64,000 bases of DNA from positions 224,001 through 288,000 of the forward strand of contig JBBRPR010000002.1 of NCBI GenBank assembly GCA_038227875.1. Reading direction: 5' to 3'. Below the pieces are notes generated by a model. That model was not told the DNA's origin. It searched no databases and was given only the letters and a program-made list of their open reading frames with translations. The position numbers were made by a program, and so were the translations under genes. How positions within the stretch are numbered: the stretch's first letter is position 1; each line of letters opens with the position of its first letter. Source of the stretch: Planctomycetota bacterium. GTDB taxonomy: Bacteria; Planctomycetota; SZUA-567; H5-PLA8. Positions 1 through 64,000 of the stretch are shown here, piece after piece.

Positions 1-296
1 CAGGGAATCTGGAGCACCTTGCCCGTGCGCTTGACCTGGTCGCCTTCCTTCAGGTCGTCGAAGCGGCCCATGATCGCGCAGCCGACGTTGTCTTCTTCGA
101 GATTCAGCGCCAGACCGAAGACGCCGGTCGGGAACTGGATCATCTCGCCGGCCATGACGTTGGTCAGGCCGTAGATGCGGGCGATACCGTCGCCGACTTC
201 CACCACGGTGCCGACTTCTTCCACGGCCAGAGTTGCGTCGAAATCCTTGATCTGCTGACGGAGGATTCCAACCATTTCATCGACTTGAATGCGCAC
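1..296 (-). CDS. atpA: F0F1 ATP synthase subunit alpha, N-terminal part (runs off the window edge)
   Basis: Manual translation from GTG at 296: MRIQVDEMVGILRQQIKDF...EEVGTVVEVGDGIARIYGL...GLALNLEEDNVG; AGGAG SD upstream; follows atpH. Confidence 0.96.
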   Translation of the reverse strand, partial: MRIQVDEMVGILRQQIKDFDATLAVEEVGTVVEVGDGIARIYGLTNVMAGEMIQFPTGVFGLALNLEEDNVGCAIMGRFDDLKEGDQVKRTGKVLQIP

Positions 297-309
297 GTTT
301 CAAATTCTC

Positions 310-894
310 CTACGATTTCACCACGGAGTTGACAAGGCCTGTGTTTTTGACTTCTTCAATCTTCTCAATGATCCGCTTGAGCCGGTGCGAGACCGACGCG
401 TCCCAGTTGAGGTCCTGATGCGTGACCACGATGCCACCCATCAGATCGGGCTGAACCGTTTCGACGAGCGTGATTTTCTGGTTGAGCTTCTTCTGCAGTA
501 CGGCGGAGAGCTTTTCCAGTTCGCCGGCTTCGAGCTTGCGCGCGGATGCGACTTTGATTTCCGCGATGCCGGCCTTGGCGTTGGCGTGGTCGTGGAAGGC
601 GTGGACCATCTGGTCGAACATGCCGATGCGGCCGTGATCGATCGCCAGGCACAGCAGATTCAGCACCATCTTGCCAATGCCGGACATGCCGGCCGTCAGC
701 ACCTTGCGCTTGGCGTCAAACGGAATCGTCGGCGATTCCAGGAACAGCCGCAGCTTCGGTTCCGTGCTGAGCGCCTTGGCCATCGCGTTGAGATCCGACT
801 CCACGTCAGCAATCGCACCGGTTTCGGCGGCGACGTCGTAGAGCGCTTCGGCGTAGGCGTGGGCGATGCTCAGTCCACCAGTTGTTGTTGCCAT
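310..894 (-). CDS. atpH: ATP synthase F1 subunit delta
   Basis: IAHAYAEALY N-terminus, V.PDLMGGIVV...DASV C-terminus; operon position. Confidence 0.95.
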   Translation of the reverse strand: MATTTGGLSIAHAYAEALYDVAAETGAIADVESDLNAMAKALSTEPKLRLFLESPTIPFDAKRKVLTAGMSGIGKMVLNLLCLAIDHGRIGMFDQMVHAFHDHANAKAGIAEIKVASARKLEAGELEKLSAVLQKKLNQKITLVETVQPDLMGGIVVTHQDLNWDASVSHRLKRIIEKIEEVKNTGLVNSVVKS

Positions 895-930
895 GTCTTC
901 TCCGTACCCGTACAGCCTTCAGTAAAGACT

Positions 931-1452
931 TCAGTTCGCTTCAATGCGCTGGATGGCTTCTTCAATGAAGCGGCGGTGGTCCTCGGTCTTGATCTCGCGT
1001 TCGATCACGCGCTGGGAAATGTCGGCGGTCAGGTCGACGACCTTGTTGCGAATCTCTTCAACGGCGGCCTGCTCGGCGAGCAGGATTTCGCGCTTGGCGC
1101 GTTCCAGCGACTTGGCGGCTTCTGCGTTGGCTTCCTTCAGGATGTCGGCCTTGACCAGCTCGACGTCGCGCTTGCCTTCGGCGACGATCTTGGCGGCTTC
1201 GTCCTTGGCGGCGTTGATGCGCTTTTCGTACTCAGCCATCTTGGCCAGCGCTTCGCGGTTCTTGGTCTCCGCGTCGTCGATCTTCTTCTGAATGTTGTGC
1301 TCGCGCTCTTCCAGCGCGTGCATGATGGGACCCCAGGCAAATTTCCAGAGGATCGCCAACAGTCCGAAAAATACCACGAACGACCAGAGCAGAACCTGGC
1401 CTTCAGGGTTGAGGAAGTCCGGCAACAAACTTTCTGCCAACATCATCGCCAC
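931..1452 (-). CDS. atpF: ATP synthase F0 subunit b
   Basis: N-terminal TM, KFAWGPIMHALEERE, long Ala/Glu/Lys coiled coil. Confidence 0.95.
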   Translation of the reverse strand: MAMMLAESLLPDFLNPEGQVLLWSFVVFFGLLAILWKFAWGPIMHALEEREHNIQKKIDDAETKNREALAKMAEYEKRINAAKDEAAKIVAEGKRDVELVKADILKEANAEAAKSLERAKREILLAEQAAVEEIRNKVVDLTADISQRVIEREIKTEDHRRFIEEAIQRIEAN

Positions 1453-1510
1453 AACTCAATCTCCAGAAAACGTGCGTCCATGCGTTGCATCAAAAACAAA
1501 CGTCAAAGAT

Positions 1511-1538
1511 GGCTGGCGGGTTTTGAAGCCCGCCAGCC
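1511..1538. other. Intergenic GC-rich hairpin between atpE and atpF
   Basis: GGCTGGCGGG-TTTTGAAG-CCCGCCAGCC, perfect 10-bp stem, no U-tract on the minus strand. Confidence 0.7.
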
Positions 1539-1545
1539 GATCCAG

Positions 1546-1818
1546 TTACTTCACGGAAGTGCTAAAGGTCGGAGCAGGTTCAACCCAGTTATCCTTCGTG
1601 ACCTTGTTGCTGGCCAGAAGGAGAACGATCAGCGCGAAGAACGTGAATCCTTCGATCAGCGCCGCGAGCACGATGGCCGCGCCGCGGATGTTGCCAGCGG
1701 CTTCCGGCTGACGCGCGATTGATTCAACCGCGGAAGCCGAGAGCTTGCCGATGCCGTACGCCGCACCAGCGACCAGGATGGCGACGCCGATACCGATACC
1801 GAAAATTGCTAAACCCAT
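1546..1818 (-). CDS. atpE: ATP synthase F0 subunit c
   Basis: Two hydrophobic helices, ARQPEA loop, essential Glu in ALIEG; about 20-aa C-terminal extension. Confidence 0.96.
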   Translation of the reverse strand: MGLAIFGIGIGVAILVAGAAYGIGKLSASAVESIARQPEAAGNIRGAAIVLAALIEGFTFFALIVLLLASNKVTKDNWVEPAPTFSTSVK

Positions 1819-2033
1819 TGAAAACTCTCCTCACCGTTCTCTGCCTTGGAAGGCAGTCGTTCCCCGTACACGCGGCCGATGGCGAATCGCCATTCTAAAA
1901 TACTCTGACTTACGCAGAGCTTTCTGGCCACTCCACCGGCACTGTTCCGTGGCTGCGACGGCTTGGACAACGCCGGCGACTTCTGCCTCGGGGCGCATCC
2001 CGACAGGGGACGCACCGGCCGGAAACTGAACTC

Positions 2034-2966
2034 TTAATGCTCCGGATGAACCGCCGCGCCGATGAACACCACCGCCAGCAGCGTGAACACGTACGCCTGG
2101 ATCAGACAGACCAGAATTTCGAGCACCGACACGCCCAGCGCCAGCGGCACGCCCAGGAACAGCAGCGCTCCACTGATCGCGCCCAAACCCAGCAACTGCG
2201 AGATGATCAAATGTCCTGCAATCATGTTGGCGAAGAGACGAATTGAGAGCACGAAGCACTTGATGATCGGTCCGAGGATTTCCAACACGAACATCAGGGG
2301 CCACATCCAGAACGGCGTGCCCGGCGGAACGAGATGGACGATGTAGTTGATCGGCCCCTGATTGATCATGCCCAGGATCCAGACCAGCGCGTAGATCGAA
2401 CCGCCCATGACCAGCGTGACGCCGAAGTTGCCGGTGACGCCGCCGAATTCCGGAATCATGCCCATGAAGTTGGCGATCAGCAGGAAGAAGAAGTAATTCA
2501 CGAAGAGAGGCGTGTAATGAGCCAGATGATGTCCGCCGACCGGCTCGACAATTTCATCGCGCACGAACAGGAACAAGGCTTCGACCACGTTCGCCAGCGG
2601 GCCGCTCGGCGCGCGGTTGGCGTGCAGTCCAGCGAGCACGCGTTTGGCGACGGTCATCGCCACCACCAGGAAGATGATCGCGACGACGGTCAAGCCCATC
2701 ATGTGCTTGGTGAATTCAAGTTTGATCGGACCAATCGCGGCGGGCTCGTACGTTGCGTACTCCGATTTCACGTGACCGTGTTCGTCGTACGGATAGGAGA
2801 TGACCTTGCCGTCCTTGCTGTAGCCGATCAGCACCTTGTCGAGGATGTGATGCATCGGATCGGCGGGCGCTTCGTGCTCCGCGTGTGCGCCTTCGTGAGC
2901 GCCATGCTCGCCATGTCCCGGACGTTCGCCCGGACCCGCTTCCGCTCTTTCTTCAGCTTGCGCCAT
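2034..2966 (-). CDS. atpB: ATP synthase F0 subunit a
   Basis: LSIRLFANMIAGH and LIQAYVFTLL motifs; His/Glu-rich N-terminal extension. Confidence 0.96.
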   Translation of the reverse strand: MAQAEERAEAGPGERPGHGEHGAHEGAHAEHEAPADPMHHILDKVLIGYSKDGKVISYPYDEHGHVKSEYATYEPAAIGPIKLEFTKHMMGLTVVAIIFLVVAMTVAKRVLAGLHANRAPSGPLANVVEALFLFVRDEIVEPVGGHHLAHYTPLFVNYFFFLLIANFMGMIPEFGGVTGNFGVTLVMGGSIYALVWILGMINQGPINYIVHLVPPGTPFWMWPLMFVLEILGPIIKCFVLSIRLFANMIAGHLIISQLLGLGAISGALLFLGVPLALGVSVLEILVCLIQAYVFTLLAVVFIGAAVHPEH

Positions 2967-2988
2967 TACTCTCAGTTCCTGTTTTCTG

Positions 2989-3417
2989 TTACTGCTTTAA
3001 GCTCGACTTTGAAAACGTATCTTTCCCAAACAGAAATTTTGCCAGCCAGGCGGCTTCCGCGAACATTCCGACCAGGTAGACACCGGACATGGGAAGCAGC
3101 GCGGCCGCCGGAAATTTCGCAAAGACGGCCATCAGGGTCAGCGCCAGGACCAGCATCAGCGCCATGCGCAGCAACAACCCCGCGCCCCACCACTTCCAGA
3201 ATCCCCCTGTTGCCTCCGGAGCGGCTCCGATGGCGGCCAATTTCACCGCGAACGGCAACCCCACCAGCGCCAGCACCAACCCCGCTCCCACTCCTGAGAA
3301 GTACGGCGCGCGGATCTCTGCGCCGAACTTTCCGATCAAACCCAGCTCACAGATTCCCGCGGCGAGAGCGGCTGAAAGTCCGGCCGCCATCAAACTCACG
3401 AGAACCAACCCCTTCAC
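2989..3417 (-). CDS. Small 4-TM membrane protein in atp operon (AtpI-like)
   Basis: In-frame GTG at 3417 overlaps the upstream stop (GTGA); four hydrophobic segments; lies between atpZ/I and atpB. Confidence 0.7.
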   Translation of the reverse strand: MKGLVLVSLMAAGLSAALAAGICELGLIGKFGAEIRAPYFSGVGAGLVLALVGLPFAVKLAAIGAAPEATGGFWKWWGAGLLLRMALMLVLALTLMAVFAKFPAAALLPMSGVYLVGMFAEAAWLAKFLFGKDTFSKSSLKQ

Positions 3418-3668
3418 ATTGCATCCTTTAGAAACTTGTACATGGCCGCAGCCACGCCGATCGATGCCGTTACTGCCAAACCCCACGGCGTCCAGCCAAA
3501 CTTCCGGTCCAACCACCAACCCAGCAGCACAAACGCTCCAACTGTGCCCGTCAACTGCGTCCCCATGCCCAGATAATGCCACAGGTCCTTATCGCTGCCG
3601 TACTTACCGCCTTGATCACCACTGCCCTTGGGAGGCGTCTGAGGCGGTTGCGGATCGGGTTGGACCAT
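3414..3668 (-). CDS. AtpZ/AtpI family (ATPase gene 1) protein
   Basis: GMGTQL...LLGWWLDRKFGWTPWG signature; first gene of the atp operon; start uncertain (ATG 3668 chosen). Confidence 0.85.
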   Translation of the reverse strand: MVQPDPQPPQTPPKGSGDQGGKYGSDKDLWHYLGMGTQLTGTVGAFVLLGWWLDRKFGWTPWGLAVTASIGVAAAMYKFLKDAM

Positions 3669-3981
3669 TCGTCCGCCTCCGGTTCCGTCTCCCTTCGCCC
3701 GATTTTTTGTATCGGAACGACACAATCACAACAGAATCCCAACCCTAATAGCAATGGGTTGCCCAATCATGCCGAAGTGTTGAAGATTCAGAGAGATTGC
3801 TTATGCGCAGCAGGTGCGGAGTCAAGTGAAAGTAAGTCGGGCTTCGTGCGATGAATTCTTCTCCTCGCTTTGAAAATTCGAGCTCACAGTGGGTTGCGTT
3901 CAACTTACTCGCGGCAACGCTGATTTGCAACGCGAAGACCTTTAAGAATCCATGTTTATGATCAAAGAATCACCGGTTCTA

Positions 3982-4081
3982 ATCTCACGCAAAGCCGCAA
4001 AGTCGCTAAGAACGGCAACTAACAGATTCATGATAACAAATTTGTTGATGTACTTTGCGGCTTCGCGGCTTTGCGTGAGAT
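3982..4081. repeat. Inverted repeat built from 9-mer units (CGCAAAGNC-like)
   Basis: ATCTCACGCAAAGCCGCAAAGTCGCTAAG ... CTTTGCGGCTTCGCGGCTTTGCGTGAGAT around an AT-rich spacer. Confidence 0.85.
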
Positions 4082-4254
4082 CAAGAACCCCATACGTGCG
4101 GCGATTAACCGACCAAAACAAATGGACTTCGCTGGAACTTCCATAAACTCGTATCATAGTGGGGCGAAATAATATGGGACTCTGACGCGACCAGTCCTGT
4201 GGTGTGTTCGTGTGTTCAGTTCAACCAAAATGGATCACAGTGAGGAGAGGTTGT

Positions 4255-6093
4255 ATGCGCATGCAGCACGCCTCTCCGCAGCCTCGTGCTTTCCGCTTTT
4301 GGATTGTCGGCGCGGTCGTGGCCTGCCTGACGTTTAGTGTCGCCGCCGATGTCGTCCATCTCCGCAACGGCAAGACCCTCCGCGGCGAAGTGATTAAAGA
4401 GGATGAGGAATTTGTCGTCGTCCGCGTGCCCTACGGCGAAGTGAAGTTACGCGCGTCGGATGTAGAATCGATCGACCGGCAGTCGGCCGTCGAGTACCAC
4501 ATGGATCTCGGCCGCCAGATGCTGCAGGAGAAGCAGTTCGACCGCGCCATCCGCGTTTTCGAAGAAGCGTACGCCGCCAACAAGACCTCTCCTGAAGCCA
4601 AGCGCGTACTGGCCAACGCGTATTCCACCGCATCCAAGCAATACCGGACGCTCAACCGCTACCGCGAAGCGCGCGAGGTCCTGGAGAAACTGCAGAAGCT
4701 CGATCCCAATTCCGAACTGGTCGCGCATTCGGCGGCCAGCGATCTCTGGGAGTTGCGCAAACTCGAGCAGAATCTCGCGCAGAAAATGGAAGAAGCCCGC
4801 GCCACGGCGCAGGCGAAAAACTGGACTCTGGCGATCGCGCAGTTCGAATTCATCATGAGTCTCTCGCCGGACGCGCGCGCCACGGTCAGCGCGGATCTGG
4901 CGCAGTGCTACGTCGGCCGGGCCTCGGACGAAGCACAGGCCAAGAAGATCGCCGATGCCACCCGCGACATCGAAAACGCGTTGAAGCTCGACCCCACGCT
5001 CGCCGACAAACTGGAAAAGTTCTACACGTCCTGCGCGCTGCCGGCGGTGCTGGTGGCGTTGGAGCACAATGACCTCGCCAATGCGCAGACGGATTTGAAA
5101 CGCGTGCTCGCGTTTGCGCCGACCAACCGCAACGTGCTGTATGTCGCCGGGCGGCTCAACGAAGCGCTCAGCCAGATTCCGCAAGCCGCGGAGTACTATG
5201 CGCGCGCGCTGGGCACGCGCGTCGGCAACCCCACGCCGGAGTTCGTCGCCGATCTGCGCCGCAAGCTCGAAGCCGATCTCGACATCCACCAGAACCTGTG
5301 GAAGGTCGACACCTCGATCTCCGAAATCGCCGGCTACGCTGCGGCCACCGACGGTCCCGCTGAGAAACTCGAGACCGAAAACTTTATCATCATGCACTAC
5401 AACAAGAACCTCGCCGATCACGTCGCCGAGACGGCCGAATACCACCGCACGCGCATCCTTTCCGAGCTGGGATTCAGCACCTCGTGGAAGGGTAAGGTGA
5501 AGATTTTCATCCATCGTTCGCAGGTGGAGTACACCACGCGAACCGGCCAGCCGGAATGGACGGGCGGCTGTTCGAAGTACAGCAGCCTTGGCGGACAGAT
5601 CACGGAACTGCAGATCCATTCGTGGCAGACGTCGCCGCGATTGCTGAAGTCGGTCCTACCGCACGAGATTACGCACTGCATCGTTTACAGCAATCTGCCT
5701 GATCCCGGAAACTTGCCGCGCAGCCTGCACGAAGGCTTCGCGGTGCTGATGGAGCCGCCGTTCCGCCAGGATTACTTCAACGACTTCCTCCGCTCGCGGA
5801 TGAAGAGCCAGGATTTCATTCCGCTGACGGATCTGATCTCCGCGCGCGACTACCCGAAGGACCCGGAATTTTTCTACGCCGAAGGCTTCGCGATCATCGA
5901 GTACCTGACGAAAACCAAGGGCCTTCCCGCGACGACGTCGCTGATCAAGGACGCGACGACGCCGGGCTATGCCGCGGTGGAAATCCTGAAGCTCTCCGGC
6001 GCCAAGTCGCTGGATGATCTCGAAACGGATTGGCGCGCGTGGATCATGAAGCTCCCGGAAACGCGGGGGTTGGTGGACAAGCCGGCGAAATAG
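4255..6093 (+). CDS. Exported TPR-repeat protein with C-terminal peptidase MA-like zinc metallopeptidase domain
   Basis: Signal peptide, ADVVHLRNG..LRG N-domain, TPR-like helices, HEITH...HEGFA; SD GAGGAG before ATG 4255. Confidence 0.8.
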   Translation: MRMQHASPQPRAFRFWIVGAVVACLTFSVAADVVHLRNGKTLRGEVIKEDEEFVVVRVPYGEVKLRASDVESIDRQSAVEYHMDLGRQMLQEKQFDRAIRVFEEAYAANKTSPEAKRVLANAYSTASKQYRTLNRYREAREVLEKLQKLDPNSELVAHSAASDLWELRKLEQNLAQKMEEARATAQAKNWTLAIAQFEFIMSLSPDARATVSADLAQCYVGRASDEAQAKKIADATRDIENALKLDPTLADKLEKFYTSCALPAVLVALEHNDLANAQTDLKRVLAFAPTNRNVLYVAGRLNEALSQIPQAAEYYARALGTRVGNPTPEFVADLRRKLEADLDIHQNLWKVDTSISEIAGYAAATDGPAEKLETENFIIMHYNKNLADHVAETAEYHRTRILSELGFSTSWKGKVKIFIHRSQVEYTTRTGQPEWTGGCSKYSSLGGQITELQIHSWQTSPRLLKSVLPHEITHCIVYSNLPDPGNLPRSLHEGFAVLMEPPFRQDYFNDFLRSRMKSQDFIPLTDLISARDYPKDPEFFYAEGFAIIEYLTKTKGLPATTSLIKDATTPGYAAVEILKLSGAKSLDDLETDWRAWIMKLPETRGLVDKPAK

Positions 6094-6227
6094 GCAAGGA
6101 AGTCTTCGCTATGGACGCGACTCACGAAACGTTGGACGTCCTTTACTACGGGCACCATCCTCTGCTCGGGTAAAACGAACAATCCCTTTCCATCGACAGA
6201 GCCGGCTGAACATTCTACGATGCGTAT

Positions 6228-7478
6228 ATGCCTGATCACCTGATCGTCCTGCTCGCGTTTCTGATTTTCTTCGCCATCCATGTGCTGCTGGAGCGCGTGT
6301 TGTCGCTTCTGAATTCGCGTTACATCTACGCGCGGCGCGCGACCGTGCCGGAGGCGGCGCGGGAGATCATGACTCCGGAGACGTACGCCAAAAGCATCGA
6401 GTACGCGCTGACGCGCGCGCGGTTTGGGCATGTCGCGGCGTTCATCGGAGCGGGGGAGACGCTGTTTTTTCTCTTCAGCGGCTTCATTCCGATGCTCCAC
6501 GACTTCATCCGCTCATTTGGATTTGAGCCGCTGACGGCCGGCGTGCTGCTGATCGGCGGGTACGGGCTGACGGCGATGTTCCTGAATCTGCCGCTGCAAC
6601 TGTATTCGACATTCCGGATCGAAGCGCGCTTTGGCTTCAACACGACGACGCCGAAAACGTTCTGGCTCGACCGGATCAAAGGACTGGCGATTGGGCTGGT
6701 GCTTGGCGTGCCGCTGCTCTACGCACTGATCGCGTTCATTCTCTTCAGTGGGCCGCTCTGGTGGCTGTGGGCGGGGCTGGCGGTGATTGCGTTCCAGGTC
6801 GTGATGATGATTCTCGCGCCGATCATCATCATGCCGCTCTTTAATAAATTCACGCCGCTGCAGGACGGTGAATTGAAAACACGCCTGGAACAGCTTGCTC
6901 AGCACTGCGCCTTCGCGGCAAGTGGCATTTTCGTGATGGACGGATCGAAGCGGTCGGCGCATTCCAACGCGTTCTTCACCGGGTTGGGAAAAGGCCGACG
7001 GATCGTGCTCTTCGATACGCTGATCGCGCAGATGAACACCGAGGAACTCGCGGCGGTGCTCGCGCACGAGATCGGGCATTACAAGAAGAAACACATTTTG
7101 AAGACCGTCGCGATCTCGTCGGTGTTGACGTTCGTCGGGTTTTTCATCTTAAGTCTGCTGCTCGACTGGAAGCCGCTCTACGCTGCGTTCAATGTTGGCG
7201 CGCCGGCGAAGTCGGTCGGGCTGCTGGTGTTTCTGCTGATTTCCGGAGACTTCACGTTCTGGGTCGATCCGTTTTTCAGTGCGCTTTCGCGCAAGCACGA
7301 ATACGAGGCCGACGCCTACGCCGCCGCGCAAACCAGTGCCGCGCCGATGGGTTCGGCGCTGCTGAAGCTGACTGAGAAGAACCTCGGCACACTCAACCCG
7401 CACCCGGTCTACAGCGCGTACCATTATTCGCACCCGACGGTGCTGGAACGGATCGCGGCATTAAAAAGCACATCATAA
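6228..7478 (+). CDS. M48 family (Ste24/CAAX protease-like) membrane metallopeptidase
   Basis: MDGSKRSAHSNAFFTG, HEIGH, HEYEAD and YSHP..LERI motifs; multiple TMs. Confidence 0.93.
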   Translation: MPDHLIVLLAFLIFFAIHVLLERVLSLLNSRYIYARRATVPEAAREIMTPETYAKSIEYALTRARFGHVAAFIGAGETLFFLFSGFIPMLHDFIRSFGFEPLTAGVLLIGGYGLTAMFLNLPLQLYSTFRIEARFGFNTTTPKTFWLDRIKGLAIGLVLGVPLLYALIAFILFSGPLWWLWAGLAVIAFQVVMMILAPIIIMPLFNKFTPLQDGELKTRLEQLAQHCAFAASGIFVMDGSKRSAHSNAFFTGLGKGRRIVLFDTLIAQMNTEELAAVLAHEIGHYKKKHILKTVAISSVLTFVGFFILSLLLDWKPLYAAFNVGAPAKSVGLLVFLLISGDFTFWVDPFFSALSRKHEYEADAYAAAQTSAAPMGSALLKLTEKNLGTLNPHPVYSAYHYSHPTVLERIAALKSTS

Positions 7479-7597
7479 GCACGTGTGCTTCCGTAGAAGG
7501 AGGGCAATCTCCTGAAATTCGCGCCCGACTATTGCCTCGCGGCGGTCCGGCGAGTATGACTAAGCGATCAGACAATCATGCGTGAGAGGCGACGCCT

Positions 7598-7873
7598 ATG
7601 GCCAATGCCCGACCCACTCCCGACGACTTGTGTACCTTGATCGAGAAGGAAAAGACCGAACTGTGGCCGGAGTACACGCTCTACGCGTACGTCACCGCAC
7701 GTCTGGACGAAGAGAATGAAACCGTCGTGATGGTGAAAGGCTATTCATCGCGCGACTTCGCCAAGCAGGCCGCGGCCAAGGACAAACTCTATTATTTTCC
7801 CCTCTTCAAAGAACCCAAGACCGGCGCGAAGTGGCCGGGCGTGGATGAAGTGTGGGATTACATCACGTACTGA
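7598..7873 (+). CDS. Hypothetical protein (91 aa)
   Basis: GAGG SD, protein-like composition, no recognised motif. Confidence 0.65.
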   Translation: MANARPTPDDLCTLIEKEKTELWPEYTLYAYVTARLDEENETVVMVKGYSSRDFAKQAAAKDKLYYFPLFKEPKTGAKWPGVDEVWDYITY

Positions 7874-7917
7874 ACGACGAATCCAAAATTCAAAAACGCA
7901 CGCGGAAGAAAATCGAT

Positions 7918-7945
7918 GACCCTCGGGTAAATTTACCCGAGGGTC
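7918..7945. repeat. AAATTT-centred palindrome, copy 1
   Basis: GACCCTCGGGT-AAATTT-ACCCGAGGGTC, perfect 28 bp. Confidence 0.9.
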
Positions 7946-7954
7946 TCAGACGCA

Positions 7955-7980
7955 ACCCTGTCGTAAATTTACAACAGGGT
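7955..7980. repeat. AAATTT-centred palindrome, copy 2
   Basis: ACCCTGTCGT-AAATTT-ACAACAGGGT, one mismatch. Confidence 0.85.
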
Positions 7981-7982
7981 CC

Positions 7983-8013
7983 TTGACTAATCATGCGATC
8001 ATCGTATGATTAG
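7983..8013 (+). promoter_or_regulatory. Sigma70-like promoter overlapped by a palindromic (probably autoregulatory GntR) operator
   Basis: TTGACT (7983-7988), 16-nt spacer, TATGAT (8005-8010); palindrome CTAATCATGCGAT-C-ATCGTATGATTAG at 7987-8013. Confidence 0.65.
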
Positions 8014-8017
8014 GTTC

Positions 8018-8704
8018 ATGGAAGCGATAATTACACCCTCGTTGGTCGATTCGGCTGTTCTCCAGCTTCGTAACTTGATTGAAACAGAGAACTTAGTGTC
8101 TGGAACGCGATTGCCGACGGAGCCGGTGCTCATGGCGCGCTTGGGTGTCAGTCGGACGGTTTTACGGGAAGCGATGAGCCGGTTGGAGCTGCTGGGCCTC
8201 GTCAAAATCAGGGCGGGGAAGGGCACTCATGTGGGCGATCCGGACTCGCTCGCGGCCGGATCGCGGTTGATCCGGACGGCGATCACATTGTCGTGCCGCG
8301 ATCTGTTGCAGTTCAACGAGCTGCGCACCGGGATTGAAAGCGAGTCGGCGCGGCTGGCGGCGCAACGCGCCACGGCCGACGAGATTGCAGCGTTGAAAAT
8401 CCGGTATGCGGAATTCGCGGCCACCGAAACGCGCGAGCCGTACGTGAAGCTCGATTGCGCGTTTCATCTGTCGATTGCAGCGATGGCGAAGAGCGAGCTG
8501 ATCACCAACGTGCTGCAGATCGTCCAGGATTTCATGGCCACGAGCATGGATCGGACCATGGCGCCTGACCCGGACTACGAGATCGGACGCACGCTGCACC
8601 GCGACATCGTTGACGCCATTGCGGCTCATGATGTGCCGGGCGCGGACGCGGCCATGCGCCGGCACATGGATGTGAACCGGCGCTTACTGGAACGAGCGGT
8701 GTGA
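8018..8704 (+). CDS. FadR/GntR family transcriptional regulator
   Basis: RLPTE..L...LGVSRTVLREA wHTH plus FCD domain (FH...H...HM). Confidence 0.92.
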   Translation: MEAIITPSLVDSAVLQLRNLIETENLVSGTRLPTEPVLMARLGVSRTVLREAMSRLELLGLVKIRAGKGTHVGDPDSLAAGSRLIRTAITLSCRDLLQFNELRTGIESESARLAAQRATADEIAALKIRYAEFAATETREPYVKLDCAFHLSIAAMAKSELITNVLQIVQDFMATSMDRTMAPDPDYEIGRTLHRDIVDAIAAHDVPGADAAMRRHMDVNRRLLERAV

Positions 8705-8725
8705 TGAGAGTCGGAGGAGACCGGC

Positions 8726-9553
8726 ATGTTGACGGAAGCTCAGCTCAGTTGCTTTAAAACGTTTGGCTATGTCGTCATGAAACAGGTTTTTTCACCCGCT
8801 GAACTGCGAACGCTCAATAGCGAATTCGACCGAACGCTGACTGAGCAATATGCGCATCAGCCGTTCGACGGCACCAAGCGGCACTGGTCGATGTTGATGG
8901 ACGAGGCCACGCCGTTTTTCGCTGGTCTGATCGAAGACCCGCGTTTTCTGAAACCCGCGCAGCAGATGTATGGCGATTCGGTGCTGGGCATCATGGTAGA
9001 TGGCAATCGTTACGTTGGAAATACGCCCTGGCATCCCGATTCGAACTCGGCGTTGCAGTACGGCGTGAAGTTCGCGATCTATCTGCAACCGGTGGGCGCG
9101 GAGACCGGCGCACTGCGGGTGATTCCCGGCAGCCATCGTCTGCCGCTGGAACAGAACGCGGAGTTTGCCGCGGGCGTCCAGAAGCTGCCGATCACGGAGG
9201 TTCCGGCCACAGTGCTTGCATCCACGCCGGGCGATGTGGTCGCGTTCGACCTGCGGCTCTGGCATGGCTCGTGGGGCGGGCAGACCGACCGCCGCATGTG
9301 TACGATCGTCTACTACAACGATCCGCAAACACCCGAAGAGATCGCCTATCTACGTCAGCAGGCGGTGGACAATATCAACAACGCGGTGGCGTCCTTCGAC
9401 GCGAAACGAAAATACTTTTTTTCGCAGCACTGGCTGGCCAACGCGCAGCGCAACCCCGACCGCCAGCGTTGGATCGACCGGTTGCGAGAGCTGCATTATT
9501 TCGACGCGCCAGGGATCGTCGAGCCAGCGGAGAACGTCGTCGCGGCGCGCTGA
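8726..9553 (+). CDS. Phytanoyl-CoA dioxygenase (PhyH) family Fe(II)/2OG enzyme
   Basis: F.TFGY, WHPD, GALRVIPGSH, PGDVVAFDLRLWHGS. Confidence 0.9.
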   Translation: MLTEAQLSCFKTFGYVVMKQVFSPAELRTLNSEFDRTLTEQYAHQPFDGTKRHWSMLMDEATPFFAGLIEDPRFLKPAQQMYGDSVLGIMVDGNRYVGNTPWHPDSNSALQYGVKFAIYLQPVGAETGALRVIPGSHRLPLEQNAEFAAGVQKLPITEVPATVLASTPGDVVAFDLRLWHGSWGGQTDRRMCTIVYYNDPQTPEEIAYLRQQAVDNINNAVASFDAKRKYFFSQHWLANAQRNPDRQRWIDRLRELHYFDAPGIVEPAENVVAAR

Positions 9554-9558
9554 GTCTT

Positions 9559-9984
9559 TTACGTCAGCTCGTTCTGAAAAAACTCGATGATCTCGCCGGC
9601 CGGGCCTTTGCAGAAGGCGATGCGCACGGGCGTGACGTGCGGCTTGCTTTGAATGTCGATGCTCTTGGGTTCCATCGTTACGATCGCTCCGGCGGCGCGG
9701 GCGCGGTTGAGGGCGGCGTCGCAGTCGGTTGTGCGCAGCGCGAAATGCAGAATGGCACCTTCCGAAGGCGGCGGGGACTCGGCTTTGCCGCCCGCGAAGA
9801 TCTCCATGTAATCGCCGTTGCCGGCATCGAGCATGATCGCGCGGCTATTGCCTTCGCCCCACGTGATCTTGGGCGTGAAGCCAAGCGCGTCGGTGTAGAA
9901 TTTCACCGCGGCATCAAAATCGGCGACCCGAATCGCCACATGATGAAACCCGCCGCCGCCGATCACCGCATTCTTGCCAGCCAT
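9559..9984 (-). CDS. VOC (glyoxalase/bleomycin resistance) family protein
   Basis: FHHVAIRV.DFDAAVKFYTDALGF, HFAL, GPAGEIIEFF. Confidence 0.9.
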   Translation of the reverse strand: MAGKNAVIGGGGFHHVAIRVADFDAAVKFYTDALGFTPKITWGEGNSRAIMLDAGNGDYMEIFAGGKAESPPPSEGAILHFALRTTDCDAALNRARAAGAIVTMEPKSIDIQSKPHVTPVRIAFCKGPAGEIIEFFQNELT

Positions 9985-10045
9985 GTTAAGCGCCTCCCCG
10001 TCAGTAGCGCGTGTGCGCCGTTTCAATTTTGAATTTTGAATTCGA

Positions 10046-11578
10046 CTACGGCGTTTCCGCCACTTTTTCCGGCGGCGGCAGACGCCGCGCTTTTTCCAGC
10101 AGGCGTTCGGCCATGCGCGGGCGCTTGCCGGCTTCGGCCATCGAAACGGCGGCCTGCGTCACGCCCAGGCGGCGCGCGAGTTCGGCCTGCTGCAATCCCA
10201 GTTCACGGCGGACGTGGCGGAGCAGTTCAGCGGCGCCGGGCGGATTGCCGCCCGATTCCATGCCGGGAAGCTGCGGCGGTGGCCGCAGCGCCTTGGGCGT
10301 CTGGCGCGCGAGTTCGTTGAGCTCCGATTGCACGAACTCCGCGGCGTGGCTGGCGCTGCCGAGAATTTCGCGCAGAAATTCCGGCGGCGCGACCTGCCAC
10401 ATTTCTTCGAGCGGCTCCGGCGGCGCGCTGGGCGCTCCGGCCTTCAATTCCAGGTGCGCGCGCTGCACGCGGCGGTTGGCGCCTTTGCCCTGCGCGGGAA
10501 GCTCGCCGGATTCCTTCGCTCCAGTCAGGGGCGCGGCGCGGTAGCGGTAACGCTCGGTTTCGAAGCTGCTGATGTAACCCTGTTCGACCATGTGGCGCAG
10601 CGAATTTTCGATGCGCTCCAGATGTTCGTAGCTCGTGTATTCGTCTTCCGTCAATCCCGCCATGCGCAGGAACGACCGCGCGCTGAGCTGCAGTGGCTTG
10701 CCGCCGTTGAGGCGGAATTTGATCGGCAGATGGACGCCCAGCGTCAGCGTCAGGCCGTGGGTGCGCGCGTTTTCGCGGGAGAGTTTTTTGAGCTGCAGCG
10801 TGTACAGGTATTTCGTGCGCCGCGATCCGGCGGCGGCGGCGTTGAACAGATGCGGGTTGAAGCGGAGAAAGATTTTCTCGTTGGTGGTGATCCGCTCCTT
10901 CAGGCGCTGGCCGTCGGCGACGGATTCTTCCCACGATTCGGCGGAGGCTTCGTCCTGGAGCAGCTTCACTTTCAGCGTTGCACCGCGGCGCGCACCGAAG
11001 CGGCGTTCCTGGACGATGGTCAGCGAGCAGAGCAGCGTCACGATCTCGCGCGCTTCCTTCAAGTGCTTGGCGGTGTGATAACCTTTGCCGAGCACGCGGT
11101 TGGCGCGCGAGTAGCCGAGGATGTCGAGATGCCGGTTGGCATCAAAAATGAAGCCGCCGGGCTGGCCGCCGGCGACGCTGGCCTGTTCTTCGGCGGCAAT
11201 CAGCACGCCGAGCAGATGCTTCAATCCCGCGGGGCCGAACTGCCGCTTGATCAGCATGCTGAGCTCGCCTTCGTTCCAGAGCGGGTCGTCGTCGAACAGG
11301 CTGACGCTCGTCCGCGCTTCGCTCTGCCGTCCGGAATAGACGATGTACGTGCGGATGCGTGCGGAGCGGACGTTGCCGTCGGCGTCGGGGCGGTCCTGCT
11401 GATCGGAGAGCACCGCGGCGAGATCGGCGCGGCGCGCGAGGCCGGAGAAGACGGGCATCAGGCCGAGGAATAGTGTGGTTGAAGGCAGTCGAAACGTTCC
11501 CGATTCCCCGGCGCCAGCCGCAGGAGTAGTCTCAGCCCGGTCGGACGGGCCAGCCAGAAAGGTTTCGCCCTCATTCAT
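10046..11578 (-). CDS. Hypothetical protein with C-terminal XRE/Cro HTH; N-terminal part resembles winged-helix replication initiators
   Basis: LRHVRRELGLQQAELARRLGVTQAAVSMAEAG is a clear HTH_3; the Rep-like call is by-eye inference only. Confidence 0.65.
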   Translation of the reverse strand: MNEGETFLAGPSDRAETTPAAGAGESGTFRLPSTTLFLGLMPVFSGLARRADLAAVLSDQQDRPDADGNVRSARIRTYIVYSGRQSEARTSVSLFDDDPLWNEGELSMLIKRQFGPAGLKHLLGVLIAAEEQASVAGGQPGGFIFDANRHLDILGYSRANRVLGKGYHTAKHLKEAREIVTLLCSLTIVQERRFGARRGATLKVKLLQDEASAESWEESVADGQRLKERITTNEKIFLRFNPHLFNAAAAGSRRTKYLYTLQLKKLSRENARTHGLTLTLGVHLPIKFRLNGGKPLQLSARSFLRMAGLTEDEYTSYEHLERIENSLRHMVEQGYISSFETERYRYRAAPLTGAKESGELPAQGKGANRRVQRAHLELKAGAPSAPPEPLEEMWQVAPPEFLREILGSASHAAEFVQSELNELARQTPKALRPPPQLPGMESGGNPPGAAELLRHVRRELGLQQAELARRLGVTQAAVSMAEAGKRPRMAERLLEKARRLPPPEKVAETP

Positions 11579-11621
11579 GAATTTCGTATGTTAGTGCGAA
11601 TTTGCAGGAAAGGAAAGGGGG

Positions 11622-11730
11622 GGAATGACGAATGTCGACTAGCGAGTCAGGAAGCGCGAATGTTGAAACGAATGAACGTCGAATGTCGAGCGATGAAACT
11701 CGACATTCGACATTCATCATTCGACATTCA
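11622..11730. repeat. Inverted heptamer repeats (GAATGTC / GACATTC)
   Basis: GAATGACGAATGTCGA...GTCGAATGTCGAG followed by CTCGACATTCGACATTCATCATTCGACATTC. Confidence 0.8.
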
Positions 11731-12291
11731 ATTGATTCGGCCGAGGAACTCGCCGTCTTCGGTGCGGATCTTGACCTTGTCGCCCTTTTTGATGTGGCCG
11801 GGGACTTTGACTTCCGCTCCGGTTTCGACGGTGGCGAGCTTGAAGACGCTCGTGGCCGTGTCGCCGCGCGCCGCGTCGGGCGTGTCGGTGACGGTCAGTT
11901 CGACGAACTGCGGCATTTCGATGCTCAGCGCCCGTTCCTTGTGCGTCAGGACGTTCAAGCGCGCATTGGGGACGAGGAACTTGATCGCTTCGCCGACGAG
12001 ATCCTTGGAGAGATTGATCTGGTCGTAGGTTTCCGGGTTCATCAGCACCAGCATGCCGCCGTCGGTATAGAGGTACTCGTATTCCTGGCGGATGAGCATC
12101 GCCTGCTCGACGTTGTCTTCCGGCGAGAAGCGCTGATTGTAGACGTTGCCGCGTTCGAGATTCTTGAGCAGCACCTGGTAATAGCTGCGCAGATTGCCGC
12201 GGGTCTGCAGGTCCTTTTTGAAGACGATCCAAATTTCGTTGTTGAAGATGATCGCTTCGCCCTGCTTGATTTCATTGAACTTGACTGGCAT
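11728..12291 (-). CDS. efp: Elongation factor P
   Basis: QEYEYLY.DG, MNPETYDQI, RGDTAT...KLATVETG..VKVP.HI..GD.VKI.T.DGEFLGR. Confidence 0.93.
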   Translation of the reverse strand: MPVKFNEIKQGEAIIFNNEIWIVFKKDLQTRGNLRSYYQVLLKNLERGNVYNQRFSPEDNVEQAMLIRQEYEYLYTDGGMLVLMNPETYDQINLSKDLVGEAIKFLVPNARLNVLTHKERALSIEMPQFVELTVTDTPDAARGDTATSVFKLATVETGAEVKVPGHIKKGDKVKIRTEDGEFLGRIN

Positions 12292-12421
12292 GACCTGCTC
12301 CTTCCATCCCACTACGAAAAAACGACCCGCGCACACGCGCGGGGGTCGGGGAATCAACTCGGGTGGAAAAGTATACACGAGGCCACTTTGCACGGCAAGG
12401 AGCGCCGCGCGCCGCGGGGCG

Positions 12422-12526
12422 GCGAGGGGTCAGGGGCCAGGGGCCAGGGGTCAGAGATGGGAATGGACGCGTGCGGGAGTTTGCGGTTCGCGCGGTGGGG
12501 CGAGTAGGCAGAAGGCAGTGGGTAGG
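12422..12526 (+). repeat. Composite repeat (AGGGGYC)n + GCGAGTAGGCAGAA, left copy
   Basis: GCGAGGGGTCAGGGGCCAGGGGCCAGGGGTCAGAG...GCGAGTAGGCAGAAGGCAGTGGGTAGG. Confidence 0.85.
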
Positions 12527-12571
12527 TGGCACAAGACTTGGCGATTACGTTCAGAAGGGTAGGATGAGGGG

Positions 12572-12814
12572 ATGAATGTTTCGGTGAAACTGTTTGGGGC
12601 GGAGGCGAAGGCGGCGGGCTTGCGCGAAGTATCTGTGGAGATTGGCGAGACCACGTGCCTGGCGTTGCGTGATGAACTGGCGCGGAAAATTCCGGCGCTC
12701 GCGCCGCTGCTGGAGAAATGCCGCTTTGCGGTGAATCATGAATTTGTGGAATTGGATCGGACGCTGGTGGCCTCGGATGAGATCGCGTTGATCGGGATGG
12801 TTTCGGGCGGATGA
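12572..12814 (+). CDS. moaD: Molybdopterin synthase sulfur carrier (MoaD/ThiS family)
   Basis: 80 aa, FAVNHEFV, C-terminal VSGG. Confidence 0.9.
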   Translation: MNVSVKLFGAEAKAAGLREVSVEIGETTCLALRDELARKIPALAPLLEKCRFAVNHEFVELDRTLVASDEIALIGMVSGG

Positions 12815-13278
12815 GCGTCACGGTAAAAATCAGCGATGGGCCGTTGCCGGCATCGGCCGAACCGTGGAGTTTCCCCGGCGCGGGCGCGGTGCTCTGTTTC
12901 GACGGCATCGTGCGGCCCAGCGAAGACGGCCGTCCGATCGTGGGGCTCGATTACGAAGCCTACGAACCGATGGCCACGCGGATGCTCACGCAAATCGCGC
13001 AGGAACTGTTCGAGCGGCATGCGCTGCTGGCGATTCGCGTCGAGCACAGCCGCGGACACGTGGGGAATGGTGAAGTCTCGTATCGCCTGCGGATCGCGAG
13101 CAAACACCGCAAGGAAGGCATCGCGGCGCTGGATGAGTTCACGGACCGGTTGAAGAAGGACGTGCCGATCTGGAAGACCGCGCGCGCGCCTCTGAGTGGC
13201 GAGGGGTCAGGCGCGGCGGGCCGCGAGGGGTCAGGGGTCAGGGGCCAGGGGTCAGAGTTGGGCGATCGCAGGGAGTAG
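12811..13278 (+). CDS. moaE: Molybdopterin synthase catalytic subunit
   Basis: GAVLCFDGIVR, LDYEAYEPMA, HRKE, LKKDVPIWK; ATGA overlap with moaD. Confidence 0.92.
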   Translation: MSVTVKISDGPLPASAEPWSFPGAGAVLCFDGIVRPSEDGRPIVGLDYEAYEPMATRMLTQIAQELFERHALLAIRVEHSRGHVGNGEVSYRLRIASKHRKEGIAALDEFTDRLKKDVPIWKTARAPLSGEGSGAAGREGSGVRGQGSELGDRRE

Positions 13279-13281
13279 GCG
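13198..13281 (+). repeat. Composite (AGGGGYC)n repeat inside the moaE 3' end
   Basis: GGCGAGGGGTCAGG...GCGAGGGGTCAGGGGTCAGGGGCCAGGGGTCAGAG...GAGTAGGC. Confidence 0.8.
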
Positions 13282-13437
13282 CGCGTGGAATTCGCGCGGT
13301 GGAGAGTATGCGGATGGCAGTGGCGGACAACTGCAGGTCCTGAGAGTTGGGCTGATCGCGCTGTTTCTGCAACGTGCGCGCTTGCGAATCAGGATATTCA
13401 ATGCCTCACGAACCTTCGATGTCGGTCCGCGAGTTCG

Positions 13438-13543
13438 CACTGGTGGCTAAACAGCCAGCCACCAGTGGCACACAACTGCGGCCTCAATTGCAAACGCAGA
13501 GTCATTCCCGCACCCGTCTCAACAGCGAGACGTGTGGCACCCG
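13438..13543. repeat. Two REP-like hairpins, each followed by GCAC(A/C)C
   Basis: CACTGGTGGCT-N8-AGCCACCAGTG-GCACAC (13438-13473) and CACCCGTCTC-N6-GAGACGTGTG-GCACCCG (13511-13543). Confidence 0.65.
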
Positions 13544-13590
13544 GCGTGGGATTTGGCGCAAGCTGATGGCGAACTGTTCCTGACTACTGA

Positions 13591-13698
13591 TTCTGCCTAC
13601 TCGCTGCGAAAATTCCTTACGCAGCTCCGTGCCCGTATCCACCCCTGACCCCTGACCCCTGACCCCTGACCCCTGACCCCTGACCCCTGACCCCTCGC
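13591..13698 (-). repeat. Composite repeat, right (inverted) copy containing (CCCCTGA)7
   Basis: TTCTGCCTACTCGC (13591-13604) and a perfect CCCCTGA tandem array ending in CCCCTCGC. Confidence 0.9.
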
Positions 13699-13710
13699 GC
13701 GTCAGCGCGC

Positions 13711-16230
13711 TTACTGGCGGAAGACGTAGATGCGGTAGAGCGCGAGGATGTCGTCGCGGGTGTTGGTGAATTCGATGGCGATGGATTTGATTGACATGCC
13801 TGAAATGAATTTTCCACCTGGCGAGACTTCGACTTTCTTCAGGCGGCCCGGCGGAAGAGTGACGGGGAGTTCCTTCCATTTGTCGTCTTTGTCCTGAAAT
13901 TTCACCACGGCATCGCATTCCGTCGTGGCGCTGTATTCCAGGACGATGCGGCCATTGGGGCCGGGGCTGAGGAGGTTGTCGGGGGCTTCGAAGCTGAGCG
14001 TTTTCGAGTCGGTCTGGCCGTCGACCCAGGGCAATTTACCGGTGAAGAATTTAATCGTGCGTGGCGACCACTTGACGCGAGGGTCGGTGCCCGCGGAATT
14101 AAAGAGCAGCAGTGCGCCGGCGGGCATCGGCGGGAGTTCGTTGGGGCCGATGAGCTGCTTTTTGAATTCCTGCTTCAACGTCTGTTCGCCATTCTGGATC
14201 GCCCGGTCAAGACCATCAAGGCGCGGGCACCAGGTTGCGTTGTACGTGTCCTTTTCGGCGACTTCGCGTTCGAGTTCATCCAGCCGCGACTTGGCGCGCG
14301 GGTAGTTGCGCTGCTGCGTCAGCGTCTCGACTTGCGTCGCGCCTTCGTTCAACGCGGCTTGAACGGCGGGGACCACCGGCGGGTTGACGACGGCGGGGAT
14401 CACGGGCGGCGGAGGAACCGGCACGACTGGCGTCACGGGTGGCGGCGGCGTGGGAACGACCGGCGTGACCGGGAGTTTCGTGTCGACCACCGGAGATGTG
14501 GAATTGCCCGTGGTCGTGGCGGTGTGGGTTGAATCATTGGAAGCGGCATCGGATTTTTTGCCGCTGAACGCAAAATAGAGGACCACCGAGCCGAGCACAA
14601 TGGCCGCGGCGATGGCGCCACCGATGACCTGGTAATTGAGTCCCGCGGACTTGGCCGGAATGGCGGCTGCATTTTCTGAGCTCTCACTGGCCGGCGCGGC
14701 TGCCGCCGCAACCGTGGGCGCAGTTTCCGTCTCCGACGGCGGCACCGGCTGGGATTCCTTGGAGACCGGACGCCTGCGTGACTGCGGCGATAGATTCACG
14801 TCGTCGACGACCGGTTCGCGTTCCTGAGCGACAGGGCCCTGGCCCGATTTCCGCGTTGAGACGCGTGCGCTTTCATTGGGCGCGACGGGATCTCGTTTGC
14901 CGGTGGAGCGGCCTTCGCGCTCGGCGACCGGTTCGCGCTTGCCGGTCTGTCGGCCTTCGCGCTCCGCGACCGGTTCTCGCTTACCCGTCTGCCGGCCCTC
15001 GCGCTCTGCGACGGGTTCCCGTTTTCCTGTCTGGCGGCCCTCGCGTTCCGCGACCGGCTCGCGCTTGCCCGTCGCGCGTTTGCTCGGAGCACTCGCTTCG
15101 CGCTCGTCGCCGACGGGTTTGTATTTTCCAGTGCCGACGCGCAGCGAACGCATGCCGATCGACGAATGAATCGGATCGAGCGCGGGACTGGAAGGCGCTT
15201 TGCCCGCGGCGACGTGCTCGAGGTCTTCGACCAGCTCCGCGCAGTTCAGATAGCGGTCGTCGGCCTTCTTGGCCATCATGCGCGTGATCACTTCGATCAA
15301 GCCCTGCGGACAATCGGGGCGCAGGTCCGCGGGGTTGGCGAGTTGATCGTTGAGATGCTTGGTCATGATCACCACGGACGTCGGGCCGTCGAATGGCGTG
15401 CGGCCCGTGATCAGGTGATAGAGAGTGGCGCCGAGCGAATAGATGTCCGTTCGGCCGTCGATGGCCTGATCGCCGCGCGCCTGTTCGGGCGAAATGTAAT
15501 GTGGCGTGCCAACGGTGACGCCCGCCTGCGTGTTGAACGACGAATCGGCTTCGCCGATTGTTTTCGAGAGACCCATGTCGAGAATCTTGATCAAGCCGTC
15601 GCTGGTGGCGACGAGATTGCCGGGCTTGATGTCGCGGTGGATGGTGTTGTGTTCGTGTGCGTACTGCAGGCCGCGCGCGACCTGGATGGTGATCTGGATC
15701 GCGTCGTAAATGTCGAGCTGTTTCTCGCGGCGGAGGCGTTTGTCAAGCGGCTCGCCGTCGCAGTATTCCATCACGTAATACTGGTAGCCCTTATTTTCGC
15801 CGACGTTGAAACCGGCGACGATGTTGGGGTGGTTGAGGCGGCCGAGCGCTTGCGCTTCGCGGCGGAAGCGGCCGAGGAATTCCGGGTTCGTGGAGAACTT
15901 GCGGCTGAGCACCTTCAGCGCGACCTTGCGGTAGGCGACGGTGTCTTCGGCCAGGTAGACGGAACCCATGCCGCCTTCGCCGAGCTTCTTGATCAGCTTG
16001 TAATTGTCGAGCTGCTGGATGCCGGACGATTGGGCTTTGAGTTTTTTCTCGACTGTCTCGCGCTGAGCGGTGGTGATGATGCCTTCGCGGACCATCACTT
16101 CGGAAATGGTGGAGGCGGTGCCGGTCTGCGAACCTTCGTTCAAACGCTTACGGGCGGCTGCGATTTGCGCGTCCGTCGCCATGCCGGTCTGGAGCACGTA
16201 TTTGACAAATGTTTCGTCGCTATTCGCCAT
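13711..16230 (-). CDS. Membrane-anchored Hanks-type Ser/Thr protein kinase
   Basis: LGEGGMGSVY, VALK, HRDIKPGN, DMG, GTPHYISPEQ, DIYSLG; TM segment and Pro/Val-rich linker; ATG 16230 chosen as start. Confidence 0.93.
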   Translation of the reverse strand: MANSDETFVKYVLQTGMATDAQIAAARKRLNEGSQTGTASTISEVMVREGIITTAQRETVEKKLKAQSSGIQQLDNYKLIKKLGEGGMGSVYLAEDTVAYRKVALKVLSRKFSTNPEFLGRFRREAQALGRLNHPNIVAGFNVGENKGYQYYVMEYCDGEPLDKRLRREKQLDIYDAIQITIQVARGLQYAHEHNTIHRDIKPGNLVATSDGLIKILDMGLSKTIGEADSSFNTQAGVTVGTPHYISPEQARGDQAIDGRTDIYSLGATLYHLITGRTPFDGPTSVVIMTKHLNDQLANPADLRPDCPQGLIEVITRMMAKKADDRYLNCAELVEDLEHVAAGKAPSSPALDPIHSSIGMRSLRVGTGKYKPVGDEREASAPSKRATGKREPVAEREGRQTGKREPVAEREGRQTGKREPVAEREGRQTGKREPVAEREGRSTGKRDPVAPNESARVSTRKSGQGPVAQEREPVVDDVNLSPQSRRRPVSKESQPVPPSETETAPTVAAAAAPASESSENAAAIPAKSAGLNYQVIGGAIAAAIVLGSVVLYFAFSGKKSDAASNDSTHTATTTGNSTSPVVDTKLPVTPVVPTPPPPVTPVVPVPPPPVIPAVVNPPVVPAVQAALNEGATQVETLTQQRNYPRAKSRLDELEREVAEKDTYNATWCPRLDGLDRAIQNGEQTLKQEFKKQLIGPNELPPMPAGALLLFNSAGTDPRVKWSPRTIKFFTGKLPWVDGQTDSKTLSFEAPDNLLSPGPNGRIVLEYSATTECDAVVKFQDKDDKWKELPVTLPPGRLKKVEVSPGGKFISGMSIKSIAIEFTNTRDDILALYRIYVFRQ
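14881..15072 (-). repeat. Intragenic 42-nt / 14-aa tandem repeat (TGKREPVAEREGRQ) x about 4.5
   Basis: Seen in the kinase translation and in the DNA. Confidence 0.92.
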
Positions 16231-16451
16231 GCGTAACGTGACACCCACCCGATCGCCAGCGCTAATACTGCCTGAAAGATCGATCTCGTGCAAGGCGGAT
16301 GACTTAGAGACGACAGCTTTTCCCTGCGCGAGGTGCGTTCCACGCTTAAATACACCGCAGACTTTCACAGAAGCTATTGTTTTGAAAGAAGTTAGGCACG
16401 TGTGCGCAAGAATTTCCGAGTGTTGTTGTACCTCTTATACACAATTCAATA

Positions 16452-16967
16452 TTAACGCGGAGCGCGTTTGCGAATGGCTTTGGCGGGCACTCCGGCATAC
16501 ACGGTTCCGGGTGGAACGTCTTTGGTGACGACCGCTCCGGCGCCGATCGTGGCGCCTTCGCCGATCGTTACACCGCACAAAATCGCAACATTCGATCCGA
16601 TCGCGGCGCGTTTGCAGATGTGCGTGGGTTCGCATTTCCAGTCGCCGGGCTTGACGGGGCTGCCATCGGGAAGCACGGCGGCGGGATAGCGGTCGTTGAT
16701 GAACGTGACGCCATGTCCGATGAAACATTCGTCGTCGATCGTCACGGCTTCGCAGATAAACGTGTGGCTTTGAATTTTACAGCGCTTGCCGATTACCGCG
16801 CCTTTTTGAATTTCGACGAAGGCGCCGACCTTCGTTCCATCGCCGATGCTGCAGCCGTAGAGATTGACAAACGAAAAGATGCCGACGTTTTCACCGAGCA
16901 CCACGTCGGGTGCGATGCGGATGAAATTTTCGCGGTCGTAATTCGCATCGCGTTTTGGATGAGCCAC
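16452..16967 (-). CDS. Hexapeptide-repeat (left-handed beta-helix) acyltransferase, WbpD-like
   Basis: IGKRCKIQSHTFICE.VTI.DECFIGHGVTFIND, IGAGAVVTKDVP...AGVPA. Confidence 0.88.
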   Translation of the reverse strand: MAHPKRDANYDRENFIRIAPDVVLGENVGIFSFVNLYGCSIGDGTKVGAFVEIQKGAVIGKRCKIQSHTFICEAVTIDDECFIGHGVTFINDRYPAAVLPDGSPVKPGDWKCEPTHICKRAAIGSNVAILCGVTIGEGATIGAGAVVTKDVPPGTVYAGVPAKAIRKRAPR

Positions 16968-17065
16968 GTGAATCGCTACTCCCCTAAATATGCCCAGGCA
17001 TGAAATGCTGCTTCCTGCCCGCTTAAGTGTCGTCAGACGAAGTGAAAGGTTACCACCGGGTGAAG

Positions 17066-17830
17066 TCAGCGCTTCCGCACGACATCATCGGCGGCATAAT
17101 CGTAATGGCCGGCTTGAGCATAAAAGCCAAAGAGTCGCTTTTGTTCCTCGGTCAATCCGGCGATCACATCCGGCGAGAGGCTCTTGGTGTAATCCCACTG
17201 CGGCCGCACCCACGGACGGCTGTAGAAGGCATGAATGGCGCGGCGCGGTTTGCTGGTTTTGTTGGCGCTGCCGGCATGCCAGAGTCCGCCATTGTACGCG
17301 ATGAGACTGCCGGCGGGCGCTTCGAGATAAATAGCTTCCTTCTCGATGGCGTCGCGGTCCATCTTGCCCTTGATCCACATGCGATCCTGGCTGCGCGGCA
17401 CGATTCGGGTGCAGCCGTTTTCGCGGGTGAAGTCATCGAGGCAATGCAACGCGTTGATGTAGAGCACCGAGCCGGGAATCGTTTCGTTCTGATCGATGTG
17501 GAGATCCTGCTTCACGCCACCGGGTGTCATCGTCAGACCATTGAGGCTCGCCAGAACGCAGTTCTCGCCCAGCAGCATTTGCATCAAGGGCAGCACGCGG
17601 GGATTTAAAGCAAACGAACGGAACCAGGCGTGCTTCTGAGGCAGCAGGTAGGCCACTTTGTAGGTGGTGTTGTGCCAGCCGCGCTCCGGGCCAATTTCCT
17701 TTTCGCGTTCGAAGATTTCTTCCAGCGCGGCGTTGGTGGTGTCGAGCTGCGTGCGATCGAGCGCATCCGGGAGGATCGTGTATCCCTGGGTGCGCAACTC
17801 GTCTGCATGGACTTCCAGCGTTCGGGCCAT
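17066..17830 (-). CDS. PhyH family Fe(II)/2OG dioxygenase
   Basis: LHID, LDDFTRENG.T, PAGS.......LWH. Confidence 0.88.
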   Translation of the reverse strand: MARTLEVHADELRTQGYTILPDALDRTQLDTTNAALEEIFEREKEIGPERGWHNTTYKVAYLLPQKHAWFRSFALNPRVLPLMQMLLGENCVLASLNGLTMTPGGVKQDLHIDQNETIPGSVLYINALHCLDDFTRENGCTRIVPRSQDRMWIKGKMDRDAIEKEAIYLEAPAGSLIAYNGGLWHAGSANKTSKPRRAIHAFYSRPWVRPQWDYTKSLSPDVIAGLTEEQKRLFGFYAQAGHYDYAADDVVRKR

Positions 17831-17835
17831 TTTCT

Positions 17836-18963
17836 TTACGCCATGGCGGGAGATTTGACATGTGCCACGCCGGCCGGCGCCGTGGCCGTGGATTGATTAC
17901 GGACCAGTGAGACAGGCATGAACTTGCGTTCGGCCTTGGTCACTTTTCCGGTCATCAATTCCAGGAACTGACGGGCGGCAACGCGGCCGGTTTCGGCATA
18001 GTCGACGAACGTGGAGGTGATGAAGCGGCCGGGTTCGAATTCCAGATTGTAGTTGCCGAATCCGCCCGTGACGCTGATGTCCTCGGGAATACGATAGCCG
18101 AGCTTTTTCAATTCCTGAATGAACGAGAGCGCCGAACCATCCGTGTTGGTCACGAAGGCCGTGGGCGCTGGGCGGCGGCCGAGGACGCGCAGCAGCATTT
18201 CCTGGATCGCCTCCGGCGAGCGGCGGCCGTATTCCTGAATATCCAGCGAGAGCCCGGCATCCTGCATCGCGACGCAGTAACCTTTCAGGCGTTCGTCTTC
18301 GATCAGCGTCAACGAACTGTTGTTGTGAACCTTGCTGACCATCAACGGGCGCAGGAAGGTGATGTGTTTGTGGCCCTGCTCGATCAGGAGCTTGGTGGTC
18401 TGGAAGGTGCCGAAGACGTTGTCGAAGACCACCGACGAGACGCCGTGGCGGTAGCAGTCGTGGTCGATGGAGAGCAGCGGCAGGCGCATTTCCAGCAGTT
18501 CAAAGATCACGCGGTCGGCGTCGACTTCGAACAGAACCAAACCGCCGAGCTTGAGTTTGGAGAGCTCGGTCTCCAGCGCCAGGCGGTCGAGCTGGATCAG
18601 CGAACAGGGAATCAGCGTGAACCCGGCGGTCTGCAGTTCGGTCGTGAGTGTATCGAGAATGGGTTTGGGGTAGGGCATGCCTTGCAGGTATTCCGGAGGT
18701 CCGGAGTGGAGCAGCCCAATGCGGTGTCCGCCACTGCCGGGCTTGAAGGCCTGCGACTTGATGAACAGGCCAGTGCCGCGCTTGGCTTCGATCATGCCTT
18801 CGGCGCTGAGCGCATGAATCGCCTTCTGCACGGTCTTGGTGCTGACGTTGAAGCTCTTGGCCAGCGACCGGATGGTGGGTAGCGTTGTTCCGGGCTCGTA
18901 CTGGCCATCCAGAATACGCTGGCGAAGTTGTCGTTTGATCTGCTGACTTGGGGACAGTTGCAT
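17836..18963 (-). CDS. GntR wHTH fused to a LacI-type ligand-binding domain (AraR-like architecture)
   Basis: LPTIRSLAKSFNVS.KTV, GTGLF; LIEQGHKHI, ERLKGY, PTAF, RIPEDISV. Confidence 0.88.
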   Translation of the reverse strand: MQLSPSQQIKRQLRQRILDGQYEPGTTLPTIRSLAKSFNVSTKTVQKAIHALSAEGMIEAKRGTGLFIKSQAFKPGSGGHRIGLLHSGPPEYLQGMPYPKPILDTLTTELQTAGFTLIPCSLIQLDRLALETELSKLKLGGLVLFEVDADRVIFELLEMRLPLLSIDHDCYRHGVSSVVFDNVFGTFQTTKLLIEQGHKHITFLRPLMVSKVHNNSSLTLIEDERLKGYCVAMQDAGLSLDIQEYGRRSPEAIQEMLLRVLGRRPAPTAFVTNTDGSALSFIQELKKLGYRIPEDISVTGGFGNYNLEFEPGRFITSTFVDYAETGRVAARQFLELMTGKVTKAERKFMPVSLVRNQSTATAPAGVAHVKSPAMA

Positions 18964-19252
18964 GGCTCACCTCAAAGAATCACGCTTATTGTACCTGTGG
19001 TACTTCTCTATACGCTACAGCGCTCCAACTTGTGGAACTTTCTTGGAAAACGCCGATTCACAGTAAGATGCACCTCGTAGAACTTAAACTATCGGGACTG
19101 CAATTTCAATATAATACTCGACTTACAAAGCCAATTTTCCGGGTAGCACACTTGCGCTTTTCTGTTGTTCTTTCTCCCCGCGCTGTAGCACACCGTCAAG
19201 AATAGACGAAGTCGGTGGCCAGCGAGCATTTACGGAGTAGATTGAGCCGGCG

Positions 19253-20146
19253 ATGAGTTCCTTTAAATGTGCGTTTTGTGGCTCTCCTTTGTCCGTCCCG
19301 GACACTGGGGTGAAGACCATCGTCTGCCCCAATTGTATGGGTACACTGCCGCTGCCGTCCGAACCTGTTGGTGACGGTCCGCTGGCCGAGTTGCCGAACG
19401 CGCAAAAGGGTTTCCCGTTCATTCATATGTTGCTCGTCGCGCCCCTCGCGATCCTGTTCTTAGGTGTGCTCCTTCAGATGTGGTTGTCCAGGCAGTGGGG
19501 CGCGGCGGCTATCGCAGTGGTGCTGGGAGGAACTGCCGCCGCCGTACTGTTGATCCGCATGCGCGGCCGCTGGACGCTTTTTCGCGTGCTTTGGATCATG
19601 GCGCTTTCGGGCGTGTGGGTCGCGGCCAATTATCACGTGGGTATGCGGAAGCAGTGGGTACAGCGCACGTTCGCTCCGGTGCAGACGGAATTCGCCGGAT
19701 ACGTGCCGCCCCCTTCGCGAGTGGTAACCGCGTCGCGGTTGATTAAGCTCAAGCTTTTTCCGCTCATTCTGCATGGCCGCGGAAAGACGCGCGTGGAAAG
19801 TAACGCGCCGACGCTTCCGATTTCTTCGGAAGACTTTAAGCTCTACGAGGAATTGCCCCCAACTCTGAAGGCCGCGAACGCAGCCGAAGTTCAATCGGTG
19901 GTGGTTGTGAATTGGGGTTGGGACGCAACGACCCGCGCTGGAACGTGCGACATCACCGTGGTCGAACGTAAGACGCGAATGATTCTGGCGGCGACGAAGT
20001 TGACCCATGCGGACACGTCGGCTGAAGCGCACGGTCCAGATTGGCGCGGTGTGCAGCCTTCAGTGAAAGAGGTGTTGAGTTATCTGGAGAAGCTGGGCAT
20101 CGAGGCGGAACGCACACCGCAACCTGAAGCGACTGGGACTGATTGA
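19253..20146 (+). CDS. Hypothetical membrane protein with N-terminal Zn-ribbon
   Basis: CxxC-x15-CxxC followed by three hydrophobic segments. Confidence 0.7.
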   Translation: MSSFKCAFCGSPLSVPDTGVKTIVCPNCMGTLPLPSEPVGDGPLAELPNAQKGFPFIHMLLVAPLAILFLGVLLQMWLSRQWGAAAIAVVLGGTAAAVLLIRMRGRWTLFRVLWIMALSGVWVAANYHVGMRKQWVQRTFAPVQTEFAGYVPPPSRVVTASRLIKLKLFPLILHGRGKTRVESNAPTLPISSEDFKLYEELPPTLKAANAAEVQSVVVVNWGWDATTRAGTCDITVVERKTRMILAATKLTHADTSAEAHGPDWRGVQPSVKEVLSYLEKLGIEAERTPQPEATGTD

Positions 20147-20224
20147 ACAAGATTTGACGATTGGACTGTGACTTGCCGTAACCGTACGACAACACGTTGG
20201 CACACACTGGAAAAACGAACTTAC

Positions 20225-23200
20225 ATGTCGATCCGCGTCGCTCTAAACCACCGTACTGAGTACAAATTTGACCGCTTTGTAACTTTGTCGCCACATACGG
20301 TCCGACTTTCACCAGCCCCGCATGCGCGGACACCGATTTTGAGCCGGTCGCTGTCGATCAAGCCGACGAAGCATTTCATCAACATTCAACAGGACCCGTA
20401 CAGCAACTATCTGGCGCGGATCGTATTTCCCGAGCCTGCGAAAGAATTGGTCATTGATGTCAGCATCATTGCGCAAATGGTGGTGATCAATCCGTTCGAT
20501 TTCTTCGTGGAAGAGTACGCCGAAAATTACCCGTTCACCTACGAGAAGGTGCTCGAACGCGAACTGAAGCCGTTCCTCGAAACCGAACCCCCGACGCCCA
20601 AACTGGCCGCCTTGCTGGAAACGATTCCGCGTCAGAAAAAACGCACGATCAATTTCATCGTCGACATCAATCAGCTGCTCCAGAAGGAGATCCAATACCT
20701 GATCCGCCTGGAACCCGGGGTCCAGGCGTGCGAAGAAACCCTGATGCTCAAATCCGGCTCCTGCCGCGATTCGGCGTGGCTGATGGTGCAGGTCCTGCGC
20801 AACCTGGGGATCGCCGCGCGGTTTGTATCGGGTTACTTGATCCAGCTTACGCAGGACATCAAGTCGCTGGATGGTCCCAGCGGTTCCGCGACGGACTTCA
20901 CCGATCTTCACGCCTGGACGGAAGCGTACCTTCCCGGCGCCGGCTGGGTCGGCTTCGATCCGACCTCGGGCTTGCTCGCGGGCGAAGGACATATCCCGCT
21001 GGCGTGCACGGCCGAACCGTCGAGCGCCGCCCCGGTCTCGGGCGCGGTCGACAAATGCGAATCGGAAATGCATGTGTCGATGACCGTCACGCGCATTCAC
21101 GAAGCGCCGCGCGTGACCAAGCCGTATCCAGAGGAGATCTGGACGGCCATTGACGCGTTGGGAATCAAAGTCGAGTCGGATCTTAAAGAACAGGACGTGC
21201 GCCTGACGATGGGCGGCGAGCCGACGTTTGTGGGCATCGACAATACCGACAACGACGAATGGAACACCGCCGCCGTTGGACCGACCAAGCGCTTCATCGC
21301 CGGAAATCTGATCAAGCGGCTGCGCAGCCGTTTCGCGCCGGGCGGTCTGCTGCATTACGGACAGGGCAAGTGGTATCCCGGCGAATCGCTGCCGCGTTGG
21401 GCGCTGGGCTGTTACTGGCGCAAGGACGGCGAACCGATCTGGAACGATCCGGAGCTGATCGCCAAGGAAGATGCGAACGAAGGTTTCGACGCCGCGCGCG
21501 CATCGCACTTTATCCGCGAGCTGGCGCAGCGGCTGGATGTCGACCCGGCCTGTTCGATTCCCGGCTACGAAGACGTCTGGCAGTACATGCTCGCCGAACG
21601 CCGCCTGCCGGCGAACGTCGATCCGCTCGACAATCGTCTTGACGATCCCGAGACGCGCAAACGACTCAGCAAGGTTTTCGATCAGGGACTCGAAAAAATC
21701 ATCGGCTACGCGCTGCCGCTGGAACGGCGCTACTTCAACGACAGCACGCGCTGGGCGACGGGACGCTGGTTCTTCCGGCGCGAGCACCTTTACCTGATCC
21801 CCGGCGATTCGCCGATGGGATTCCGCTTGCCGCTGGATTCGCATCCGTGGTCGCCGAAAGACGAGCGCGCGATCTATCCGCTCGATCCGCTCGCCGCCGC
21901 TCGGGAAGCGCTGCCGCCGTTCGCGAACTTGCGTCCGGGCGCCCAATTCATTCCCGGCGCGCACCTGCACCCGGGCCAACGCGCCGTGGTTGCCAACAAT
22001 CCGCGCGAATGGGCCGCGCAGCGCCTGTTCTGGCCGCGCAACGCGGGGAAACCGTACTCGGGTGCCGCGCCCGTGCCGCCGTTGCGTTCGCCAATTCCCG
22101 ATAAGAAACGCGAGCCGCAGCAGTTCGACGTGATCCGCACGGCGCTGTGTGTGGAACCGCGCAACGGCCATCTCTACATCTTCATGCCGCCGCAGCGTTA
22201 CTTGGAGGATTACCTGATCCTCGCCGCCGCGATTGAAGACACGGCCCGCGAACTGGGCACGCCGGTGGTGATCGAAGGGTACACCCCGCCGGACGACGCG
22301 CGGCTCAACGCGATTAAGGTCACGCCTGATCCGGGCGTAATTGAAGTCAACATTCACCCGGCGACGTCGTGGCAGGATCTCTCGAAGAACACGGAGATTC
22401 TCTACGCCGAAGCGCACCAGTCGCGCCTGCAGGCGGTGAAGTACATGATCGATGGCCGCCAGACCGGCACCGGCGGCGGCAATCACATTGTCATCGGTGG
22501 CGGCACGCCCGAAGACAGTCCGATTCTGCGCCGGCCCGATGTGCTGAAATCGCTGATCGCCTTCTGGCACAACCATCCGGCGCTGTCGTATTTGTTCTCG
22601 GGCATGTTCATCGGTCCGACCAGCCAGCATCCGCGCATCGACGAAGCGCGCCACGATTCGCTCTATGAGCTGGAGATCGCGTTCAAGAATATTCCCGACG
22701 GTGGCAACGTTCCGCCGTGGCTGGTCGACCGGACGCTGCGCAATCTGCTCATTGATTGCACCGGCAACACGCACCGCACGGAATTCTGCATCGACAAACT
22801 CTACTCGCCGGATACAGCCAGCGGACGCCTGGGCCTGGTCGAAATCCGCTCCTTTGAAATGCCGCCGCACGAACGCATGAGCCTCGCGCAGCAGCTGCTG
22901 ATTCGCGGCATGCTCTCCACATTCTGGAAGACGCCGTACAAGCAGAAGCTGGCGCGCTGGGGCACGGAACTGCACGACCGTTTCATGCTGCCGCATTTCG
23001 TGAAGCAGGATTTCCAGGACGCGCTGCTGGAACTCAACGACCGCGGACTGCCGTTCTCGATGGACTGGTTCCTGCCGCACTTCGAATTCCGCTTCCCGGA
23101 ACTTGGCGCTTTCGCGCAGCAGGGCATTCACGTCGAACTGCGCGCGGCGCTTGAGCCGTGGCACGTGCTGGGTGAAGAAAACAGCCCGGGCGGCGTGGCT

Positions 23201-23638
23201 CGGTACGTCGATTCGTCCGTGGAACGTCTGCAGGTGAAAGTCAAAGGCATGACCGACACGCGACATTCCGTGGTCTGCAACGGACACGCGCTGCCGCTCC
23301 ATCCGACGGGAACCAACGGCGAATTCGTCGCCGGTGTGCGCTACCGCGCGTGGCAGCCGCCAAGTTGCCTGCACCCGACGATCCCGATCGATTCGCCACT
23401 GGCGTTTGATCTCTACGACAGCTGGAACAAACGCATGGTCGGCGGTTGCACGTACCACGTTGTCCATCCCGGCGGCCTCAGTTACGAGACGCTGCCGATC
23501 AACGCCAACTCCGCCGAAGCGCGCCGCATTGGACGATTCTCCATTATCCGCCAGAGGCCCGGCGCCATGGAGGTGACGGAGCCCGAGCGCAATCCGGAAT
23601 TCCCGTTCACTCTCGATCTCAGAAAAACGATGAAATAA
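20225..23638 (+). CDS. Transglutaminase-like domain fused to a DUF2126 putative amidoligase
   Basis: GSCRDSAW, ARFVSGYLIQL, DLHAW, FDPTSG; LTMGGEPTFV, VTPDPGVIEVN, GTGGGNH, GNTHRTEFCIDK. Confidence 0.92.
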   Translation: MSIRVALNHRTEYKFDRFVTLSPHTVRLSPAPHARTPILSRSLSIKPTKHFINIQQDPYSNYLARIVFPEPAKELVIDVSIIAQMVVINPFDFFVEEYAENYPFTYEKVLERELKPFLETEPPTPKLAALLETIPRQKKRTINFIVDINQLLQKEIQYLIRLEPGVQACEETLMLKSGSCRDSAWLMVQVLRNLGIAARFVSGYLIQLTQDIKSLDGPSGSATDFTDLHAWTEAYLPGAGWVGFDPTSGLLAGEGHIPLACTAEPSSAAPVSGAVDKCESEMHVSMTVTRIHEAPRVTKPYPEEIWTAIDALGIKVESDLKEQDVRLTMGGEPTFVGIDNTDNDEWNTAAVGPTKRFIAGNLIKRLRSRFAPGGLLHYGQGKWYPGESLPRWALGCYWRKDGEPIWNDPELIAKEDANEGFDAARASHFIRELAQRLDVDPACSIPGYEDVWQYMLAERRLPANVDPLDNRLDDPETRKRLSKVFDQGLEKIIGYALPLERRYFNDSTRWATGRWFFRREHLYLIPGDSPMGFRLPLDSHPWSPKDERAIYPLDPLAAAREALPPFANLRPGAQFIPGAHLHPGQRAVVANNPREWAAQRLFWPRNAGKPYSGAAPVPPLRSPIPDKKREPQQFDVIRTALCVEPRNGHLYIFMPPQRYLEDYLILAAAIEDTARELGTPVVIEGYTPPDDARLNAIKVTPDPGVIEVNIHPATSWQDLSKNTEILYAEAHQSRLQAVKYMIDGRQTGTGGGNHIVIGGGTPEDSPILRRPDVLKSLIAFWHNHPALSYLFSGMFIGPTSQHPRIDEARHDSLYELEIAFKNIPDGGNVPPWLVDRTLRNLLIDCTGNTHRTEFCIDKLYSPDTASGRLGLVEIRSFEMPPHERMSLAQQLLIRGMLSTFWKTPYKQKLARWGTELHDRFMLPHFVKQDFQDALLELNDRGLPFSMDWFLPHFEFRFPELGAFAQQGIHVELRAALEPWHVLGEENSPGGVARYVDSSVERLQVKVKGMTDTRHSVVCNGHALPLHPTGTNGEFVAGVRYRAWQPPSCLHPTIPIDSPLAFDLYDSWNKRMVGGCTYHVVHPGGLSYETLPINANSAEARRIGRFSIIRQRPGAMEVTEPERNPEFPFTLDLRKTMK

Positions 23639-23836
23639 TTTACTCCGCGCCGACAAATCGCTACAATACGTGTTCGGCGCTGGGGGGCGCATAGCAGCCC
23701 GTTGATAAACCTAAGGCCTGCGCCGTGAAACGCGTACTGCCAGGCGTTTCACGGAGAAGTTTGGCGGACTTTACTTTTTCAACGGGCTGTAAGCAGAGCT
23801 TTGACCGGCGGCGCCGGTTGAAGTTCAGGAAGAGCA

Positions 23837-26416
23837 ATGCAAGAACAGAGTCAGACGTCGCAAAATCCCAAGGACCCCGGCATTCCCAGTGCGCTCAGCG
23901 CGGAGTGGCGTGCCGACTATCATCCCGCCGCGGACGCTTATGATGAAGTTTATTCCGGACCCGGCACGTTCCGGCCGCATTGGGACACGTTCATCAAGCA
24001 GTTCGACACGCTGGGCGAACAGGAACTCAACCGCCGCTGGGAACAAGCGCGGCGCCTGATTCACGAAAACGGCGTCACCTACAACGTCTACGGCAATCCC
24101 CAGGGCATGAACCGCACGTGGGATCTCGACGCGCTACCGTTGCTGATTTCCGCCGAAGAATGGAAGCATCTCGAACGCGGCCTGGTTCAGCGCGCGACTC
24201 TGATCAACGAAATTCTGGCCGATCTGTACGGCGAACAGAAGCTGCTCCACAAGGGACTGCTGCCGCCGGAATTGATTTTCGCGCATCCCGGATTTTTGCG
24301 CGCCTGCCATCGCCTGCCTGTGCACAACCGCCAGCATCTGACGCTCTACTCCGTCGATATTGGCCGCGGCGCAGACGGACGTTTCCTGGCGATCGCCGAC
24401 CGGACGCAGTCGCCGGCTGGCGCTGGCTACGTGCTCGAAAACCGCATCGTTTTCTCGCGCATTTTTCCCGACGTTTTCAAAGCCTGTCACATTCAGCGCC
24501 TCGCGCTGTTCTTCCGGCGCATGCGCCAGACGCTCACTTCCCTGGCGCCGCACAACCGCGACAACCCGCGCATCGTGTTGCTCACGCCCGGACCTTTCAA
24601 CGAGACGTACTTCGAGCACGCGTACCTCGCGCGCTACCTGAACTACACGCTGGTTGAAGGCGGCGACCTGACCGTACGCGATGGGTGTCTTTACTGGAAG
24701 ACGCTGGGGGGGCTGCACCGCGTCGACGTGCTGTTGCGAAGACTCGATGACGACTTCTGCGATCCGCTGGAACTGCGTCCCGATTCCTCGCTGGGCGTCG
24801 CCGGGCTGGTGGAGGCGGTGCGCGCTGGCAATCTCGCCGTCGCCAATCCGCTTGGGACCGGGCTGCTGGAGACTCCGGCGCTCAACGCGTTCTTGCCGTC
24901 GCTCGCGCGCCATTTGCTCAACGACGATTTGATCCTGCCGACGGTCAGCACATTCTGGTGCGGCAAACCCGAATGGCTCAGCCATGTCGTCGCCAATATT
25001 CAGAAGATGGTGATCAAACCGACGTACCCCGGCACGGCCATCGAGCCGGTGTACTGCGGGCATCTGTCGGCTGACGAACGCAGCGCCCTGGTCAATGCCA
25101 TCAAGGCCAACCCGACTGCGTATGTGGCGCAGGAACAGGTCGCGCTTTCGACTGTTCCGGTCTGGCACGCCGGAAAACTGCAGCCGCGACAGGCGGCGCT
25201 GCGCACGTACCTCGTTGCCGCGGACAAAACGTTCGACCTGATGCCCGGCGGTCTCACGCAGATTCTACGCGAAGGCGAAACGCTGATGTTTTCGCTTCAG
25301 CACAGCAGCGGCAGCAAGGATACGTGGGTCCAGGCCAGCGGCCCGATCAGCGACTTTTCCATGCTGCAGCCCGCGGGGCAGAATCTGGCCATCAGCCGCG
25401 GCGGAAGCGATCTGCCTAGCCGCGTTGCGGACAATCTGTTCTGGCTGGGCCGTTATGTCGAGCGTGCTGAATCGATGGTCCGCCTGCTGCGCACGATCCT
25501 GGTGCGGCTCTCCGACAAATCCGTCTCGCTGGACGTCCACGAACTGCCGATCCTCATGTTTGCGTTCAAGCATCAGCGCCTGCGCGCCGAACACTTCAAT
25601 CCGGAAAAAAAGCGCGCCGTACAGGCCGACGAGCTTGGCGATGTGCTCAAGGAAACATTCAGCCCCGGCGGTCTGTACGAAACGCTGGGTCTGCTCCAGT
25701 CCGTCGCGCGGACCGTGCGCGACCGACTGTCCAACGATGCCTGGCGCGTGATCTTGAGCCTCGACGAATCCGTCTGGCCCAAGGGCCGCAACGAACGCAT
25801 TCACGAACAGATTGCGCGGCTGAATTTCATGCTCACCACGCTCGCCTCGTTTGGCGGACTGGCCAGCGAGAGCATGACGCGCGGGCAGGTCTGGCGTTTT
25901 GTCGACATGGGCCGGCGCCTGGAGCGCGCCATCAATCTCGCGCGCTTCGTCTGCAGTACAATGGTGAAATCGGATGTCGCCGAAGGTTCACTGCTGGAAG
26001 CTGTGCTTGAAGTCGCCGACAGCCTGATGACCTATCGGCGCCGTTATCTCGCGTCGCTGCAGCTGGCGCCCATTATCGATTTGCTGCTGATCGACCAGAC
26101 CAATCCGCGCTCAATGGCTTTCCAGTTGGAAGCGCTGGGCGAACACGTAAAGAATTTACCTGGAGACAGCCGCACACCCTTCTTTACGCAGCAGGAAAAA
26201 ATCGTCTTCGGTGCAACGGCGAGCCTCCGGCTGATTGATCTCGACGCCGTGTGCAAGCCTGCCGCCGAGACGGGTATCCGCCGCGATCTGGAAGCGCTGC
26301 TGGTGAAACTCGAAACCGACATGGGCAAGCTCTCCGACCTGATCACGCGCGATTACCTCAGCCACGCCCAGAGTTCGCGGCAGCTGGCGACTTTTTCACG
26401 TGAGGGCGCGTTTTGA
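23837..26416 (+). CDS. Circularly permuted type 2 ATP-grasp protein fused to an alpha-E domain
   Basis: [64 protein letters not shown]. Confidence 0.93.
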   Translation: MQEQSQTSQNPKDPGIPSALSAEWRADYHPAADAYDEVYSGPGTFRPHWDTFIKQFDTLGEQELNRRWEQARRLIHENGVTYNVYGNPQGMNRTWDLDALPLLISAEEWKHLERGLVQRATLINEILADLYGEQKLLHKGLLPPELIFAHPGFLRACHRLPVHNRQHLTLYSVDIGRGADGRFLAIADRTQSPAGAGYVLENRIVFSRIFPDVFKACHIQRLALFFRRMRQTLTSLAPHNRDNPRIVLLTPGPFNETYFEHAYLARYLNYTLVEGGDLTVRDGCLYWKTLGGLHRVDVLLRRLDDDFCDPLELRPDSSLGVAGLVEAVRAGNLAVANPLGTGLLETPALNAFLPSLARHLLNDDLILPTVSTFWCGKPEWLSHVVANIQKMVIKPTYPGTAIEPVYCGHLSADERSALVNAIKANPTAYVAQEQVALSTVPVWHAGKLQPRQAALRTYLVAADKTFDLMPGGLTQILREGETLMFSLQHSSGSKDTWVQASGPISDFSMLQPAGQNLAISRGGSDLPSRVADNLFWLGRYVERAESMVRLLRTILVRLSDKSVSLDVHELPILMFAFKHQRLRAEHFNPEKKRAVQADELGDVLKETFSPGGLYETLGLLQSVARTVRDRLSNDAWRVILSLDESVWPKGRNERIHEQIARLNFMLTTLASFGGLASESMTRGQVWRFVDMGRRLERAINLARFVCSTMVKSDVAEGSLLEAVLEVADSLMTYRRRYLASLQLAPIIDLLLIDQTNPRSMAFQLEALGEHVKNLPGDSRTPFFTQQEKIVFGATASLRLIDLDAVCKPAAETGIRRDLEALLVKLETDMGKLSDLITRDYLSHAQSSRQLATFSREGAF

Positions 26417-27282
26417 AATACCGGATCCACCACCGCACCGCGTACGTGTACGCCGGCGGCGTGACACTCTGCCACAACATCCTGCACCTCAAGCCGCGCA
26501 AGACGCCACGTCAGACGTGCCTGTCGGCGAAGCTGTCGATTACGCCGGAACCGGCCGTGGTGCGAGAGTATCCCGACTACTTCGGCAACCTCATCACGTA
26601 TTTCTGCATCGAAGAACGCCACGAATCGCTCGACATCCTGGCGCAGAGCGAAGTCGAGGTCGCTGCGTTCACGCCCCCGCTGGTGGAATTCACGCCGCCG
26701 TGGGAGGACGTGCGCGATACGCTCAACTACAATGCGCCCGCGCATCTCGATGCCATTCAGTACAAGGTTCCATCCGATCACGTGATTCTCGACGAGACCG
26801 TCGCGGCCTACGCGCTGCAATCGTTCACGCCGCGACGGCCGATCCTCGCCGCCGCACAGGACCTGACGACGCGCATCCATCGCGATTTCAAATACGACAC
26901 GACCGCGACATCGATCAACACCGCGCCGCAGGAAGTGATGCGGATCCGCAAAGGCGTCTGTCAGGATTTCGCGCATCTGCAGATCGCGTGTTTCCGGGCG
27001 ATCGGGCTGGCGGCACGGTATGTCAGCGGCTATTTGCAGACGCGACCGGCCGGCGATCCACAGAAACTCGTCGGCGCCGATGCCTCGCACGCCTGGGTCG
27101 CGTTTTACTGTCCGGAATTTGGTTGGATTGATCTCGATCCCACGAATAACCTCGTCCCGTCGGAGCGCCACGTCACCGTAAGCTGGGGACGGGACTACGC
27201 GGATGTCAGTCCGGTAAAAGGGGTGATCATTGGCGGGGGACGGCATACGATCTCCGTTGGAGTGGATGTCGCTGCGATTTAA
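26413..27282 (+). CDS. Transglutaminase family protein
   Basis: GVCQDFAH, ARYVSGY, ASHAW, LDPTN, GRDYADVSP; start overlaps upstream stop. Confidence 0.93.
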   Translation: MKYRIHHRTAYVYAGGVTLCHNILHLKPRKTPRQTCLSAKLSITPEPAVVREYPDYFGNLITYFCIEERHESLDILAQSEVEVAAFTPPLVEFTPPWEDVRDTLNYNAPAHLDAIQYKVPSDHVILDETVAAYALQSFTPRRPILAAAQDLTTRIHRDFKYDTTATSINTAPQEVMRIRKGVCQDFAHLQIACFRAIGLAARYVSGYLQTRPAGDPQKLVGADASHAWVAFYCPEFGWIDLDPTNNLVPSERHVTVSWGRDYADVSPVKGVIIGGGRHTISVGVDVAAI

Positions 27283-27295
27283 GAGAGGTTTTTAT

Positions 27296-27325
27296 TGCGG
27301 ATTTCGGATTGCGGATTTCGGATTA
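27296..27325. repeat. Heptamer tandem repeat (CGGATTK)4
   Basis: TGCGGATTTCGGATTGCGGATTTCGGATTA. Confidence 0.8.
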
Positions 27326-27556
27326 GATTGGCGTGCACTCAGGAGAAGTGATTCGTTTTTCAAGGACTGGAATACGTCACTGGGAGCAGGCATTGCCGAT
27401 CTAATCCTCAATGCTGTTGAATGCTGTTTCTGCTCGCAGTGTTTGGTTTTGTACAGAGTGGTGTAAAGAAGTCGAAAACACTCACGTGTGCGCCTCACGA
27501 TCAACTGGCGCAGGATTTGCCGCTGGTGTAATGCAATCATCTGTGGGGACATCTTT

Positions 27557-28987
27557 GTGAGTTTTTCGGCGTACCGGACCGACGGTTTTTACGATGAACT
27601 TTTTGAATCCGACGGGCGACCCCGCGCGACGGCGCAGATTCTCATTGACCGGCTCTCATCGCTAAGCGACCTTGAGATTGCGCGCCGCCAGCAGGACGCC
27701 GAAACCGCGTTCCTGCGAATGGGAATCACGTTCAACGTCTACGGCGACGGCGCCGGCACCGAAAAGATTTTCCCATTCGACCTGATTCCGCGCATCGTTG
27801 AAGCAAAAGAATGGGAGTGGATCGAACGCGGCCTCAAGCAGCGCATCCATGTCCTCAATCTCTTCATCAACGACATTTATCACGATCAGAAGATCATCAA
27901 AGATGGAGTCATTCCCGAAGAGATCATCAAGTCGGCGAAATCGTTCCGGCCACAGTGCCTGGGCCTGAAGCCGCCACGCGGCATCTGGTGTCATGTCACC
28001 GGTACTGATCTGGTGCGCAACGGTGACGGCACGGTTTACGTGCTGGAAGACAATCTGCGCTGCCCGTCGGGCGTCTCGTACGTGCTGGAAAACCGCCAGG
28101 TGATGAAGCGCACGTTCCCGCAGGTCTTCGAAAAGTCGCACGTTCGCCCGGTGGAGGATTATCCCAACCGCCTGCTCGACGCGCTCCATTACGTCTGCCC
28201 GAACATCGAAAATCCCTGCGCCGCGCTGATGACGCCGGGCATCTACAATTCCGCGTATTACGAACACGCGTTCCTCGCGCAGCAGATGGGCATCGAACTG
28301 GTCGAAGGCCGCGACCTGGTCGTCGCCGATGGTCAGTTGAATATGCGCACGACCAAGGGCCTGCGCCGGGTTGATGTACTCTACCGCCGCGTCGACGACG
28401 ATTTTCTCGACCCGGAAGCGTTCCGCGCCGATTCCATGCTCGGCGTCGCGGGTCTGATGGAAGTCTACAAATCCGGCCGCGTCGCGCTGGTCAATGCGCC
28501 GGGCACTGGCATCGCCGACGACAAGGTCATCTACGCCTATGTGCCGGCGATGATCAAGTACTACCTCAAAGAAGACCCGATCCTCTCCAACGTGCCCACG
28601 TACCTCTGCTGGGAAAAGAAAGACCGCGATCACACGCTGGCGAATCTCGAAAAGCTCGTCGTCAAAGCCGCCAACGAATCCGGCGGTTACGGCATGCTGA
28701 TTGGACCGAGCTCCACCGCCGCGCAGCGGGACGAATTCGCCGCCAAGATCAACGCCAATCCGCGCAATTACATCGCGCAGCCCACGCTCTCGCTCTCGCG
28801 CGTGCCGGTACTGGTCAATTCGAACTATGAAGGCCGGCATGTGGACTTGCGTCCGTACATCATTTACGGCAAAGATATTTACGTGCTTCCCGGCGGCCTG
28901 ACGCGCGTGGCGCTGAAAAAAGGTTCGCTGGTCGTGAATTCGTCACAGGGCGGTGGCAGCAAAGATACGTGGGTCCTCTTTCGATAG
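27557..28987 (+). CDS. Circularly permuted type 2 ATP-grasp protein
   Basis: [49 protein letters not shown] start 27557. Confidence 0.94.
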
Positions 28988-28994
28988 GTTTTGA

Positions 28995-30017
28995 ATGCTC
29001 AGCCGCGTTGCCGACTCTATTTTCTGGATGAACCGCTACATCGAACGCGCCGAGAACGTGGCGCGCTTCATCGACGTGAACTGGCACCTGATGCTCGATT
29101 CCGATGGCAGTGCCGCCGACGATCAGTGGCTGGCGTTGGTCAACACCACGGGGGATCACGCCGAATTCGCCAAGCACTACGACAAAGTCACCCGCGACAA
29201 CGTCATCAAGTTCCTGAGCTTTGACGAGAACAACGGAAATTCGATTCTCCGCTGCGTCCGCGCCGCGCGCGAAAATGCGCGCACCGTTCGCGATGTCATT
29301 TCGTCCGAAATGTGGGAGCAGATCAACACGTTCCATTTAATGGTGCGTGAAGCCAGTGCCTCCGGTAAGGCCCTAGAATCGCCGCACGAATTTTTCAACC
29401 AGGTCAAGAACGCCAGCCATCTGTTCCTTGGAATTACCGACACGACCATGTCGCACGGCGAAGGTTGGAACTTCGCGCGGCTGGGCCAGATGATCGAGCG
29501 CTGCGACAAGACCTCGCGCATTCTCGACGTCAAATACAACATGCTCAACGCCCGCAACACTGCCGACGCCGACGCGATCCAGTGGGCCGCGATTTTGAAA
29601 TCCGCCAGCGCGCTGGAAATGTACCGCAAGACGCACCGCCGCATCACGCCCGAGCGCGTGGTCGAATTCCTGATGTTCGATTTCGAATTTCCGCGCGCCG
29701 TGCTTTTCTGCCTCGCCGCCGCCGACCATGCGTTGCACAGCATCACGCACACGCCGCAGGGACAGGCGAAGATGCCCGCCGAGCAGCTCATGAGCGAACT
29801 TTACCGTGACCTGACGACGACCACGGTGAGCGACGTTCTAGCTTCCGGACTGCATCAGTATGTCGACGCGCTGCAGACGCGCCTGAATCAAGTCGGCATC
29901 GCCATCGACAACGATTTCTTCTCGTCAGAAGAAACGTTGCCGGTCAAGAAGTCGACGCAGATTCTGACTCAGACTCAGACCCAAGGCGCCAGCGTACAGA
30001 CCCAGAAGCAAGGCTGA
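28995..30017 (+). CDS. Alpha-E domain protein
   Basis: MLSRVADSIFWMNRYIERAEN, ARENAR, IERCDKTSR; Gln/Thr-rich tail. Confidence 0.93.
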   Translation: MLSRVADSIFWMNRYIERAENVARFIDVNWHLMLDSDGSAADDQWLALVNTTGDHAEFAKHYDKVTRDNVIKFLSFDENNGNSILRCVRAARENARTVRDVISSEMWEQINTFHLMVREASASGKALESPHEFFNQVKNASHLFLGITDTTMSHGEGWNFARLGQMIERCDKTSRILDVKYNMLNARNTADADAIQWAAILKSASALEMYRKTHRRITPERVVEFLMFDFEFPRAVLFCLAAADHALHSITHTPQGQAKMPAEQLMSELYRDLTTTTVSDVLASGLHQYVDALQTRLNQVGIAIDNDFFSSEETLPVKKSTQILTQTQTQGASVQTQKQG

Positions 30018-30170
30018 GCCGCACCCGTTCATCATTCATAATTCATAGATCATCGTTATCCGTTCTGTGAACACGTGCAGCAGGTTCTTCCGAACTCTGC
30101 TGTTTTCGCGTGAAAGATTCCTGCACGCCGTCCGTTCAGTACACAGACCCGACGATGCGAGGAATTTTGT

Positions 30171-33100
30171 ATGAAGAGAAACTGTGTGTTATCCGTTGTG
30201 CTGAGTGTGAGCTTCTGCTGCGGCGCGGTTTTTTGCGCCGAGGGCGAAGACTGGAATCTGCCTGCGCCTCAGCGTGTGGCAGAAGGTGAGACGCTGGCGG
30301 CGCGCGGTGAGATCGCGGGGGCCGAGCGCATTCTGCGACAGCTCGAGAACGAAGCGAAAGCGACAGGCTCGCTGGCGGAACGGACGACAGCGGAAGCGCG
30401 CGTCGACCGGCTGCGGCTGGCGGTCGCGCGCGCTCATGTTAAAGGCGGTTCGTGGCCCAATGCGCTGACGCTGCTGAATGCGATCGAACTGGAAGGCAAG
30501 AGCCCTTCAATTCAGCGCGCGATCTGTGCGGCGACGCTCGATGCGCTTAAACCACTGATGCTGGAGTCCGACGGCCAATGCGTCGCGCCGTGGACGCCGC
30601 TGGCCAACGATAAATTCGGGCCGCAGCAACCCTCAGAAGCGCTGCGCGCACCGTACACCCGCGTAGATCGCAAAGAAGCGGCGGAGCTGATCGCCGCGGA
30701 TTTGACGGCCTGGGAGCGCATTGAAACAGAGACCGGTGGCGTCCTGACCGATTCGGAAAAGGCGACGGCCGCGGCACTGAGTCCTGTGACGCGGACGCTG
30801 GTGCGCTACGCCTGGGGCGTGGTGTCGTACGAGACAGTGGCGAAGGCCATCGACGCGCTGCCCGCGGCCGAGCGCCGGCTGCAGGCGCTACGGTTGACGC
30901 AGTTACTGCTGCGCGAGCATGATCTGGCGCGCGCGGTGCCGCGGCTGCTGGATCTTGAAAAATCGGCGAAGGACGACGTGTCGAAAGCGGCGGCCGAAGA
31001 GCTGATCCGCATTTCCGTCGCGTACGAACGGCTGCGCACGAGTCTGCCGATGTGGAATCCCGGCGTCGACGCGGCGGTCAAACCGTACCTCGCCGATCCG
31101 GCTTGGGCGGCCAAGCGCGACGCGATCGTCAAGGAACTCGACAAGGCCATCGGCGCGGTCGATTTGAAGATTGTGCTCGGTGGAGAATCGGCAGCGGACC
31201 TCGAACGTGGCGATTCTGCGCCGATGGCCTCCAACCGCGAAACGAGCGACGTCGTCGTTCCCGCGGACATTCTTGCCAAGGCGGAACTCGGCGATCACTT
31301 CGAAACGATCAATCCTGACGTGCCGGATACGCACAGCACTCAAAAGGAAAAGCCGGAAGAGAAAAAGGAGACACCCGAGGAAAAAGAAGCGCGCGCGAAG
31401 CTCGACGGAGAACGCCAGAAGCGCGCTGGCGAAAAGCCAAGCCGCTACCACAAGTTGGGCTACCTCGCCGGCGTGCTGCGTAAGAATGTGCTGCTGGATC
31501 TGGATCCTAAAAAGGCCGGTTCGCGCGAGACGCGCGAAGAATACGAACTGCAGGTCGATCATCAGGAATTCATGATCGAAGCGCTCGGGCCGGATTTTCA
31601 AAAGGACACGTCGCAGGGCTTCCGGCCGCTGACGCCGGACTCGCCGCTGCGATTGGTAATTCTCTCGCGCTACCACGGTGACCTGGATGTCGATGCGCGC
31701 CGCCTGCCCAACCGCGAGGCGTTCGAGAAACTCGACGCGGGCATCAGTCCCGAAACAATCGCGCAGCTTCCGGTGGCGAAGAACTACACGGTGCCATTCG
31801 CGACGATGCTCGAAAATCTCGCGCCGTATCCGACGAAGGGCATTCATGAAATCAAGACACATGGTCTGGCGCCGGGATTTTACGTGCTGACCGCGCGTGC
31901 GCGTTATTCCCCCGTCGTCGCGGTCACGCGCCTCGCGGTGAGCGAGACGAAAGTCGTCGTCCGCCATGCGCCGAAGGAAATCCTGATCTGGACGCTCGAT
32001 CGCATCACCGGCACGCCGCACGCCAGCAAGCTCAAAGGAGAGATCAAACCCAATTACATCGGCCAGCAGGCCTGGGGTGGCGCGGAACTGCCTCGCCGTG
32101 ATCGCTTTGATGCGATTGATGCGACGCGATTTTACCAGGGACTCGGTGATGAACTGAACCGTAACGCCACGGACAACGCCGACGAGTCGTATGCGGCAGG
32201 CGTCGCGGAAGGAAAGAAACTGCACGACAAATTCCCGCTCACGCCCGTGGCCCTTCCGACGGAGAGCGACGCCAGCGGTCTGGCGCGCGTGGAAATTCCC
32301 GCGGGCTGGCGCGGACACCGCTGCGCGATTCATGTCGTCGCCGACGGCTGCGACGTCGACGCCATTCATGATCTCAAGGACGTGGTCAACGAAAAGGTAG
32401 AACGTGTCGCGGAATGGGTCGCGGACCGGCCCGTGGCCCGGCCGGGTCAAACCGTGAAGATCCACGGCTTCGTGCGCGAAAATCACAACGGACGGATGAT
32501 CGTTGCCAGGGGCGGCGAGATTCCGCTGAAATTGACGGCGGTTGGCGCAACGCTCTTTGAGGCGAAGGTGGCGGTGGACGAAAATGGCGCGTGCGATGTG
32601 GAGCAGATCATCGACGCCGACACGCCGGACGGACTACTCTCGGTACAATCGGTCGGCGTAACACCGCTGTGCGCGATCATCGGCGGCGAAGTGGCGACGC
32701 GGCGTGTGCGGCTGGAACTGCCCGCGCATCCCATGCAGGCCGGCAGCCGCGTCAAAGCCCGTGCGATTGTTGAAAGCGCGGCCGGCATTCCGCTGGTTGG
32801 CATCGCGTTGAAGGTGCAGGCGCGATTCCACCACTTTGAGCGGGTGGCTGCTGCGCCGCTGCCGTTCGGTGAAGAATTCGCCGTCGCTACCGCTTCGCTA
32901 AAAGGAGACGTTCAATCCGCGTGGAATCAGGATCGCGAAGTCGTGAGCGGCCTGAATGGCGATGTGGAGTTTCAGATTGAAATTCCCGACGACGGCAACA
33001 TGGTCGGGCAGGTGCTTGTCGTTGCGCCGGGCGGCCGCCGCGCGCAGGCCAGTGCCGAAGGGCGCGTACTGGGACTTGCCAGCGGGTGCGTGTTTCACAT

Positions 33101-36100
33101 CGATCCGATTGCCGAGCAGCCTGCCGGAAAACCCGCGCGCCTGACATTGATGGCGCGAACCTTGGAAGGCACCCCCTACACGAAGCCTTTCCAGATCGCT
33201 GACGCCAACGGCCGCGTGATCACCACCTTGACTCCGGATCAGAATGGGCGGGGTGTCGCGGACGTGCAGTTGCCTCCTCAGCTCTACATGCAAGTGCGGC
33301 CCTCGGCCGGCGACGATGGCGGCTGGCAGCGTGTGAGTTTGAATAATCAGGAGCCATCGGCGGAAGTCCGTGGAGAACGCGGCGTACTCGCGGCGCGGCT
33401 GGATCGCAAGGAATACCGCATTGGCGAAACGGCGCACGTTTACCTGCGTGCCGACCGCCCGGCACTGAAGGTGCTGATGACGACAGAGAGCTCCGGAGTG
33501 ACACGCGCGCAGATCGTGACGATCACAGAGCGCGCTGCGACGGTGGATATTCCCATCGGTGACCAGGACGCGCCGAACGCAACGATCGCGCTCACCGCGC
33601 TGGCCGACGACAAGGTCGAATGCGTGCTGCTGCCGCTTGATGTCGCGAAGTCGGAACGCGAACTGACGGTGCAGCTCACCTCCAACGCGACGAAGGCCGA
33701 ACCGGGGCAGACCGTGCAGATGACCGCGACGGTGAAAGATGCACGCGGACAGGCCGTCGCCAATTCCAGCGTGGTCGCCGCTGCGTTTGACGTGCAGTTG
33801 CTCTCGCTGGCCGACGATCCGGCTCCAGAGTTTGGCCTGCCGTTCCTGGCGGCCGGTCGAGTCACGCATGATGTTGGCTGGACGACAGGTTTCAACACGT
33901 TCAGCTACGGCAGTGCGTTTGTGTGGCTTACGCCGGAATGGTCTTTCGGTCCGTACGGGAATGACGCCAGCGGTTTGGGATTTGGCTATGGCACGGGCCT
34001 TGGCCATGGCTCCTTCGGTGCACGCGGCTCTGGCGGCCGCAGATTAATGGTAATGCGTCATGGCGGTTCGCGCGCCACCGTTGGAACCGAACCGTTCCGC
34101 GTGCGCGCGCGATTTTCGGAGCAGGCGCTGTGGAGCACCAAGCTCACCACCGGCGCAGACGGCACGGTCACGTTTCCGTTCGTTGTACCTGACAATCTGA
34201 CCACATTTCGCACAGTGGCATACGCGCTCGATACGCGCGGCTATCCGGGCAAGGCGATGCTCGATCTGCCCGTACAGCGCGACGTCGAACTGACGCTCGA
34301 TCTTCCGCCTGAATTGCGCGAAGGCGACCGCACTGAAGTTGCTTTGAACGTTTGGAACTACAGCGACACGCCGCAGTCGGTGTCGCTCAAGCCGAACTTT
34401 CCGCTGCCGGTGCTGTCGTCGAAGTGGATATCGGCCGAGGGCGCAAAGCCGGTGCCCGAGAGTCTCGAGATCGCACCGCGCTCCAGCGCATCCATCGCTT
34501 ACATGCTCGATGTCAAAGCCTCGGCGCTGCCCGTCTCGTTCGATACCGCGTCGAACAACCTGCGTTTTGACGTGAGCGCGACCAATAAAGCCGGCGCGAA
34601 ACTCGATCAAGCCGTCTTCAACGTGCCGCTGCGGTTGATGGGACATCCCGAGCACCAGACGACGCAGGCCGTCGTGCGCGAGAAGGGGACGGTGCACGTT
34701 CCGTTCTCGGGGTCATTCGATCCGCTGCGAACGAGTCTGACGCTGACGATCCGCCGCGGGCTGCGCGGGTTGGCGCTGGATATTCGCGAACTTCAATATG
34801 TCTTCCCAGAACATTGCCCCGAGCAGACGCTCTCACGCTTCGTGCCGGCGATGGTGCTGGCGTCGACGCTGCCGGAGGATCAGCAGACGGCGGAAGATCA
34901 CCAGAAGCTGGAGCGCGTGTTGAAGAGCGGCATCGCGCGCATGCGCACGCTGCATGGCGCGGGGTTCGCACCGGAATTGCAGCCGCTGAGCGCGTGGTAT
35001 CTGCGGCGGCTGGCGCAAGTGCCGGCAGGACTGGAAGCGCTGCGCTCCAATGCGGACTGGATTAAGGCGGCCGAATATTGCGAAAATATGATCGTCATAT
35101 CGAAGGGCAATGCGACGCCCGATCCGTTTCCCGTGCTCTCCGAAACTGCCGCACAAGGTCCGCAAGGGTATGGCGGATTCCGCTCCGATCTGTGGACGAC
35201 GTTCGGTGCGTCGCAATCGGTGTATCGCGGCGGAGCCATCAACCGGCGCGAAGTCCGCGCGCGATTCACGCAGGTGTGTCAGAGTTGCATCGAGTTTGCG
35301 CGCAAACACAAGCTCGCGCCGCACGACCGCGCGCTGGCCGGGCTGCTCTGTGCGCAGTTGGGATTTGTCGACCAGGCGAACGAATTGCTCCGATTGCGCC
35401 TGCACGACGCCGAATTCACGGCACCCGTAGTACCTGAAAAGGGTGGGGCGGAGAACGTTGTGCCGAAGTCGGTCTGGTTCGATCAGCAGGAGCGTACACT
35501 GGCAGTGGCGCTGGACGTGATGACTGCGGTGGAATTGAAGCAGCCCGAAGCGGAAATTCTGGAGCTTGCGCTGCGATTGCAGGACCGGCAGGCCTCGCGC
35601 GGCGCGGGATTCGGGACGACGTTCCTCAATGGCGTCGGCCTGCTGGCGCTGGCGGACGCGATGAAAGTCACGGGTGTCGCCTCAAAGGAGGCTGGGTCGA
35701 TTGTGGTCTCGCTGGGCAAGTTCACAACGGAACTCCCCGCCGGAGCCGACGTGCGGCGCGTTACGATTGATAGCGCTGCGGTGGAAACGGCGTTTAAGGA
35801 CGGCTGGGACGTAAGCGTGGCGGCGCCTGCCGGCCAGCTGGCGGGAATTGCCATCGACCGCACGACACTGCAACCGGAGAAGGTCGGCGAGAAATCGGCC
35901 GACGGCATCGCGGAATCGATCCGCGCGCTTCGCCTGACGGGAACACCCGATGCGAATACCGGTGTCACACTCGATCGCTGCCTCTTTGTGCGACCGCCCG
36001 CCGACGCGGCGACGTTGTTGCAGCAGAATTGGAGGCCGTATGCCGGACAACCGTTGCCACTCGGCACGGAACTGCTCGTGGTTACCAAAATTACGCGCGA

Positions 36101-37637
36101 GACCGGTACCGAGTTTGTACAGGTGGAATTGCCGACGCTGCCAGGTTGGGAAGCGCTGACATGGAACGAAGAAGTTGAAGGCGTGTCCGTTGAGTTCGCG
36201 CGTGCGATGCCGGGCATGCTCTCCGACGTTACTGCCGCGGGGTTGTTCGCTCATGAAACAGTGGACGGCAACGAGGTCGCCGGAAAGATTCTCGAGAGTG
36301 TGCGCGAAAGGCATTGGGGCGAGGAGCGCGGATCGATCGATTTCGATAAGAAATTCATCACCCGCGTCCATATGAATGATCGCGGTTCACGGCTCGTGTT
36401 TATTGTGGGCATGCCTAGGGATAAAGAGACGACTCAAATCGTGGTGCAGTCGGGAGCGCTCCGCGCGCCGGGCCGTTGCCAGCTGCCCGGTGCTCGCGCG
36501 TGGTGCTGGTACAACCCGCTGGTGGATGTGACCAGTGCCGCCGACCTGGTGCAGGTAGCCGAAGATCAGAGCGGATCGTTGGAAGCTCCTGGTGTGGCGC
36601 TGGCGACGCAGGCTTGGCTCGAGAAAGCATGGACGGTGCTCGCGCGGGACGGTTGGAAGACGAAACCGTCTGTGGAATTCAAAGGTGCGATCGACTTGCA
36701 TGCGCTGGCGCTGACCGCGCTGGGCCGCAGCGACGCCGCCGACGCGAAGTCTCTCGTGGATGAATGGCTGGCGCAGCGTCCGAAGATTGCAGCGTTTACC
36801 AATTTCCAACAGTGGCGCCAGGAACGGTACGAGTTGGTGCTCGTAGCCCGATCGGAAGCGATGAATTCCGCGATCCGCGCGGCATTGCTCTCCCGCTATG
36901 CGTCGTGGGATGGTGTGCGCGCCGATTGGAAGGATCTGGGCCTGGGGGCGCTGCAGCCGCCGGATCTGGATGAGGTGAGCGGCTGGCTCGCGACGGAAAA
37001 GTCCCGCACGAAAGAGCTGCTGCCATTCGTTCCCGCGGAAGCCCGCGCCACGGCGCTGGCGATGCAGGCGCTGACGGTGCGCGACGCGCTGGCACTGTGG
37101 TTCGGGGCCGACACGCAGGCCGCGAATGCCTGGCTGTGGCGGCAACCGGCGGAGACATTCGTGCCGAAAGATACGGCCTCGCTGGATGAATGGGCCGTGA
37201 ATCTGCGCAAGGTCTACGGGCTCGAGATTGCCATTGATCCGCGTGCGCCATTGGTGTTGTCGCTCCCCGCGCCGGAAGAGAGGGAGACGCTGGCGCATTA
37301 CGTTCAGAATCATCTGGCCGCTGCCGAATTGGTGGCCAGCGGATTCGACGCGGGCAAGAGCGTCATGCTCTCGCATATCGGCGCGGCTCCAGACAACAAG
37401 CCGACGACGCTGGATGCGAAGTTCGCACTGTCGCTGCGTGTGTTTACCTTCGGCAGCGACGCGCGACACGTGGCGAATCTGCGCGAGGCCCTGGCGCTTC
37501 GCGGCATTCAATTGGTGGCGCCGGATTCGCCGGTGGCGTTTGGTCCCGATCTGACGCTGCGCGAGGCGCTTCAGGTTCTGGCCAAGTCGCTCAACAAGAG
37601 CGTGCGGGTCGAGAGCGATATCATTGAGCTGAAGTAG
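30171..37637 (+). CDS. Bacterial alpha-2-macroglobulin family protein
   Basis: Signal peptide; DRPVARPGQTV (MG2); VRARF.E.ALW; VPDNLTTFR; LP..LREGD; thioester motif CPEQTLSRF. Confidence 0.88.
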   Translation: MKRNCVLSVVLSVSFCCGAVFCAEGEDWNLPAPQRVAEGETLAARGEIAGAERILRQLENEAKATGSLAERTTAEARVDRLRLAVARAHVKGGSWPNALTLLNAIELEGKSPSIQRAICAATLDALKPLMLESDGQCVAPWTPLANDKFGPQQPSEALRAPYTRVDRKEAAELIAADLTAWERIETETGGVLTDSEKATAAALSPVTRTLVRYAWGVVSYETVAKAIDALPAAERRLQALRLTQLLLREHDLARAVPRLLDLEKSAKDDVSKAAAEELIRISVAYERLRTSLPMWNPGVDAAVKPYLADPAWAAKRDAIVKELDKAIGAVDLKIVLGGESAADLERGDSAPMASNRETSDVVVPADILAKAELGDHFETINPDVPDTHSTQKEKPEEKKETPEEKEARAKLDGERQKRAGEKPSRYHKLGYLAGVLRKNVLLDLDPKKAGSRETREEYELQVDHQEFMIEALGPDFQKDTSQGFRPLTPDSPLRLVILSRYHGDLDVDARRLPNREAFEKLDAGISPETIAQLPVAKNYTVPFATMLENLAPYPTKGIHEIKTHGLAPGFYVLTARARYSPVVAVTRLAVSETKVVVRHAPKEILIWTLDRITGTPHASKLKGEIKPNYIGQQAWGGAELPRRDRFDAIDATRFYQGLGDELNRNATDNADESYAAGVAEGKKLHDKFPLTPVALPTESDASGLARVEIPAGWRGHRCAIHVVADGCDVDAIHDLKDVVNEKVERVAEWVADRPVARPGQTVKIHGFVRENHNGRMIVARGGEIPLKLTAVGATLFEAKVAVDENGACDVEQIIDADTPDGLLSVQSVGVTPLCAIIGGEVATRRVRLELPAHPMQAGSRVKARAIVESAAGIPLVGIALKVQARFHHFERVAAAPLPFGEEFAVATASLKGDVQSAWNQDREVVSGLNGDVEFQIEIPDDGNMVGQVLVVAPGGRRAQASAEGRVLGLASGCVFHIDPIAEQPAGKPARLTLMARTLEGTPYTKPFQIADANGRVITTLTPDQNGRGVADVQLPPQLYMQVRPSAGDDGGWQRVSLNNQEPSAEVRGERGVLAARLDRKEYRIGETAHVYLRADRPALKVLMTTESSGVTRAQIVTITERAATVDIPIGDQDAPNATIALTALADDKVECVLLPLDVAKSERELTVQLTSNATKAEPGQTVQMTATVKDARGQAVANSSVVAAAFDVQLLSLADDPAPEFGLPFLAAGRVTHDVGWTTGFNTFSYGSAFVWLTPEWSFGPYGNDASGLGFGYGTGLGHGSFGARGSGGRRLMVMRHGGSRATVGTEPFRVRARFSEQALWSTKLTTGADGTVTFPFVVPDNLTTFRTVAYALDTRGYPGKAMLDLPVQRDVELTLDLPPELREGDRTEVALNVWNYSDTPQSVSLKPNFPLPVLSSKWISAEGAKPVPESLEIAPRSSASIAYMLDVKASALPVSFDTASNNLRFDVSATNKAGAKLDQAVFNVPLRLMGHPEHQTTQAVVREKGTVHVPFSGSFDPLRTSLTLTIRRGLRGLALDIRELQYVFPEHCPEQTLSRFVPAMVLASTLPEDQQTAEDHQKLERVLKSGIARMRTLHGAGFAPELQPLSAWYLRRLAQVPAGLEALRSNADWIKAAEYCENMIVISKGNATPDPFPVLSETAAQGPQGYGGFRSDLWTTFGASQSVYRGGAINRREVRARFTQVCQSCIEFARKHKLAPHDRALAGLLCAQLGFVDQANELLRLRLHDAEFTAPVVPEKGGAENVVPKSVWFDQQERTLAVALDVMTAVELKQPEAEILELALRLQDRQASRGAGFGTTFLNGVGLLALADAMKVTGVASKEAGSIVVSLGKFTTELPAGADVRRVTIDSAAVETAFKDGWDVSVAAPAGQLAGIAIDRTTLQPEKVGEKSADGIAESIRALRLTGTPDANTGVTLDRCLFVRPPADAATLLQQNWRPYAGQPLPLGTELLVVTKITRETGTEFVQVELPTLPGWEALTWNEEVEGVSVEFARAMPGMLSDVTAAGLFAHETVDGNEVAGKILESVRERHWGEERGSIDFDKKFITRVHMNDRGSRLVFIVGMPRDKETTQIVVQSGALRAPGRCQLPGARAWCWYNPLVDVTSAADLVQVAEDQSGSLEAPGVALATQAWLEKAWTVLARDGWKTKPSVEFKGAIDLHALALTALGRSDAADAKSLVDEWLAQRPKIAAFTNFQQWRQERYELVLVARSEAMNSAIRAALLSRYASWDGVRADWKDLGLGALQPPDLDEVSGWLATEKSRTKELLPFVPAEARATALAMQALTVRDALALWFGADTQAANAWLWRQPAETFVPKDTASLDEWAVNLRKVYGLEIAIDPRAPLVLSLPAPEERETLAHYVQNHLAAAELVASGFDAGKSVMLSHIGAAPDNKPTTLDAKFALSLRVFTFGSDARHVANLREALALRGIQLVAPDSPVAFGPDLTLREALQVLAKSLNKSVRVESDIIELK

Positions 37638-37652
37638 TCACTGTCTGTTTTT

Positions 37653-37680
37653 AACCAGGTATTAAATTTAATACCAGGTT
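37653..37680. repeat. AAATTT-centred palindrome, copy 3
   Basis: AACCAGGTATT-AAATTT-AATACCAGGTT, one mismatch. Confidence 0.85.
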
Positions 37681-37825
37681 CCCACGACTAAAGCTTGTCC
37701 ACCAGAACGTTGACAAGCGCGTGTGCCGAGGGGTGTTTTCTTGTTGACGGTAAGCTCCGCAGGATGACGATTACCGGTTCGGGGCGCACCGCCCCATGAC
37801 TAAAAATCACCCCCAGGAGCGCAAC

Positions 37826-38701
37826 ATGTCACAGTTGGACATTCGTATCGGCACGCTGGCCGGAATGGATAAAGGCGCGGCGTACCTGAAACAAATCATC
37901 CCACACGGCTTCGAGAGCTTCTCCATGACGTTCTGGGAGAAGATCGGCGACATCAACGTCGAAAAGACCGCCAAGGAAGCGCGCGAAGTCTGCGGCGACA
38001 AGGCGATCATCAGTTCGATCGGGATGTTCGGCAACCCGCTGCAGAACGAAAACACGGCTAAGGATTTCGCGCGCTGTATCGACAACGCTCATCTCTTCGG
38101 CACCAATCTGGTCTGCGGATTTGCCGGCGCGATCGAAGGCAAGCCGCTGCCGGAATCGATGCCGCAGTTCAAGAAGGTGTGGGGCGAGCTGGCCAAGCGC
38201 GCGGAGAGCAAGGGCGTGCGCATCGCGTTTGAAAATTGCGACATGGGCGGCTGGTGGCACGACGTCAAATGGAACGTCGCTCATTCCCCGACCGCGTGGG
38301 AAATGATGTTCAACGAAGTGCCGAGCGACGCGCTGGGCCTCGAGTGGGAGCCCTGCCACCAGATGGTCTCGCTGATCGATCCGCTGCCGCAGCTGCGCAA
38401 GTGGGTCAACAAGGTCTTCCACGTTCACGGTAAGGACGCGACAGTGGCGTGGGAAGTGATCAAGACGTCGGGCATTCGCGGCGGCAAGCCGTATGTCTGG
38501 CACCGCACGCCGGGCTTCGGCGACACGAACTGGACGGATGTGATCAGCATCCTGCGCATGGGCAAGTTCACGGGCAGCATCGACATTGAAGGCTGGCACG
38601 ACCCGATCTACCGCGGCGATCTGGAAATGACCGGGCAGGTCCACGGTTTGAACTATCTGAAGAACTGCCGCGGCGGTCCGTATATTCAGAATCCGAAGTA
38701 A
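37826..38701 (+). CDS. Sugar phosphate isomerase/epimerase (xylose-isomerase-like TIM barrel)
   Basis: IAFENC, LEWEPCH, HVHGKD, PGFGDTNW, IDIEG; AGGAG SD. Confidence 0.88.
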   Translation: MSQLDIRIGTLAGMDKGAAYLKQIIPHGFESFSMTFWEKIGDINVEKTAKEAREVCGDKAIISSIGMFGNPLQNENTAKDFARCIDNAHLFGTNLVCGFAGAIEGKPLPESMPQFKKVWGELAKRAESKGVRIAFENCDMGGWWHDVKWNVAHSPTAWEMMFNEVPSDALGLEWEPCHQMVSLIDPLPQLRKWVNKVFHVHGKDATVAWEVIKTSGIRGGKPYVWHRTPGFGDTNWTDVISILRMGKFTGSIDIEGWHDPIYRGDLEMTGQVHGLNYLKNCRGGPYIQNPK

Positions 38702-38716
38702 GAGAAAGTGAATCGG

Positions 38717-38750
38717 CCGGCCCTCTCTGAATCAGAGAGGGCCGGTTTTT
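38717..38750 (+). terminator. Intrinsic terminator
   Basis: CCGGCCCTCTCTG-AAT-CAGAGAGGGCCGG-TTTTT between convergent genes. Confidence 0.85.
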
Positions 38751-38757
38751 ATACGCC

Positions 38758-39930
38758 TTAAACCGCCGCCACCTGAACCTGCCCCAACCGCTTCTCCCAA
38801 CCCGTCTGATGAATATTCAAATACGCCGACTGCTCGTAGGGATGCGCAAGCGCGACGTCCACATTCAGATCCACGCCAAGTCCCGGCGCGTCCGGCAGCG
38901 AGAGGTGGCCGTTTTCCGGATTGATACGCGGCGACCACGTGACCAGGTCGCGCGCCCACGCGTCGTTGAAAGAATCGAAGTGCTCCTGGATGAGAAAATT
39001 GGGCACGCACGCCGCCAGTTGCAGACAGACAGCCGTCGCCACGGGCCCGCCGCTCTGGTGCGGCGCGATGAAACTGCCGTGGGCCAACGCCAGATGCGCG
39101 ACTGCCAGCGTGTTTCCGATTCCGCCGAGCGACATCGGTTCGGGCTGGAAGATGTTCACCCCGCCGGCGGCGGCGAGCGTGTAGAACTGGCCGACGGTGT
39201 CGTACATTTCGCCCGTGGCCACGCGGATCGGCGAACGTTTCGCGACTTCGTTGGCCGGTTCTTCGCGCTCGCGGGTCGTCGGCTCTTCCCACCAGTAGAT
39301 GCTCAGCGGCGCGAAGCGTTCGGCGACGCGGACAGCTTCGGCGGCGGTGAATCGGGCGTGAACGTCAATGAGAATGCGGAAATCGCGGCCCAGTTTTTCA
39401 CGCAGGGCTTTGACGATGTCGTAGGACAATTGGAGGTCGTCGTCTTCAATGAAATTCTGCGCAGTGCCGAAGGGGTCGAGCTTCAGCGCGTGGAAGCCCT
39501 TTTTCACGACCGCGTCGGCGGCCTTGCAGAAATCGGCGGGCGTGCGTTCGGTGCGGTACCAGCCATTGGCGTAGCCAAGGACCGACTTGCGGATCTTGCC
39601 GCCGAGCAGCTGATAAATCGGCACACCCAGCGACTTGCCGAGAATGTCCCAGCAGGCGACTTCGATCGCGGCCATGGCGGTGCGGTGGATGTGGCCGCCG
39701 TCGAGCGAGACGCTTTCCATCAGGCGCTTGGCCAGCGCTTGGACTTGGCGCGGATCCTGGCCGATGGCGAGGTGTTCGAGTTCGCGCACCGCGGCTTCAG
39801 TGGTCTTGATGAAACCGTTGAGCGTGCCTTCGCCGATGCCGTGAATGTCCTGGTCGGTGTGAACTTTGACCAGGAGCCAGTTCTTCCAGCCAGCTCCGAC
39901 GGCGAACGTTTCGATCTGCGTGATTTTCAT
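38758..39930 (-). CDS. Mandelate racemase family acid-sugar dehydratase (galactonate dehydratase-like)
   Basis: ACWDILGK.LGVPIYQLLGG, YANGW, KLDPF, IDVH.R, EEP, ATGE. Confidence 0.88.
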   Translation of the reverse strand: MKITQIETFAVGAGWKNWLLVKVHTDQDIHGIGEGTLNGFIKTTEAAVRELEHLAIGQDPRQVQALAKRLMESVSLDGGHIHRTAMAAIEVACWDILGKSLGVPIYQLLGGKIRKSVLGYANGWYRTERTPADFCKAADAVVKKGFHALKLDPFGTAQNFIEDDDLQLSYDIVKALREKLGRDFRILIDVHARFTAAEAVRVAERFAPLSIYWWEEPTTREREEPANEVAKRSPIRVATGEMYDTVGQFYTLAAAGGVNIFQPEPMSLGGIGNTLAVAHLALAHGSFIAPHQSGGPVATAVCLQLAACVPNFLIQEHFDSFNDAWARDLVTWSPRINPENGHLSLPDAPGLGVDLNVDVALAHPYEQSAYLNIHQTGWEKRLGQVQVAAV

Positions 39931-39941
39931 GCGATGTCCTT

Positions 39942-40937
39942 TCAAGAAAGCGCGGAGACAGCCGCGGCAGCGATGCTCTCGGCGTCCATTTTGTAATGTT
40001 TGATCAAGTATGGAATCGATCCGCTCTCGCAGAAGCAATCGGGAATGCCGATGCGACGGAGCTTCACCGCGATGCCGGCATCGACGAGCGTGTCGGCGAC
40101 GGCGCTGGCGAGACCGCCGGTGATGACGTGATTTTCCGCGGTGACCAGCGCCTTCGTGCGTTTCGCCAGCGCGAGGACCGCGTCGCGGTCGAAGGGTTTG
40201 ATCGTGCCGAGGTGGAGCACCGACGCGCGAATGCCTTGCGCATGGAGTTGCTTCTCAGCGTCGAGCGCTCGGCCGGTCATCAAGCCCGTGGAGATGATGC
40301 CCACGTCGGCGCCTTCCGTCAGTAGCTGACCTTTGCCCAGCGTGAATTGATATTTTACTGGATCGAGCACGATTGGAACCTGTCCCCGCAGCAAGCGCAT
40401 GTACACCGGGCCCGGGTGCGCCGCGATGGCGGGAATGACTTGCGACAATTCCGTCGCGTCGCACGGATCGATCACCGTGAGGTTCGGGATCGAGCGCATC
40501 AGCGCGAGGTCTTCGATGCCTTGATGCGTGCCGCCGTATCCCGTCGTGAGTCCCGGCAGACCCGCGATGATCTTGACGTTCGCTTTTCCCAGCGCCGCGC
40601 CGATGGCGATAAAATCATACGCGCGGCGCGTGGCGAAAACGCAGTACGTCGTCGCGAAGGGAATCAGACCCGTGCGCGCGAGGCCCGCGGAGATGCCGAT
40701 CAGATTTTGTTCAGCCATGCCGACTTGATAGAAGCGTTCGGGAAAGCGCTCCGAGAAAATATGCATGTCCGTGTACTTGCTGAGATCGGCGCTCAAGCCC
40801 ACGATGCGGCTATCGGCTTCGGCGGCTTTGACCAACGCATGTCCGAAAGGCGCAGTGGCCGTGGCACTCGCGCCGGTCGTGTCGGAGGTCAGAATGTTGC
40901 CGGTGACTCCGCGGTTGGTGGAAAGAGTGGCGGTCAT
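39942..40937 (-). CDS. Transketolase C-terminal (pyrimidine-binding) subunit
   Basis: GMAEQNLIG.SAGLA, GGTHQGIED, GPVYMRL, TAENH...GGL. Confidence 0.9.
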   Translation of the reverse strand: MTATLSTNRGVTGNILTSDTTGASATATAPFGHALVKAAEADSRIVGLSADLSKYTDMHIFSERFPERFYQVGMAEQNLIGISAGLARTGLIPFATTYCVFATRRAYDFIAIGAALGKANVKIIAGLPGLTTGYGGTHQGIEDLALMRSIPNLTVIDPCDATELSQVIPAIAAHPGPVYMRLLRGQVPIVLDPVKYQFTLGKGQLLTEGADVGIISTGLMTGRALDAEKQLHAQGIRASVLHLGTIKPFDRDAVLALAKRTKALVTAENHVITGGLASAVADTLVDAGIAVKLRRIGIPDCFCESGSIPYLIKHYKMDAESIAAAAVSALS

Positions 40938-41800
40938 TGGGCTGCTCCTGATTCCAATTGAGCTCGGGCGATCGCCCACTCGTCGGGGCTGACGCGGATG
41001 AAGTGATTTTTCTCACGCTGCTCGAACAGTGGAACGCCTTTGCCCATCAGTGTGTCGAGGACAATCGCGTGCGGCTTGTCGGCGACGGTTTTGCACGCGT
41101 CGAGCGCAGCGAGCAGCGCGGCGATGTCGTTGCCGTTAATGCGCTGCGTGTGCCAGCCGAACGCGCGCCATTTCTCGTCGACGGATTCGACATTCATCAC
41201 GCGCGCCGGCGGTCCATCGGCCTGCTGGTTGTTGCAGTCGATGAATGCAAAGAGATTGCCGAGACGGTAGTGCGCGCCGGCCATCGCGGCTTCCCACGTG
41301 GAGCCTTCCTGCAGTTCACCGTCGGAGAGCAGATTGAAAATGCGCGGAAAGCCTGCGCCGCTCTCGGTGCGCGGCAAGCGCCGCACCCCCAGCGCCATAC
41401 CGATGGCCTGCGACAGGCCGTGGCCCAGTGAGCCGCCCGTCATTTCGAAACCAGGTGTGACTTCGCTGCCCGACATTTCCAGGCGAGAACTGTCGGCACC
41501 ATACGTGTCGAGCTCCGCCAGCGGAATTACGCCGGCTTCGGCCAGCGCGGCGTAAAGGCCGATCGAGTAGTGACCGATCGAAAGCACGAAGCGGTCGCGC
41601 GCGGGCCAAACGAGATTCTGCGCGTCGTAGTTCATCTCGCGGAAGTAGAGTACTGCGAGCAGATCGGCGATGCCCAGGCCCTGCCCGACGTAGCCTTGGC
41701 CCACGATCTCCGCCATGTGCAACACGTGGCGTCGCAGATTCTTGGCGTGCGCCTGAACGTGCGCGATTTCCGTGGCGCGATCGGTGAGTGTCGAATTCAT
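40934..41800 (-). CDS. Transketolase N-terminal (TPP-binding) subunit
   Basis: RDRFVLSIGH, GGSLGHGL, SDGELQEGSTWEA...N. Confidence 0.9.
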   Translation of the reverse strand: MNSTLTDRATEIAHVQAHAKNLRRHVLHMAEIVGQGYVGQGLGIADLLAVLYFREMNYDAQNLVWPARDRFVLSIGHYSIGLYAALAEAGVIPLAELDTYGADSSRLEMSGSEVTPGFEMTGGSLGHGLSQAIGMALGVRRLPRTESGAGFPRIFNLLSDGELQEGSTWEAAMAGAHYRLGNLFAFIDCNNQQADGPPARVMNVESVDEKWRAFGWHTQRINGNDIAALLAALDACKTVADKPHAIVLDTLMGKGVPLFEQREKNHFIRVSPDEWAIARAQLESGAAQ

Positions 41801-42570
41801 GCGAGCTCCATTCCGCCGGAGAAATTGAAGCGCTCGGCGGTGACGTAAGCGGCTTCGGTGGATGCCAGCCAGACCGCGGCGGCGGCGACTTCCGCGGGTT
41901 CGACGCGGCGGCCCATCGGCAATCCTTTGGTGCGATCCTCTTTCAGTTCTTCCGTGGTCTTGCCCGTGACCTTTTGCAGATCGCGTTCGAGTTCATCGAT
42001 CATGCCGCCGGTCATGCGGCCGGGGACCAGCGCGTTGACGGTGATGCCCTGCGGCGCCCACGCCACGGCGGCGGAACGGACCATGCTGTCGACGGCCGCT
42101 TTGCTCGCGGCATATGAGGCGAAATTGGGGAAGCCGAGTTTTGACGCGGGGCTGGAGATGTGAATGATGCGGCCGTACTTTTTCGGCAGCATCACTCGCG
42201 CCGCGGCCTGCATGGCGAAGAACGCGCCGCGCACGTTGACCGCGAAGACTTTGTCCCAGCGTTCGGGCGTGACTTCGAGCATGCTGTCGACGAGACAGAC
42301 CGCCGCGCAGTTGACGAAGATGTCGATGCCCCCCAGGCGCGATGTCACCTGCTCGGCGGCGTCGCGGCAGGCGTTGGCGTCGGAGACATCCAGCCGCAGC
42401 GCGTGGTGCGAGCTCGGCGATTGAAGCAGCGCGACGGTAGCGGCGGCGGCCGGTTCGTTGAGATCCGCGACGGCGACGCGCGCGCCTTCGAGTGCGAAAC
42501 GCTTCGCGATTTCACGGCCGAGACCGTTGCCGGCGCCGACGATCCAGGCGGTGCGATTTGCTAATAGCAT
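41797..42570 (-). CDS. SDR family NAD(P)-dependent oxidoreductase
   Basis: GAGNGLG, YAASK, ITVNALVPG. Confidence 0.92.
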   Translation of the reverse strand: MLLANRTAWIVGAGNGLGREIAKRFALEGARVAVADLNEPAAAATVALLQSPSSHHALRLDVSDANACRDAAEQVTSRLGGIDIFVNCAAVCLVDSMLEVTPERWDKVFAVNVRGAFFAMQAAARVMLPKKYGRIIHISSPASKLGFPNFASYAASKAAVDSMVRSAAVAWAPQGITVNALVPGRMTGGMIDELERDLQKVTGKTTEELKEDRTKGLPMGRRVEPAEVAAAAVWLASTEAAYVTAERFNFSGGMELA

Positions 42571-42583
42571 GAGTTCTCCTCAA

Positions 42584-42604
42584 TCGCGGACGTAACGTCC
42601 GCGA
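42584..42604. other. Intergenic hairpin
   Basis: TCGCGGACG-TAA-CGTCCGCGA just upstream of the SDR ribosome-binding site. Confidence 0.55.
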
Positions 42605-42634
42605 ATTCCATTTGGCATTCCGGGTAACGAGACG

Positions 42635-43441
42635 CTACGCGTTCACCGGCTGCTTGCGTTGGTGATGCAAGTCAGCGACGTGGGCTTCGTTGTCAATGAC
42701 CTGCTGCAGATGGCGCATGCGGCGCGGGTTGGCGGTGTTGCGCATCAGGTCGGAATGGGTGCGCGGTGCCCACGCTGGGATGTGAATGCCGAGGTATTTC
42801 TTCAGCCCTTCGACTTCGTCCGGCGTTTTGCAGTGGCTGCCGAGATTGAGCGTAAACATGCGGCGGTGCGTGCTGCCGCCGTACGAAGCGTGCTTGGTGT
42901 TGTGATTGAAGATCGCCAGATCGCCCGGTTGAGTCTCGAGTCCGACGGCGGGAATCTCGCTGCCGTGAAGGCCGAACGCGGTCTTCGAATTTCCGACCTG
43001 GCCAGCCGCCTGCCCGAACGTGTCGTCGACATTGTGCGAGCCGGGAATCACGCGCAACGCGCCGGTGTTAAACGTCAACGGATCGAGATAGAAGGCGATT
43101 TTGATGAAGCGGACGCGGGTGTCCCACCAGCCGTCCGAATGCCAGCCGGTCTCGCCGGAGTAATAATTGCCGTCGCCGGCGAGGTAATTGAAATCGGGAC
43201 CGAGAATCGATTCGGCGACGCCTTCCAGAATGGGATGTTCGAGCAGCGTGCAGAGTTTTTCGCTGCCGTCGATGAACGGCACGACGGAGGTGCGCTTCGA
43301 TCCGTCGTGAACATTGTTGGTCTTGCGGTGGACGGCTTCGAACTCGCTGGTGATCCAGCCGATGTCATTTTTCATCGCGCCTTTGACGTGCAGAAAGCCA
43401 AAGGTATTGAAAAAGTTCAGTTGCTCCTGCGACAGTTTCAT
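42635..43441 (-). CDS. PhyH family Fe(II)/2OG dioxygenase
   Basis: FNTFGFL, WHSD, GALRVIPGSH, PGDLAIFNH..KHAS; similar to 8726..9553. Confidence 0.9.
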   Translation of the reverse strand: MKLSQEQLNFFNTFGFLHVKGAMKNDIGWITSEFEAVHRKTNNVHDGSKRTSVVPFIDGSEKLCTLLEHPILEGVAESILGPDFNYLAGDGNYYSGETGWHSDGWWDTRVRFIKIAFYLDPLTFNTGALRVIPGSHNVDDTFGQAAGQVGNSKTAFGLHGSEIPAVGLETQPGDLAIFNHNTKHASYGGSTHRRMFTLNLGSHCKTPDEVEGLKKYLGIHIPAWAPRTHSDLMRNTANPRRMRHLQQVIDNEAHVADLHHQRKQPVNA

Positions 43442-43472
43442 GATCGTTCTCCAAAGTCCAGTAAGATTGGGG

Positions 43473-43500
43473 TACCCTGGTACAAATTTGTACCAGGGTA
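43473..43500. repeat. AAATTT-centred palindrome, copy 4
   Basis: TACCCTGGTAC-AAATTT-GTACCAGGGTA, perfect 28 bp. Confidence 0.9.
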
Positions 43501-43516
43501 GGTGGAATTGAATCGG

Positions 43517-44221
43517 CTACTGGCGTTCGTTGAGCGCCGCGAGGGCGATGCGGCTGTATTCCATGTGGCGATCGATCTCCGCGCCGGCGACTTTGGGATC
43601 GCGGGTGCGGATGGCGTCGAGCAATTGGCGGTGGATCGTGCGGCTGTAGTCCACGTTGCGCGGCTGAGGCGTGGTGTTGACCATCGTCGCCATGATGAAT
43701 TCCTGCAGCACTTTGAACACGTTCTGCATCGGCTCGTTGGACGTCATTTCGACGAACTTGTAGTGGAAGGCAAAGTCGGCGTGAATCGAACCGAGAAAGT
43801 CCTGTCCGTCGCGATCGATCTCGGTGCAGAGGCGTTCGAGTTCGGCGAAGTCGGCATCGGTGGCGATCTCCGCTACGCGCCGGGCCGCGTAGCATTCGAT
43901 CACGGCGCGAAATTCGTGGAACTTCATCAGTTCGTGCGGCGCAATGGTGAGTGCGCTGCGCAGCAGTTGAGCGCTGCCGATCAGCGCCGTGCCGCTGGCG
44001 ACAAACGTGCCGCGGCCGTGCTGGACGTCGAGCAATCCCACGGTCTGCAGGCGGCCGATTGCCTCGCGCAGCACCGACCGGCTGACACCAAAGCGCTTGG
44101 TCAATTCGCCCTCGGTGGGGAGCTGATCCCCCGTGGCGAGTTTCTTTTTCGCGACGAGCGAACGGAGCTGGTCGACGACGTTGTCGACCAAAGAGGGTGT
44201 GGACGCGCGCTGAAGTTTCAT
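43517..44221 (-). CDS. FadR/GntR family transcriptional regulator
   Basis: LPTEGEL...FGVSRSVLREA plus FCD domain; paralog of 8018..8704. Confidence 0.92.
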   Translation of the reverse strand: MKLQRASTPSLVDNVVDQLRSLVAKKKLATGDQLPTEGELTKRFGVSRSVLREAIGRLQTVGLLDVQHGRGTFVASGTALIGSAQLLRSALTIAPHELMKFHEFRAVIECYAARRVAEIATDADFAELERLCTEIDRDGQDFLGSIHADFAFHYKFVEMTSNEPMQNVFKVLQEFIMATMVNTTPQPRNVDYSRTIHRQLLDAIRTRDPKVAGAEIDRHMEYSRIALAALNERQ

Positions 44222-44237
44222 GGCCGGCCTCCGAAAG

Positions 44238-44258
44238 ATCAGATGTCGGACGTCTGAT
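44238..44258. promoter_or_regulatory. Palindromic FadR-type operator upstream of the GntR gene
   Basis: ATCAGATGTC-G-GACGTCTGAT (one mismatch), 16 nt from the start codon. Confidence 0.65.
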
Positions 44259-44568
44259 GTTTACCCTGCGGTTTGGCCGAAGTCAATGGGGTGGTGATAA
44301 AATTCTTCTAAGTCATTTATTTGAAATAAGATGTGTCATAAAATTAATTTATCTGTCCGCTAAAAGTAGTCGCGGTAACAGTAACAGCTCGGCTGCCGAG
44401 TCTGTCCGTTACCGACAAATTTTCGCCGGACTGAGATTGCTTACACGGGGCTTGAACTCAGGGAGAACCCGACCGACCACCGACTACATTTAGCCGGACA
44501 GAAATTGCAGCGACGAAGAGATTGCGCACCCATTGTACTATTCGGAACTCGAGCTATTATATACACGC

Positions 44569-45489
44569 ATGTACAAAAACTTCTTCGTCGACCCGAAAGC
44601 GACCTGTGTCGAGCGCATTCCCGCCACGTTTCCGGGGTTTCCCAAGGCGCTGAAGCTCAATGCGCTGGAGAATTACTGGTCGGCGTTACAGATGACGCCG
44701 GTCAGTTCGGTCGAATGGCGCTGCACGCCGGCGTGGACGGTCGGTCCCCGAGTCGTTCCGGATTCGATGTTTTTCCACATTCACAGCGGGCGGGGGAGGG
44801 GCTTCGTCGAGGACCAGCACTTTGAACTGCGGCCCGGCGATTTCATGCTGATTCCAAAGGGTTGTTCTCATGGAGCAGTGCAGGAGAAAGGGCACCCATT
44901 TCATCTCACGGCGACGCACTTTCACGCGCACGTTTTCGGTGGCGCGAATCTCCTGGATCTGCTCGGCTTTCCCGTGCACATCCGCACGCATCCGCAGCGC
45001 GACGCGGAGATCGTCCGGTTGGTGCGGGAGAATGATCGCGAGTACGGTGCGAAGGCCCCGGGCTACCGCCAATCCGTCGCGGCGAACCTGACGCGCATCC
45101 TGCTTTATATTGTCAGGAATCATGGCGAGCACTTCAAGCCGCCGTACGCGTCGGACCGCAGCCAGGAATTGCGCCGGCTGCTCCCGGCGTTCGATTGTCT
45201 GGAACGAAACTTGACCGACGGCCTGATCGCCATCGGCGACCTGGCGAAGACGATTCACGTCAGCGAAGTGCAGTTCCGCAAGCTCTTCCGCCGGGTCACC
45301 GGCGTCAGCCCGGCGCGTTACATCCAATCGCGGCGCATCGAACGCGCCTGCCGCATGCTGCGCGAATCGAATGCGTCGGTGGAGGAAGCGGCCGTCGCGT
45401 CTGGATTTTCGGACAGCGCGTTTTTCTGCCGCGTTTTCAAGACGTGGACCAAGACGACGCCCACGGAATACCGCAAGAGCGCCGTCTAA
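44569..45489 (+). CDS. AraC family transcriptional regulator
   Basis: Cupin-like N-domain; FRKLFRRVTGVSP, SGFSDSAFFCRVFK...TPTEYRK; start uncertain. Confidence 0.9.
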   Translation: MYKNFFVDPKATCVERIPATFPGFPKALKLNALENYWSALQMTPVSSVEWRCTPAWTVGPRVVPDSMFFHIHSGRGRGFVEDQHFELRPGDFMLIPKGCSHGAVQEKGHPFHLTATHFHAHVFGGANLLDLLGFPVHIRTHPQRDAEIVRLVRENDREYGAKAPGYRQSVAANLTRILLYIVRNHGEHFKPPYASDRSQELRRLLPAFDCLERNLTDGLIAIGDLAKTIHVSEVQFRKLFRRVTGVSPARYIQSRRIERACRMLRESNASVEEAAVASGFSDSAFFCRVFKTWTKTTPTEYRKSAV

Positions 45490-45493
45490 TTAG

Positions 45494-47416
45494 CTACGCG
45501 TCCACCGGCTGCTGTAACTGCGCTAGAACCTTACGCGCAAAATTTCGGACCAGCGCGCGCGGATCGTCGGCGTGGCGTTGCGCACAGGCGAGGGCTTCGG
45601 CGTCGGCGCCCCACTTGGCGAGCACCGGCGCGGCGGCGAGATCGATCTCGAAGCGCCGGTCGTCGGAGATCGGCGCGCCGTAGGCGCCCATGCTGTTTTG
45701 CAGGACCAGCTTCGTGTCGACCTTCAGCGCGATGGCGGCGCGCACGGCTTCGAGCGCTTCTTCCTTCGTGGCGACGCGACCCAGCGCGTGAATCGCGGTG
45801 ACGATCTTGCGATGCGTCGGCGCACCGTCAGTCAGCAGGCCCAGGGTCAGATCAATCGACTTCGTTTCGCGGAGGCCGAGGAAGTCGAGCAGGTAGAACG
45901 CGCCGAGGTAGCGTTCCAGTTCGCGGTTGTGGACCGCTTTGTCTGCTCGGCGGCTGAGCACCACGGCTTTCAGCACGTCCACGCCATCGGTGATTTTCTG
46001 CAGTGCGAGCACGGAGGCAGCCATCAGGCGCTGGTCGTCGACGCCGTCACGGACCGCGGCTTTGAGTTCTGCTTGAGCCGCGGCGCCGCGCTGAACAAGT
46101 TCGCAAATCGCATGCGATTCACGCGGCGAACCGAAGAGCTTCAGCAGTCCGGCGACGTCGGTCTTCTTCAGTTCGTCGTTGGGCGGAAGGATGCTGCCCA
46201 GTCCGGTTCCCGAGAGGACTTCTTCCGGCAGCGCGTTGCGTTCGACCAGGCGCTTCTGCACGGCGGAGACGTTGACCTTGCGCACGGTGGTCTTCGATGC
46301 GATCGCGACTTTCGCGGCGACGGCCGCGGATTCGCCGAGCGCCTGGATATCGCGCTGCATGCGGAAAAGCTGATGCGCATCATGCGTCATGCCGACGGCG
46401 CGGCAGGCGACAAGGAGATTGTCGACGACCTTCGGCACCTGGCAGCGGTACGGCACGTCGTGGCTCATTTGCTGATGCCACGCGTTGAAGCCGCCGATCC
46501 ACAGTTGCGCGTCGCGGGATTCGTTCTCGTAGTCGAAAGCATGGTTGTCGTAGTGCGCTTTGGCGCGCGTGACGACATCGGGAAAACGGCGCGCCTGCTG
46601 CTGGTCTTCGAGCGTGACCACGTATTCGGCGTCGATAAAGCGGCTCTCGCGCAGACCCAGGATCGGCGAGACGTAGATCATGCGCGACGCGGCGTCGTAG
46701 CTGTTGCGCGCCAGGTGCGAGCGGCCGAGAACCTGCGCGCGGGACTGGTCGAGCGCGTTGGTCGGGTCGACGTAACCGGCGTCGAAATTCCGGAAGGAGA
46801 CCGATTCGTTGTTCTGCACCAGGCCCGGCGCGAGGCTGTAGGGCTGCGGGGCGTGGTCGCCTTCACGGCCGAAGTTGAACGGCGCGCCCGCGGCGGCGGC
46901 GACATCGGCGTCGCCGGTGCAGTCGATAACGACGCGCGCTTCGAGCCAGAAGATGCCGTGATCGTTTTCGGCGACGATGCCCTTCAACGCATTACCGTCA
47001 AGCACCGCTCCGACGAAAAAGCTGCGGTAGAAACACTGCACGCCGGCTTCGTCGGCCAATTCCTGGAGCGCGAGTTTCTTGGATTCGGGATGGAAGCCGC
47101 TGGCCTTACCGCCGATGCGCGCGGTCCATGCGGCGGTGCGCTGGTCGATCTCGTGCTGAATGCCGGTCTGGATGCCGTGGTAGTACATGTGGATGCCGCC
47201 GCCGGTGCCGATGCCGCCGAGAAAGCTCTGCGGTTCGACCACCGCTGTCTTGAGGCCTTCCTGCCCCGCGACAATCGCGGCGGGCGCGCCGCCGGTGCCG
47301 CCGCCGACCACGACGACGTCGAACGTGCCGAGCTTCGGAATCAGCGCGACGTCCAGTGTGGCAAGTCCGCGCGCGTCGCTCGTGGGAAGTTGGTTGGTGC
47401 GTACGGTCAAATTCAT
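45494..47416 (-). CDS. FAD-dependent oxidoreductase with helical C-terminal extension
   Basis: DVVVVGGGTGG, LGGIGT.G, VIDCTGDADVA, LRESR, VPYRC.VP...DNLLVACR. Confidence 0.87.
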   Translation of the reverse strand: MNLTVRTNQLPTSDARGLATLDVALIPKLGTFDVVVVGGGTGGAPAAIVAGQEGLKTAVVEPQSFLGGIGTGGGIHMYYHGIQTGIQHEIDQRTAAWTARIGGKASGFHPESKKLALQELADEAGVQCFYRSFFVGAVLDGNALKGIVAENDHGIFWLEARVVIDCTGDADVAAAAGAPFNFGREGDHAPQPYSLAPGLVQNNESVSFRNFDAGYVDPTNALDQSRAQVLGRSHLARNSYDAASRMIYVSPILGLRESRFIDAEYVVTLEDQQQARRFPDVVTRAKAHYDNHAFDYENESRDAQLWIGGFNAWHQQMSHDVPYRCQVPKVVDNLLVACRAVGMTHDAHQLFRMQRDIQALGESAAVAAKVAIASKTTVRKVNVSAVQKRLVERNALPEEVLSGTGLGSILPPNDELKKTDVAGLLKLFGSPRESHAICELVQRGAAAQAELKAAVRDGVDDQRLMAASVLALQKITDGVDVLKAVVLSRRADKAVHNRELERYLGAFYLLDFLGLRETKSIDLTLGLLTDGAPTHRKIVTAIHALGRVATKEEALEAVRAAIALKVDTKLVLQNSMGAYGAPISDDRRFEIDLAAAPVLAKWGADAEALACAQRHADDPRALVRNFARKVLAQLQQPVDA

Positions 47417-47446
47417 CGCAAGATCCTCAATTCGAATCCAAGGAGT

Positions 47447-47472
47447 ACCCCAGGGTAAATTTACCCTAGGGT
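47447..47472. repeat. AAATTT-centred palindrome, copy 5
   Basis: ACCCCAGGGT-AAATTT-ACCCTAGGGT, one mismatch. Confidence 0.85.
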
Positions 47473-47481
47473 CGGGTTGTC

Positions 47482-48390
47482 TCAGGCGTTGACGCGCAAT
47501 TCCGCGATCGCGCGCGTGGCAGCTTGCGCGCCGAGCGCAACGCGCTCCTGCAACGAGGGCTTTTTGCCCAGTACGCGCGGTCCGGCGACGAACACGTTTT
47601 CGGCGAGCTTCGAAAGGTCGAGCTTTTCCGGGTTGAGCACGAACGACTCGTGCGCGCTGAGCGCCAGCGATGCTTTTTCGAAGCCGGGAACCTTGCGCAG
47701 CGCCTCGATGGTGCGGGCGAGCGCGAAGCGCACCGTGGATTCGGCGGCGAGCGCGCTGGACGTGTTGACGCTGACGCGGACGTGAGCTTCGTGCGGCCAG
47801 AGCGTTGGGCGCACTTCTGCTTTCGCGACGCCGTCGACATTCACGGTCGTCAGCGCGGTTGGCGTTTCCACGGCGCAGAGCAGGCAGGCGCGTTCGGTGC
47901 TGGTCGCAGTTGAGGTGTTCGATGCGCCGCCCACAAGCCGCGACGTCTCCGTCGCATCAATGAAGACGCGCGCCTGGACGGCGAGCGGGCCGGACTTGGT
48001 GGTGAGGCGCGCGAAGCCTTTCGCGGCATCGATGGCACCGGCGAAGGCGCGAAAATGCACGCGGACTTTTGCTTCCTGCATCATTTTGTCGAGCAGGCAT
48101 TCCAAGGCGACGGGATCGAAGATGCCATCGCGCGTGGCGTTCAGTGCGCTGAGGCGTTCGAGCATACGTTCCAACGCGCGCGGGATTTCGGCGCCACGTT
48201 CGAGGAACAGCTCCAAGCCGTGGGAAACTTCCCAGCCGAGCGCGCCGCGTTCTTCGATCAGGATGGTGTCTAGACCCGCGTCGGAGGCCGTCAGCGCCGC
48301 GGCAACGCCGGCGAGGCCACCACCGATGACGCACAGTTCGGCTTTGTCGAGAAGGGAAAGTTGGGACGTCAGGGAGACGGAATCAGCCAC
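47482..48390 (-). CDS. Short FAD-dependent oxidoreductase-like protein
   Basis: VIGGGLAGVAAA, IEERGALG, FIDAT, NVFVAG; GTG 48390 with AGGAGG SD. Confidence 0.78.
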   Translation of the reverse strand: MADSVSLTSQLSLLDKAELCVIGGGLAGVAAALTASDAGLDTILIEERGALGWEVSHGLELFLERGAEIPRALERMLERLSALNATRDGIFDPVALECLLDKMMQEAKVRVHFRAFAGAIDAAKGFARLTTKSGPLAVQARVFIDATETSRLVGGASNTSTATSTERACLLCAVETPTALTTVNVDGVAKAEVRPTLWPHEAHVRVSVNTSSALAAESTVRFALARTIEALRKVPGFEKASLALSAHESFVLNPEKLDLSKLAENVFVAGPRVLGKKPSLQERVALGAQAATRAIAELRVNA

Positions 48391-48582
48391 GTCGAACACC
48401 TCCTATAAGGGAGCGCTTGCGCGCGGATCATTCGTACAAGAGGCTTTATACGGCGAATTCCGCTGGGAACGTCTGCGTTATCGGTTGAAAACATGGCGAT
48501 TTCAGCTAATGTGAATAGCGCGTCACAGTGAGACGTCAGTCCCACGTGGACATTTCGAGGCGGAACGGGTAACGTACGAGCC

Positions 48583-48951
48583 ATGAAGACGGCGGGCATC
48601 ACACGCATGAAGGTCGGCGCACCGGTCGCGGTTCTTTTCGCGACGGTGGTCAATGCCGCGTCGGCGTGCGATCCGGCCGCGATGGCGTCGCTGCCGAAAA
48701 ATCCCGGCGCTCCCGATCTGTCGTGGGCTCTGCAGTGCGGCGCAACCAGCGCCCACAGCACGCGCACGCTGATCGCCAAGCGCGCGGCTTCCCAGATTCA
48801 GTCGATGGACCGGTACTTCGGCGCCGAGCCGGGATACCTGCTCCAGAACAGTGCTCCGATTCAGCGGGTGGAAGAGACGCGCGTCGTCAGCGTGGTTCTG
48901 CCGCCCAATCAACTCCACACCGAATCCACCCACCAGCACGCCGCTCCGTAG
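48583..48951 (+). CDS. Small signal-peptide protein upstream of secA; candidate SecM-like secretion monitor
   Basis: Basic n-region, hydrophobic GAPVAVLFATVV, ASA-C; ends HQHAAP-stop 135 nt before secA. Confidence 0.6.
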   Translation: MKTAGITRMKVGAPVAVLFATVVNAASACDPAAMASLPKNPGAPDLSWALQCGATSAHSTRTLIAKRAASQIQSMDRYFGAEPGYLLQNSAPIQRVEETRVVSVVLPPNQLHTESTHQHAAP

Positions 48952-49086
48952 TGCCGCTCCGGTAATTCCTTTTTGATGTTCGTACCGCATCGCGCGTGAG
49001 CGCGACGGTGTGAGCGTTGAATCGAATTGCCAACCCGTTTCCATTCAAACCACTACGAGCCGAGCGCAGAGCGGCAGGAGTTTAAC

Positions 49087-52000
49087 ATGATTGACACAGT
49101 CACCGAAATTGTTGGCAATGCCATTGGCACGATTTTCCCCTCGCGGTCCGCGAGCGTTTTGAAAAAGCTGCTTCCCCGCGTGGAACAGATCAACGCGATG
49201 GAGCCGAAGACCGCAAAGCTGACCGACGCGGAGCTGAAAGGCCGGACCGAGCATTTCCGCAAGGAGATCGCCGAGATCCGCGCCAAGAATCCCGATGCGG
49301 ACAAGAACGGGATGATTGAACGTTATCTCGATTCGATCGTGCCCGAAGCCTTCGCGCTGGTCCGCGAAGCGGGCAAGCGCGCGCTGGGCATGCGGCACTT
49401 CGATGTGCAGATGATCGGCGGCATGGTGCTTCACGGCCTGGCCTCTCCGATCAAGGAAAAGCAGAACCGCGGCATGATCTCCGAGATGGTGACCGGTGAA
49501 GGCAAGACGCTGGTTGCGTCGCTCCCCAGTTACCTCAATGCATTGCCGCGCCGCGAACACGAATACGCCTATGTTCACGTCGTCACTGTCAATGATTATC
49601 TGGCCAAACGTGACGCGGAGTGGAATCGGCCGCTGTTCGAATTGCTGGGTATGACCGTCGGCGCCATTCAGGGTTCGATGGATTCAGCGGACCGGCACCC
49701 GGCCTATGGCAGCGACATTGTTTACGGTACGAACGCCGAATTCGGCTTCGATTACCTCCGCGACAACATGAAGATGGACGCGGAAAAGCAGGTGCAGCAG
49801 ATGCGGCACTTCGCGATCGTCGACGAAGTCGATTCGATCCTGATCGACGAAGCGCGCACGCCGCTGATCATCTCCGGCGGCGCCGAAGAGGAGATCACCG
49901 AGCGCTACCTCACCGCCGCGAAGCTGGCCGAACATTTGAAGCCCACGCCGCTGTCGGAAATCGAACGCATCGAGGACCTGCGCCTGCAGGGCGTCTTCGA
50001 AGAACCGCAGTCGGGCCACTATGTCGTCGACGAGAAGGACCACACGGTGACGCTGACGGCCGAGGGTATCCGCGAAGCCGAGCGCGTGCTGCAGATCGAC
50101 AATTTTTACTCCGGCAAGCACATGGACTGGCCGCATTACATTTCCAACGCGCTCTCGGCCAAGGAACTCTATAAGAAGGAAGTGAAGTACGTCGTCCAGC
50201 AGAGCCGCAAGAACAAGATGGAAGTGCTGATCGTCGATGAATTCACCGGCCGCATCATGGACGGCCGGCGCTGGGCCGACGGCTTGCATCAGGCCGTTGA
50301 AGCGAAGGAAGTGCTGGCCGGCGAAAAGATCGAGATGGAAGCCGAGACGCACACGCTGGCGACGATCACGATTCAGAATTTCTTCAAGCTTTACAAGAAA
50401 CTCGCCGGCATGACCGGAACGGCCGTCACCGAGTCGCGCGAGTTCGGGCAGATTTACAAGCTGGAAGTCGTCAGCATCCCCACCAATCGCCCGATGCGCC
50501 GCATCAACTACCCGGACGTGATCTACGGTTCGGAAAAAGAGAAGTGGGAAGCGATCTGCCTGGAGATCGAAGACGTCAACGCCACGGGGCGTCCGATCCT
50601 GGTCGGTACGACCTCGGTCGAAAAGTCGGAACTGCTGGCGGGCATGCTGGAACGCCGCGGCTACCGCGGACGCTTTGAAATTCTGAATGCCAAGCAGCAC
50701 GCGCGCGAAGCCGTGATCGTGGCCAAAGCCGGACACCTCGGCGCGATCACCGTCGCGACCAACATGGCCGGCCGCGGCACCGACATTCTGTTGGCGAATT
50801 TCACTTTCGCCGACATGGTCGCGCACTGGCAGAAGATTGGCCTGGCACCCAAGCAGTTCGACATCAACCGACCGCGCGAACAGCTGGAAGAACACCTGGT
50901 CGGTTTCTGGCTGAAGCATTTCAACGAGCAGTTGTTCAAGGACACGCCGCAGGAAAAGCGCCGCGAAGTGCTCGATAAGTGGTGCCGCGAAAACGGGCGC
51001 AACCCGCTCAAGCTTGCCGAGAGCGTCAAGGAACTCGGCGGCCTCCACATCATCGGCAGCGAACGTCACGAAGCGCGGCGCATCGACAATCAGTTGCGCG
51101 GCCGTTCGGGACGCCAGGGCGATCCGGGCAGCTCGCGCTTCTTCCTTTCGCTCGACGACGACCTGATGCGCATCTTCGCGAAGGATTGGGTGCGCGGATT
51201 CCTTGTCGCCAGCGGCATGAAGGACGGCGTGCCTCTGGAATCGCGCATGGTCAGCCGCTCGATTGAAAAAGCGCAGCGCCGCGTCGAGGAACATCACTTC
51301 GGGACGCGCAAACGGCTGCTGGAATACGACGAAGTCAACAACGAGCAGCGTAAGCTGGTCTACAGCCTGCGCCAGAAGGTGCTCGAATCGCGCGAACTGA
51401 AAGAGACCATGATCGACTGGGTCGAAGATGTGATCGCGATGGCGATGGAACGCGAAATCGGTATCCAGGATCCGCCGCCGCCCAGCGCGCTGGTGAGCCT
51501 CGCCACGTGGGCGAAGCGCAAGTTCGGCATCGAGATCACGCCGCAGGAACTCGGCGACAAGTCGCCCGATGAAGTCGAGAAGCACCTGATGGACCGCATC
51601 CGCACGCTTTACAACGAGCGCGACGTACAGCTTGGCGAAGTCGAAACGTTCAAGGACAAGACGCTGCATTACACCGAAGCCGAACGCAATCTCCCGCCCG
51701 AACAGCTGGTGGAAGTCTGCAAGAAGAAGATGGCCGAGGCGATCGGCCTCGACGATCCGTCCAAGGTGGAATTTGACGCCGCGCGGGTGGCCGAGGGTTA
51801 CGTGCCGGGATACGTGCGCATTCCGCAGAAGGACCGCAAGATGCGCCTGCTGGAACGCTTCCTGTTCCTCGACATCATCGACACGAAGTGGAAGGACCAC
51901 CTGCGCAACATGGACAGTCTGCGCGAAGGCATTTACCTCCGCGGCTACGCGCAGCGCGATCCGAAGCTCGAATTCAAGCGCGAAGGCTTCAAACTCTTCG

Positions 52001-52416
52001 AAGACATGTTCGCCTCAATGAAGGAACAGGCGACGGACATGATTTTGAAGATGCAGGTCAGCGAGGAAGTCGAGAAACAGGAAGTCGCGTCGGTCTGGAA
52101 CGAAGAGCAAGCGCAGACGATCCATCAGGAAGCCAGCAGCGCGTTCTCCGGAGCGCCCGCGGAAGCGGCGGCTCCGGCCGGCGGCGGCTCGGCCGAGATG
52201 GAAGCGCAAAGCGAACACGGCGGCGAGAAGCTCAAGCCCGTCGAAACGATCCGCAAAACCACGCGCGTGGCCGGCCCGAACGACCCGTGCCCGTGCGGCT
52301 CAGGCAAGAAGTATAAGAAATGCCACGGCCGCACCGGCGGAGACATCGACGACCTGATCGCCGATCGCGGTCAGAGCAAGAAGGAACACAAGGGCGAGGT
52401 ACGTCTCGGCGGCTGA
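49087..52416 (+). CDS. secA: Preprotein translocase ATPase SecA
   Basis: [83 protein letters not shown]. Confidence 0.98.
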
Positions 52417-52445
52417 GGCGGCGCTTGGCGCAGGACTGAGGACTG

Positions 52446-52481
52446 AAAAAAAACTCGCCGCATTTAGCGGCGAGTTTTTTT
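52446..52481. terminator. Bidirectional intrinsic terminator
   Basis: A8-CTCGCCGC-ATTTA-GCGGCGAG-T7 between convergent secA and M16 genes; flanked by AGGACTG and ATTCGAC heptamers. Confidence 0.9.
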
Positions 52482-52502
52482 ATTCGACATTCGACATTCG
52501 CA

Positions 52503-54179
52503 TCACTTCACTGGCATGCCGAGAATACTTTCCGTCTCCAGATCCTTGCCGTTTGAATTCACGATCCGTCCGACCGTGCGGTTTTTCTTCAGGAAGTACT
52601 TTTGCGCCACGGCGGTCACCTGCTCGGGCGTCACGGCGCTGATCTGCTGGATCTCCTTGAACAGATCGTGCCAGTCGCCGGTGATCGCCTGATAGTCGGC
52701 CAGCTCCTGCGCCAGGCCCATGTTCGAGCGCAGCTTGCGGAGCACGTCGGCGCGGTAGCGCGTCACCACACGCTGCAGCTCTTCGTTGCTGGGCGTTTCG
52801 GTTTTCAGCTTCTCGATTTCCGCCAGCAATACCGTTTCCAGTTCGTCGGCGCTCTGACCTTCGGACGGCTCGCCGTTGAAGAAGAAGAGGCGCGGGTAGC
52901 GCGCACCCGGTCCCATCCATGAGCCGATGTTGTTGGCCTTGCGCGCTTTCACCAGATGCGTGTACATCCGCGAGGCATGTCCGCTGGTGGCGATTTCGTC
53001 GAGCACCGTCAGCGCGGCGTTGTCGGGATGGTTGCGCTCGGGAATGTGGTAGCCGATCATCAGCGCCGGTTGCGCGGGGAATTCGACTTCAACACGGCGT
53101 TCGCCGTCCTGGGCCGGTTCGACGGTGACGAGCTTCTCCGGATCGGGCGCGGCGGGAATGCGGCCGAAATATTGCGTCAGCAGAGCCTTCGTGGCCGCGA
53201 CATCGATGTCCCCGACCACCACCACAATCGTATTGCTGGGCACGTAATGTTCGCGGTAGAAGCGCCGCACTTTTTCGCGGCTGTATTCGAGAATGTCGCT
53301 GCGCGCGCCGATCACCGCGGTACCGTACGGATGAGCCTGGTAGGCGGCGCCGAGGAATACTTCGTAAAGTTTGCCGAACGGGCTGGAATCGGTGCGCATG
53401 CGGCGCTCTTCCAGCACTACTTGCTTCTCTTTTTCGAGCTGGCGCGGGAAGGTGTTCATGTAGCGGTCGGATTCCAGCGCCGCCCACAGTTCCAGCTTGT
53501 TGGCCGGCAGCGAAACATGGTAGTCGGTGCAGTCGTCGCTCGTGAACGCGTTCAGGCCCGAACCGCCGTTGCGGCCGATGATGTCCGAATACTGATTCTG
53601 CTCGACGTACTGCTCCGCGTTTTTCACCTTCTCGGCAAAAGTCTTCACCAGATCGCCGAGCTGCGCCTTGTCCTCGTCCTTAAGCTTCACGCCGTCCTTG
53701 GCCCACTTCGCCGCCAGCGCGTCGACGCTCTTGGCGTACGCGTCGGGATTGCCGCCGGTGCTGGTGACCTGCGCGAGCAGCGAAAGAAATCCATCGCGCA
53801 TGTCGGCGGGGAGCTTCTGTTCGAAGTTCTGAATCTTTTCGTAGAGTTTGTCGATCTCCGCGACGGCTGTCTGTTCCAGCGCGAAGTTCTTCGTGCCGAC
53901 GTACGGCGTTCCTTTAAAGGCGAGGTGTTCGAGCTGGTGCGCGATGCCGGTGATGCCGACGTGCTCGTCGACGGAGCCGGTCTTTACATACGTGACGCAG
54001 GAGATCACCGGCGCCGCGCCGCGCGAATACAGGATGATCGTCAGGCCGTTGTCGAGCTTGAAGGACGTGATCTTGTTCTGAATGTCCGCGAATTCTTCCT
54101 CGGCAGCGGTGCAGCAGGAGAACGAGTGCGTGGCAAGCGCCAGAACGATCGCCGCGAGTGCCCGAAAATTCCGCATCAC
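52503..54179 (-). CDS. M16 family (insulinase-like) exported zinc peptidase
   Basis: Signal peptide, LDNGL, GSVDE, HQLEH (HxxEH), LNAFTS.D, VVLEERRMR. Confidence 0.92.
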   Translation of the reverse strand: MMRNFRALAAIVLALATHSFSCCTAAEEEFADIQNKITSFKLDNGLTIILYSRGAAPVISCVTYVKTGSVDEHVGITGIAHQLEHLAFKGTPYVGTKNFALEQTAVAEIDKLYEKIQNFEQKLPADMRDGFLSLLAQVTSTGGNPDAYAKSVDALAAKWAKDGVKLKDEDKAQLGDLVKTFAEKVKNAEQYVEQNQYSDIIGRNGGSGLNAFTSDDCTDYHVSLPANKLELWAALESDRYMNTFPRQLEKEKQVVLEERRMRTDSSPFGKLYEVFLGAAYQAHPYGTAVIGARSDILEYSREKVRRFYREHYVPSNTIVVVVGDIDVAATKALLTQYFGRIPAAPDPEKLVTVEPAQDGERRVEVEFPAQPALMIGYHIPERNHPDNAALTVLDEIATSGHASRMYTHLVKARKANNIGSWMGPGARYPRLFFFNGEPSEGQSADELETVLLAEIEKLKTETPSNEELQRVVTRYRADVLRKLRSNMGLAQELADYQAITGDWHDLFKEIQQISAVTPEQVTAVAQKYFLKKNRTVGRIVNSNGKDLETESILGMPVK

Positions 54180-55222
54180 TTTTTGCTCCTGGTTTTGCTC
54201 TTGGCTTTGGCTGGTGCCGGGGATTTCTTCTCGGTCTTGGCGGCTGTTTTCTTGACCGGGGCTTTGACAGCCTTTTTAGTATCCGCCGCCGCTGCTTTTT
54301 CGGCTTTCGCGGCCTGCATCGCTTTCGCTTCCTTCGCGGAAAGTTGCGGGCGCGCGGGCTTGTCGGGATACGTGCCGGTCTTCATCGCCCCGGCGTCGCG
54401 CGCGAGTTCCACGGCCGTCCAGAGATTATCCCATTCGTCCTGCGTGTTCTCGCGCGGCGTTTCCAGGATCGCGGGCAGATGCCAGACGCGCGGATCGGCG
54501 AAGAACGCGCGGAAGCCGTCGAGGCCGATCACGCCCTTGCCGATGCTTTCGTGGCGGTCGAGCTTCGAACCGAGCTCGCCCTTCGAATCGTTGAGATGGA
54601 TGCACTTCAGCTTCTTCAGGCCCAGTGTCGCATCGATTTTATCGAGCATCGCTTTGACGCCATCAGGCGTGCGGATGTCGTAACCGGCGGCGATGGCATG
54701 GCAGGTGTCGAGACACAGCCCAAGCCGGTCGCCGAGTGCAGTCTCCTCCAGCAGCGTCGCGATCTCTTCGAAGGTCGTGCCCAGCGTCGTGCCGGAACCG
54801 GACGTGTTCTCGAAGAGAATCTCAGGGCCGCCGGGCACCATTGATGCCGCGTGCTGCATGCACTTGGCCACGCGCGTGCGGCCGATCACCGGACCCGCGC
54901 CGCCGTGGTTGCCGATGTGGAGCACGTAATACTTCGCGCCGATCTGTGCCGCGCGCTGCAGTTCGGTGACGATGCTCTCCGAGGAGAGCTGATAAAATTT
55001 CTCGACGTTCGAAGCGGGATTAATCAGGTACGTGGCGTGGACGACGAGCGGATCGATGCTGTTTGCCGTCAGCCCCGCTCGGAATTGTTCAACGAACTGC
55101 GGATCGAGCGGCGACTTCTGCCAGCCGCGCGGATTGCCGCAGAACACCTGCAGCGCCTGGCAGCCGATGTTCTTCGCGAACGCCGGTCCGTCCTTGAAAC
55201 TCAGATGCATTCCAAAGCGCAA
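54176..55222 (-). CDS. nfo: Endonuclease IV with Lys/Ala-rich C-terminal tail
   Basis: G.H.S, HATYLINPAS, VLHIG, FENTSG, CLDTCH, HLNDSK, DRHE.IG.G, ILETP. Confidence 0.93.
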   Translation of the reverse strand: MRFGMHLSFKDGPAFAKNIGCQALQVFCGNPRGWQKSPLDPQFVEQFRAGLTANSIDPLVVHATYLINPASNVEKFYQLSSESIVTELQRAAQIGAKYYVLHIGNHGGAGPVIGRTRVAKCMQHAASMVPGGPEILFENTSGSGTTLGTTFEEIATLLEETALGDRLGLCLDTCHAIAAGYDIRTPDGVKAMLDKIDATLGLKKLKCIHLNDSKGELGSKLDRHESIGKGVIGLDGFRAFFADPRVWHLPAILETPRENTQDEWDNLWTAVELARDAGAMKTGTYPDKPARPQLSAKEAKAMQAAKAEKAAAADTKKAVKAPVKKTAAKTEKKSPAPAKAKSKTRSKK

Positions 55223-55257
55223 AGTATCATCCTCGTATCGCGGCCATCGTGTTCCGG

Positions 55258-55326
55258 CAGTTTTGAATTTTGAGTTTTGAATTAACTTCGCGGCGACAGT
55301 AATTCAGAACGAAGAACTCAAAACTG
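55258..55326. repeat. Inverted heptamer repeats (TTTTGAR)
   Basis: CAGTTTTGAATTTTGAGTTTTGAATT ... AATTCAGAACGAAGAACTCAAAACTG. Confidence 0.75.
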
Positions 55327-55333
55327 TCCGTCC

Positions 55334-56218
55334 CTACTCATTTTTCGGCTTCAGCTTTTTCTTAACCGGCTTCTCGGCCTTCACCGCCGGCTCTTCCTCG
55401 TCTTCGGCCTTCGGTTCTTCAGTCATGGGCTCGTCGGTCTTCTCTTCGGCATTGGCGTCTTCCGTAGTGGGTGCGGGCTTCTTGGAACTATGAGTCGCCG
55501 CCGGCGCCGGCGGCTTCATCTTTGCGCCGTCGAGGATCACGTGGATTTTGTTGCCTTCGCGTTTCAGCAGCTTGATGACTTTCAGATCTTCGAACGGATT
55601 CTGCTGTGTTCCTGATGCCGCGGGCGGCGCCTTGCCGGTCTGCTCCAGCGCCTTGGTCACGGTGCTCAAGTATAACCGCGCGAAGAACGGCACCGGCCGG
55701 TCGTGCATGATCACCTGCTTGACGTCCAGCTTGGTGAAGCGTCCTTCGTCCATTTCGCAATCGAAGAACAGGTCGATGTTGACGTACTGCGGCGTGGTGG
55801 ATCCAGCTTCCTTGACCGACGACGAGAACTTGACTTCGTAGTCGTTGTCGTGGAATCCGCCGCGGAAGACGACTGTGTCGTTGGCCTTGCTCTTATTTTT
55901 CTTCTTGTCCTCGGCGATGATTTTCTCCATCACGCCGTTGAAGACTTCGGGGGTGACGTATTCGTCGACAATCGCCTTGTTGGCCTGCGCCGTCGAGACC
56001 TTCATGATGATGCGGTCAACGTCTTCCTTCTCGCCTTCGCTCAAATTCAGCGGTGCGTACGTGGCGATGGTCGGCTCTGCCGCGTTCTTGAACCACGAGA
56101 TCGTCTGCCAGACGAGAATGCCAAAGATGATCAGCAGGATCGCAAAAATGCCCGCGACGATCGCCAGGATCTTCAAGCAGCCAAACGACGATTTCTTTTC
56201 TGGAATGGGATCAGCCAC
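55334..56218 (-). CDS. Hypothetical single-pass membrane protein with charged low-complexity tail
   Basis: GTG 56218 with AGGAG SD; KKSSFGCLKILAIV TM. Confidence 0.75.
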   Translation of the reverse strand: MADPIPEKKSSFGCLKILAIVAGIFAILLIIFGILVWQTISWFKNAAEPTIATYAPLNLSEGEKEDVDRIIMKVSTAQANKAIVDEYVTPEVFNGVMEKIIAEDKKKNKSKANDTVVFRGGFHDNDYEVKFSSSVKEAGSTTPQYVNIDLFFDCEMDEGRFTKLDVKQVIMHDRPVPFFARLYLSTVTKALEQTGKAPPAASGTQQNPFEDLKVIKLLKREGNKIHVILDGAKMKPPAPAATHSSKKPAPTTEDANAEEKTDEPMTEEPKAEDEEEPAVKAEKPVKKKLKPKNE

Positions 56219-56301
56219 GCGCGAACTCCTTGTGTGATTGGAATTAACATTCAACCACAACGAGTTACGTGCGACAAGTGGAGTACAATCGCCGATTAAA
56301 T

Positions 56302-56337
56302 AAGCCAGCATGGGGACTATGGTCCCCATGCTGGCTT
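56302..56337. terminator. Strong hairpin, probable terminator
   Basis: AAGCCAGCATGGGGAC-TATG-GTCCCCATGCTGGCTT, 16-bp stem with A/T-rich flanks. Confidence 0.75.
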
Positions 56338-56377
56338 TTAACCACCTGGCCAATTGGCCATAAGTAAAACTACAACG

Positions 56378-56668
56378 CTACTTCGTCGCCATCTCCTTCG
56401 CTGAGTTCTTCTGAATCAGCGAGATGATCACTTGGTCGGAGACGTGGGCCTTGTGGAGCGCGATCACATCGTCAGACGTGAGGTGCTTGGTCGCCTTCGC
56501 CTTTTCCACGGCGTCGATCAACTGTGTCTCCGTCGCGCCGCTCTGGGCAAGGCCCACGACGTCCGGCGTCGGGCCTGTGGCCGTTTGCGAACGCGAGTAG
56601 AGGAAGAAGCCGGCCACTCCAACCAGTACCAACGCGCCGAGCCCCAGGAACATGCCTTTGGTGTTCAT
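56378..56668 (-). CDS. Small membrane-anchored hypothetical protein
   Basis: N-terminal TM; internal duplication DVVGLAQSGATETQLI / DVIALHKAHVSDQVII; GGAGG SD. Confidence 0.75.
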   Translation of the reverse strand: MNTKGMFLGLGALVLVGVAGFFLYSRSQTATGPTPDVVGLAQSGATETQLIDAVEKAKATKHLTSDDVIALHKAHVSDQVIISLIQKNSAKEMATK

Positions 56669-57207
56669 GATTTCAACCCTCCCTTATCTTCTGTTTCAGA
56701 TGCTGCAATCTCACTACTGCCCTGTATCTCTAACGATTCATCCGTGGCAGTATTCAGTATCAGTGGAGAAGCGAGTGCAGGGCCAATGTGCATTCACAGT
56801 TCTAAATCATTGGCGTAACAAGTCTTGCATCGGCATTTGAGGGCGTGGACGTGAGCGTATATCGACCGATTTCCGGTGGCGCGGCGAGATTCGGAAGGGA
56901 ACTACAGGCGTTGTGATAGCTGATGGAAAGGACAGCACGAAAGATGGAAATTGGTCCCGTCTCTGGACAATCTATTCTAATCCGTTAGGTTATCCACGCT
57001 TCCGTCGTCGGGCTCGGGCGGAGGCCTTTGCTTTTCGAGCCCAAGTGTTACCTCAGAACGGCGCAATTCGCGGCATCGATCGAAGTGGGGCTGTGCACTG
57101 AACACCCCGGCCGGAACGAGTTCGGCTGAATCGAGACAGCGGCGCGCAAGAGGATTCCCACCGGCTGAAAAATGCCGCGGCGGAATCCAGAAGGAGTTTT
57201 CACCGCA

Positions 57208-57972
57208 ATGCCCATTATCAATGCCAAGGACCTGCTGGCCACGGGTGCTCATTTCGGACATCGCACCAGCCGCTGGAATCCCAAGATGGAGCCGTACATT
57301 CTTGGGAAGAAGAACAAGATTCACATCATCAACCTGCGCGAAACCGTCCGCGGCATCGTCGCTGCCTACCACTACTGCAGCAAGATTGTGGGCGAAGGCA
57401 AGCAGGTGCTGTTCGTCGGCACCAAGCGCCAGGCGCGCGAAATCGTCACGATGCACGCGCAGCGCTGCGGCATGCCGTACGTCGCGGAACGCTGGCTGGG
57501 CGGTTCGATGACCAATCTCGAAACGATCCGCAAGCGCGTCAGCCGCTTGATCGAACTGGAAGGCTTCGACGCCACCGGCGAAATCAATACCTACTCGAAG
57601 AAGATGCAGAGCTCGCTCAACCGCGAAAAGCGCAAGATCAAGCGCAACTTGGACGGCATCCGCACGATGCAGAAGCTGCCCGGCGCGCTGTTCATCATCG
57701 ATCCGCGCCTGGAACACAACGCGGTCATGGAAGCCCGCCGCCTGGCGATTCCGGTCATCGCGATGCTCGACACCGATGCCGATCCGACGCTGATCGACCT
57801 GCCGATTCCGGCCAACGATGACGCCATCCGCTCGATCGACCTGGTCGTGGCGAAGGTTGCCGACGGCTGCCTGGAAGGCTCCAACAAGCGCAAGTCCGGC
57901 GGCGGTTCCGCGCCGTTCGTCGCGCATCAGCCCAAGGAAGGCGCTCCGGCCACGCCCACCGGCGGAAAGTAA
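57208..57972 (+). CDS. rpsB: 30S ribosomal protein S2
   Basis: [43 protein letters not shown]. Confidence 0.98.
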
Positions 57973-58079
57973 GCAAGCAGCGCGTCAGCAGTACAATTAA
58001 TCTTCGCGCCTCGGCGTTTGTTGCGCCGAGGCGCTCCCATTATACTAACAATGCGCGTCCGGGATGCGGGCGCGTGAGG

Positions 58080-58180
58080 GCTTTGGCTCTCGGCTCTTTG
58101 CACTTGGCTCTTGGTCCTGCCGGGTTGGACGTATCCATCGCCTGACAGGACCAAGAGCCAAGAGCTAAGAGCCAAGAGCT
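58080..58180. repeat. Inverted heptamer repeats (CTTGGCT / AGCCAAG)
   Basis: ...CTTGGCTCTTGGTCCTG ... CAGGACCAAGAGCCAAGAGCTAAGAGCCAAGAGC. Confidence 0.85.
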
Positions 58181-58204
58181 GATCTGATCGAAGGAGAGAT
58201 GAGA

Positions 58205-59074
58205 ATGAGCGACATTAACGCCGCATTGGTTGGAAAACTCCGTGAGAAATCCGGCGCGCGGCTGATGGATTGCAAAAAGGCGCTGACCGAAACGCAGGCG
58301 GAATTCGGCGGCAGGGGCGAAAGCCCGTGGCTCGACGCGGCCGAAGGCTGGCTGCGCAAGAAGAGCCTCGACAAGGGCGGCTCGATGGCCGAGCGCGCGG
58401 CCGCAGAAGGCTTGCTGGGACACAAGGTCTCCAACGGTGGCAAGACGCTGACGGTTGTCGAAATGACGGCCAACACGGATTTCGTGGCGAAGAACCCGGA
58501 ATTCACGACGCTGCTGAACTCGCTGGTCGAAATGGCCGACGCCAACAAGATCGATTCGGCCGAAAAGCTGAGCGCCATGACGCTCAACGGCCAGCCCGTC
58601 ACCGATGTGGTCAAGTCGCTGGCCGGCAAGATCGGTGAGAACATCAGCCTCAAGCGCGTCGTCCGCTTCGACGGTGAAATCGGCTTCTACATTCATCACG
58701 ACAACAAGCAGGGCGCCGTGGTGGAACTCGAAGGCGTCACCGGCGAAAAGGCGCAGGCGCTGGGCAAGGATATCTCCATGCATATCGTCTTCGCCAAGCC
58801 CAATTGCCTCACCCGCGAAGAAGTGAATCCGGAGCTGATCAAGAAGGAGCAGGACATCGCGACGGAACGCTTGAAGGCCGATCCCAAGAACGCCAACAAG
58901 CCGCCGGAGATCATGGCCAAGATCGTCGCCGGCCAGGTCACCAAGTTCTACTCAACGCTCGTGCTGCCCGATCAGCCGTACTACAAGGACGGCGCCAAGA
59001 CGGTCGCGCAGATCCTGAAGGACAACGGCGCAACGGTGAAGCGATTCGTGCGGTTCGAAGTCGGAGTCGTTTGA
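58205..59074 (+). CDS. tsf: Elongation factor Ts
   Basis: LREKSGA.LMDCKKAL, TDFVAKN, KIGENI, KRFVRFEVG. Confidence 0.97.
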   Translation: MSDINAALVGKLREKSGARLMDCKKALTETQAEFGGRGESPWLDAAEGWLRKKSLDKGGSMAERAAAEGLLGHKVSNGGKTLTVVEMTANTDFVAKNPEFTTLLNSLVEMADANKIDSAEKLSAMTLNGQPVTDVVKSLAGKIGENISLKRVVRFDGEIGFYIHHDNKQGAVVELEGVTGEKAQALGKDISMHIVFAKPNCLTREEVNPELIKKEQDIATERLKADPKNANKPPEIMAKIVAGQVTKFYSTLVLPDQPYYKDGAKTVAQILKDNGATVKRFVRFEVGVV

Positions 59075-59181
59075 CGCTGGACGTTTGAAGAGTAAGGTAA
59101 TGAGGACTGAGAAGCGCCGATCCTGGCGCTCTCAGTCCTCAGTCTTATCCAGCCGAATTTAACAATCCGAGAGCCGATTCC

Positions 59182-60027
59182 ATGTCGAGTACTGCGGACA
59201 ACCACGACTCGAGCATCAGCAAGAAAAAACCCGTCGGCTCGATCGACATCAACCGCCCCAAGCCGCCGTCGTCGGGGTTCACTCCGGCGGTCAACGACGA
59301 CCGGGTGCCGCGGTACAAGCGCATCATTTTGAAGCTGTCCGGCGAAATGCTCGGCGGCGATTCCGGCAAGGGCATCGACCCGGCGCAGATTCAGGTGCTC
59401 TGCGAACAGATCGTGGAACTCAAAGACCGCGTTGAAATCGCGGTCGTCATCGGCGGCGGCAACATCATCCGCGGCGATGCGGCGAGCAAAGGCAGCGAAC
59501 TGCTCCACCGCGCCACGGCCGATTACATGGGCATGCTGGCGACCATCATGAACGCCCTGGCGCTGCAGGACGCGCTGGAGAGCATGGGCGCGGAAACGCG
59601 CGTGATGTCGGCGATCAAGGCCGAAGAAGTCTGCGAACCGTACATCCGCCGCCGCGCGCTGCGCCATCTGGAACTCAAGCGCGTCGTGATTCTCGCCGGC
59701 GGCACCGGCAACCCGTACTTCACCACCGATACGACCGCGGCGCTGCGCGCGATGGAGATCAAGGCGGAGATCCTGATGAAGGCGACGAAGGTCGCCGGCG
59801 TCTTCGATTCCGATCCGGCCAAGAATCCCAACGCAAAGAAATACGACAAGCTCAACTACATGCAGGTACTGCGCGACCGCCTGGGCGTGATGGACACGAC
59901 CGCCATCTCCCTGTGCATGGACAACAAGCTGCCGATCCTGGTTTTCAGCCTCAAGGAACAGGGCAACATCCGCCGCGCAGTGATGGGCGAGAATATCGGC
60001 ACGATGGTCTGCGCCGAAGGAGAGTAA
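59182..60027 (+). CDS. pyrH: UMP kinase
   Basis: [40 protein letters not shown]. Confidence 0.97.
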
Positions 60028-60204
60028 CGAGTCGATTTTCAAGTACGTGCGTGGCGCCTGACTCTGACCTGCATTTCACGGTCCGTCCCCAAAGCGATGC
60101 TGTGACGTGCGGATCTCAGAGCCAGGGGCCACCAACGACGGAGCAGTGGAACACGAGAGCCGTTGAACAGTAGAGAACACGATCGAGGCAGGGGAGCGCC
60201 GGAC

Positions 60205-60771
60205 ATGGATATTGATGAAATTCTGCTCGAAAGCGAAGACCGCATGATCAAATGCGTCGCCGATTACGACGCGCACCTCAAGAGCGTCCGCTCGGGCCAG
60301 GCCAGCCCGGAGATGGTCGAACACATTCTCGTCGACATCCCAGCCTACGGCGGCGTGGTGAACTTGAAGAGCGTGGCGCTGACCAGCAAAGCCGACGCGC
60401 GCATGCTGGTGATCAAGCCCTTCGACCCGAAGACGATCAAGGAAATTGAAAAAGCGATCAACGCCGCGAACCTCGGCCTGACGCCCATGAACGACGGTAA
60501 GATCATCCGCCTGAATTTTCCGCCGATGAGCGAAGAGAATCGCAAGAAGCAGGTCAAGATCATCAAGGAACGCCTCGAGCAGCACAAAGTCACCGTCCGC
60601 AATATCCGCCACGATGCGCTGAAGGGCCTCAAGGAGCTCAAGGGCAAGGCCGGCGTCGGCGAAGACGCGGAGAAGAAGGCCGAAACGGACGTCAACGATC
60701 TGACCAAGAAATACGAAAGCGAATTGGACGCGAACTTCGAGAAGAAATCGAAAGAGATCATGACGGTGTGA
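60205..60771 (+). CDS. frr: Ribosome recycling factor
   Basis: VRSGQASP, LGLTPMNDG.IIR..FPPMSEENRK, VRNIR. Confidence 0.96.
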   Translation: MDIDEILLESEDRMIKCVADYDAHLKSVRSGQASPEMVEHILVDIPAYGGVVNLKSVALTSKADARMLVIKPFDPKTIKEIEKAINAANLGLTPMNDGKIIRLNFPPMSEENRKKQVKIIKERLEQHKVTVRNIRHDALKGLKELKGKAGVGEDAEKKAETDVNDLTKKYESELDANFEKKSKEIMTV

Positions 60772-60805
60772 GCATTGCGCCACTATTTTGAAATCGTTAA
60801 ATCCA

Positions 60806-60833
60806 CGCGCGCCGCACCGGCGCGCGTCTTTTC
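60806..60833 (+). terminator. Possible intrinsic terminator after frr
   Basis: ACGCGCGCCG-CAC-CGGCGCGCGT-CTTTT. Confidence 0.6.
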
Positions 60834-60854
60834 TGAAAGAAGCAGTCACGCTTC

Positions 60855-62000
60855 ATGCTGAAAATCAACATCACCCACCACGACAAGCTCGCCCGTTCCG
60901 GCGTCATCACCACCGACCATGGCACGATCGATACGCCCAGCTTCATGACCGTCGGCACGTTGGGCGCGCCAAAGGGCGTCACCCCCAAGGACGTGCTCGA
61001 GCACGGCGGACAAGTGCTGCTGATGAACGCCTTCCATCTCGCCTGGCGGCCGGGTGAGGAGCGCGTGAAGCGCCTGGGTGGGCTGCATAAGTTCTGCGGC
61101 TGGCCCGGGCCGATTCTCACCGACTCCGGCGGCTTCCAGATCTTCTCGCTGCCCGGTCTGCGCAAAATCACCGACGAAGGTGCGCTCTTCGCCAGCCCGG
61201 TCGACGGCCTGATGCGCCTGTTCTCGCCGGAAGCCGTGGTCGACATTCAATGCGCGCTCGGGCCGGATATCGCGATGGTGCTCGATGAGTGTCCGGCTTT
61301 TCCGTGCACGCCGGCGGAACTCAGCGGCGCTGTCGACCGCAGCGTACGCTGGGCGCAGCGCTCGTACACGCGCTGGAAAGACGTCGCGCCGCCGCACGTC
61401 AATCTCTTCGGCATCGTGCAGGGCGGTTTCAACGAACAGGAACGGCAGCGCTCGCTGGAAGCCACGGCGGCGATCCCCTTCGCGGGGTTGGCGCTCGGCG
61501 GATTCTGCGTCGGCGAAACCATCGAGGACACGCACCGCGGCATCGCCTTTACCGCGCCGAAAATGCCGGCCGAACGGCCGCGCTACCTGATGGGCATGGG
61601 CACGCCGGCCGATATCCTCCACGCGGTCGCGCACGGCATCGATCTCTTCGACTGCACCATCCCGACGCGCAACGGGCGCAACGGGCTGGCGTTCACCTCC
61701 GTCGGCCGCGTGCGCGTGAAGAACACCAAGCACAGCGACGACCCGTCGCCGCTCGATCCCAACTGCAATTGCTATACCTGCACCAATTACGGGCGGGGCT
61801 TCCTCAGGCATTTGTCGCTTGCCCGTGAATTGAACGCGGCTATCTTGGTCTCTCTTCACAACTTGGCCTTCTATTTCAATCTCATGAAAGGAATACGAGA
61901 GGCCATTCGGGAGCAGCGGTTTTCGCAATACAGTTCGGATTTCATGGCGCGCTGGAATGCCGCATCTGAACCCGATGGCGACGAGGCCGACGACGCGTAA
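60855..62000 (+). CDS. tgt: tRNA-guanine(34) transglycosylase
   Basis: TP.FM.VGT, TDSGGFQIFSL, LDEC, GIVQGG, PRYLMGMG, FDC, CxCxxC...HN. Confidence 0.96.
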   Translation: MLKINITHHDKLARSGVITTDHGTIDTPSFMTVGTLGAPKGVTPKDVLEHGGQVLLMNAFHLAWRPGEERVKRLGGLHKFCGWPGPILTDSGGFQIFSLPGLRKITDEGALFASPVDGLMRLFSPEAVVDIQCALGPDIAMVLDECPAFPCTPAELSGAVDRSVRWAQRSYTRWKDVAPPHVNLFGIVQGGFNEQERQRSLEATAAIPFAGLALGGFCVGETIEDTHRGIAFTAPKMPAERPRYLMGMGTPADILHAVAHGIDLFDCTIPTRNGRNGLAFTSVGRVRVKNTKHSDDPSPLDPNCNCYTCTNYGRGFLRHLSLARELNAAILVSLHNLAFYFNLMKGIREAIREQRFSQYSSDFMARWNAASEPDGDEADDA

Positions 62001-62024
62001 CGCATAAAGGATCGACTACAGACC

Positions 62025-62417
62025 GTGGCAGATTCAAACAACACCACCGCAACACAAGGCACACCCAGCCCCGCGACTGGCACCGGAACGGGCACAGGCA
62101 CAGGCGGCGCCGGACAGGGAGCTGGCTCGCCGTTCGATCCAGGCATGCTGCTGATGTTCGGTTCGATGGCGATCTTGTTCTGGCTGTTCATCGTCCGCCC
62201 GGAAAAGAAACGTCAGAAGGAAAAAGAAGCACTCACCTCCTCGCTGAAAAAGAGCGATAAAGTCGTCACGATCTTCGGCATGTACGGCACGATCGTCGAC
62301 ATCGACGGCGAAGACATCACGCTGATGGTCGATCAGAAGAAGGAAGTCAAGATGCGCGTGCGGCGCAGCGCGATCGACCAGGTCCTGGTCGAGGAAACGA
62401 AGGAATCCAGGAAGTGA
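62025..62417 (+). CDS. yajC: Preprotein translocase subunit YajC
   Basis: TM followed by RPEKKRQKE...LKKSDKVVT..GMYGTIV. Confidence 0.95.
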   Translation: MADSNNTTATQGTPSPATGTGTGTGTGGAGQGAGSPFDPGMLLMFGSMAILFWLFIVRPEKKRQKEKEALTSSLKKSDKVVTIFGMYGTIVDIDGEDITLMVDQKKEVKMRVRRSAIDQVLVEETKESRK

Positions 62418-62872
62418 AGCAGTCCGACGCCAAGACTACTGGCCGCGCCATTCCGCTGTTCTCCGCGGTCGCGGCGTTGATGTCGCTGCTGACGGCCGCC
62501 GCTGGGCCGTTCTCGCAGACCGTCAAAGTGGTTCGCGTCGACTCCGCCACGCCGGAAAACCGGACCGGCGACTTCGAGCTGGAAATCAGCGCCATCGATC
62601 TGGCGCCAAAGCCGGAAGACACCTCTTCAAAGCCGAAGCAGCAGACGCATTCGCAGTCCGCGCCGGAGAAGTCCGCGAAGATCGTGCAGCCGCTCAGCGG
62701 CCATTGGGAATCGGCGGCGCAGATCGACCTGCCGGTGGCCGACGTTCCCGCCGCGACGCCGCTGGTCTCACCCACGTGGATCCACGCAAGCAGCACCGAC
62801 GTTCCGAACACTGCAGTTGTCTCCTCGCACCAGGCGCCGATCAAAGCCGGGCGCGCTCCGCCGTACATCTAG
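62414..62872 (+). CDS. Signal-peptide protein with C-terminal RAPP motif; candidate translation-arrest secretion monitor of secD(F)
   Basis: GTG overlaps the yajC stop (GTGA); signal RAIPLFSAVAALMSLLTAAA; ends APIKAGRAPPYI-stop. Confidence 0.75.
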   Translation: MKQSDAKTTGRAIPLFSAVAALMSLLTAAAGPFSQTVKVVRVDSATPENRTGDFELEISAIDLAPKPEDTSSKPKQQTHSQSAPEKSAKIVQPLSGHWESAAQIDLPVADVPAATPLVSPTWIHASSTDVPNTAVVSSHQAPIKAGRAPPYI

Positions 62873-63026
62873 GCTCAACTCCTGCCGCACGAGCCTGGAG
62901 CTCATCCGCGGCGACACTCACACACAAAAATCGGCGGCCATTTGCTGCTGATGTTCGAATTTTGGCTCTGCTGCCGCCGTCCGCCTGTGCTGACGCGGTG
63001 CAGCATTTAGAACGAGGTGACGTCAC

Positions 63027-64000
63027 ATGGAAGGCACTTTCAGCGCGCTGTTGCCTGTTGCGATCGGCATTTTTGCCATCGCCACGGCGCTCTACAGCGG
63101 TATGTCGTACGGCTTCTACCATTTCGGATCGACCCTGCTGGGCCTGGGTTTTCTCTTCGGCCTGTTCCTGATTTTCGCGATCCTGATCCGGGCATCGCGC
63201 GGCTTCTTCAATCGCTTTGCCGGCCGCATCAACTTTGCGCTCTTCCTCATCGCCGTGCTCGGCGCCTACTTCGCCTTCCTCTTTCAAGAAGGCAAGTACC
63301 CGATGGGCATCGACCTCGCCGGCGGAACGGAGCTGATCTACCGACTCGACTACACGCGCGCCAAGGAAAACATTGCGCGCACGAATGAACGGTTGACTGC
63401 CGAACGGGCGAAGGATTCCGAGTCCAAGGAAACCAAGAATCTCTCGTCGCAGATCGCAAATCTGGAGCAGGGCATCAAGACCGCGCCGGAAAAGGCCGCT
63501 GAAGTCGTCCGCCGCCGCATCGATCCGACCGGCACGAAGGGCATTCCCGTCACCACGCTCGGTAGCGCCCGCGAACGCCTGCGCATCCAGTTGCCCAAGG
63601 CCACGCCGCAGGAAGTCGAACGCATCAAGCAGGCGATCCAGACCCGCGGCCGCCTCGCCTTCCACATCGCCACCGACGACCAGACCATTATCCAGCAGGT
63701 CCAGCAGAGCACGACCAAGCCCAAGGTTTCTCCCGACGGCCAGTACGAAGAAAAGATCATCGAGAACAAGAAGACCATCAGCGGCGAAAAGTCCGAAGAA
63801 AAGATTTACGTCAAGCGCGTGCCCGACATGGACGGCTCCCACGTGGCGCTGGCCGTGGCGCGCCCGAGCCACGAAAGTTCGAGCTGGGAAATCGGCTTGA
63901 GCTTCGATGCCACCGGCGGCGTGGAATTCGGTCAGCTCACGCAGCGCAGCATCAAGAAGCGCATGGCCATCGTCCTCGACGACGAAGCCAAGTCCGCGCC
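63027..64000 (+). CDS. secD: Protein translocase subunit SecD (or SecDF fusion), 5' part
   Basis: Manual translation from ATG 63027 (GAGGTG SD): ...MGIDLAGGTELIY...VVRRRIDPTG...RIQLP...G.LAF...MAIVLDD; open to the window end. Confidence 0.93.
   Translation, partial: MEGTFSALLPVAIGIFAIATALYSGMSYGFYHFGSTLLGLGFLFGLFLIFAILIRASRGFFNRFAGRINFALFLIAVLGAYFAFLFQEGKYPMGIDLAGGTELIYRLDYTRAKENIARTNERLTAERAKDSESKETKNLSSQIANLEQGIKTAPEKAAEVVRRRIDPTGTKGIPVTTLGSARERLRIQLPKATPQEVERIKQAIQTRGRLAFHIATDDQTIIQQVQQSTTKPKVSPDGQYEEKIIENKKTISGEKSEEKIYVKRVPDMDGSHVALAVARPSHESSSWEIGLSFDATGGVEFGQLTQRSIKKRMAIVLDDEAKSA

Follow-up and report, generated by a model that had tools for sequence, protein, structure and literature searches.

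Dispersed palindromes of a Planctomycetota genome as likely copies of a self-recognition site within solitary ParB-like genes

Five palindromes of 26–28 bp, ACC-N7-AAATTT-N7-GGT with differing arms, lie between genes in a 64,000-nt stretch of a Planctomycetota genome (the window), which raises the question of what keeps their symmetry while their sequence varies. Our analysis of the sequence suggests, with a probability of about two thirds, that they are likely short copies of a self-recognition site within an expanded set of ParB-like genes that stand alone, and that the encoded proteins likely dock on them. All five copies were recovered at the positions given in a preliminary description, intergenic and self-complementary with 0–1 mismatch, and the pattern had 0 matches in 100 shuffles. 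Their 26-bp cores begin at 7919, 7955, 37654, 43474 and 47447. Two further members of the family, at 56307–56366, had been missed (Table 1).

Table 1. Palindromes and neighbouring features in the window.
Feature	Position	Strand	Remarks
AT-rich dispersed repeat copy	7887..7904	+	separate repeat, often bracketing arrays of 26-bp palindromes
Copy 1	7918..7945	.	perfect 28-bp palindrome; PRVNLPEG in gene frame; predicted SGKSV-type site
Copy 2	7955..7980	.	26 bp, one mismatch; PVVNLQQG / PVVNLRQG in gene frame; predicted SGKSV-type site
Sigma-70-like promoter match, gntR gene	7983..8010	+	TTGACT-16-TATGAT; 2 nt from copy 2; consensus match alone
Copy 3	37653..37680	.	alpha-2-macroglobulin gene stop 16 nt before copy
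Copy 4	43473..43500	.	perfect palindrome; gntR stop 17 nt before, phyH start 32 nt after; PGTNLYQG
Copy 5	47447..47472	.	9 nt past stop, 30 nt ahead of start; flanked by two FAD oxidoreductase genes; predicted SGKSV-type site
Further family member	56307..56332	.	centre CTATGG
8-nt linker	56333..56340	.	ParB-like coding type: VVKSQH codons, reverse complement
Further family member	56341..56366	.	centre CAATTG; 11 nt beyond minus-strand stop codon

Copy 1 has one identical copy elsewhere in the genome (G000:C1:136250), and the asymmetric variant of copy 2 was found again at G000:C41:35184. The -35 box reported next to copy 2 is present, and copies 4 and 5 do lie about 30 nt upstream of start codons, but also 17 and 9 nt behind stop codons. 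None of the five (0/5) is identical to the site of any assembled ParB-like gene. The left flank of copy 3 is gene-like (8/12) and copy 4 matches the linker of homologue P0254 at 7/8 residues; the assembled paralogues offer no good cognate for either. A terminator scan was passed by copy 1, on the minus strand only, the window had 0 Rfam matches, and a U-tract adjoins one side of the stem in 49/341 units genome-wide; the palindromes do not qualify as a known structured RNA or as intrinsic terminators. Empty-site alleles, proposed earlier as a check, were not seen for copies 3 and 5 in noisy reads over 36500–48500 from 4 of the 8 listed runs; in run X2, copy 3 was assembled with two changes, both in the flank, and copy 5 was crossed gap-free. 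Four-helix-bundle genes, considered as a partner of the AT-rich repeat, gave 2 matches only.

Across the genome, 95 exact matches to the pattern (the five window copies included) and about 370 related 26-bp palindromes were found. The genome scan suggested earlier for palindromicity showed clear enrichment: 230 of 2160 ACC-N20-GGT strings are self-complementary inside at ≥80%, compared with 0–15 strings at each of the other 19 spacings in the range 12–31. Pairing is still 0.83 at pair 13 and drops to 0.38 at the next, pair 14. The shared ends and exact spacing stood, whereas AAATTT turned out to be only the commonest centre, with CAATTG, GAATTC, CACGTG, CAGCTG and CCATGG occurring too. Units are frequent just past stop codons (120/369) compared with positions before starts (19/305), and tandem palindromes show a spacing peak at 33–34 bp. 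The preference for accessory genes seen in the window does not extend to the genome, as judged by neighbour GC (0.616 vs 0.609), a weak proxy. The family was absent from relatives, and 400 genomes of the phylum hold 0–3 such palindromes each vs 95 here. As presumed in the preliminary description, no account of this element was found in the literature.

A search for a co-occurring DNA-binding gene, likewise proposed there, pointed to solitary ParB-like genes, with 17 matches in this genome vs 0–2 in 40 relatives and 0–2 in the 400 phylum genomes (at most five candidates scored per genome). Both expansions occur in this genome only (G000, assembly 88% complete), which makes them a single co-occurrence. 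Each ParB-like gene carries its own, different palindrome in the codons directly preceding the helix-turn-helix (HTH), and of 18 ORF matches those that reach this linker hold one, in one frame. Visual inspection of ORF lists shows solitary genes in unrelated chromosomal contexts, each with a promoter of its own; neither a parA partner nor, among the listed ORFs, a recombinase was seen beside them. The predicted fold (pLDDT 71.8) consists of a ParB N-domain followed by an HTH, and the model had 33 structural matches at E≤0.001, the best being ParB, pNOB8 ParB, Noc, Spo0J and KorB. The best PDB sequence match was also ParB (E 0.09), and no Pfam family matched. GxxRxxA is the nucleotide-binding motif of ParB/Noc/KorB-type clamps, and the D-G-R-x-R-x-x-A invariant in our alignments fits it. 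The proteins end in a small C-terminal domain, for which an atlas search gave no usable match. The family has 3513 representatives at E≤1e-30 and is related to phage proteins and methyltransferase fusions; a viral scan with a single protein (G008) found nothing, and a metagenome scan yielded 57 loci, one of them close (61%). Three further ParB_N matches exist in this genome.

The in-gene palindrome is a property of the whole family, phages and other phyla included: it precedes the HTH in 127 of 146 homologues, compared with 10 of 267 control windows. As it is kept across two main reading frames (46/77 and 30/77), the DNA and not the peptide is conserved. A fixation of AAATTT as Asn-Leu codons was considered and rejected, since homologues retain AAATTT in other frames. 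Site bases 3–8 covary with residues +1, +2, +5 and +6 of the recognition helix; Arg+2 goes with C5 in 100/104 half-sites, Arg+6 with G3 in 42/46 and Arg+1 with C7 in 36/36. Training of such a code on 66 foreign homologues, followed by its application to the site-protein pairs of this genome, gave an out-of-sample test in which 0 of 100000 permutations reached the true pairing and 6 of 9 paralogues ranked first. Exceptions are paralogue C14 (rank 6 of 9) and VNL linkers, of which 2/12 have Arg at +2; with the 9 paralogues tested, copies 3 and 4 gave low scores. The predicted partners of copies 1, 2 and 5 are the SGKSV paralogues C107 (SGKSVDY) and C11; the corresponding residues are SERSITS in C33 and SQRSVER in C36. 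By the code, K/R exchange at +2 would switch the preference at bases 4–5, and R/Y exchange at +6 that at base 3. In the tree, only 4–5 independent contrasts fall on well-supported branches, none of them against joint change (p 0.125–0.25). Site and helix are close enough to be transferred together as one cassette. Around foreign homologues, extra cognate sites were found at only 1/66 loci (within 5–10 kb), so dispersal is no family rule.

Several observations connect the dispersed copies with these genes. The coding flank of ParB-like genes is present on 99 of 341 intergenic units (1.6 expected), and 34/160 match linker peptides of homologues at 7–8 of 8 residues, against 16.2 ± 3.4. Stops in both orientations affect 6 units vs 23, the copies staying open in the gene frame. 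Conversely, when gene DNA is compared with the remaining genome, matches concentrate on the palindrome: the two central bins account for 105 place-bins, 89 places extend across the palindrome centre, one of them with 125 bp of coding homology, and homology around the copies ends raggedly. The larger listed side peaks of gene DNA are other repeats, the +150 bin having been inspected in part. A model of the copies as relics of whole genes was rejected, since gene DNA beyond the palindrome finds 0–16 places per 50-nt bin. D-P-x-x-N-L-x-x-G codons agree with the fixed ends and spacing; ACC/GGT and the exact spacing would derive from codons for D/N-P-x-x-N-L-x-x-G in this lineage.

These findings can be combined into a probable course of events. 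A dimeric ParB-like protein would bind the palindrome in its own gene, presumably by CTP-clamp loading as in ParB, Noc or KorB. Paralogues would shift site and helix jointly, probably escaping repression by resident copies, and site-centred pieces of 26–45 bp may have been copied out over a long time; with such long-lasting copying, the arms would preserve the specificities of paralogues that are still present, missing from the assembly or lost. The agent of copying, the weakest step, might most likely be an HUH transposase that recognises hairpins and acts in trans, as with REPs. Copies may also become more symmetric through template switching, which rewrites arms.

The preliminary description had inferred either selection on a hairpin or cruciform, or a process that rewrites both arms, rather than a simple operator. 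Because the arms covary with the recognition helix in homologous genes, the view that shape alone matters finds no support, and a set of dimeric proteins of differing specificity best accounts for arms that vary yet stay symmetric; rewriting may contribute. Since the in-gene site changes in step with the DNA-reading helix, the copies are likely ParB-like docking sites and not recombinase sites or the operator of a single regulator. The latter, a global transcription factor reading only ACC, AAATTT and GGT, is the least probable reading, and its rejection in the preliminary description held: the promoter-like site abutting copy 2 and the starts following copies 4 and 5 would suit an operator, but reading of fixed bases leaves the self-complementary, information-carrying arms without reason, the copies avoid 5′ positions and the family is absent from relatives. 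Scarcely more credible are tyrosine-recombinase crossover sites (11+6+11) through which accessory DNA would be integrated or shuffled, a likeness noted earlier on account of the geometry. Fixed length and ends and the tandem spacing peak agree with this. However, tyrosine-recombinase sites have inverted arms about a directional 6–8 bp spacer, and here the centres are symmetric, homology ends are ragged, target duplications of 5–6 bp are absent, no recombinase was noticed among the ORFs listed beside the source genes and the arms covary with a ParB-type helix. Target duplications of 3–4 bp slightly exceeded expectation (20 vs 4.1 and 9 vs 2.2), possibly owing to shared flanks.

It is improbable, though less so, that the copies are ordinary REP/BIME hairpins that a RAYT-like transposase has dispersed and that function as 3′-end RNA hairpins, the in-gene copy being just another insertion. 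Their placement is REP-like: convergent regions, 14% of intergenic regions, hold 81/337 units, divergent ones (22%) hold 49/337, and 158 of 207 copies between tandem genes are closer to the upstream stop. The units also fold as stable RNA hairpins, form mosaic arrays, and share the genome with 8 Y1 transposase matches. Yet GTAG and CGTC tags are at background (11 and 9 of 682 arms, expected about 4.5 and 13.5), 0 of 7 Y1 transposase loci have a palindrome unit within 2.5 kb, other repeats flanking them, and the best RAYT model match stayed below the cut-off in this 88% complete assembly. Moreover, the copies carry coding flank, and the family-wide in-gene palindrome, covarying with the helix, makes the gene the source, so that the direction of copying weakens this rival. 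The strongest competitor, still unlikely, accepts the origin from ParB-like coding DNA and regards the copies as neutral parasites or fossils, any binding of which would be incidental and whose survival after stops reflects least harm. Most units are without an assembled cognate (only 45/341 share their central 16 bp with the site of an assembled gene), 170 core types face fewer than 20 gene matches, 60 core types are multi-copy, units are not enriched near ParB-like genes and they pile up with unrelated repeats. Against this, 239/341 intergenic units are perfectly symmetric over 16 bp, although the search itself selected for symmetry, and in run X2 the palindrome of copy 3 is unchanged beside its two flank changes, a very weak indication. 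Placement right after stop codons suits an RNA-hairpin or a neutral REP-like life equally well.

The preferred reading, copies of a gene-internal site recognised by the gene's own protein, gives dispersed palindromes a concrete origin, part of a protein-coding gene, and is of relevance to how REP-like repeats arise. Should the copies be neutral, the repeat would still be explained and the regulatory interest lost. With each gene carrying its own predicted target, the 3513 representatives offer thousands of natural protein-site pairs and a simple code from helix to base for ParB-fold clamps, among which most orphan members have no known site; DNA labelling or long-range repression would gain many orthogonal pairs of clamp and site. 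More tentatively, these may be self-addressing selfish genes, in which the clamp's loading address lies in its own codons, address and helix change together against silencing by residents, and short copies were seeded chromosome-wide, resulting in a multiplexed network of hundreds of predicted clamp-loading sites, a readable four-residue protein-DNA code and a REP-like family born from a protein-coding gene.

The closest known systems are ParB-parS, Noc-NBS and KorB-OB (PMC7383237, PMC11790492), which share the ParB N-domain with HTH fold, a palindromic site, many dispersed sites and, probably, specificity residing in few residues around the recognition helix. The preference for parS or NBS is conserved within each family (PMC7383237), whereas here many paralogues with differing sites occupy one chromosome, the site lies in frame within the protein's own gene, coding DNA is the likely source of the dispersed sites and no parA partner was seen. 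Canonical ParABS, with parB beside parA and sites near the origin or operon, also differs from these solitary genes and unclustered units. Orphan ParB-like proteins of mobile elements, MT-A70 fusions included, resemble ours in their orphan state and their phage and methyltransferase-fusion relatives; the main text of that survey is without the term "palindrom" (PMC12704722), and the present genes differ from those portrayed there in being solitary and chromosomal, with own promoter and a small C-terminal domain. REP/BIME elements are described as 20–40 bp palindromes of high copy number, extragenic and mostly in tandem or convergent regions (PMC3733652); together with REPINs (PMC8266576) they share with our family length, numbers in the hundreds, lineage specificity, such placement and mosaic clusters. 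Unlike these elements, our palindromes lack a GTAG/CGTC tag, loop or bulge, flank no transposase gene, have cores that differ in dozens of ways within one common frame, and probably originate in a protein-coding gene. Finally, template switching at quasi-palindromes (PMC8604942) is a mutational process and not a mechanism of spreading; it would explain the perfect symmetry and an inverted 8-nt linker between paralogues, and may have played a role here.

The palindrome family is real and gene-derived. ACC-N7-AAATTT-N7-GGT occurs five times in the window, exactly where the preliminary description had placed it, and never in 100 shuffles; the source assembly (9.3 Mb, 88% complete) contains 95 exact matches. 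The symmetry ascribed to the family holds genome-wide: 230 of 2160 ACC-N20-GGT strings are at least 80% self-complementary inside, vs only 0–15 at any of the 19 other spacings between 12 and 31. Self-complementarity is confined to this one length, and base pairing collapses past pair 13. With other centres admitted, the genome holds 373 units of 26 bp in 297 clusters, with unit-to-unit spacings peaking at 33–34 bp and recurring linkers between them; there are 170 core types, 60 of them in at least two copies. Each of 40 relatives yielded 0–2 pattern matches and each of 400 phylum genomes 0–3, the latter at the same level as the reversed-pattern control.

Features of the window and of fetched loci
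Location	Feature	Remarks
Window 7887–7904	Copy of a separate AT-rich repeat family	Dispersed genome-wide
Window 7918–7945	Palindrome copy 1	
Window 7955–7980	Palindrome copy 2	
Window 7989–8013	Second inverted repeat, TAATCAT-N11-ATGATTA	Overlaps gntR promoter match (by eye)
Window 10046–11578 (minus)	~500-aa protein	Sole recognised part a C-terminal XRE-type HTH
Window 20168–30017	Transglutaminase/DUF2126 amidoligase/circularly permuted ATP-grasp/alpha-E cluster	Members duplicated
Window 30171–37637	Alpha-2-macroglobulin-family gene	2488 aa; only weak Pfam matches
Window 37653–37680	Palindrome copy 3	16 nt past stop codon
Window 43473–43500	Palindrome copy 4	17 nt past stop codon
Window 47447–47472	Palindrome copy 5	9 nt past stop codon
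Window 56307–56366	Two further units	
L001:5332–6354 (minus), a relative	CHC2 zinc-finger/Toprim primase-like gene with the same palindrome-plus-HTH module	Belongs to an integrated element
L002:6041–6066 and L003:5984–6009	One perfect intergenic palindrome common to two relatives	In elements that look like similar integrated elements
L016:4900–5200, source genome	5′-truncated paralogue, likely a recombinant pseudogene	One paralogue's site, another's helix; violates the code at base 3

For two relatives, the few matches present are intragenic and directly precede a helix-turn-helix (HTH). A co-occurring DNA-binding gene, which the preliminary description had proposed seeking, was found as a ParB-like family with 18 ORF hits in the source genome. 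Those ORFs that reach the linker, i.e., the codons before the HTH, all have a palindrome at one shared codon position, its sequence differing from gene to gene. The family has 17 matches in this genome vs 0–2 in 40 relatives, and 0–2 in 400 phylum genomes with up to five candidates scored per genome; two or more additional copies are truncated by a contig start. The genes are solitary, with a common promoter region and unrelated gene contexts. Pfam named no family for the proteins; a predicted structure (pLDDT 71.8) matches ParB, Noc, Spo0J and KorB, and the motif DGRxRxxA is invariant in the alignments. Residues 283–345 of P0016, a protein of the solitary clade, form a small alpha/beta C-terminal domain (moderate prediction confidence) with no family or atlas match. 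The palindrome shared by L002 and L003 is interrupted by a stop codon whichever way it is read in the gene frame, and its fetched flanks yielded no ParB-like gene.

Intergenic units carry traces of coding ancestry. Of 341 intergenic units, 99 share 9 or more of 12 nt with the coding flank upstream of a gene's palindrome (1.6 expected), and 20 share the downstream flank (2.8 expected). When 160 distinct units were read in the gene frame against the linkers of 29 foreign clade proteins, 34 matched at 7–8 of 8 residues, where column-permuted controls gave 16.2 ± 3.4 (highest of 60: 25); just 6 were stopped in both orientations, compared with 23 in the controls (minimum 11). When the gene DNA is compared with the rest of the genome, homology is concentrated on the palindrome. 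Its centre is spanned at 89 places, for the most part over 26–55 bp and once over 125 bp, with ragged ends, the left ones clustering 20–25 nt from the centre (37/89). Many clade proteins read D-P-x-x-N-L-x-x-G at the palindrome, and the fixed ACC/GGT ends and spacing probably arise because these codons yield them. G at base 4 has a frequency of 0.65 in intergenic units vs 0.70 in foreign in-gene sites, and C at base 5 of 0.72 vs 0.71; GGT at half-site bases 11–13 is private to the source genome. The pre-palindrome codons read VVKSQH in three paralogous loci (L008, L012, L013) vs VVDFNH in three others (L007, L011, L015); 13 of 18 nt agree by eye as reverse complement, and the two look mutually inverted, which suggests spacer inversion through template switching.

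Site and recognition helix covary. From 58 genome loci, 80 viral loci and loci of the source genome and its relatives, 163 ORFs were hit, 153 were alignable and 146 scored. A palindrome precedes the helix in 127 of these 146 homologues vs 10 of 267 control windows. It is read in two main frames by 46 and 30 of 77 representatives (one uses the third), so that the DNA is conserved, not its peptide. Helix residue +2 covaries with bases 4–5, +1 with 7–8, +6 with 3 and +5 with 6, the best pairs reaching z 10–14 against shuffles blind to kinship. With 66 foreign proteins as its training set, the code recovered the true site-protein pairing of nine paralogues in the source genome (equalled by 0 of 100,000 permutations), ranking the own site first in six and sixth in one. 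Arg at +6 and an NW/NC linker agree in 52 of 53 proteins with at least nine changes on the tree; well-supported branches give only five independent contrasts, four for and none against (p = 0.125). The code has exceptions. R173 and N178 of Caulobacter ParB contact parS (PMC7383237), and motif alignment would equate them with +1 and +6.

Copies 1, 2 and 5 score best with C11 and C107, two paralogues with an SGKSV-type helix; none of the nine paralogues scored is a good cognate for copy 3 or copy 4. None of the five equals the site of any assembled gene, and only 45 of 341 intergenic units are identical to one over 16 bp; we therefore infer that many units stem from paralogues that were lost or escaped assembly, or have changed since. 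For copies 1 and 4, 7 of 8 residues agree with a foreign linker; copies 3 and 5 are also present in a related strain, and a noisy read comparison over window 36500–48500 showed no empty site. Near copies 1 and 2, the AT-rich repeat belongs to a family with 84 genome matches at up to three mismatches, some by chance; it often forms inverted pairs, sometimes brackets arrays of 26-bp palindromes, and no partner gene was found. The second inverted repeat looks, from its sequence, like an operator of the gntR regulator itself.

Unit placement is REP-like, not operator-like. Using simple gene calls made for this analysis, we placed the 364 units with listed centres (9 of 373 were left out): 207 lie between tandem genes, 81 between convergent and 49 between divergent ones, 23 in genes and 4 at contig edges, vs a baseline of 14% convergent and 22% divergent for all intergenic regions. 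Tandem copies are closer to the upstream stop in 158 of 207 cases. The initial view that this is no simple operator agrees with clustering at gene 3′ sides, within 25 nt in 120 of 369 cases vs 19 of 305 for 5′ sides. Computed RNA folds are strong hairpins, and the copies match no Rfam family.

We consider it probable (roughly 0.75), given the covariation, that each ParB-like dimer binds its own palindrome. By analogy, the chances seem about even that the dimer both loads as a CTP clamp and, KorB-style, keeps its own gene repressed; such self-repression would favour new site-helix pairs. More tentatively, an HUH transposase acting in trans might copy the hairpin and some flank into gene ends, REP-style, with template switching, a known arm-evening process (PMC8604942), evening the arms. 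Extra cognate sites occur within 5–10 kb of only 1 of 66 foreign genes; dispersal is therefore special to the source genome and counts as a single event. Around its ParB-like genes, units show no enrichment.

Searches of the openly available literature yielded neither a self-encoded site nor such a repeat family, in line with the first impression of an undescribed element; "palindrom" is absent from the main texts of PMC13229309 and of an orphan-ParB survey (PMC12704722), whose supplements could bear on novelty. The units resemble REP/BIME elements in placement (PMC3733652, PMC8266576) but differ in lacking GTAG/CGTC tags and a flanked transposase: none of the seven Y1 transposase loci in the genome is flanked by units, which also showed no 5–6 bp target duplications. 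From ParABS the system differs in that inspection of neighbouring ORFs by eye showed no parA, and the units do not cluster. The mode of action proposed here would be like that of ParB, Noc and KorB, including their dispersed sites (PMC7383237, PMC11790492).

Follow-up and report, generated by a model that had tools for sequence, protein, structure and literature searches.

Directly upstream of secA, a 122-codon open reading frame (uORF; 48583..48951, + strand, as are all the features of the uORF–secA region given below) is, as far as comparison of sequences can establish, a conserved gene of one Planctomycetota family, and we consider it probable that its product is a termination-stage arrest peptide (stalling at a Pro codon followed directly by the stop codon, Pro-stop) which would monitor secretion and raise SecA when export falters. 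The conservation of the uORF, its synteny with secA, selection at both the peptide and the RNA levels, and complementarity between the two genes were all observed, and constitute the basis of this proposal. Positions refer to the window, by which we mean the whole 64,000-nt stretch of DNA that was analysed.

The uORF and its predicted product

The uORF starts with the ATG at 48583 and ends, after the tail ...STHQHAAP, with a TAG at 48949..48951 immediately after the Pro, which codon constitutes the proposed stall site, with the stop in the A site. The gap to secA (49087..52416; ATG at 49087; 1109 aa) measures 135 nt (48952-49086), and the product of the latter gene scored 1002 bits against NF009538 (cutoff, 814) and matched the SecA_DEAD, P-loop_SecA, SecA_SW, SecA_PP_bind, and SEC-C domains. 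This layout—a 122-aa ORF with a signal-like N-terminus and a ...THQHAAP end, 135 nt before secA—had been described in an earlier note on this DNA, and was confirmed from the sequence. The GC3 of the uORF was 0.80 versus 0.61 for the antisense ORF, and its product matched 0 Pfam families (E up to 0.01) and 0 NCBIfam families.

The N-terminal region (residues 1-28; 48583..48666) resembles a signal peptide, with basic K/R residues, the hydrophobic run GAPVAVLFATVV, and then AASA (A-x-A), and carries the family-conserved pattern R/K-x-GAPA...LA..V. A 12-aa hydrophobic window (mean Kyte-Doolittle of at least 1.8) was present in 49 of 54 members of the uORF family, and AlphaFold2 predicted a helix at residues 13-28. 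We accordingly speak of a signal-like N-terminus and take it as a putative localisation signal, the type of which is presumed; a lipoprotein reading of the string ASAC was discarded because the Cys varies among orthologues. Further along lies a conserved middle segment (residues 45-80; 48715..48822) of the form DLSWAL.GGAT...R..LA..AA..I..LD, predicted to be one long helix (AlphaFold2 helix 47-80, block pLDDT ~85), and then a spacer without conserved columns (residues 81-114; 48823..48924) that is predicted to be disordered, the ~35 residues before the tail being hypervariable across the family. From the hydrophobic window to the C-terminus the family members have a median of 95 residues (range 22-121, the minimum coming from N-terminally truncated entries), and the spacer between the signal and the proposed arrest site exceeds 30 residues.

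Distribution and the conserved C-terminal tail

The uORF was found directly upstream of secA and on the same strand in 15 of the 20 genomes of the order, all 15 from one family, which count—14 loci recovered by profile plus a divergent one in genome G007 by inspection—overstates the independence of the observations, as do all counts across these loci, since the orthologues are related. In the 15 genomic and 10 metagenomic loci secA begins 69-169 nt downstream; on metagenome contigs the uORF precedes secA in 10 of 11, the eleventh contig ending too early to tell, so that all loci open to assessment show the uORF adjoining secA. The uORF is missing ahead of secA in one member of the family, G005. 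A profile search of 62 genomes of the class yielded no uORF relative beyond the one family, the matches outside it being weak (E of at least 0.0165) and none lying on a contig where secA was found. Against the genome contigs, the single uORF protein as a query gave no match and a 5-row alignment gave 4 loci, all already known.

The tail of the window's uORF, S-T-H-Q-H-A-A-P (48925..48948), has the family form S-[TS]-H-Q-x-[SA]-A-P. In a sample of 57 cluster representatives (clustering at 50% identity; 54 full-length), the end Q-x-[S/A/N]-A-P was present in 54, and Q(-5), A(-2), and P(-1) were invariant in all 54 of the full-length representatives, where S(-8) occurred in 46, H(-6) in 40, and position -3 was occupied by S in 40, A in 13, and N in 1. 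The genomic loci all end in [SA]-A-P (15/15) and the metagenomic loci in Q-[HQ]-[SA]-A-P (11/11), and in every one of them the AP directly abuts the stop codon, which constancy fits a stall at Pro-stop. The synteny and the C-terminal conservation that the earlier note had proposed as checks on its reading were thereby both found, and of its HAAP-stop end the Pro-stop part stood, whereas HAAP itself is not conserved, the motif being Q-x-[S/A]-A-P-stop. The codons, for their part, vary: all four are used for Ala(-2) and all four for Pro(-1), Ser(-3) is encoded by TCC, TCA, or AGC, and the first 14 genomic loci end in TAA (9), TAG (4), or TGA (1). Because the tail varies synonymously and all three stops occur, the peptide is under selection. 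The uORF is the only one of the genome's 16,869 crude ORFs (100 aa or longer) that ends in Q-x-[SAN]-A-P.

These data bear on another reading, which we judge unlikely, in which the uORF product is an ordinary small exported periplasmic protein sharing the secA operon, whose tail would function once the chain has been released—for instance, as a recognition tag—without any programmed arrest. The strict adjacency to secA in all assessable loci argues against such a role, as do the lack of any Pfam or NCBIfam family and a mature part predicted to comprise one helix plus a disordered and hypervariable chain, even though the conserved 35-residue helix, which arrest alone would not need, speaks in its favour. 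Ends in AP-stop, moreover, are not avoided in the genome (116 ORFs vs 97 expected), and the arrest is so far a prediction; nevertheless, invariance within the tail is confined to the final residues preceding the stop, which location fits an element acting in the tunnel and peptidyl-transferase centre, and a rare-codon bias that makes an anti-SD in the final codons (described below) would be meaningless for a protein tag.

Putative promoter and predicted transcript start

Upstream of the uORF we noted a -35-like box, TGGACA (48547..48552), and a -10-like box, TAACGT (48570..48575), which ends 7 nt before the uORF ATG. With a script, a hexamer of the TGGAC/TGGAA type followed by a 16-18 nt spacer and TAnnnT was found in 12 of the 15 orthologous loci, and the other three fit by eye: L006 with TTGAAA-N17-TATACA, and L010 and L011 if the start is taken as the second ATG. 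The -10 box of the orthologues ends 6-10 nt before the uORF ATG. A scan for consensus promoters returned 0 sites, the promoter emerging only on alignment of the orthologues. The uORF is preceded by no SD, and this arrangement predicts a leaderless or near-leaderless uORF mRNA, with the transcription start deduced from the position of the boxes.

Predicted pairing between the uORF end and the secA SD

In the window, every complementarity between the uORF and the secA initiation region that the earlier note had listed was recovered: GCTCCGTAGTG (48943-53) with CACTACGAGC (49051-60), with one bulge; TGCCGCTC (48952-59) with GAGCGGCA (49069-76); CTGCCGC (48898-904) with GCGGCAG (49071-77); and AACTCC (48911-16) with GGAGTT (49077-82). 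The anti-SD element, GCUCC[GUAG]UGCCGCUC (48943..48959), falls within the stretch that a ribosome halted at the stop would cover, and belongs to a 9-nt direct repeat, GCCGCTCCG (48940-48 and 48953-61). Its partner is GAGCGGCA together with the secA SD GGAG(U) (49069..49081), with the SD at 49077-80, 6 nt before the ATG. The calculated energy of the duplex GCUCC[GUAG]UGCCGCUC x GAGCGGCA-GGAGU (49069-81) was -22.3 kcal/mol, which value surpassed those of 84/84 other uORF windows, 25/25 intergenic windows, and 299/300 shuffles. At the base of a long imperfect intergenic hairpin (48940..49075), the end of the uORF is brought together with the nucleotides that immediately precede the secA SD; the segment 48931-49100 has an MFE of -60.8 kcal/mol (z = -3.5; 0/200 shuffles fold as well), and that fold leaves the SD unpaired. 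In the ensemble fold of the window the SD pairs with AACUCC at 48911-16, which bases lie beyond the stall footprint, 33-38 nt ahead of the stop codon. A search against Rfam gave 0 matches (E up to 1).

Across the orthologues, CTCC—encoding the anti-SD core CUCC—occurs within the last 5 codons plus the stop in 10 of 15 loci, against 2.66 +/- 1.44 expected on synonymous resampling, with 0 of 5000 resamples reaching 10 loci. Counted by genus, 4 of 9 have CTCC, another 4 lack it, and in the remaining one it occurs in one of two genomes. At Ala(-2), 7 of 15 orthologues use the rare codon GCT, versus 12% elsewhere. This bias indicates that, to judge from codon choice, the final uORF codons are under RNA-level selection beside the selection on the peptide.

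The predicted structures were less uniform. The SD is predicted to be paired inside the 31-nt footprint (P of at least 0.5) in 12 of 22 non-redundant loci, and its masking by the stall site in 7 of the 15 genomic loci; in these models, masking of the SD by the stall site is not general across loci. The duplex energy ranked against other uORF windows had a median of 0.32 and was at most 0.05 in 2 of 15 loci; against shuffles it was at most 0.05 in 3 of 15. As a general proof of anti-SD pairing we rejected this test, which gave significant ranks only for the window (0.00) and L008 (0.04). When the 5' part was masked, the predicted accessibility of the SD rose in 10 of 14 loci and fell in 4, and it exceeded 0.5 in only 4 of the 14. 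The anti-SD pairing put forward in the earlier note, then, was borne out by the CTCC enrichment and by the duplex in the window, but not as a masking by the stall site in all loci, that being predicted in only the 12 of 22.

The absence of predicted SD masking in about half of the loci would also be compatible with an arrest peptide that acts on transcription, where the ribosome stalled at the stop blocks the loading of Rho or a downstream terminator hairpin in the manner of TnaC/tnaAB. TnaC acts through Rho. The Pro-stop, termination-stage stall resembles that of TnaC (PMC8450073), and a weak hairpin with a T-rich tail occurs in the window right after the stop (48952-48974), but the terminator-like sites there number 2 versus 1.0 +/- 1.0 in shuffles. 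A hairpin plus a U-run is found in the intergenic region of L066, and marginal instances occur in the L003/L069 and L063-65 group, a group with weak SDs and without CTCC; terminator-like elements are nonetheless missing from the intergenic region in 19 of 25 loci, so that we rejected attenuation as a general explanation, and with the CTCC enrichment pointing to the SD we hold an action on transcription to be quite improbable. Least of all do we favour an RNA-only device, in which the uORF 3' end is kept as an anti-SD and any passing ribosome briefly opens the secA SD by translational coupling, with neither stall nor export sensing: the CTCC enrichment, the rare GCT codon, and the strong duplex in the window would suit such a device, but the amino acids are kept through synonymous changes that include switches of serine from TCN to AGC, Q(-5) (CAG or CAA) is invariant and lies outside the anti-SD, 5 of the 15 loci lack CTCC yet retain the peptide motif, and the signal peptide and the spacer of >30 aa are conserved.

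A proposed mechanism

The reading we prefer is that of a Pro-stop arrest peptide controlling translation of secA; in this model we infer the arrest, its release by export, and its effect on secA. The uORF would be cotranscribed with secA from the conserved promoter, as an apparently leaderless first cistron, and its product, a nascent chain exported by Sec, would act as a sensor, or "monitoring substrate," for SecA. Once the stop codon has reached the A site, peptide release would be slowed by the invariant end Q-x-[S/A]-A-P. If export is working, SecA and SecYEG would capture the signal peptide, exposed ~95 residues upstream, and exert a pull on the chain, upon which the arrest would be quickly over, the ribosome would leave, and the intergenic RNA would refold, with the last uORF codons and the CUCC-containing bases after the stop pairing with the SD region of secA so as to keep its translation low. 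If export is slow, the stalled ribosome would cover ~48931-48961, the SD region would stay open, and more SecA would be made.

A more elaborate version, which we offer as a tentative possibility only, is a dual-coded, lineage-specific switch, where the Ser/Ala-Ala-Pro-stop codons (preferentially xCC-GCU-CCN) would be at once a termination-jamming peptide and a secA-silencing anti-SD on a leaderless mRNA, the 35-residue helix would tune the SecA-dependent release, and the system would have arisen independently in Planctomycetota, its x-A-P end converging on the RAPP and NAP-stop peptides. Peptide and anti-SD constraints fall on the same codons, an overlap that offers a compact, testable model of the wiring between sensor and secA.

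Comparison with known arrest peptides

Few examples of gene control by a nascent protein still inside the ribosome are as clear as the secretion monitors. The criteria for monitoring substrates of Sec/YidC, set by Sakiyama (2021) and Fujiwara (2024), apply to an ORF directly upstream of secA, secDF, or yidC; the four features used in silico (PMC10987492), namely, no annotated function, an N-terminal signal, a conserved C-terminus, and a spacer of >30 aa, are all found in the uORF.

A Pro-stop monitor is not unprecedented as a kind, having been described in Bacteroidota, where uORFs of this type upstream of secA and secDF halt the ribosome once the stop codon occupies the A site and need positions -5, -3, and -1 (PMC10987492); clusters with a C-terminal Pro are reported exclusively from that phylum (Fujiwara et al., 2024, PMC10987492). 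Like uA_NSP-stop (Sphingobacteriaceae) and uDF_NAP-stop (Bacteroidota), the uORF lies upstream of a sec gene—secA or secDF in those instances—and has an N-terminal signal, a long spacer, and a conserved C-terminal Pro directly before the stop; P0053, a member of the uORF family, even ends in N-A-P, as does NAP-stop. The important positions differ, however, being -5, -3, and -1 there and the invariant -5, -2, and -1 here, and whereas uA_NSP-stop has K at -5 and an essential N at -3, the uORF family has Q and S or A, respectively, so that neither the Asn(-3) needed by the Bacteroidota Pro-stop peptides nor the Lys(-5) needed by uA_NSP-stop is its pattern (PMC10987492). The uORF family (Planctomycetota) is set apart from those of Bacteroidota by phylum and motif. 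The strings HQHSAP, HQHAAP, RQTSAP, and DLSWAL gave 0 occurrences in 12 supplement files of PMC10987492, one of these available in part, and in the accessible portions of the literature on Pro-stop and planctomycete secA arrest peptides the uORF family is not described. If the proposal is true, this would be a second, unrelated Pro-stop family, with Pro-stop arrest having arisen repeatedly, and Q-x-S/A-A-P-stop would be a new sequence for structural study of how a nascent chain blocks release factors.

SecM of Gammaproteobacteria is likewise an exported product encoded upstream of secA, with a proline at the stall point (in the uORF, the proposed one), and a ribosome arrested on it is believed to unfold the RNA that occludes the secA ribosome-binding site (PMC12856214). 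SecM, though, stalls during elongation, when the A site holds Pro-tRNA and further codons are still to come, whereas in the uORF the stop directly follows the Pro. Neither the SecM profile nor a RAGP-ending arrest motif matched the uORF (Pfam, E up to 0.01), whose tail is THQHAAP. The earlier note's view of an independently evolved SecM analogue thus gains support, because the lack of SecM similarity (0 Pfam, 0 NCBIfam) fits an independent origin.

The RAPP/RQH family (ApdA, ApdP, uA_RQH, and uDF_RQH; PMC7897499, PMC10987492) shares with the uORF a location upstream of sec genes and an x-A-P end, but no second Pro follows in the uORF, a release factor rather than Pro-tRNA would occupy the A site, and position -3 is S or A instead of R, Q, or H. 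The motifs [RQH]-[AG]-P-P, RAGP, and RAPG are absent from the uORF, and in a motif scan of the window all RAPP-like ends belonged to other ORFs. Planctomycetota are also the phylum of uA_LPPP (Phycisphaerales, UBA1161, WQYP01; PMC10987492), which is likewise encoded ahead of secA, yet its motif (LPPP/xPPP in the last 15 residues) is absent from the aligned uORF tails, the window's uORF carrying only an unconserved LPPN; homology with uA_LPPP or with other secA uORFs of the class was rejected, with no LPPP-type ORF before secA in 3 distant loci. TnaC resembles the uORF in having a C-terminal Pro followed by a stop-codon stall (proposed for the uORF) and in controlling a downstream gene, but TnaC needs free tryptophan and a UGA/RF2 context, whereas the uORF family uses all three stops and has a signal peptide (PMC8450073, PMC11890864).

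A second candidate monitor

Between yajC and secD lies another ORF (62414-62872) with the end ...GRAPPYI. The earlier note had taken it together with the uORF as two separate monitors, and had remarked that both tails contain His-Gln; this is true in the window, but the dipeptide is found in 0 of 3 orthologues of the RAPP ORF, and we regard the shared His-Gln as coincidental. Those three orthologues end in RGPP or CGPP, which ends, with the location between yajC and secD, make it plausible that the genome has two monitors, one for SecA and one for SecDF, which pair, if real, would occur in a phylum whose protein export has been little studied.

A conserved reading frame upstream of secA

The secA gene (ATG at 49087, + strand; SD GGAG at 49077–49080) encodes 1109 amino acids, and its product matched all the SecA Pfam domains and scored 1002 bits against NF009538 (cutoff 814). 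Upstream on the same strand, across an intergenic region of 135 nt, lies an ORF—hereafter uORF—that extends from an ATG at 48583 to a TAG at 48949–48951 and encodes 122 amino acids (MKTAGITRMKVGAPVAVLFATVVNAASA...STHQHAAP). Since the gene 5' of uORF (47482–48399) occupies the opposite strand, uORF and secA form a separate unit. The surroundings comprise two divergent FAD-dependent oxidoreductase-family genes upstream (45494–48399, − strand) and a convergent M16 peptidase-family gene downstream of secA (52503–54179, − strand), none with an evident link to that unit.

A search with the uORF protein alone retrieved relatives in 11 other genomes, all of the same family-level group, within Planctomycetota, while a 12-sequence profile, run against 20 genomes of the order, found uORF in 14: in the window genome and in 13 of the 16 others of its family (f1), but in neither of the two of f3 nor in the single one of f2. 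In another genome, G007, inspection of the DNA upstream of secA revealed, 71 nt from that gene, a divergent ORF that begins like a signal sequence and closes with ...SSPTAAP-stop. In the f1 member G005 (83% complete; locus L032) uORF is missing and a sucD-like (succinyl-CoA-ligase-alpha-like) gene at 424–1386 directly precedes secA, which starts at 1501; that arrangement suggests that this lineage lost uORF or was rearranged here. G016 and G019 yielded no secA, and no uORF-type ORF preceded secA in the unpublished genome G017, in the 437 nt readable in G018, or in four f5 genomes. When the profile was run against 62 genomes of the class, matches outside f1 were no better than E = 0.0165, and none of these weak matches shared a contig with a detected secA. 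In all 15 genomic loci uORF is on the secA strand, 69–169 nt upstream, and a scan of metagenome contigs added 11 loci, all with the conserved tail and 10 with secA downstream, the eleventh contig stopping 104 nt past the uORF stop. We regard uORF as a genuine gene, conserved and linked to secA.

In the 15 orthologous loci a TGGACA-like box can be recognized, followed after ca. 17 nt by a TAnnnT-like box that ends 6–10 nt before the uORF ATG (12 loci by script, the remaining three by reading); in the window these boxes are TGGACA at 48547–48552 and TAACGT at 48570–48575, and a consensus promoter scan there returned no promoter. Because the boxes end so close to the ATG and no SD precedes uORF in the orthologous loci, we predict a leaderless or near-leaderless uORF-secA transcript.

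Protein family and invariant end

A search of 1.84 billion representatives yielded 57 proteins at E values up to 0.001, mostly of 107–139 amino acids, with a layout in four parts: a basic and hydrophobic N-terminus (predicted helix 13–28; AlphaFold2, 56-row alignment, mean pLDDT 69); a conserved segment, DLSWAL.GGAT...R..LA..AA..I..LD, for which a single extended helix is predicted (47–80, pLDDT ca. 85); a hypervariable, disordered spacer; and an invariant end. The end Q-x-[S/A/N]-A-P is present in 54 of the 57, the three exceptions being matched by the profile in the N-terminal part only. Counting back from the stop, all 54 have Q(−5), A(−2), and P(−1); S(−8) and H(−6) occur in 46 and 40, respectively, and position −3 is taken by S (40), A (13), or N (1). 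The window genome has 16,869 crude ORFs that encode 100 or more amino acids, among which uORF alone ends in this way, against a chance expectation of 0.65.

The codons beneath that end vary among 14 orthologues: Ala(−2) is encoded by GCT (7), GCC (1), GCA (1), or GCG (5); Pro(−1) by CCG (6), CCC (2), CCA (1), or CCT (5); Ser(−3) by TCC, TCA, or AGC; and Q(−5) by CAG or CAA, which pattern points to selection at the peptide level. The stop—TAA in nine, TAG in four, TGA in one—always directly follows Pro, and, its identity being free, the feature cannot rely on a single release factor.

The most likely reading, which we consider fairly probable, is that uORF is a termination-stage arrest peptide that would monitor export and control secA translation through the SD region. 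An ordinary exported protein is an alternative that we hold to be unlikely. Arrest alone does not account for why a monitor would keep the 35-residue segment with a predicted helix (uORF residues 45–80; 48715–48822) just after the signal peptide; according to PMC10987492, spacers can contain additional regulatory elements, SecM and VemP being examples, which is a precedent for such a helix.

Fujiwara et al. (2024; PMC10987492) screened more than 30,000 genomes with four criteria—no annotated function, an N-terminal localization signal, a conserved C-terminus, and a spacer of more than 30 amino acids—all of which apply to uORF. Two of the peptides described there, uA_NSP-stop from Sphingobacteriaceae and uDF_NAP-stop from Bacteroidota, have Pro as the last residue before the stop; they arrest while the stop codon occupies the A site, and the arrest depends on that codon as well as on residues −5, −3, and −1. 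According to that article, clusters with a C-terminal Pro were encountered in Bacteroidota exclusively, and its sole Planctomycetota entry is uA_LPPP, from three orders other than that of the window; the motif strings of the uORF family have no occurrence in 12 of its supplement files (one of them truncated), nor did the sources covered by a full-text literature search describe the family. We liken uORF to SecM in logic and to the NSP/NAP-stop peptides in chemistry, though it is probably homologous to neither. At the proposed stall the peptidyl end would be x-A-P, as in RAPP (R-A-P/P) and NAP-stop.

Proposed coupling to secA at the RNA level

The same arrest might instead act on transcription, which alternative we regard as quite improbable. 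A weak hairpin of five pairs followed by ATTCCTTTTT (48952–48974), directly 3' of the uORF stop, is terminator-like by consensus scan; but its type is not commoner than in shuffles and is not conserved, the window scan gave two such sites versus 1.0 expected, and 19 of 25 loci have no terminator-like element in the intergenic region.

With respect to translation, the earlier note had listed four complementarities between the uORF 3' region and the secA initiation region, every one of which we recovered at the positions given there. The stretch formed by the last five codons and the stop contains CTCC, the complement of the SD core, in 10 of 15 orthologues (2.66 ± 1.44 expected from same-gene synonymous resampling; 0 of 5000 resamples reached 10), though these loci are related: of nine genera, four have CTCC, a fifth has it in one of its two genomes, and four lack it. 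The rare codon GCT encodes Ala(−2) in 7 of 15, compared with 12% of Ala codons elsewhere in the uORFs and 9% in long ORFs of the window genome. Both biases argue for selection at the RNA level too in the uORF tail.

The uORF stop TAG in the window is flanked by the two copies of a 9-nt direct repeat, GCCGCTCCG (48940–48948 and 48953–48961), each complementary to GAGCGGC at 49069–49075, next to the SD. The best duplex between the SD region and the 31-nt footprint that a ribosome stalled at the uORF stop would have, GCUCC[GUAG]UGCCGCUC with GAGCGGCA-GGAGU, has 13 pairs (−22.3 kcal/mol) and surpassed 84/84 other uORF windows, 25/25 intergenic windows, and 299/300 shuffles; and 48931–49100 folds into a long hairpin (−60.8 kcal/mol, z = −3.5) unequaled in 200 shuffles. 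In that shorter fold, however, the SD is unpaired, while in the window ensemble it pairs with AACUCC at 48911–48916, outside the footprint, which itself pairs just 5' of the SD. Among the genomic loci, 7 of 15 are predicted to pair the SD inside the footprint (P ≥ 0.5), as are 5 of 7 non-redundant metagenomic ones; the duplex test gave a rank of 0.05 or lower in only 2 of 15. When the 5' part was masked in silico, the SD was predicted to become more accessible in 10 of 14 loci, though accessibility exceeded 0.5 in only four. As modeled, these results count against simple masking. An RNA-only coupling device, with which the CTCC bias would agree, seems to us the least probable alternative beside the constancy of the peptide end.

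One sub-lineage (L003, L069, and L063–L065) has tail codons without CTCC, a weak SD (AAAGG), and a mid-intergenic hairpin followed by a U-rich run, which features may represent a different way of coupling.

A second candidate between yajC and secD

The earlier note had also proposed two monitors, for SecA and for SecDF, and had remarked on a His-Gln in both tails. Between yajC (62025–62417) and secD (from 63027) there is an ORF of 152 amino acids (62414–62872, + strand) with a hydrophobic N-terminus and the end ...HQAPIKAGRAPPYI (KAGRAPPYI-stop). Its body is poorly conserved, since matches at E ≤ 0.01 came from only 4 of the order's 20 genomes, and the His-Gln resemblance is coincidental, His-Gln being absent from all three detectable orthologues. 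The proposal of two monitors is otherwise plausible: those orthologues, ending in CGPPA (G008), RGPPGLS (G001), and RGPPTLPS (G009), lie upstream of secD-like genes, and the ORF is a candidate SecDF monitor of the RAPP/RQH type.

Follow-up and report, generated by a model that had tools for sequence, protein, structure and literature searches.

The described systems closest to the element analysed here are arrest peptides encoded upstream of secDF. ApdP of Alphaproteobacteria and ApdA of Actinobacteriota have a RAPP arrest motif, and the Fujiwara 2024 survey, spread over 30,000 genomes, reports uORFs of secDF whose tested arrest motifs are RAPP and RGPP; it reserves the names ApdA and ApdP for the actinobacterial and alphaproteobacterial uORFs (PMC10987492). 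One surveyed member, uDF_RQH_WSZJ01, is a planctomycete secDF uORF (class MHYJ01) that stalls E. coli and B. subtilis ribosomes in PURE systems (PMC10987492). Proteomes strongly avoid RAPP and RGPP, the exception being small secretory proteins, which may have them close to the C-terminus (PMC12992588). Two further monitors share the general layout. VemP of Vibrio, the secD2F2 monitor, is secreted, is encoded upstream of secDF with a long spacer, and arrests at HRIxGWKETNAMYVxLNxx, which lacks RAPP; proteobacterial SecM (PF06558) combines a signal peptide, a long spacer, a C-terminal R-A-G-P arrest sequence and a downstream Sec gene, in this case secA, which it regulates.

Our subject lies near the end of a 64,000-nt stretch (the window) of contig JBBRPR010000002.1, from an uncultured Planctomycetota bacterium, where the gene order tgt-yajC-uORF-secDF forms a candidate operon on the + strand, its neighbouring genes identified with Pfam (tgt, PF01702; yajC, PF02699; secD). 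The yajC gene directly upstream (62025..62417, 130 aa, E 2.2e-23) has a TGA stop that overlaps the GTG start of a 152-aa uORF (62414..62872) as GTGA, an arrangement first pointed out in a preliminary description of the window and found at those coordinates. The uORF ends ...HQAPIKAGRAPPYI*, with the terminal residues KAG-RAPP-YI; the same description had placed its RAPP codons at 62852..62863, and the sequence there indeed reads CGC GCT CCG CCG (R147 A148 P149 P150), followed by the TAG stop at 62870..62872. Likewise confirmed is the untranslated spacer of 154 nt (62873..63026) leading to the ATG of secD at 63027. The downstream gene is a fused secDF, of which the window holds the 5′ part (63027..64000) and which runs past the window end; the full ORF of 992 aa contains Pfam SecDF_P1_head, SecD_1st, two SecD_SecF_C stretches and Sec_GG.

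Residues 1-30 of the uORF (62414..62503) form a candidate localisation signal, with three K/R (K2, K7 and R11) ahead of the sole strongly hydrophobic stretch of the protein, AIPLFSAVAALMSLLTAAA (KD15 2.17 at residues 12-26; next best 1.17), and a helix is predicted by AF2 at residues 15-33. Of the Sec-type signal peptide originally proposed, the N-terminal hydrophobic segment and its K/R n-region stand; hydropathy by itself predicts a signal or an anchor, cleaved or uncleaved. The arrest-motif Arg follows 120 residues from this signal. The linker between them (residues about 63-88), earlier called Ser/Pro/Ala-rich, is actually rich in K/S/P/Q/T. Apart from a second predicted helix at residues 94-101, the AF2 chain is mostly disordered and of low confidence (mean pLDDT 57, pTM 0.22), as expected of a monitor, not of a folded protein.

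A search with this single protein gave three weak matches only among 41 relatives, and pattern scans of genome and metagenome contigs with an 8-sequence alignment found no uORF; a family profile was needed. Run against 1.84 billion proteins, with clusters at 50% identity as the unit of counting, the profile returned 66 cluster representatives, and 54 of these (45 RGPP, 9 RAPP) have R[AG]PP within their final 16 residues, at a distance of 1-7 residues from the stop. Another three end in SRPPP, and the motif position is occupied by CGPP in two, TGPP in one and HAPP in one; in one genome (G007) the C-terminus of the family uORF is disturbed. The tail after the motif has 1-4 residues in 56/58 motif-bearing representatives. 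Six of seven close metagenomic homologs keep K-x-G-RAPP plus two residues, and the 30 residues before it are variable. The best conserved residues of the family are those of R-x-P-P, whose distance to the stop is fixed at 1-4 residues, a pattern that would be hard to explain except by action at the ribosome. Most members are 128-172 aa long. In 24 of 25 members hydropathy peaks in the N-terminal hydrophobic segment with its positive n-region, and the Arg follows 98-128 residues later, a distance within the range given for Sec monitors in the literature. All close relatives are Planctomycetota records. The distribution is patchy, covering the uORF's own GTDB family and one sister family, and none was seen in four other families of the class that we inspected.

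We gathered related loci using SecD N-termini as bait and defined a motif frame as one of at least 50 aa with [RHQC][AG]PP no more than 10 residues before its stop. Upstream DNA was available for 26 related loci, and each of them has a single such frame on the + strand (26/613 frames), before secD; wherever both neighbours are readable it sits between yajC and secD. The minus strand gave 2/662. Its start overlaps the yajC stop ([AG]TGA) in 8 of 17 loci. These counts bear on the simplest alternative, that the uORF is a chance frame in GC-rich intergenic DNA with a coincidental RAPP. The uORF has no relative in Pfam (E <= 0.01), NCBIfam or the PDB, and GC-rich DNA gives many long frames on both strands, such as a 173-aa antisense frame (62347-62868), both of which a chance frame would accommodate. 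It would not account for 66 homolog clusters with blocks conserved at the protein level, for a single motif frame per locus on the gene strand, or for the codon-position bias of the uORF (GC1/GC2/GC3 0.62/0.53/0.84, the contrast being that of GC3 with GC2). Its own genome yields 25,700 mechanical ORFs with 100 aa or more, of which 15 carry R[AG]PP in the last 14 residues; among those 15, the uORF alone combines the motif with a hydrophobic segment at the N-terminus and a size between 100 and 250 aa. The uORF is beyond chance, and the chance-frame explanation, refuted by conservation, retains next to no probability. A separate look at RAPP-like, signal-bearing small ORFs of the same genome gave seven mechanical candidates, of which only the uORF looked like a real gene by eye.

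Set against the four RQH sequence features of the survey, the uORF is small and unannotated, ending 154 nt before a fused secDF; it has an N-terminal signal or TM (positive n-region, one dominant hydrophobic stretch, AF2 helix); its homologs conserve the C-terminal R/Q/H-[A/G]-P-P; and more than 30 residues separate signal from motif. It shares with the uDF_RQH groups all four of these features, RAPP/RGPP near the stop and a patchy distribution, and differs in that its family conserves extra motifs whose distance from the arrest site is fixed (PMC10987492). With uDF_RQH_WSZJ01 it has the phylum, the downstream secDF, RAPP and a short tail in common (R104APP in 110 aa, against 128-172 aa for most members of our family). 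Translation of the cloning primers of that peptide implies RAPP followed by A-A-L at the C-terminus and G-K-G-D-A-A-A at residues 28-34, a stretch without counterpart after the signal in our family; beyond RAPP these primer-derived ends show no match to the family (PMC10987492). From ApdA and ApdP, which share the RAPP motif upstream of secDF, the uORF is set apart by lineage, these being peptides of other phyla. Its arrest sequence is unrelated to that of VemP, with which it shares the layout of a secreted monitor upstream of secDF and the long spacer; with SecM it shares the whole logic except that it precedes secDF, and the SecM profile did not match it (Pfam, E <= 0.01). Language-model look-alikes of the uORF include SecM clusters (score 0.94), which we record as a lead only.

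Motif, place, signal or anchor, spacer and secD position are thus kept across a planctomycete family. The preliminary description had named missing conservation of RAPP as grounds for refutation, and by that standard the result favours its proposal: the uORF, in a tgt-yajC-uORF-secDF operon, probably encodes a ribosome arrest peptide of RAPP type that belongs with the secretion monitors. It is most likely another lineage's version of an already described secretion-monitoring stalling peptide; we place it in the known kind because it agrees with the Fujiwara 2024 sequence criteria and because a planctomycete secDF uORF has already been tested in that work. The preliminary description rated its novelty too high, since RAPP/RGPP secDF uORFs had been surveyed and a planctomycete example shown to stall, and this lineage may or may not already be among the survey's 11 uDF_RQH groups or its orphans (PMC10987492). 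What the family adds is a well-populated planctomycete set of 66 clusters to the arrest peptides with RAPP/RGPP that would guard secDF, and support for the view in the literature that this motif has been recruited repeatedly and patchily. To specialists it offers a set of natural variants: a near-invariant R-x-P-P, a tail of 1-4 residues, and rare CGPP, TGPP, HAPP and SRPPP.

As an arrest peptide the uORF would act as follows. Its translation would probably be coupled to that of yajC by way of the overlapping GTGA, and its N-terminal signal or anchor, predicted from hydropathy, would bring the nascent chain to SecYEG. The ribosome would then stall at RAPP, as the conserved motif suggests and as has been shown for ApdA/ApdP and other RAPP/RGPP uORFs, in a register that we take by analogy from the ApdA/ApdP structures (PMC10951233). 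A translocation pull on the chain may release the arrest, so that the stall would last longer when export, possibly driven by SecDF, is slow; for ApcA, ApdA and ApdP, too, such release is a proposal and not a demonstrated step (PMC7897499). A prolonged stall would finally raise secDF expression, as shown for one published relative.

Outside the arrest site the family has three further blocks, GP[LF][SA]QxLRVxE, [YF]xLV and PRLLKP-x-DHW[ED]-A, plus a D-x-P. The first corresponds to the post-signal motif of the family alignment, GPFSQTVKVVRV in the window (residues 31-42, 62504..62539), with P32 in 58/62 sequences, Q35 in 45/62, R at position 38 in 42/62 and E at position 41 in 39/62. The mid motif, AKIVQPLSGHWESA (residues 88-101, 62675..62716), follows the family consensus P-R-L-L-K-P-[VL]-x-D-H-W-[ED]-x-A and has W98 in 39/62, E/D99 in 57/62 and R at position 89 in 37/62. 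From W98 to R147 there are 48-49 residues in 45 of the 62, and the P32-W98 distance varies from 48 to 84 residues across a low-complexity middle. We have not seen this second motif, P-R-L-L-K-P-x-x-D-H-W-E at a nearly fixed distance from the arrest Arg, described.

Two further conserved motifs at such a distance from the arrest site would equally suit a protein that has its own function. The product of the uORF might in that case be small and either exported or anchored in the membrane, perhaps assisting YajC/SecDF as an accessory partner, and its R[AG]PP would be part of that function or a translational pause with no regulatory role. Such a role would agree with the three blocks and D-x-P, which distinguish the family from the Streptomyces secDF uORF SLIV_07330, for which no conserved motifs are reported (PMC12992588), and with the tight linkage and frequent translational coupling to yajC. 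It sits poorly with a mostly disordered, low-confidence AF2 model, with a middle that is low in complexity and variable in length, and with the fact that R-x-P-P near the stop is conserved best of all; RAPP and RGPP also stall ribosomes when placed in many different sequences, and do so in distantly related species. We regard an independent function as very unlikely.

Within the arrest-peptide reading, the mid motif could be the second half of a two-part sensor, in which the RAPP stall is joined by an element at the ribosome-SecY junction, just outside the tunnel, that tunes release. The family would then have arrived by convergence at a monitor specific to SecDF, with a generic RAPP stall as its basis, and the signal might reach secDF by a means different from a plain hairpin over the SD. 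We advance this as a speculation and consider it unlikely. Its model is VemP, whose arrest release needs far-upstream cis elements (Arg-85, an adjacent short hydrophobic segment and an (Hphi)xP motif) that are in or near SecY during the stall (PMC11470409); the R-L-L-K-P-[VL] block resembles this combination in composition, as an analogy only. If the idea were true, the mid motif would act like those VemP elements, and the fixed 48-49-residue spacing makes for a concrete and cheap experiment on the tuning of arrest release outside the tunnel.

How a stall might reach secDF is a question for the spacer. An SD-like GAGGTG (63014..63019, 7 nt before the ATG) overlaps the palindrome GTGACGTCAC (63017..63026), as had been noted earlier; the overlap is real, and the significance given to it fell away, for the palindrome is at chance level (the window holds 102 perfect 10-nt palindromes) and is not common to the printed secD RBSs of 14 relatives, which are mostly AGGAG-type. 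For loci beyond those 14, secD starts were taken from ORF lists. Compared with shuffled sequence, 62840-63060 gains no stability on folding (z -0.14), and a second z-score for the region is 0.02. When the ribosome footprint is masked, the share of the secD RBS predicted to be unpaired shifts by no more than 0.09 across 18 loci, and in the window moves from 0.40 to 0.35, the wrong direction for unmasking; under a sliding mask, the energetic cost of covering the arrest site is ordinary relative to other uORF positions in 15 of 16 loci, the site being not unusually paired. The masked-fold check proposed in the preliminary description gave its RNA model no support, RBS accessibility being unchanged. 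Modelling thus gives no support to an SD-masking helix opened by the stalled ribosome in any of three tests (masked against unmasked fold of the window, RBS accessibility in 18 loci, sliding mask in 16 loci), although for GC-rich RNA equilibrium folding probes an SD switch only weakly. With no such switch predicted across 18 loci, the coupling step should not be assumed.

This leads to the alternative that the uORF stalls at RAPP and controls secDF by another route, the stalled ribosome blocking Rho loading or termination in the long spacer, as in tnaC, or altering mRNA decay. In none of 18 loci is the spacer short (92-333 nt), no stall-responsive structure sequestering the SD is predicted, and the spacer is free of intrinsic terminators and Rfam elements: window positions 61900-63300 gave no match to any Rfam family at E <= 1 and contain neither a sigma-70-like promoter nor an intrinsic terminator. 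Rho would call for a C-rich, G-poor (rut-like) composition, which the spacers lack as a consistent feature: C/G is not consistently high, ranging from 0.48 to 1.73 across loci, and that of the window spacer is 1.19 against 1.22 in the uORF. Coupling has been tested in one published relative, which relies on a stem-loop that masks the SD, and a stem of this kind, as in the tested Alteromonas member, is not predicted here (PMC10987492); the folding, moreover, is a weak argument against an SD switch. A route other than SD unmasking is on balance distinctly unlikely.

Among the sequencing runs listed, no RNA data were found for the locus, and contigs from four DNA runs were short fragments, with a G>A at 63019 in one contig from two runs of one study, which is uninformative. 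When seven spacers are aligned, GCGCGCGG at the A-R-G codons is invariant, and apart from the RBS and the start hardly anything else is shared; since the genomes are GC-rich and these codons are translated, we do not take the invariance as evidence of structure. The PP codons are ruled out as a general anti-SD, with at most 0.15 expected pairs in 16 of 18 loci; in one locus, L009, a CCUCCU pairs with its own AAGGAG, with 2.6 expected pairs.

The plus-strand gene order in 60855–64000 of the window is tgt (PF01702), yajC (62025–62417; PF02699), the uORF and secD. The uORF is unannotated, encodes 152 aa and spans 62414–62872, its GTG start lying inside the GTGA that holds the yajC stop. It ends ...KAGRAPPYI-TAG (RAPP codons, 62852–62863), and a 154-nt spacer separates it from the secD ATG at 63027; the preliminary description had the coordinates of the ORF, motif, spacer and secD all right. 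In the full genome, secD proves to be the 5′ part of a fused secDF (992 aa; P1 head, GG motif and two SecD_SecF_C stretches). GC at codon positions 1, 2 and 3 of the uORF is 0.62, 0.53 and 0.84, which fits a translated frame. Residues K2, K7 and R11 are followed by the sole strongly hydrophobic stretch that hydropathy finds in the protein. From this segment to the arrest Arg there are 120 residues, and 98–128 in 24 of 25 members of the homolog family; the exception, locus L006, has its top hydropathy window on an internal segment (2.21 versus 2.20 for the next best). Searches of Pfam, NCBIfam and the PDB sequence set gave no match to the protein. Modeled by AF2 from the family alignment, it is largely unstructured and of low confidence (mean pLDDT 57), with helices at 15–33 and 94–101 and strands at 37–41 and 54–58.

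Two features of the neighborhood were noted in passing. By eye, the SecDF N-terminus (63027–63300) apparently has three hydrophobic segments ahead of YPMGIDLAGG, the start of the periplasmic P1 domain, and translations of relatives share them; canonical SecD has one such segment before P1. A PP2C-type phosphatase gene (PF13672) lies 3′ of secDF (G000:C2, about 290288–291124, equal to 3389–4225 of locus L104).

The organism's own assembly (9.3 Mb) contains 25,700 mechanical ORFs of 100 aa or more. R[AG]PP occurs within the last 14 residues of 15 of them, and among these only the window uORF also combines a length of 100–250 aa with a hydrophobic, uncharged segment at the N-terminus. Conservation is a stronger argument against chance than this count. 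Six of seven metagenomic homologs (43–86% identity) keep K-x-G-R-A-P-P, two residues and a stop, while the 30 residues preceding the motif are variable; the seventh, P0008 (132 aa), is without the C-terminal part. Using the SecD N-terminus as bait, we gathered 15 Planctomycetota genome loci and 11 metagenome loci with upstream DNA, some of them duplicates; three further loci (L015, L017 and L064) have no upstream DNA and are outside this count of 26. The relatives at these loci are Planctomycetota MAGs. Every one of the 26 has exactly one plus-strand frame (stop to stop, at least 50 aa) with [RHQC][AG]PP at most 10 residues from the stop (26 of 613 plus-strand frames in all); among 662 minus-strand frames, 2 have this ending. 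The motif frame sits between yajC and secD wherever both neighbors are readable. In 8 of 17 loci the start codon of the uORF and the stop codon of yajC overlap as [AG]TGA; in the others they lie within 28 nt of each other.

A profile of 24 family members matched 66 proteins among 1.84 billion cluster representatives (E ≤ 0.001). R[AG]PP is present in 54 of the 66, the last 16 residues holding RGPP (45), RAPP (9), CGPP (2), TGPP (1) or HAPP (1), with a post-motif tail of 1–4 residues in 56 of these 58. Three others (P0041, P0054 and P0055) have S-R-P-P-P in the same place, and RPPP is listed among the query motifs in Supplementary Data 5 of the 2024 survey (PMC10987492). Four representatives (P0008, P0035, P0060 and P0069) are apparently cut short and P0062 has a different end. 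The motif conservation at orthologous loci that the preliminary description had called for is found in all 26 related loci. Its core reading, that the uORF encodes a RAPP-type arrest peptide which guards secDF, has good support from comparative sequence evidence. In one sub-lineage (L009 2330–2366, ...PQPPGCGPPA-stop; P0016; P0071) C-G-P-P replaces R-G-P-P, so that the supposedly essential Arg is lost. In alignment A4, of seven otherwise divergent loci, the A-R-G codons of P-A-R-G-P-P read GCGCGCGG throughout, with no variation even at synonymous positions.

Distribution was surveyed in 62 genomes of the window's GTDB class. The profile matches 14 of the 16 genomes of the window's GTDB family. 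Of the two missed, G004 has an RGPP-ending uORF on inspection, and in G007 the uORF C-terminus is disturbed, apparently frameshifted or rearranged (L018/L085, 1515–2067): the signal-bearing frame ends GRAPRPPPVCS-stop, and an overlapping frame, closer to secD, ends AHGPPG-stop. Both genomes of a sister family, f3, carry a different-looking ORF of 166 or 214 aa 5′ of secD, ending ...LPGDPRGPP[YL]RS-stop (L086 1533–2177; L087 287–787), which the family profile does not detect; it could be of independent origin or a very divergent homolog. The L087 ORF starts with a hydrophobic N-terminus, and the gene upstream in L086 is not yajC. In the inspected loci of four other families (9, 3, 1 and 2 genomes) there is no RAPP-like-ending ORF of at least 45 aa between yajC and secD, and the one genome of a further family has just an ORF that ends in L-A-P-P. 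Such patchiness is the pattern described for these arrest peptides.

A RAPP-type secDF arrest-peptide uORF is a known, surveyed kind, this phylum included. In its available portions, the survey of Fujiwara et al. (PMC10987492) defines candidate Sec/YidC-related arrest peptides by four sequence criteria; the uORF shows all four and carries the R/Q/H-[A/G]-P-P (RQH) motif class, and the family's distance from hydrophobic segment to Arg matches the long spacers reported there for Sec monitors. The survey has 11 uDF_RQH groups, besides orphans. In its tests of nine RQH uORFs and two orphans, every one stalled Bacillus subtilis ribosomes, and many those of Escherichia coli too. One that was tested, uDF_RQH_WSZJ01, a 110-aa peptide with R104APP, belongs to a planctomycete of class MHYJ01; its translated cloning primers give G-K-G-D-A-A-A at residues 28–34 and an end of RAPP plus A-A-L, and within these primer-derived stretches it does not align with our family beyond the motif. 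RAPP and RGPP are also, in the accessible part of PMC12992588, among the most avoided tetrapeptides of bacterial proteomes, Planctomycetota included, and occur near the C-termini of small secretory proteins. The published RAPP/RGPP results lead one to expect a ribosome stall on codons 149/150 for a chain that ends in ...G-R-A-P-P-Y-I, and we infer stalling, release by translocation and an effect on secDF. Translocation-coupled release is described as unaddressed even for ApcA, ApdA and ApdP in what is available of PMC7897499. The family is not described in the available portions of PMC10987492 or PMC12992588. As leads only, a language-model search places unnamed planctomycete, Thermodesulfobacteriota and Pseudomonadota clusters nearest to the uORF protein, with SecM clusters fifth (0.94).

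Three conserved blocks besides R-x-P-P appear in an alignment of 62 sequences, the window protein and 61 of the 66 representatives (P0008, P0035, P0060, P0062 and P0069, whose C-terminal part is missing, were left out). The first, G-P-[LF]-[AS]-Q-x-L-R-V-x-E, directly follows the hydrophobic segment (P32 in 58/62); the second is [YF]-x-L-V; the third is P-R-L-L-K-P-[VL]-x-D-H-W-[ED]-x-A, then D-x-P (W98 in 39/62, E/D99 in 57/62, P112 in 49/62; window-protein numbering). The P32–W98 stretch is variable, at 48–84 residues. The distance between W98 and the arrest Arg is 48–49 residues in 45 of the 62 sequences and 46–52 in 56. A position about 50 residues from the peptidyl-transferase center is just beyond the exit tunnel, so block 3, held at about that distance, would lie just outside the tunnel in the stalled ribosome. 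Its closest precedent is in VemP, where, in the accessible part of PMC11470409, Arg-85, the adjoining short hydrophobic segment and an (Hphi)xP motif are located inside or close to SecY when the complex is arrested and tune SecDF-dependent release; R-L-L-K-P-[VL] is similar in make-up to these elements, by analogy only. Unlike our family, the Streptomyces secDF uORF SLIV_07330 reportedly lacks conserved motifs upstream of its arrest site (PMC12992588, available portion). For a specialist, only block 3, as a family-specific second motif with fixed spacing from the arrest site, and the way in which a stall would act on secDF might merit an experiment.

RNA folding gave no support for a Shine–Dalgarno-masking structure that the stalled ribosome would open, when checked, as the preliminary description had proposed, with and without the ribosome footprint masked. 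Shuffled versions of the window region fold just as well (z −0.14; 0.02 once the footprint is taken out). Across 18 loci, the secD RBS changes its mean unpaired probability by no more than 0.09 (window, 0.40 to 0.35) when 29 nt around the P-site codon are forced single-stranded. L009 and, to a weak degree, L011 are the only loci with appreciable predicted footprint–RBS pairing, which in L009 joins the CCU CCU Pro codons directly to the secD AAGGAG. In 15 of the 16 loci compared, masking the arrest site costs no more energy than masking at least 3 of 23 other positions in the uORF. The palindrome GTGACGTCAC, noted earlier as overlapping the secD Shine–Dalgarno sequence, is at chance level: the window has 102 such 10-mers, and the relatives' printed RBSs do not have it in common. 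Since uORF–secD spacers are uniformly long (92–333 nt), the stall might instead act on secDF through Rho, in the manner of tnaC, but the spacers are not consistently C-rich (C/G 0.48–1.73), and scans of 61900–63300 in the window turned up neither a terminator nor a promoter or Rfam element. The spacer is also an insertion site: it measures 333 nt in L062 (2168–2500), where it folds into nested hairpins of very high stability (MFE −184.5), versus 195 nt in the near-twin L063 (2306–2500), and that of L010 (2326–2500) contains a long near-perfect hairpin of GAACGAUGAACG-like repeats.
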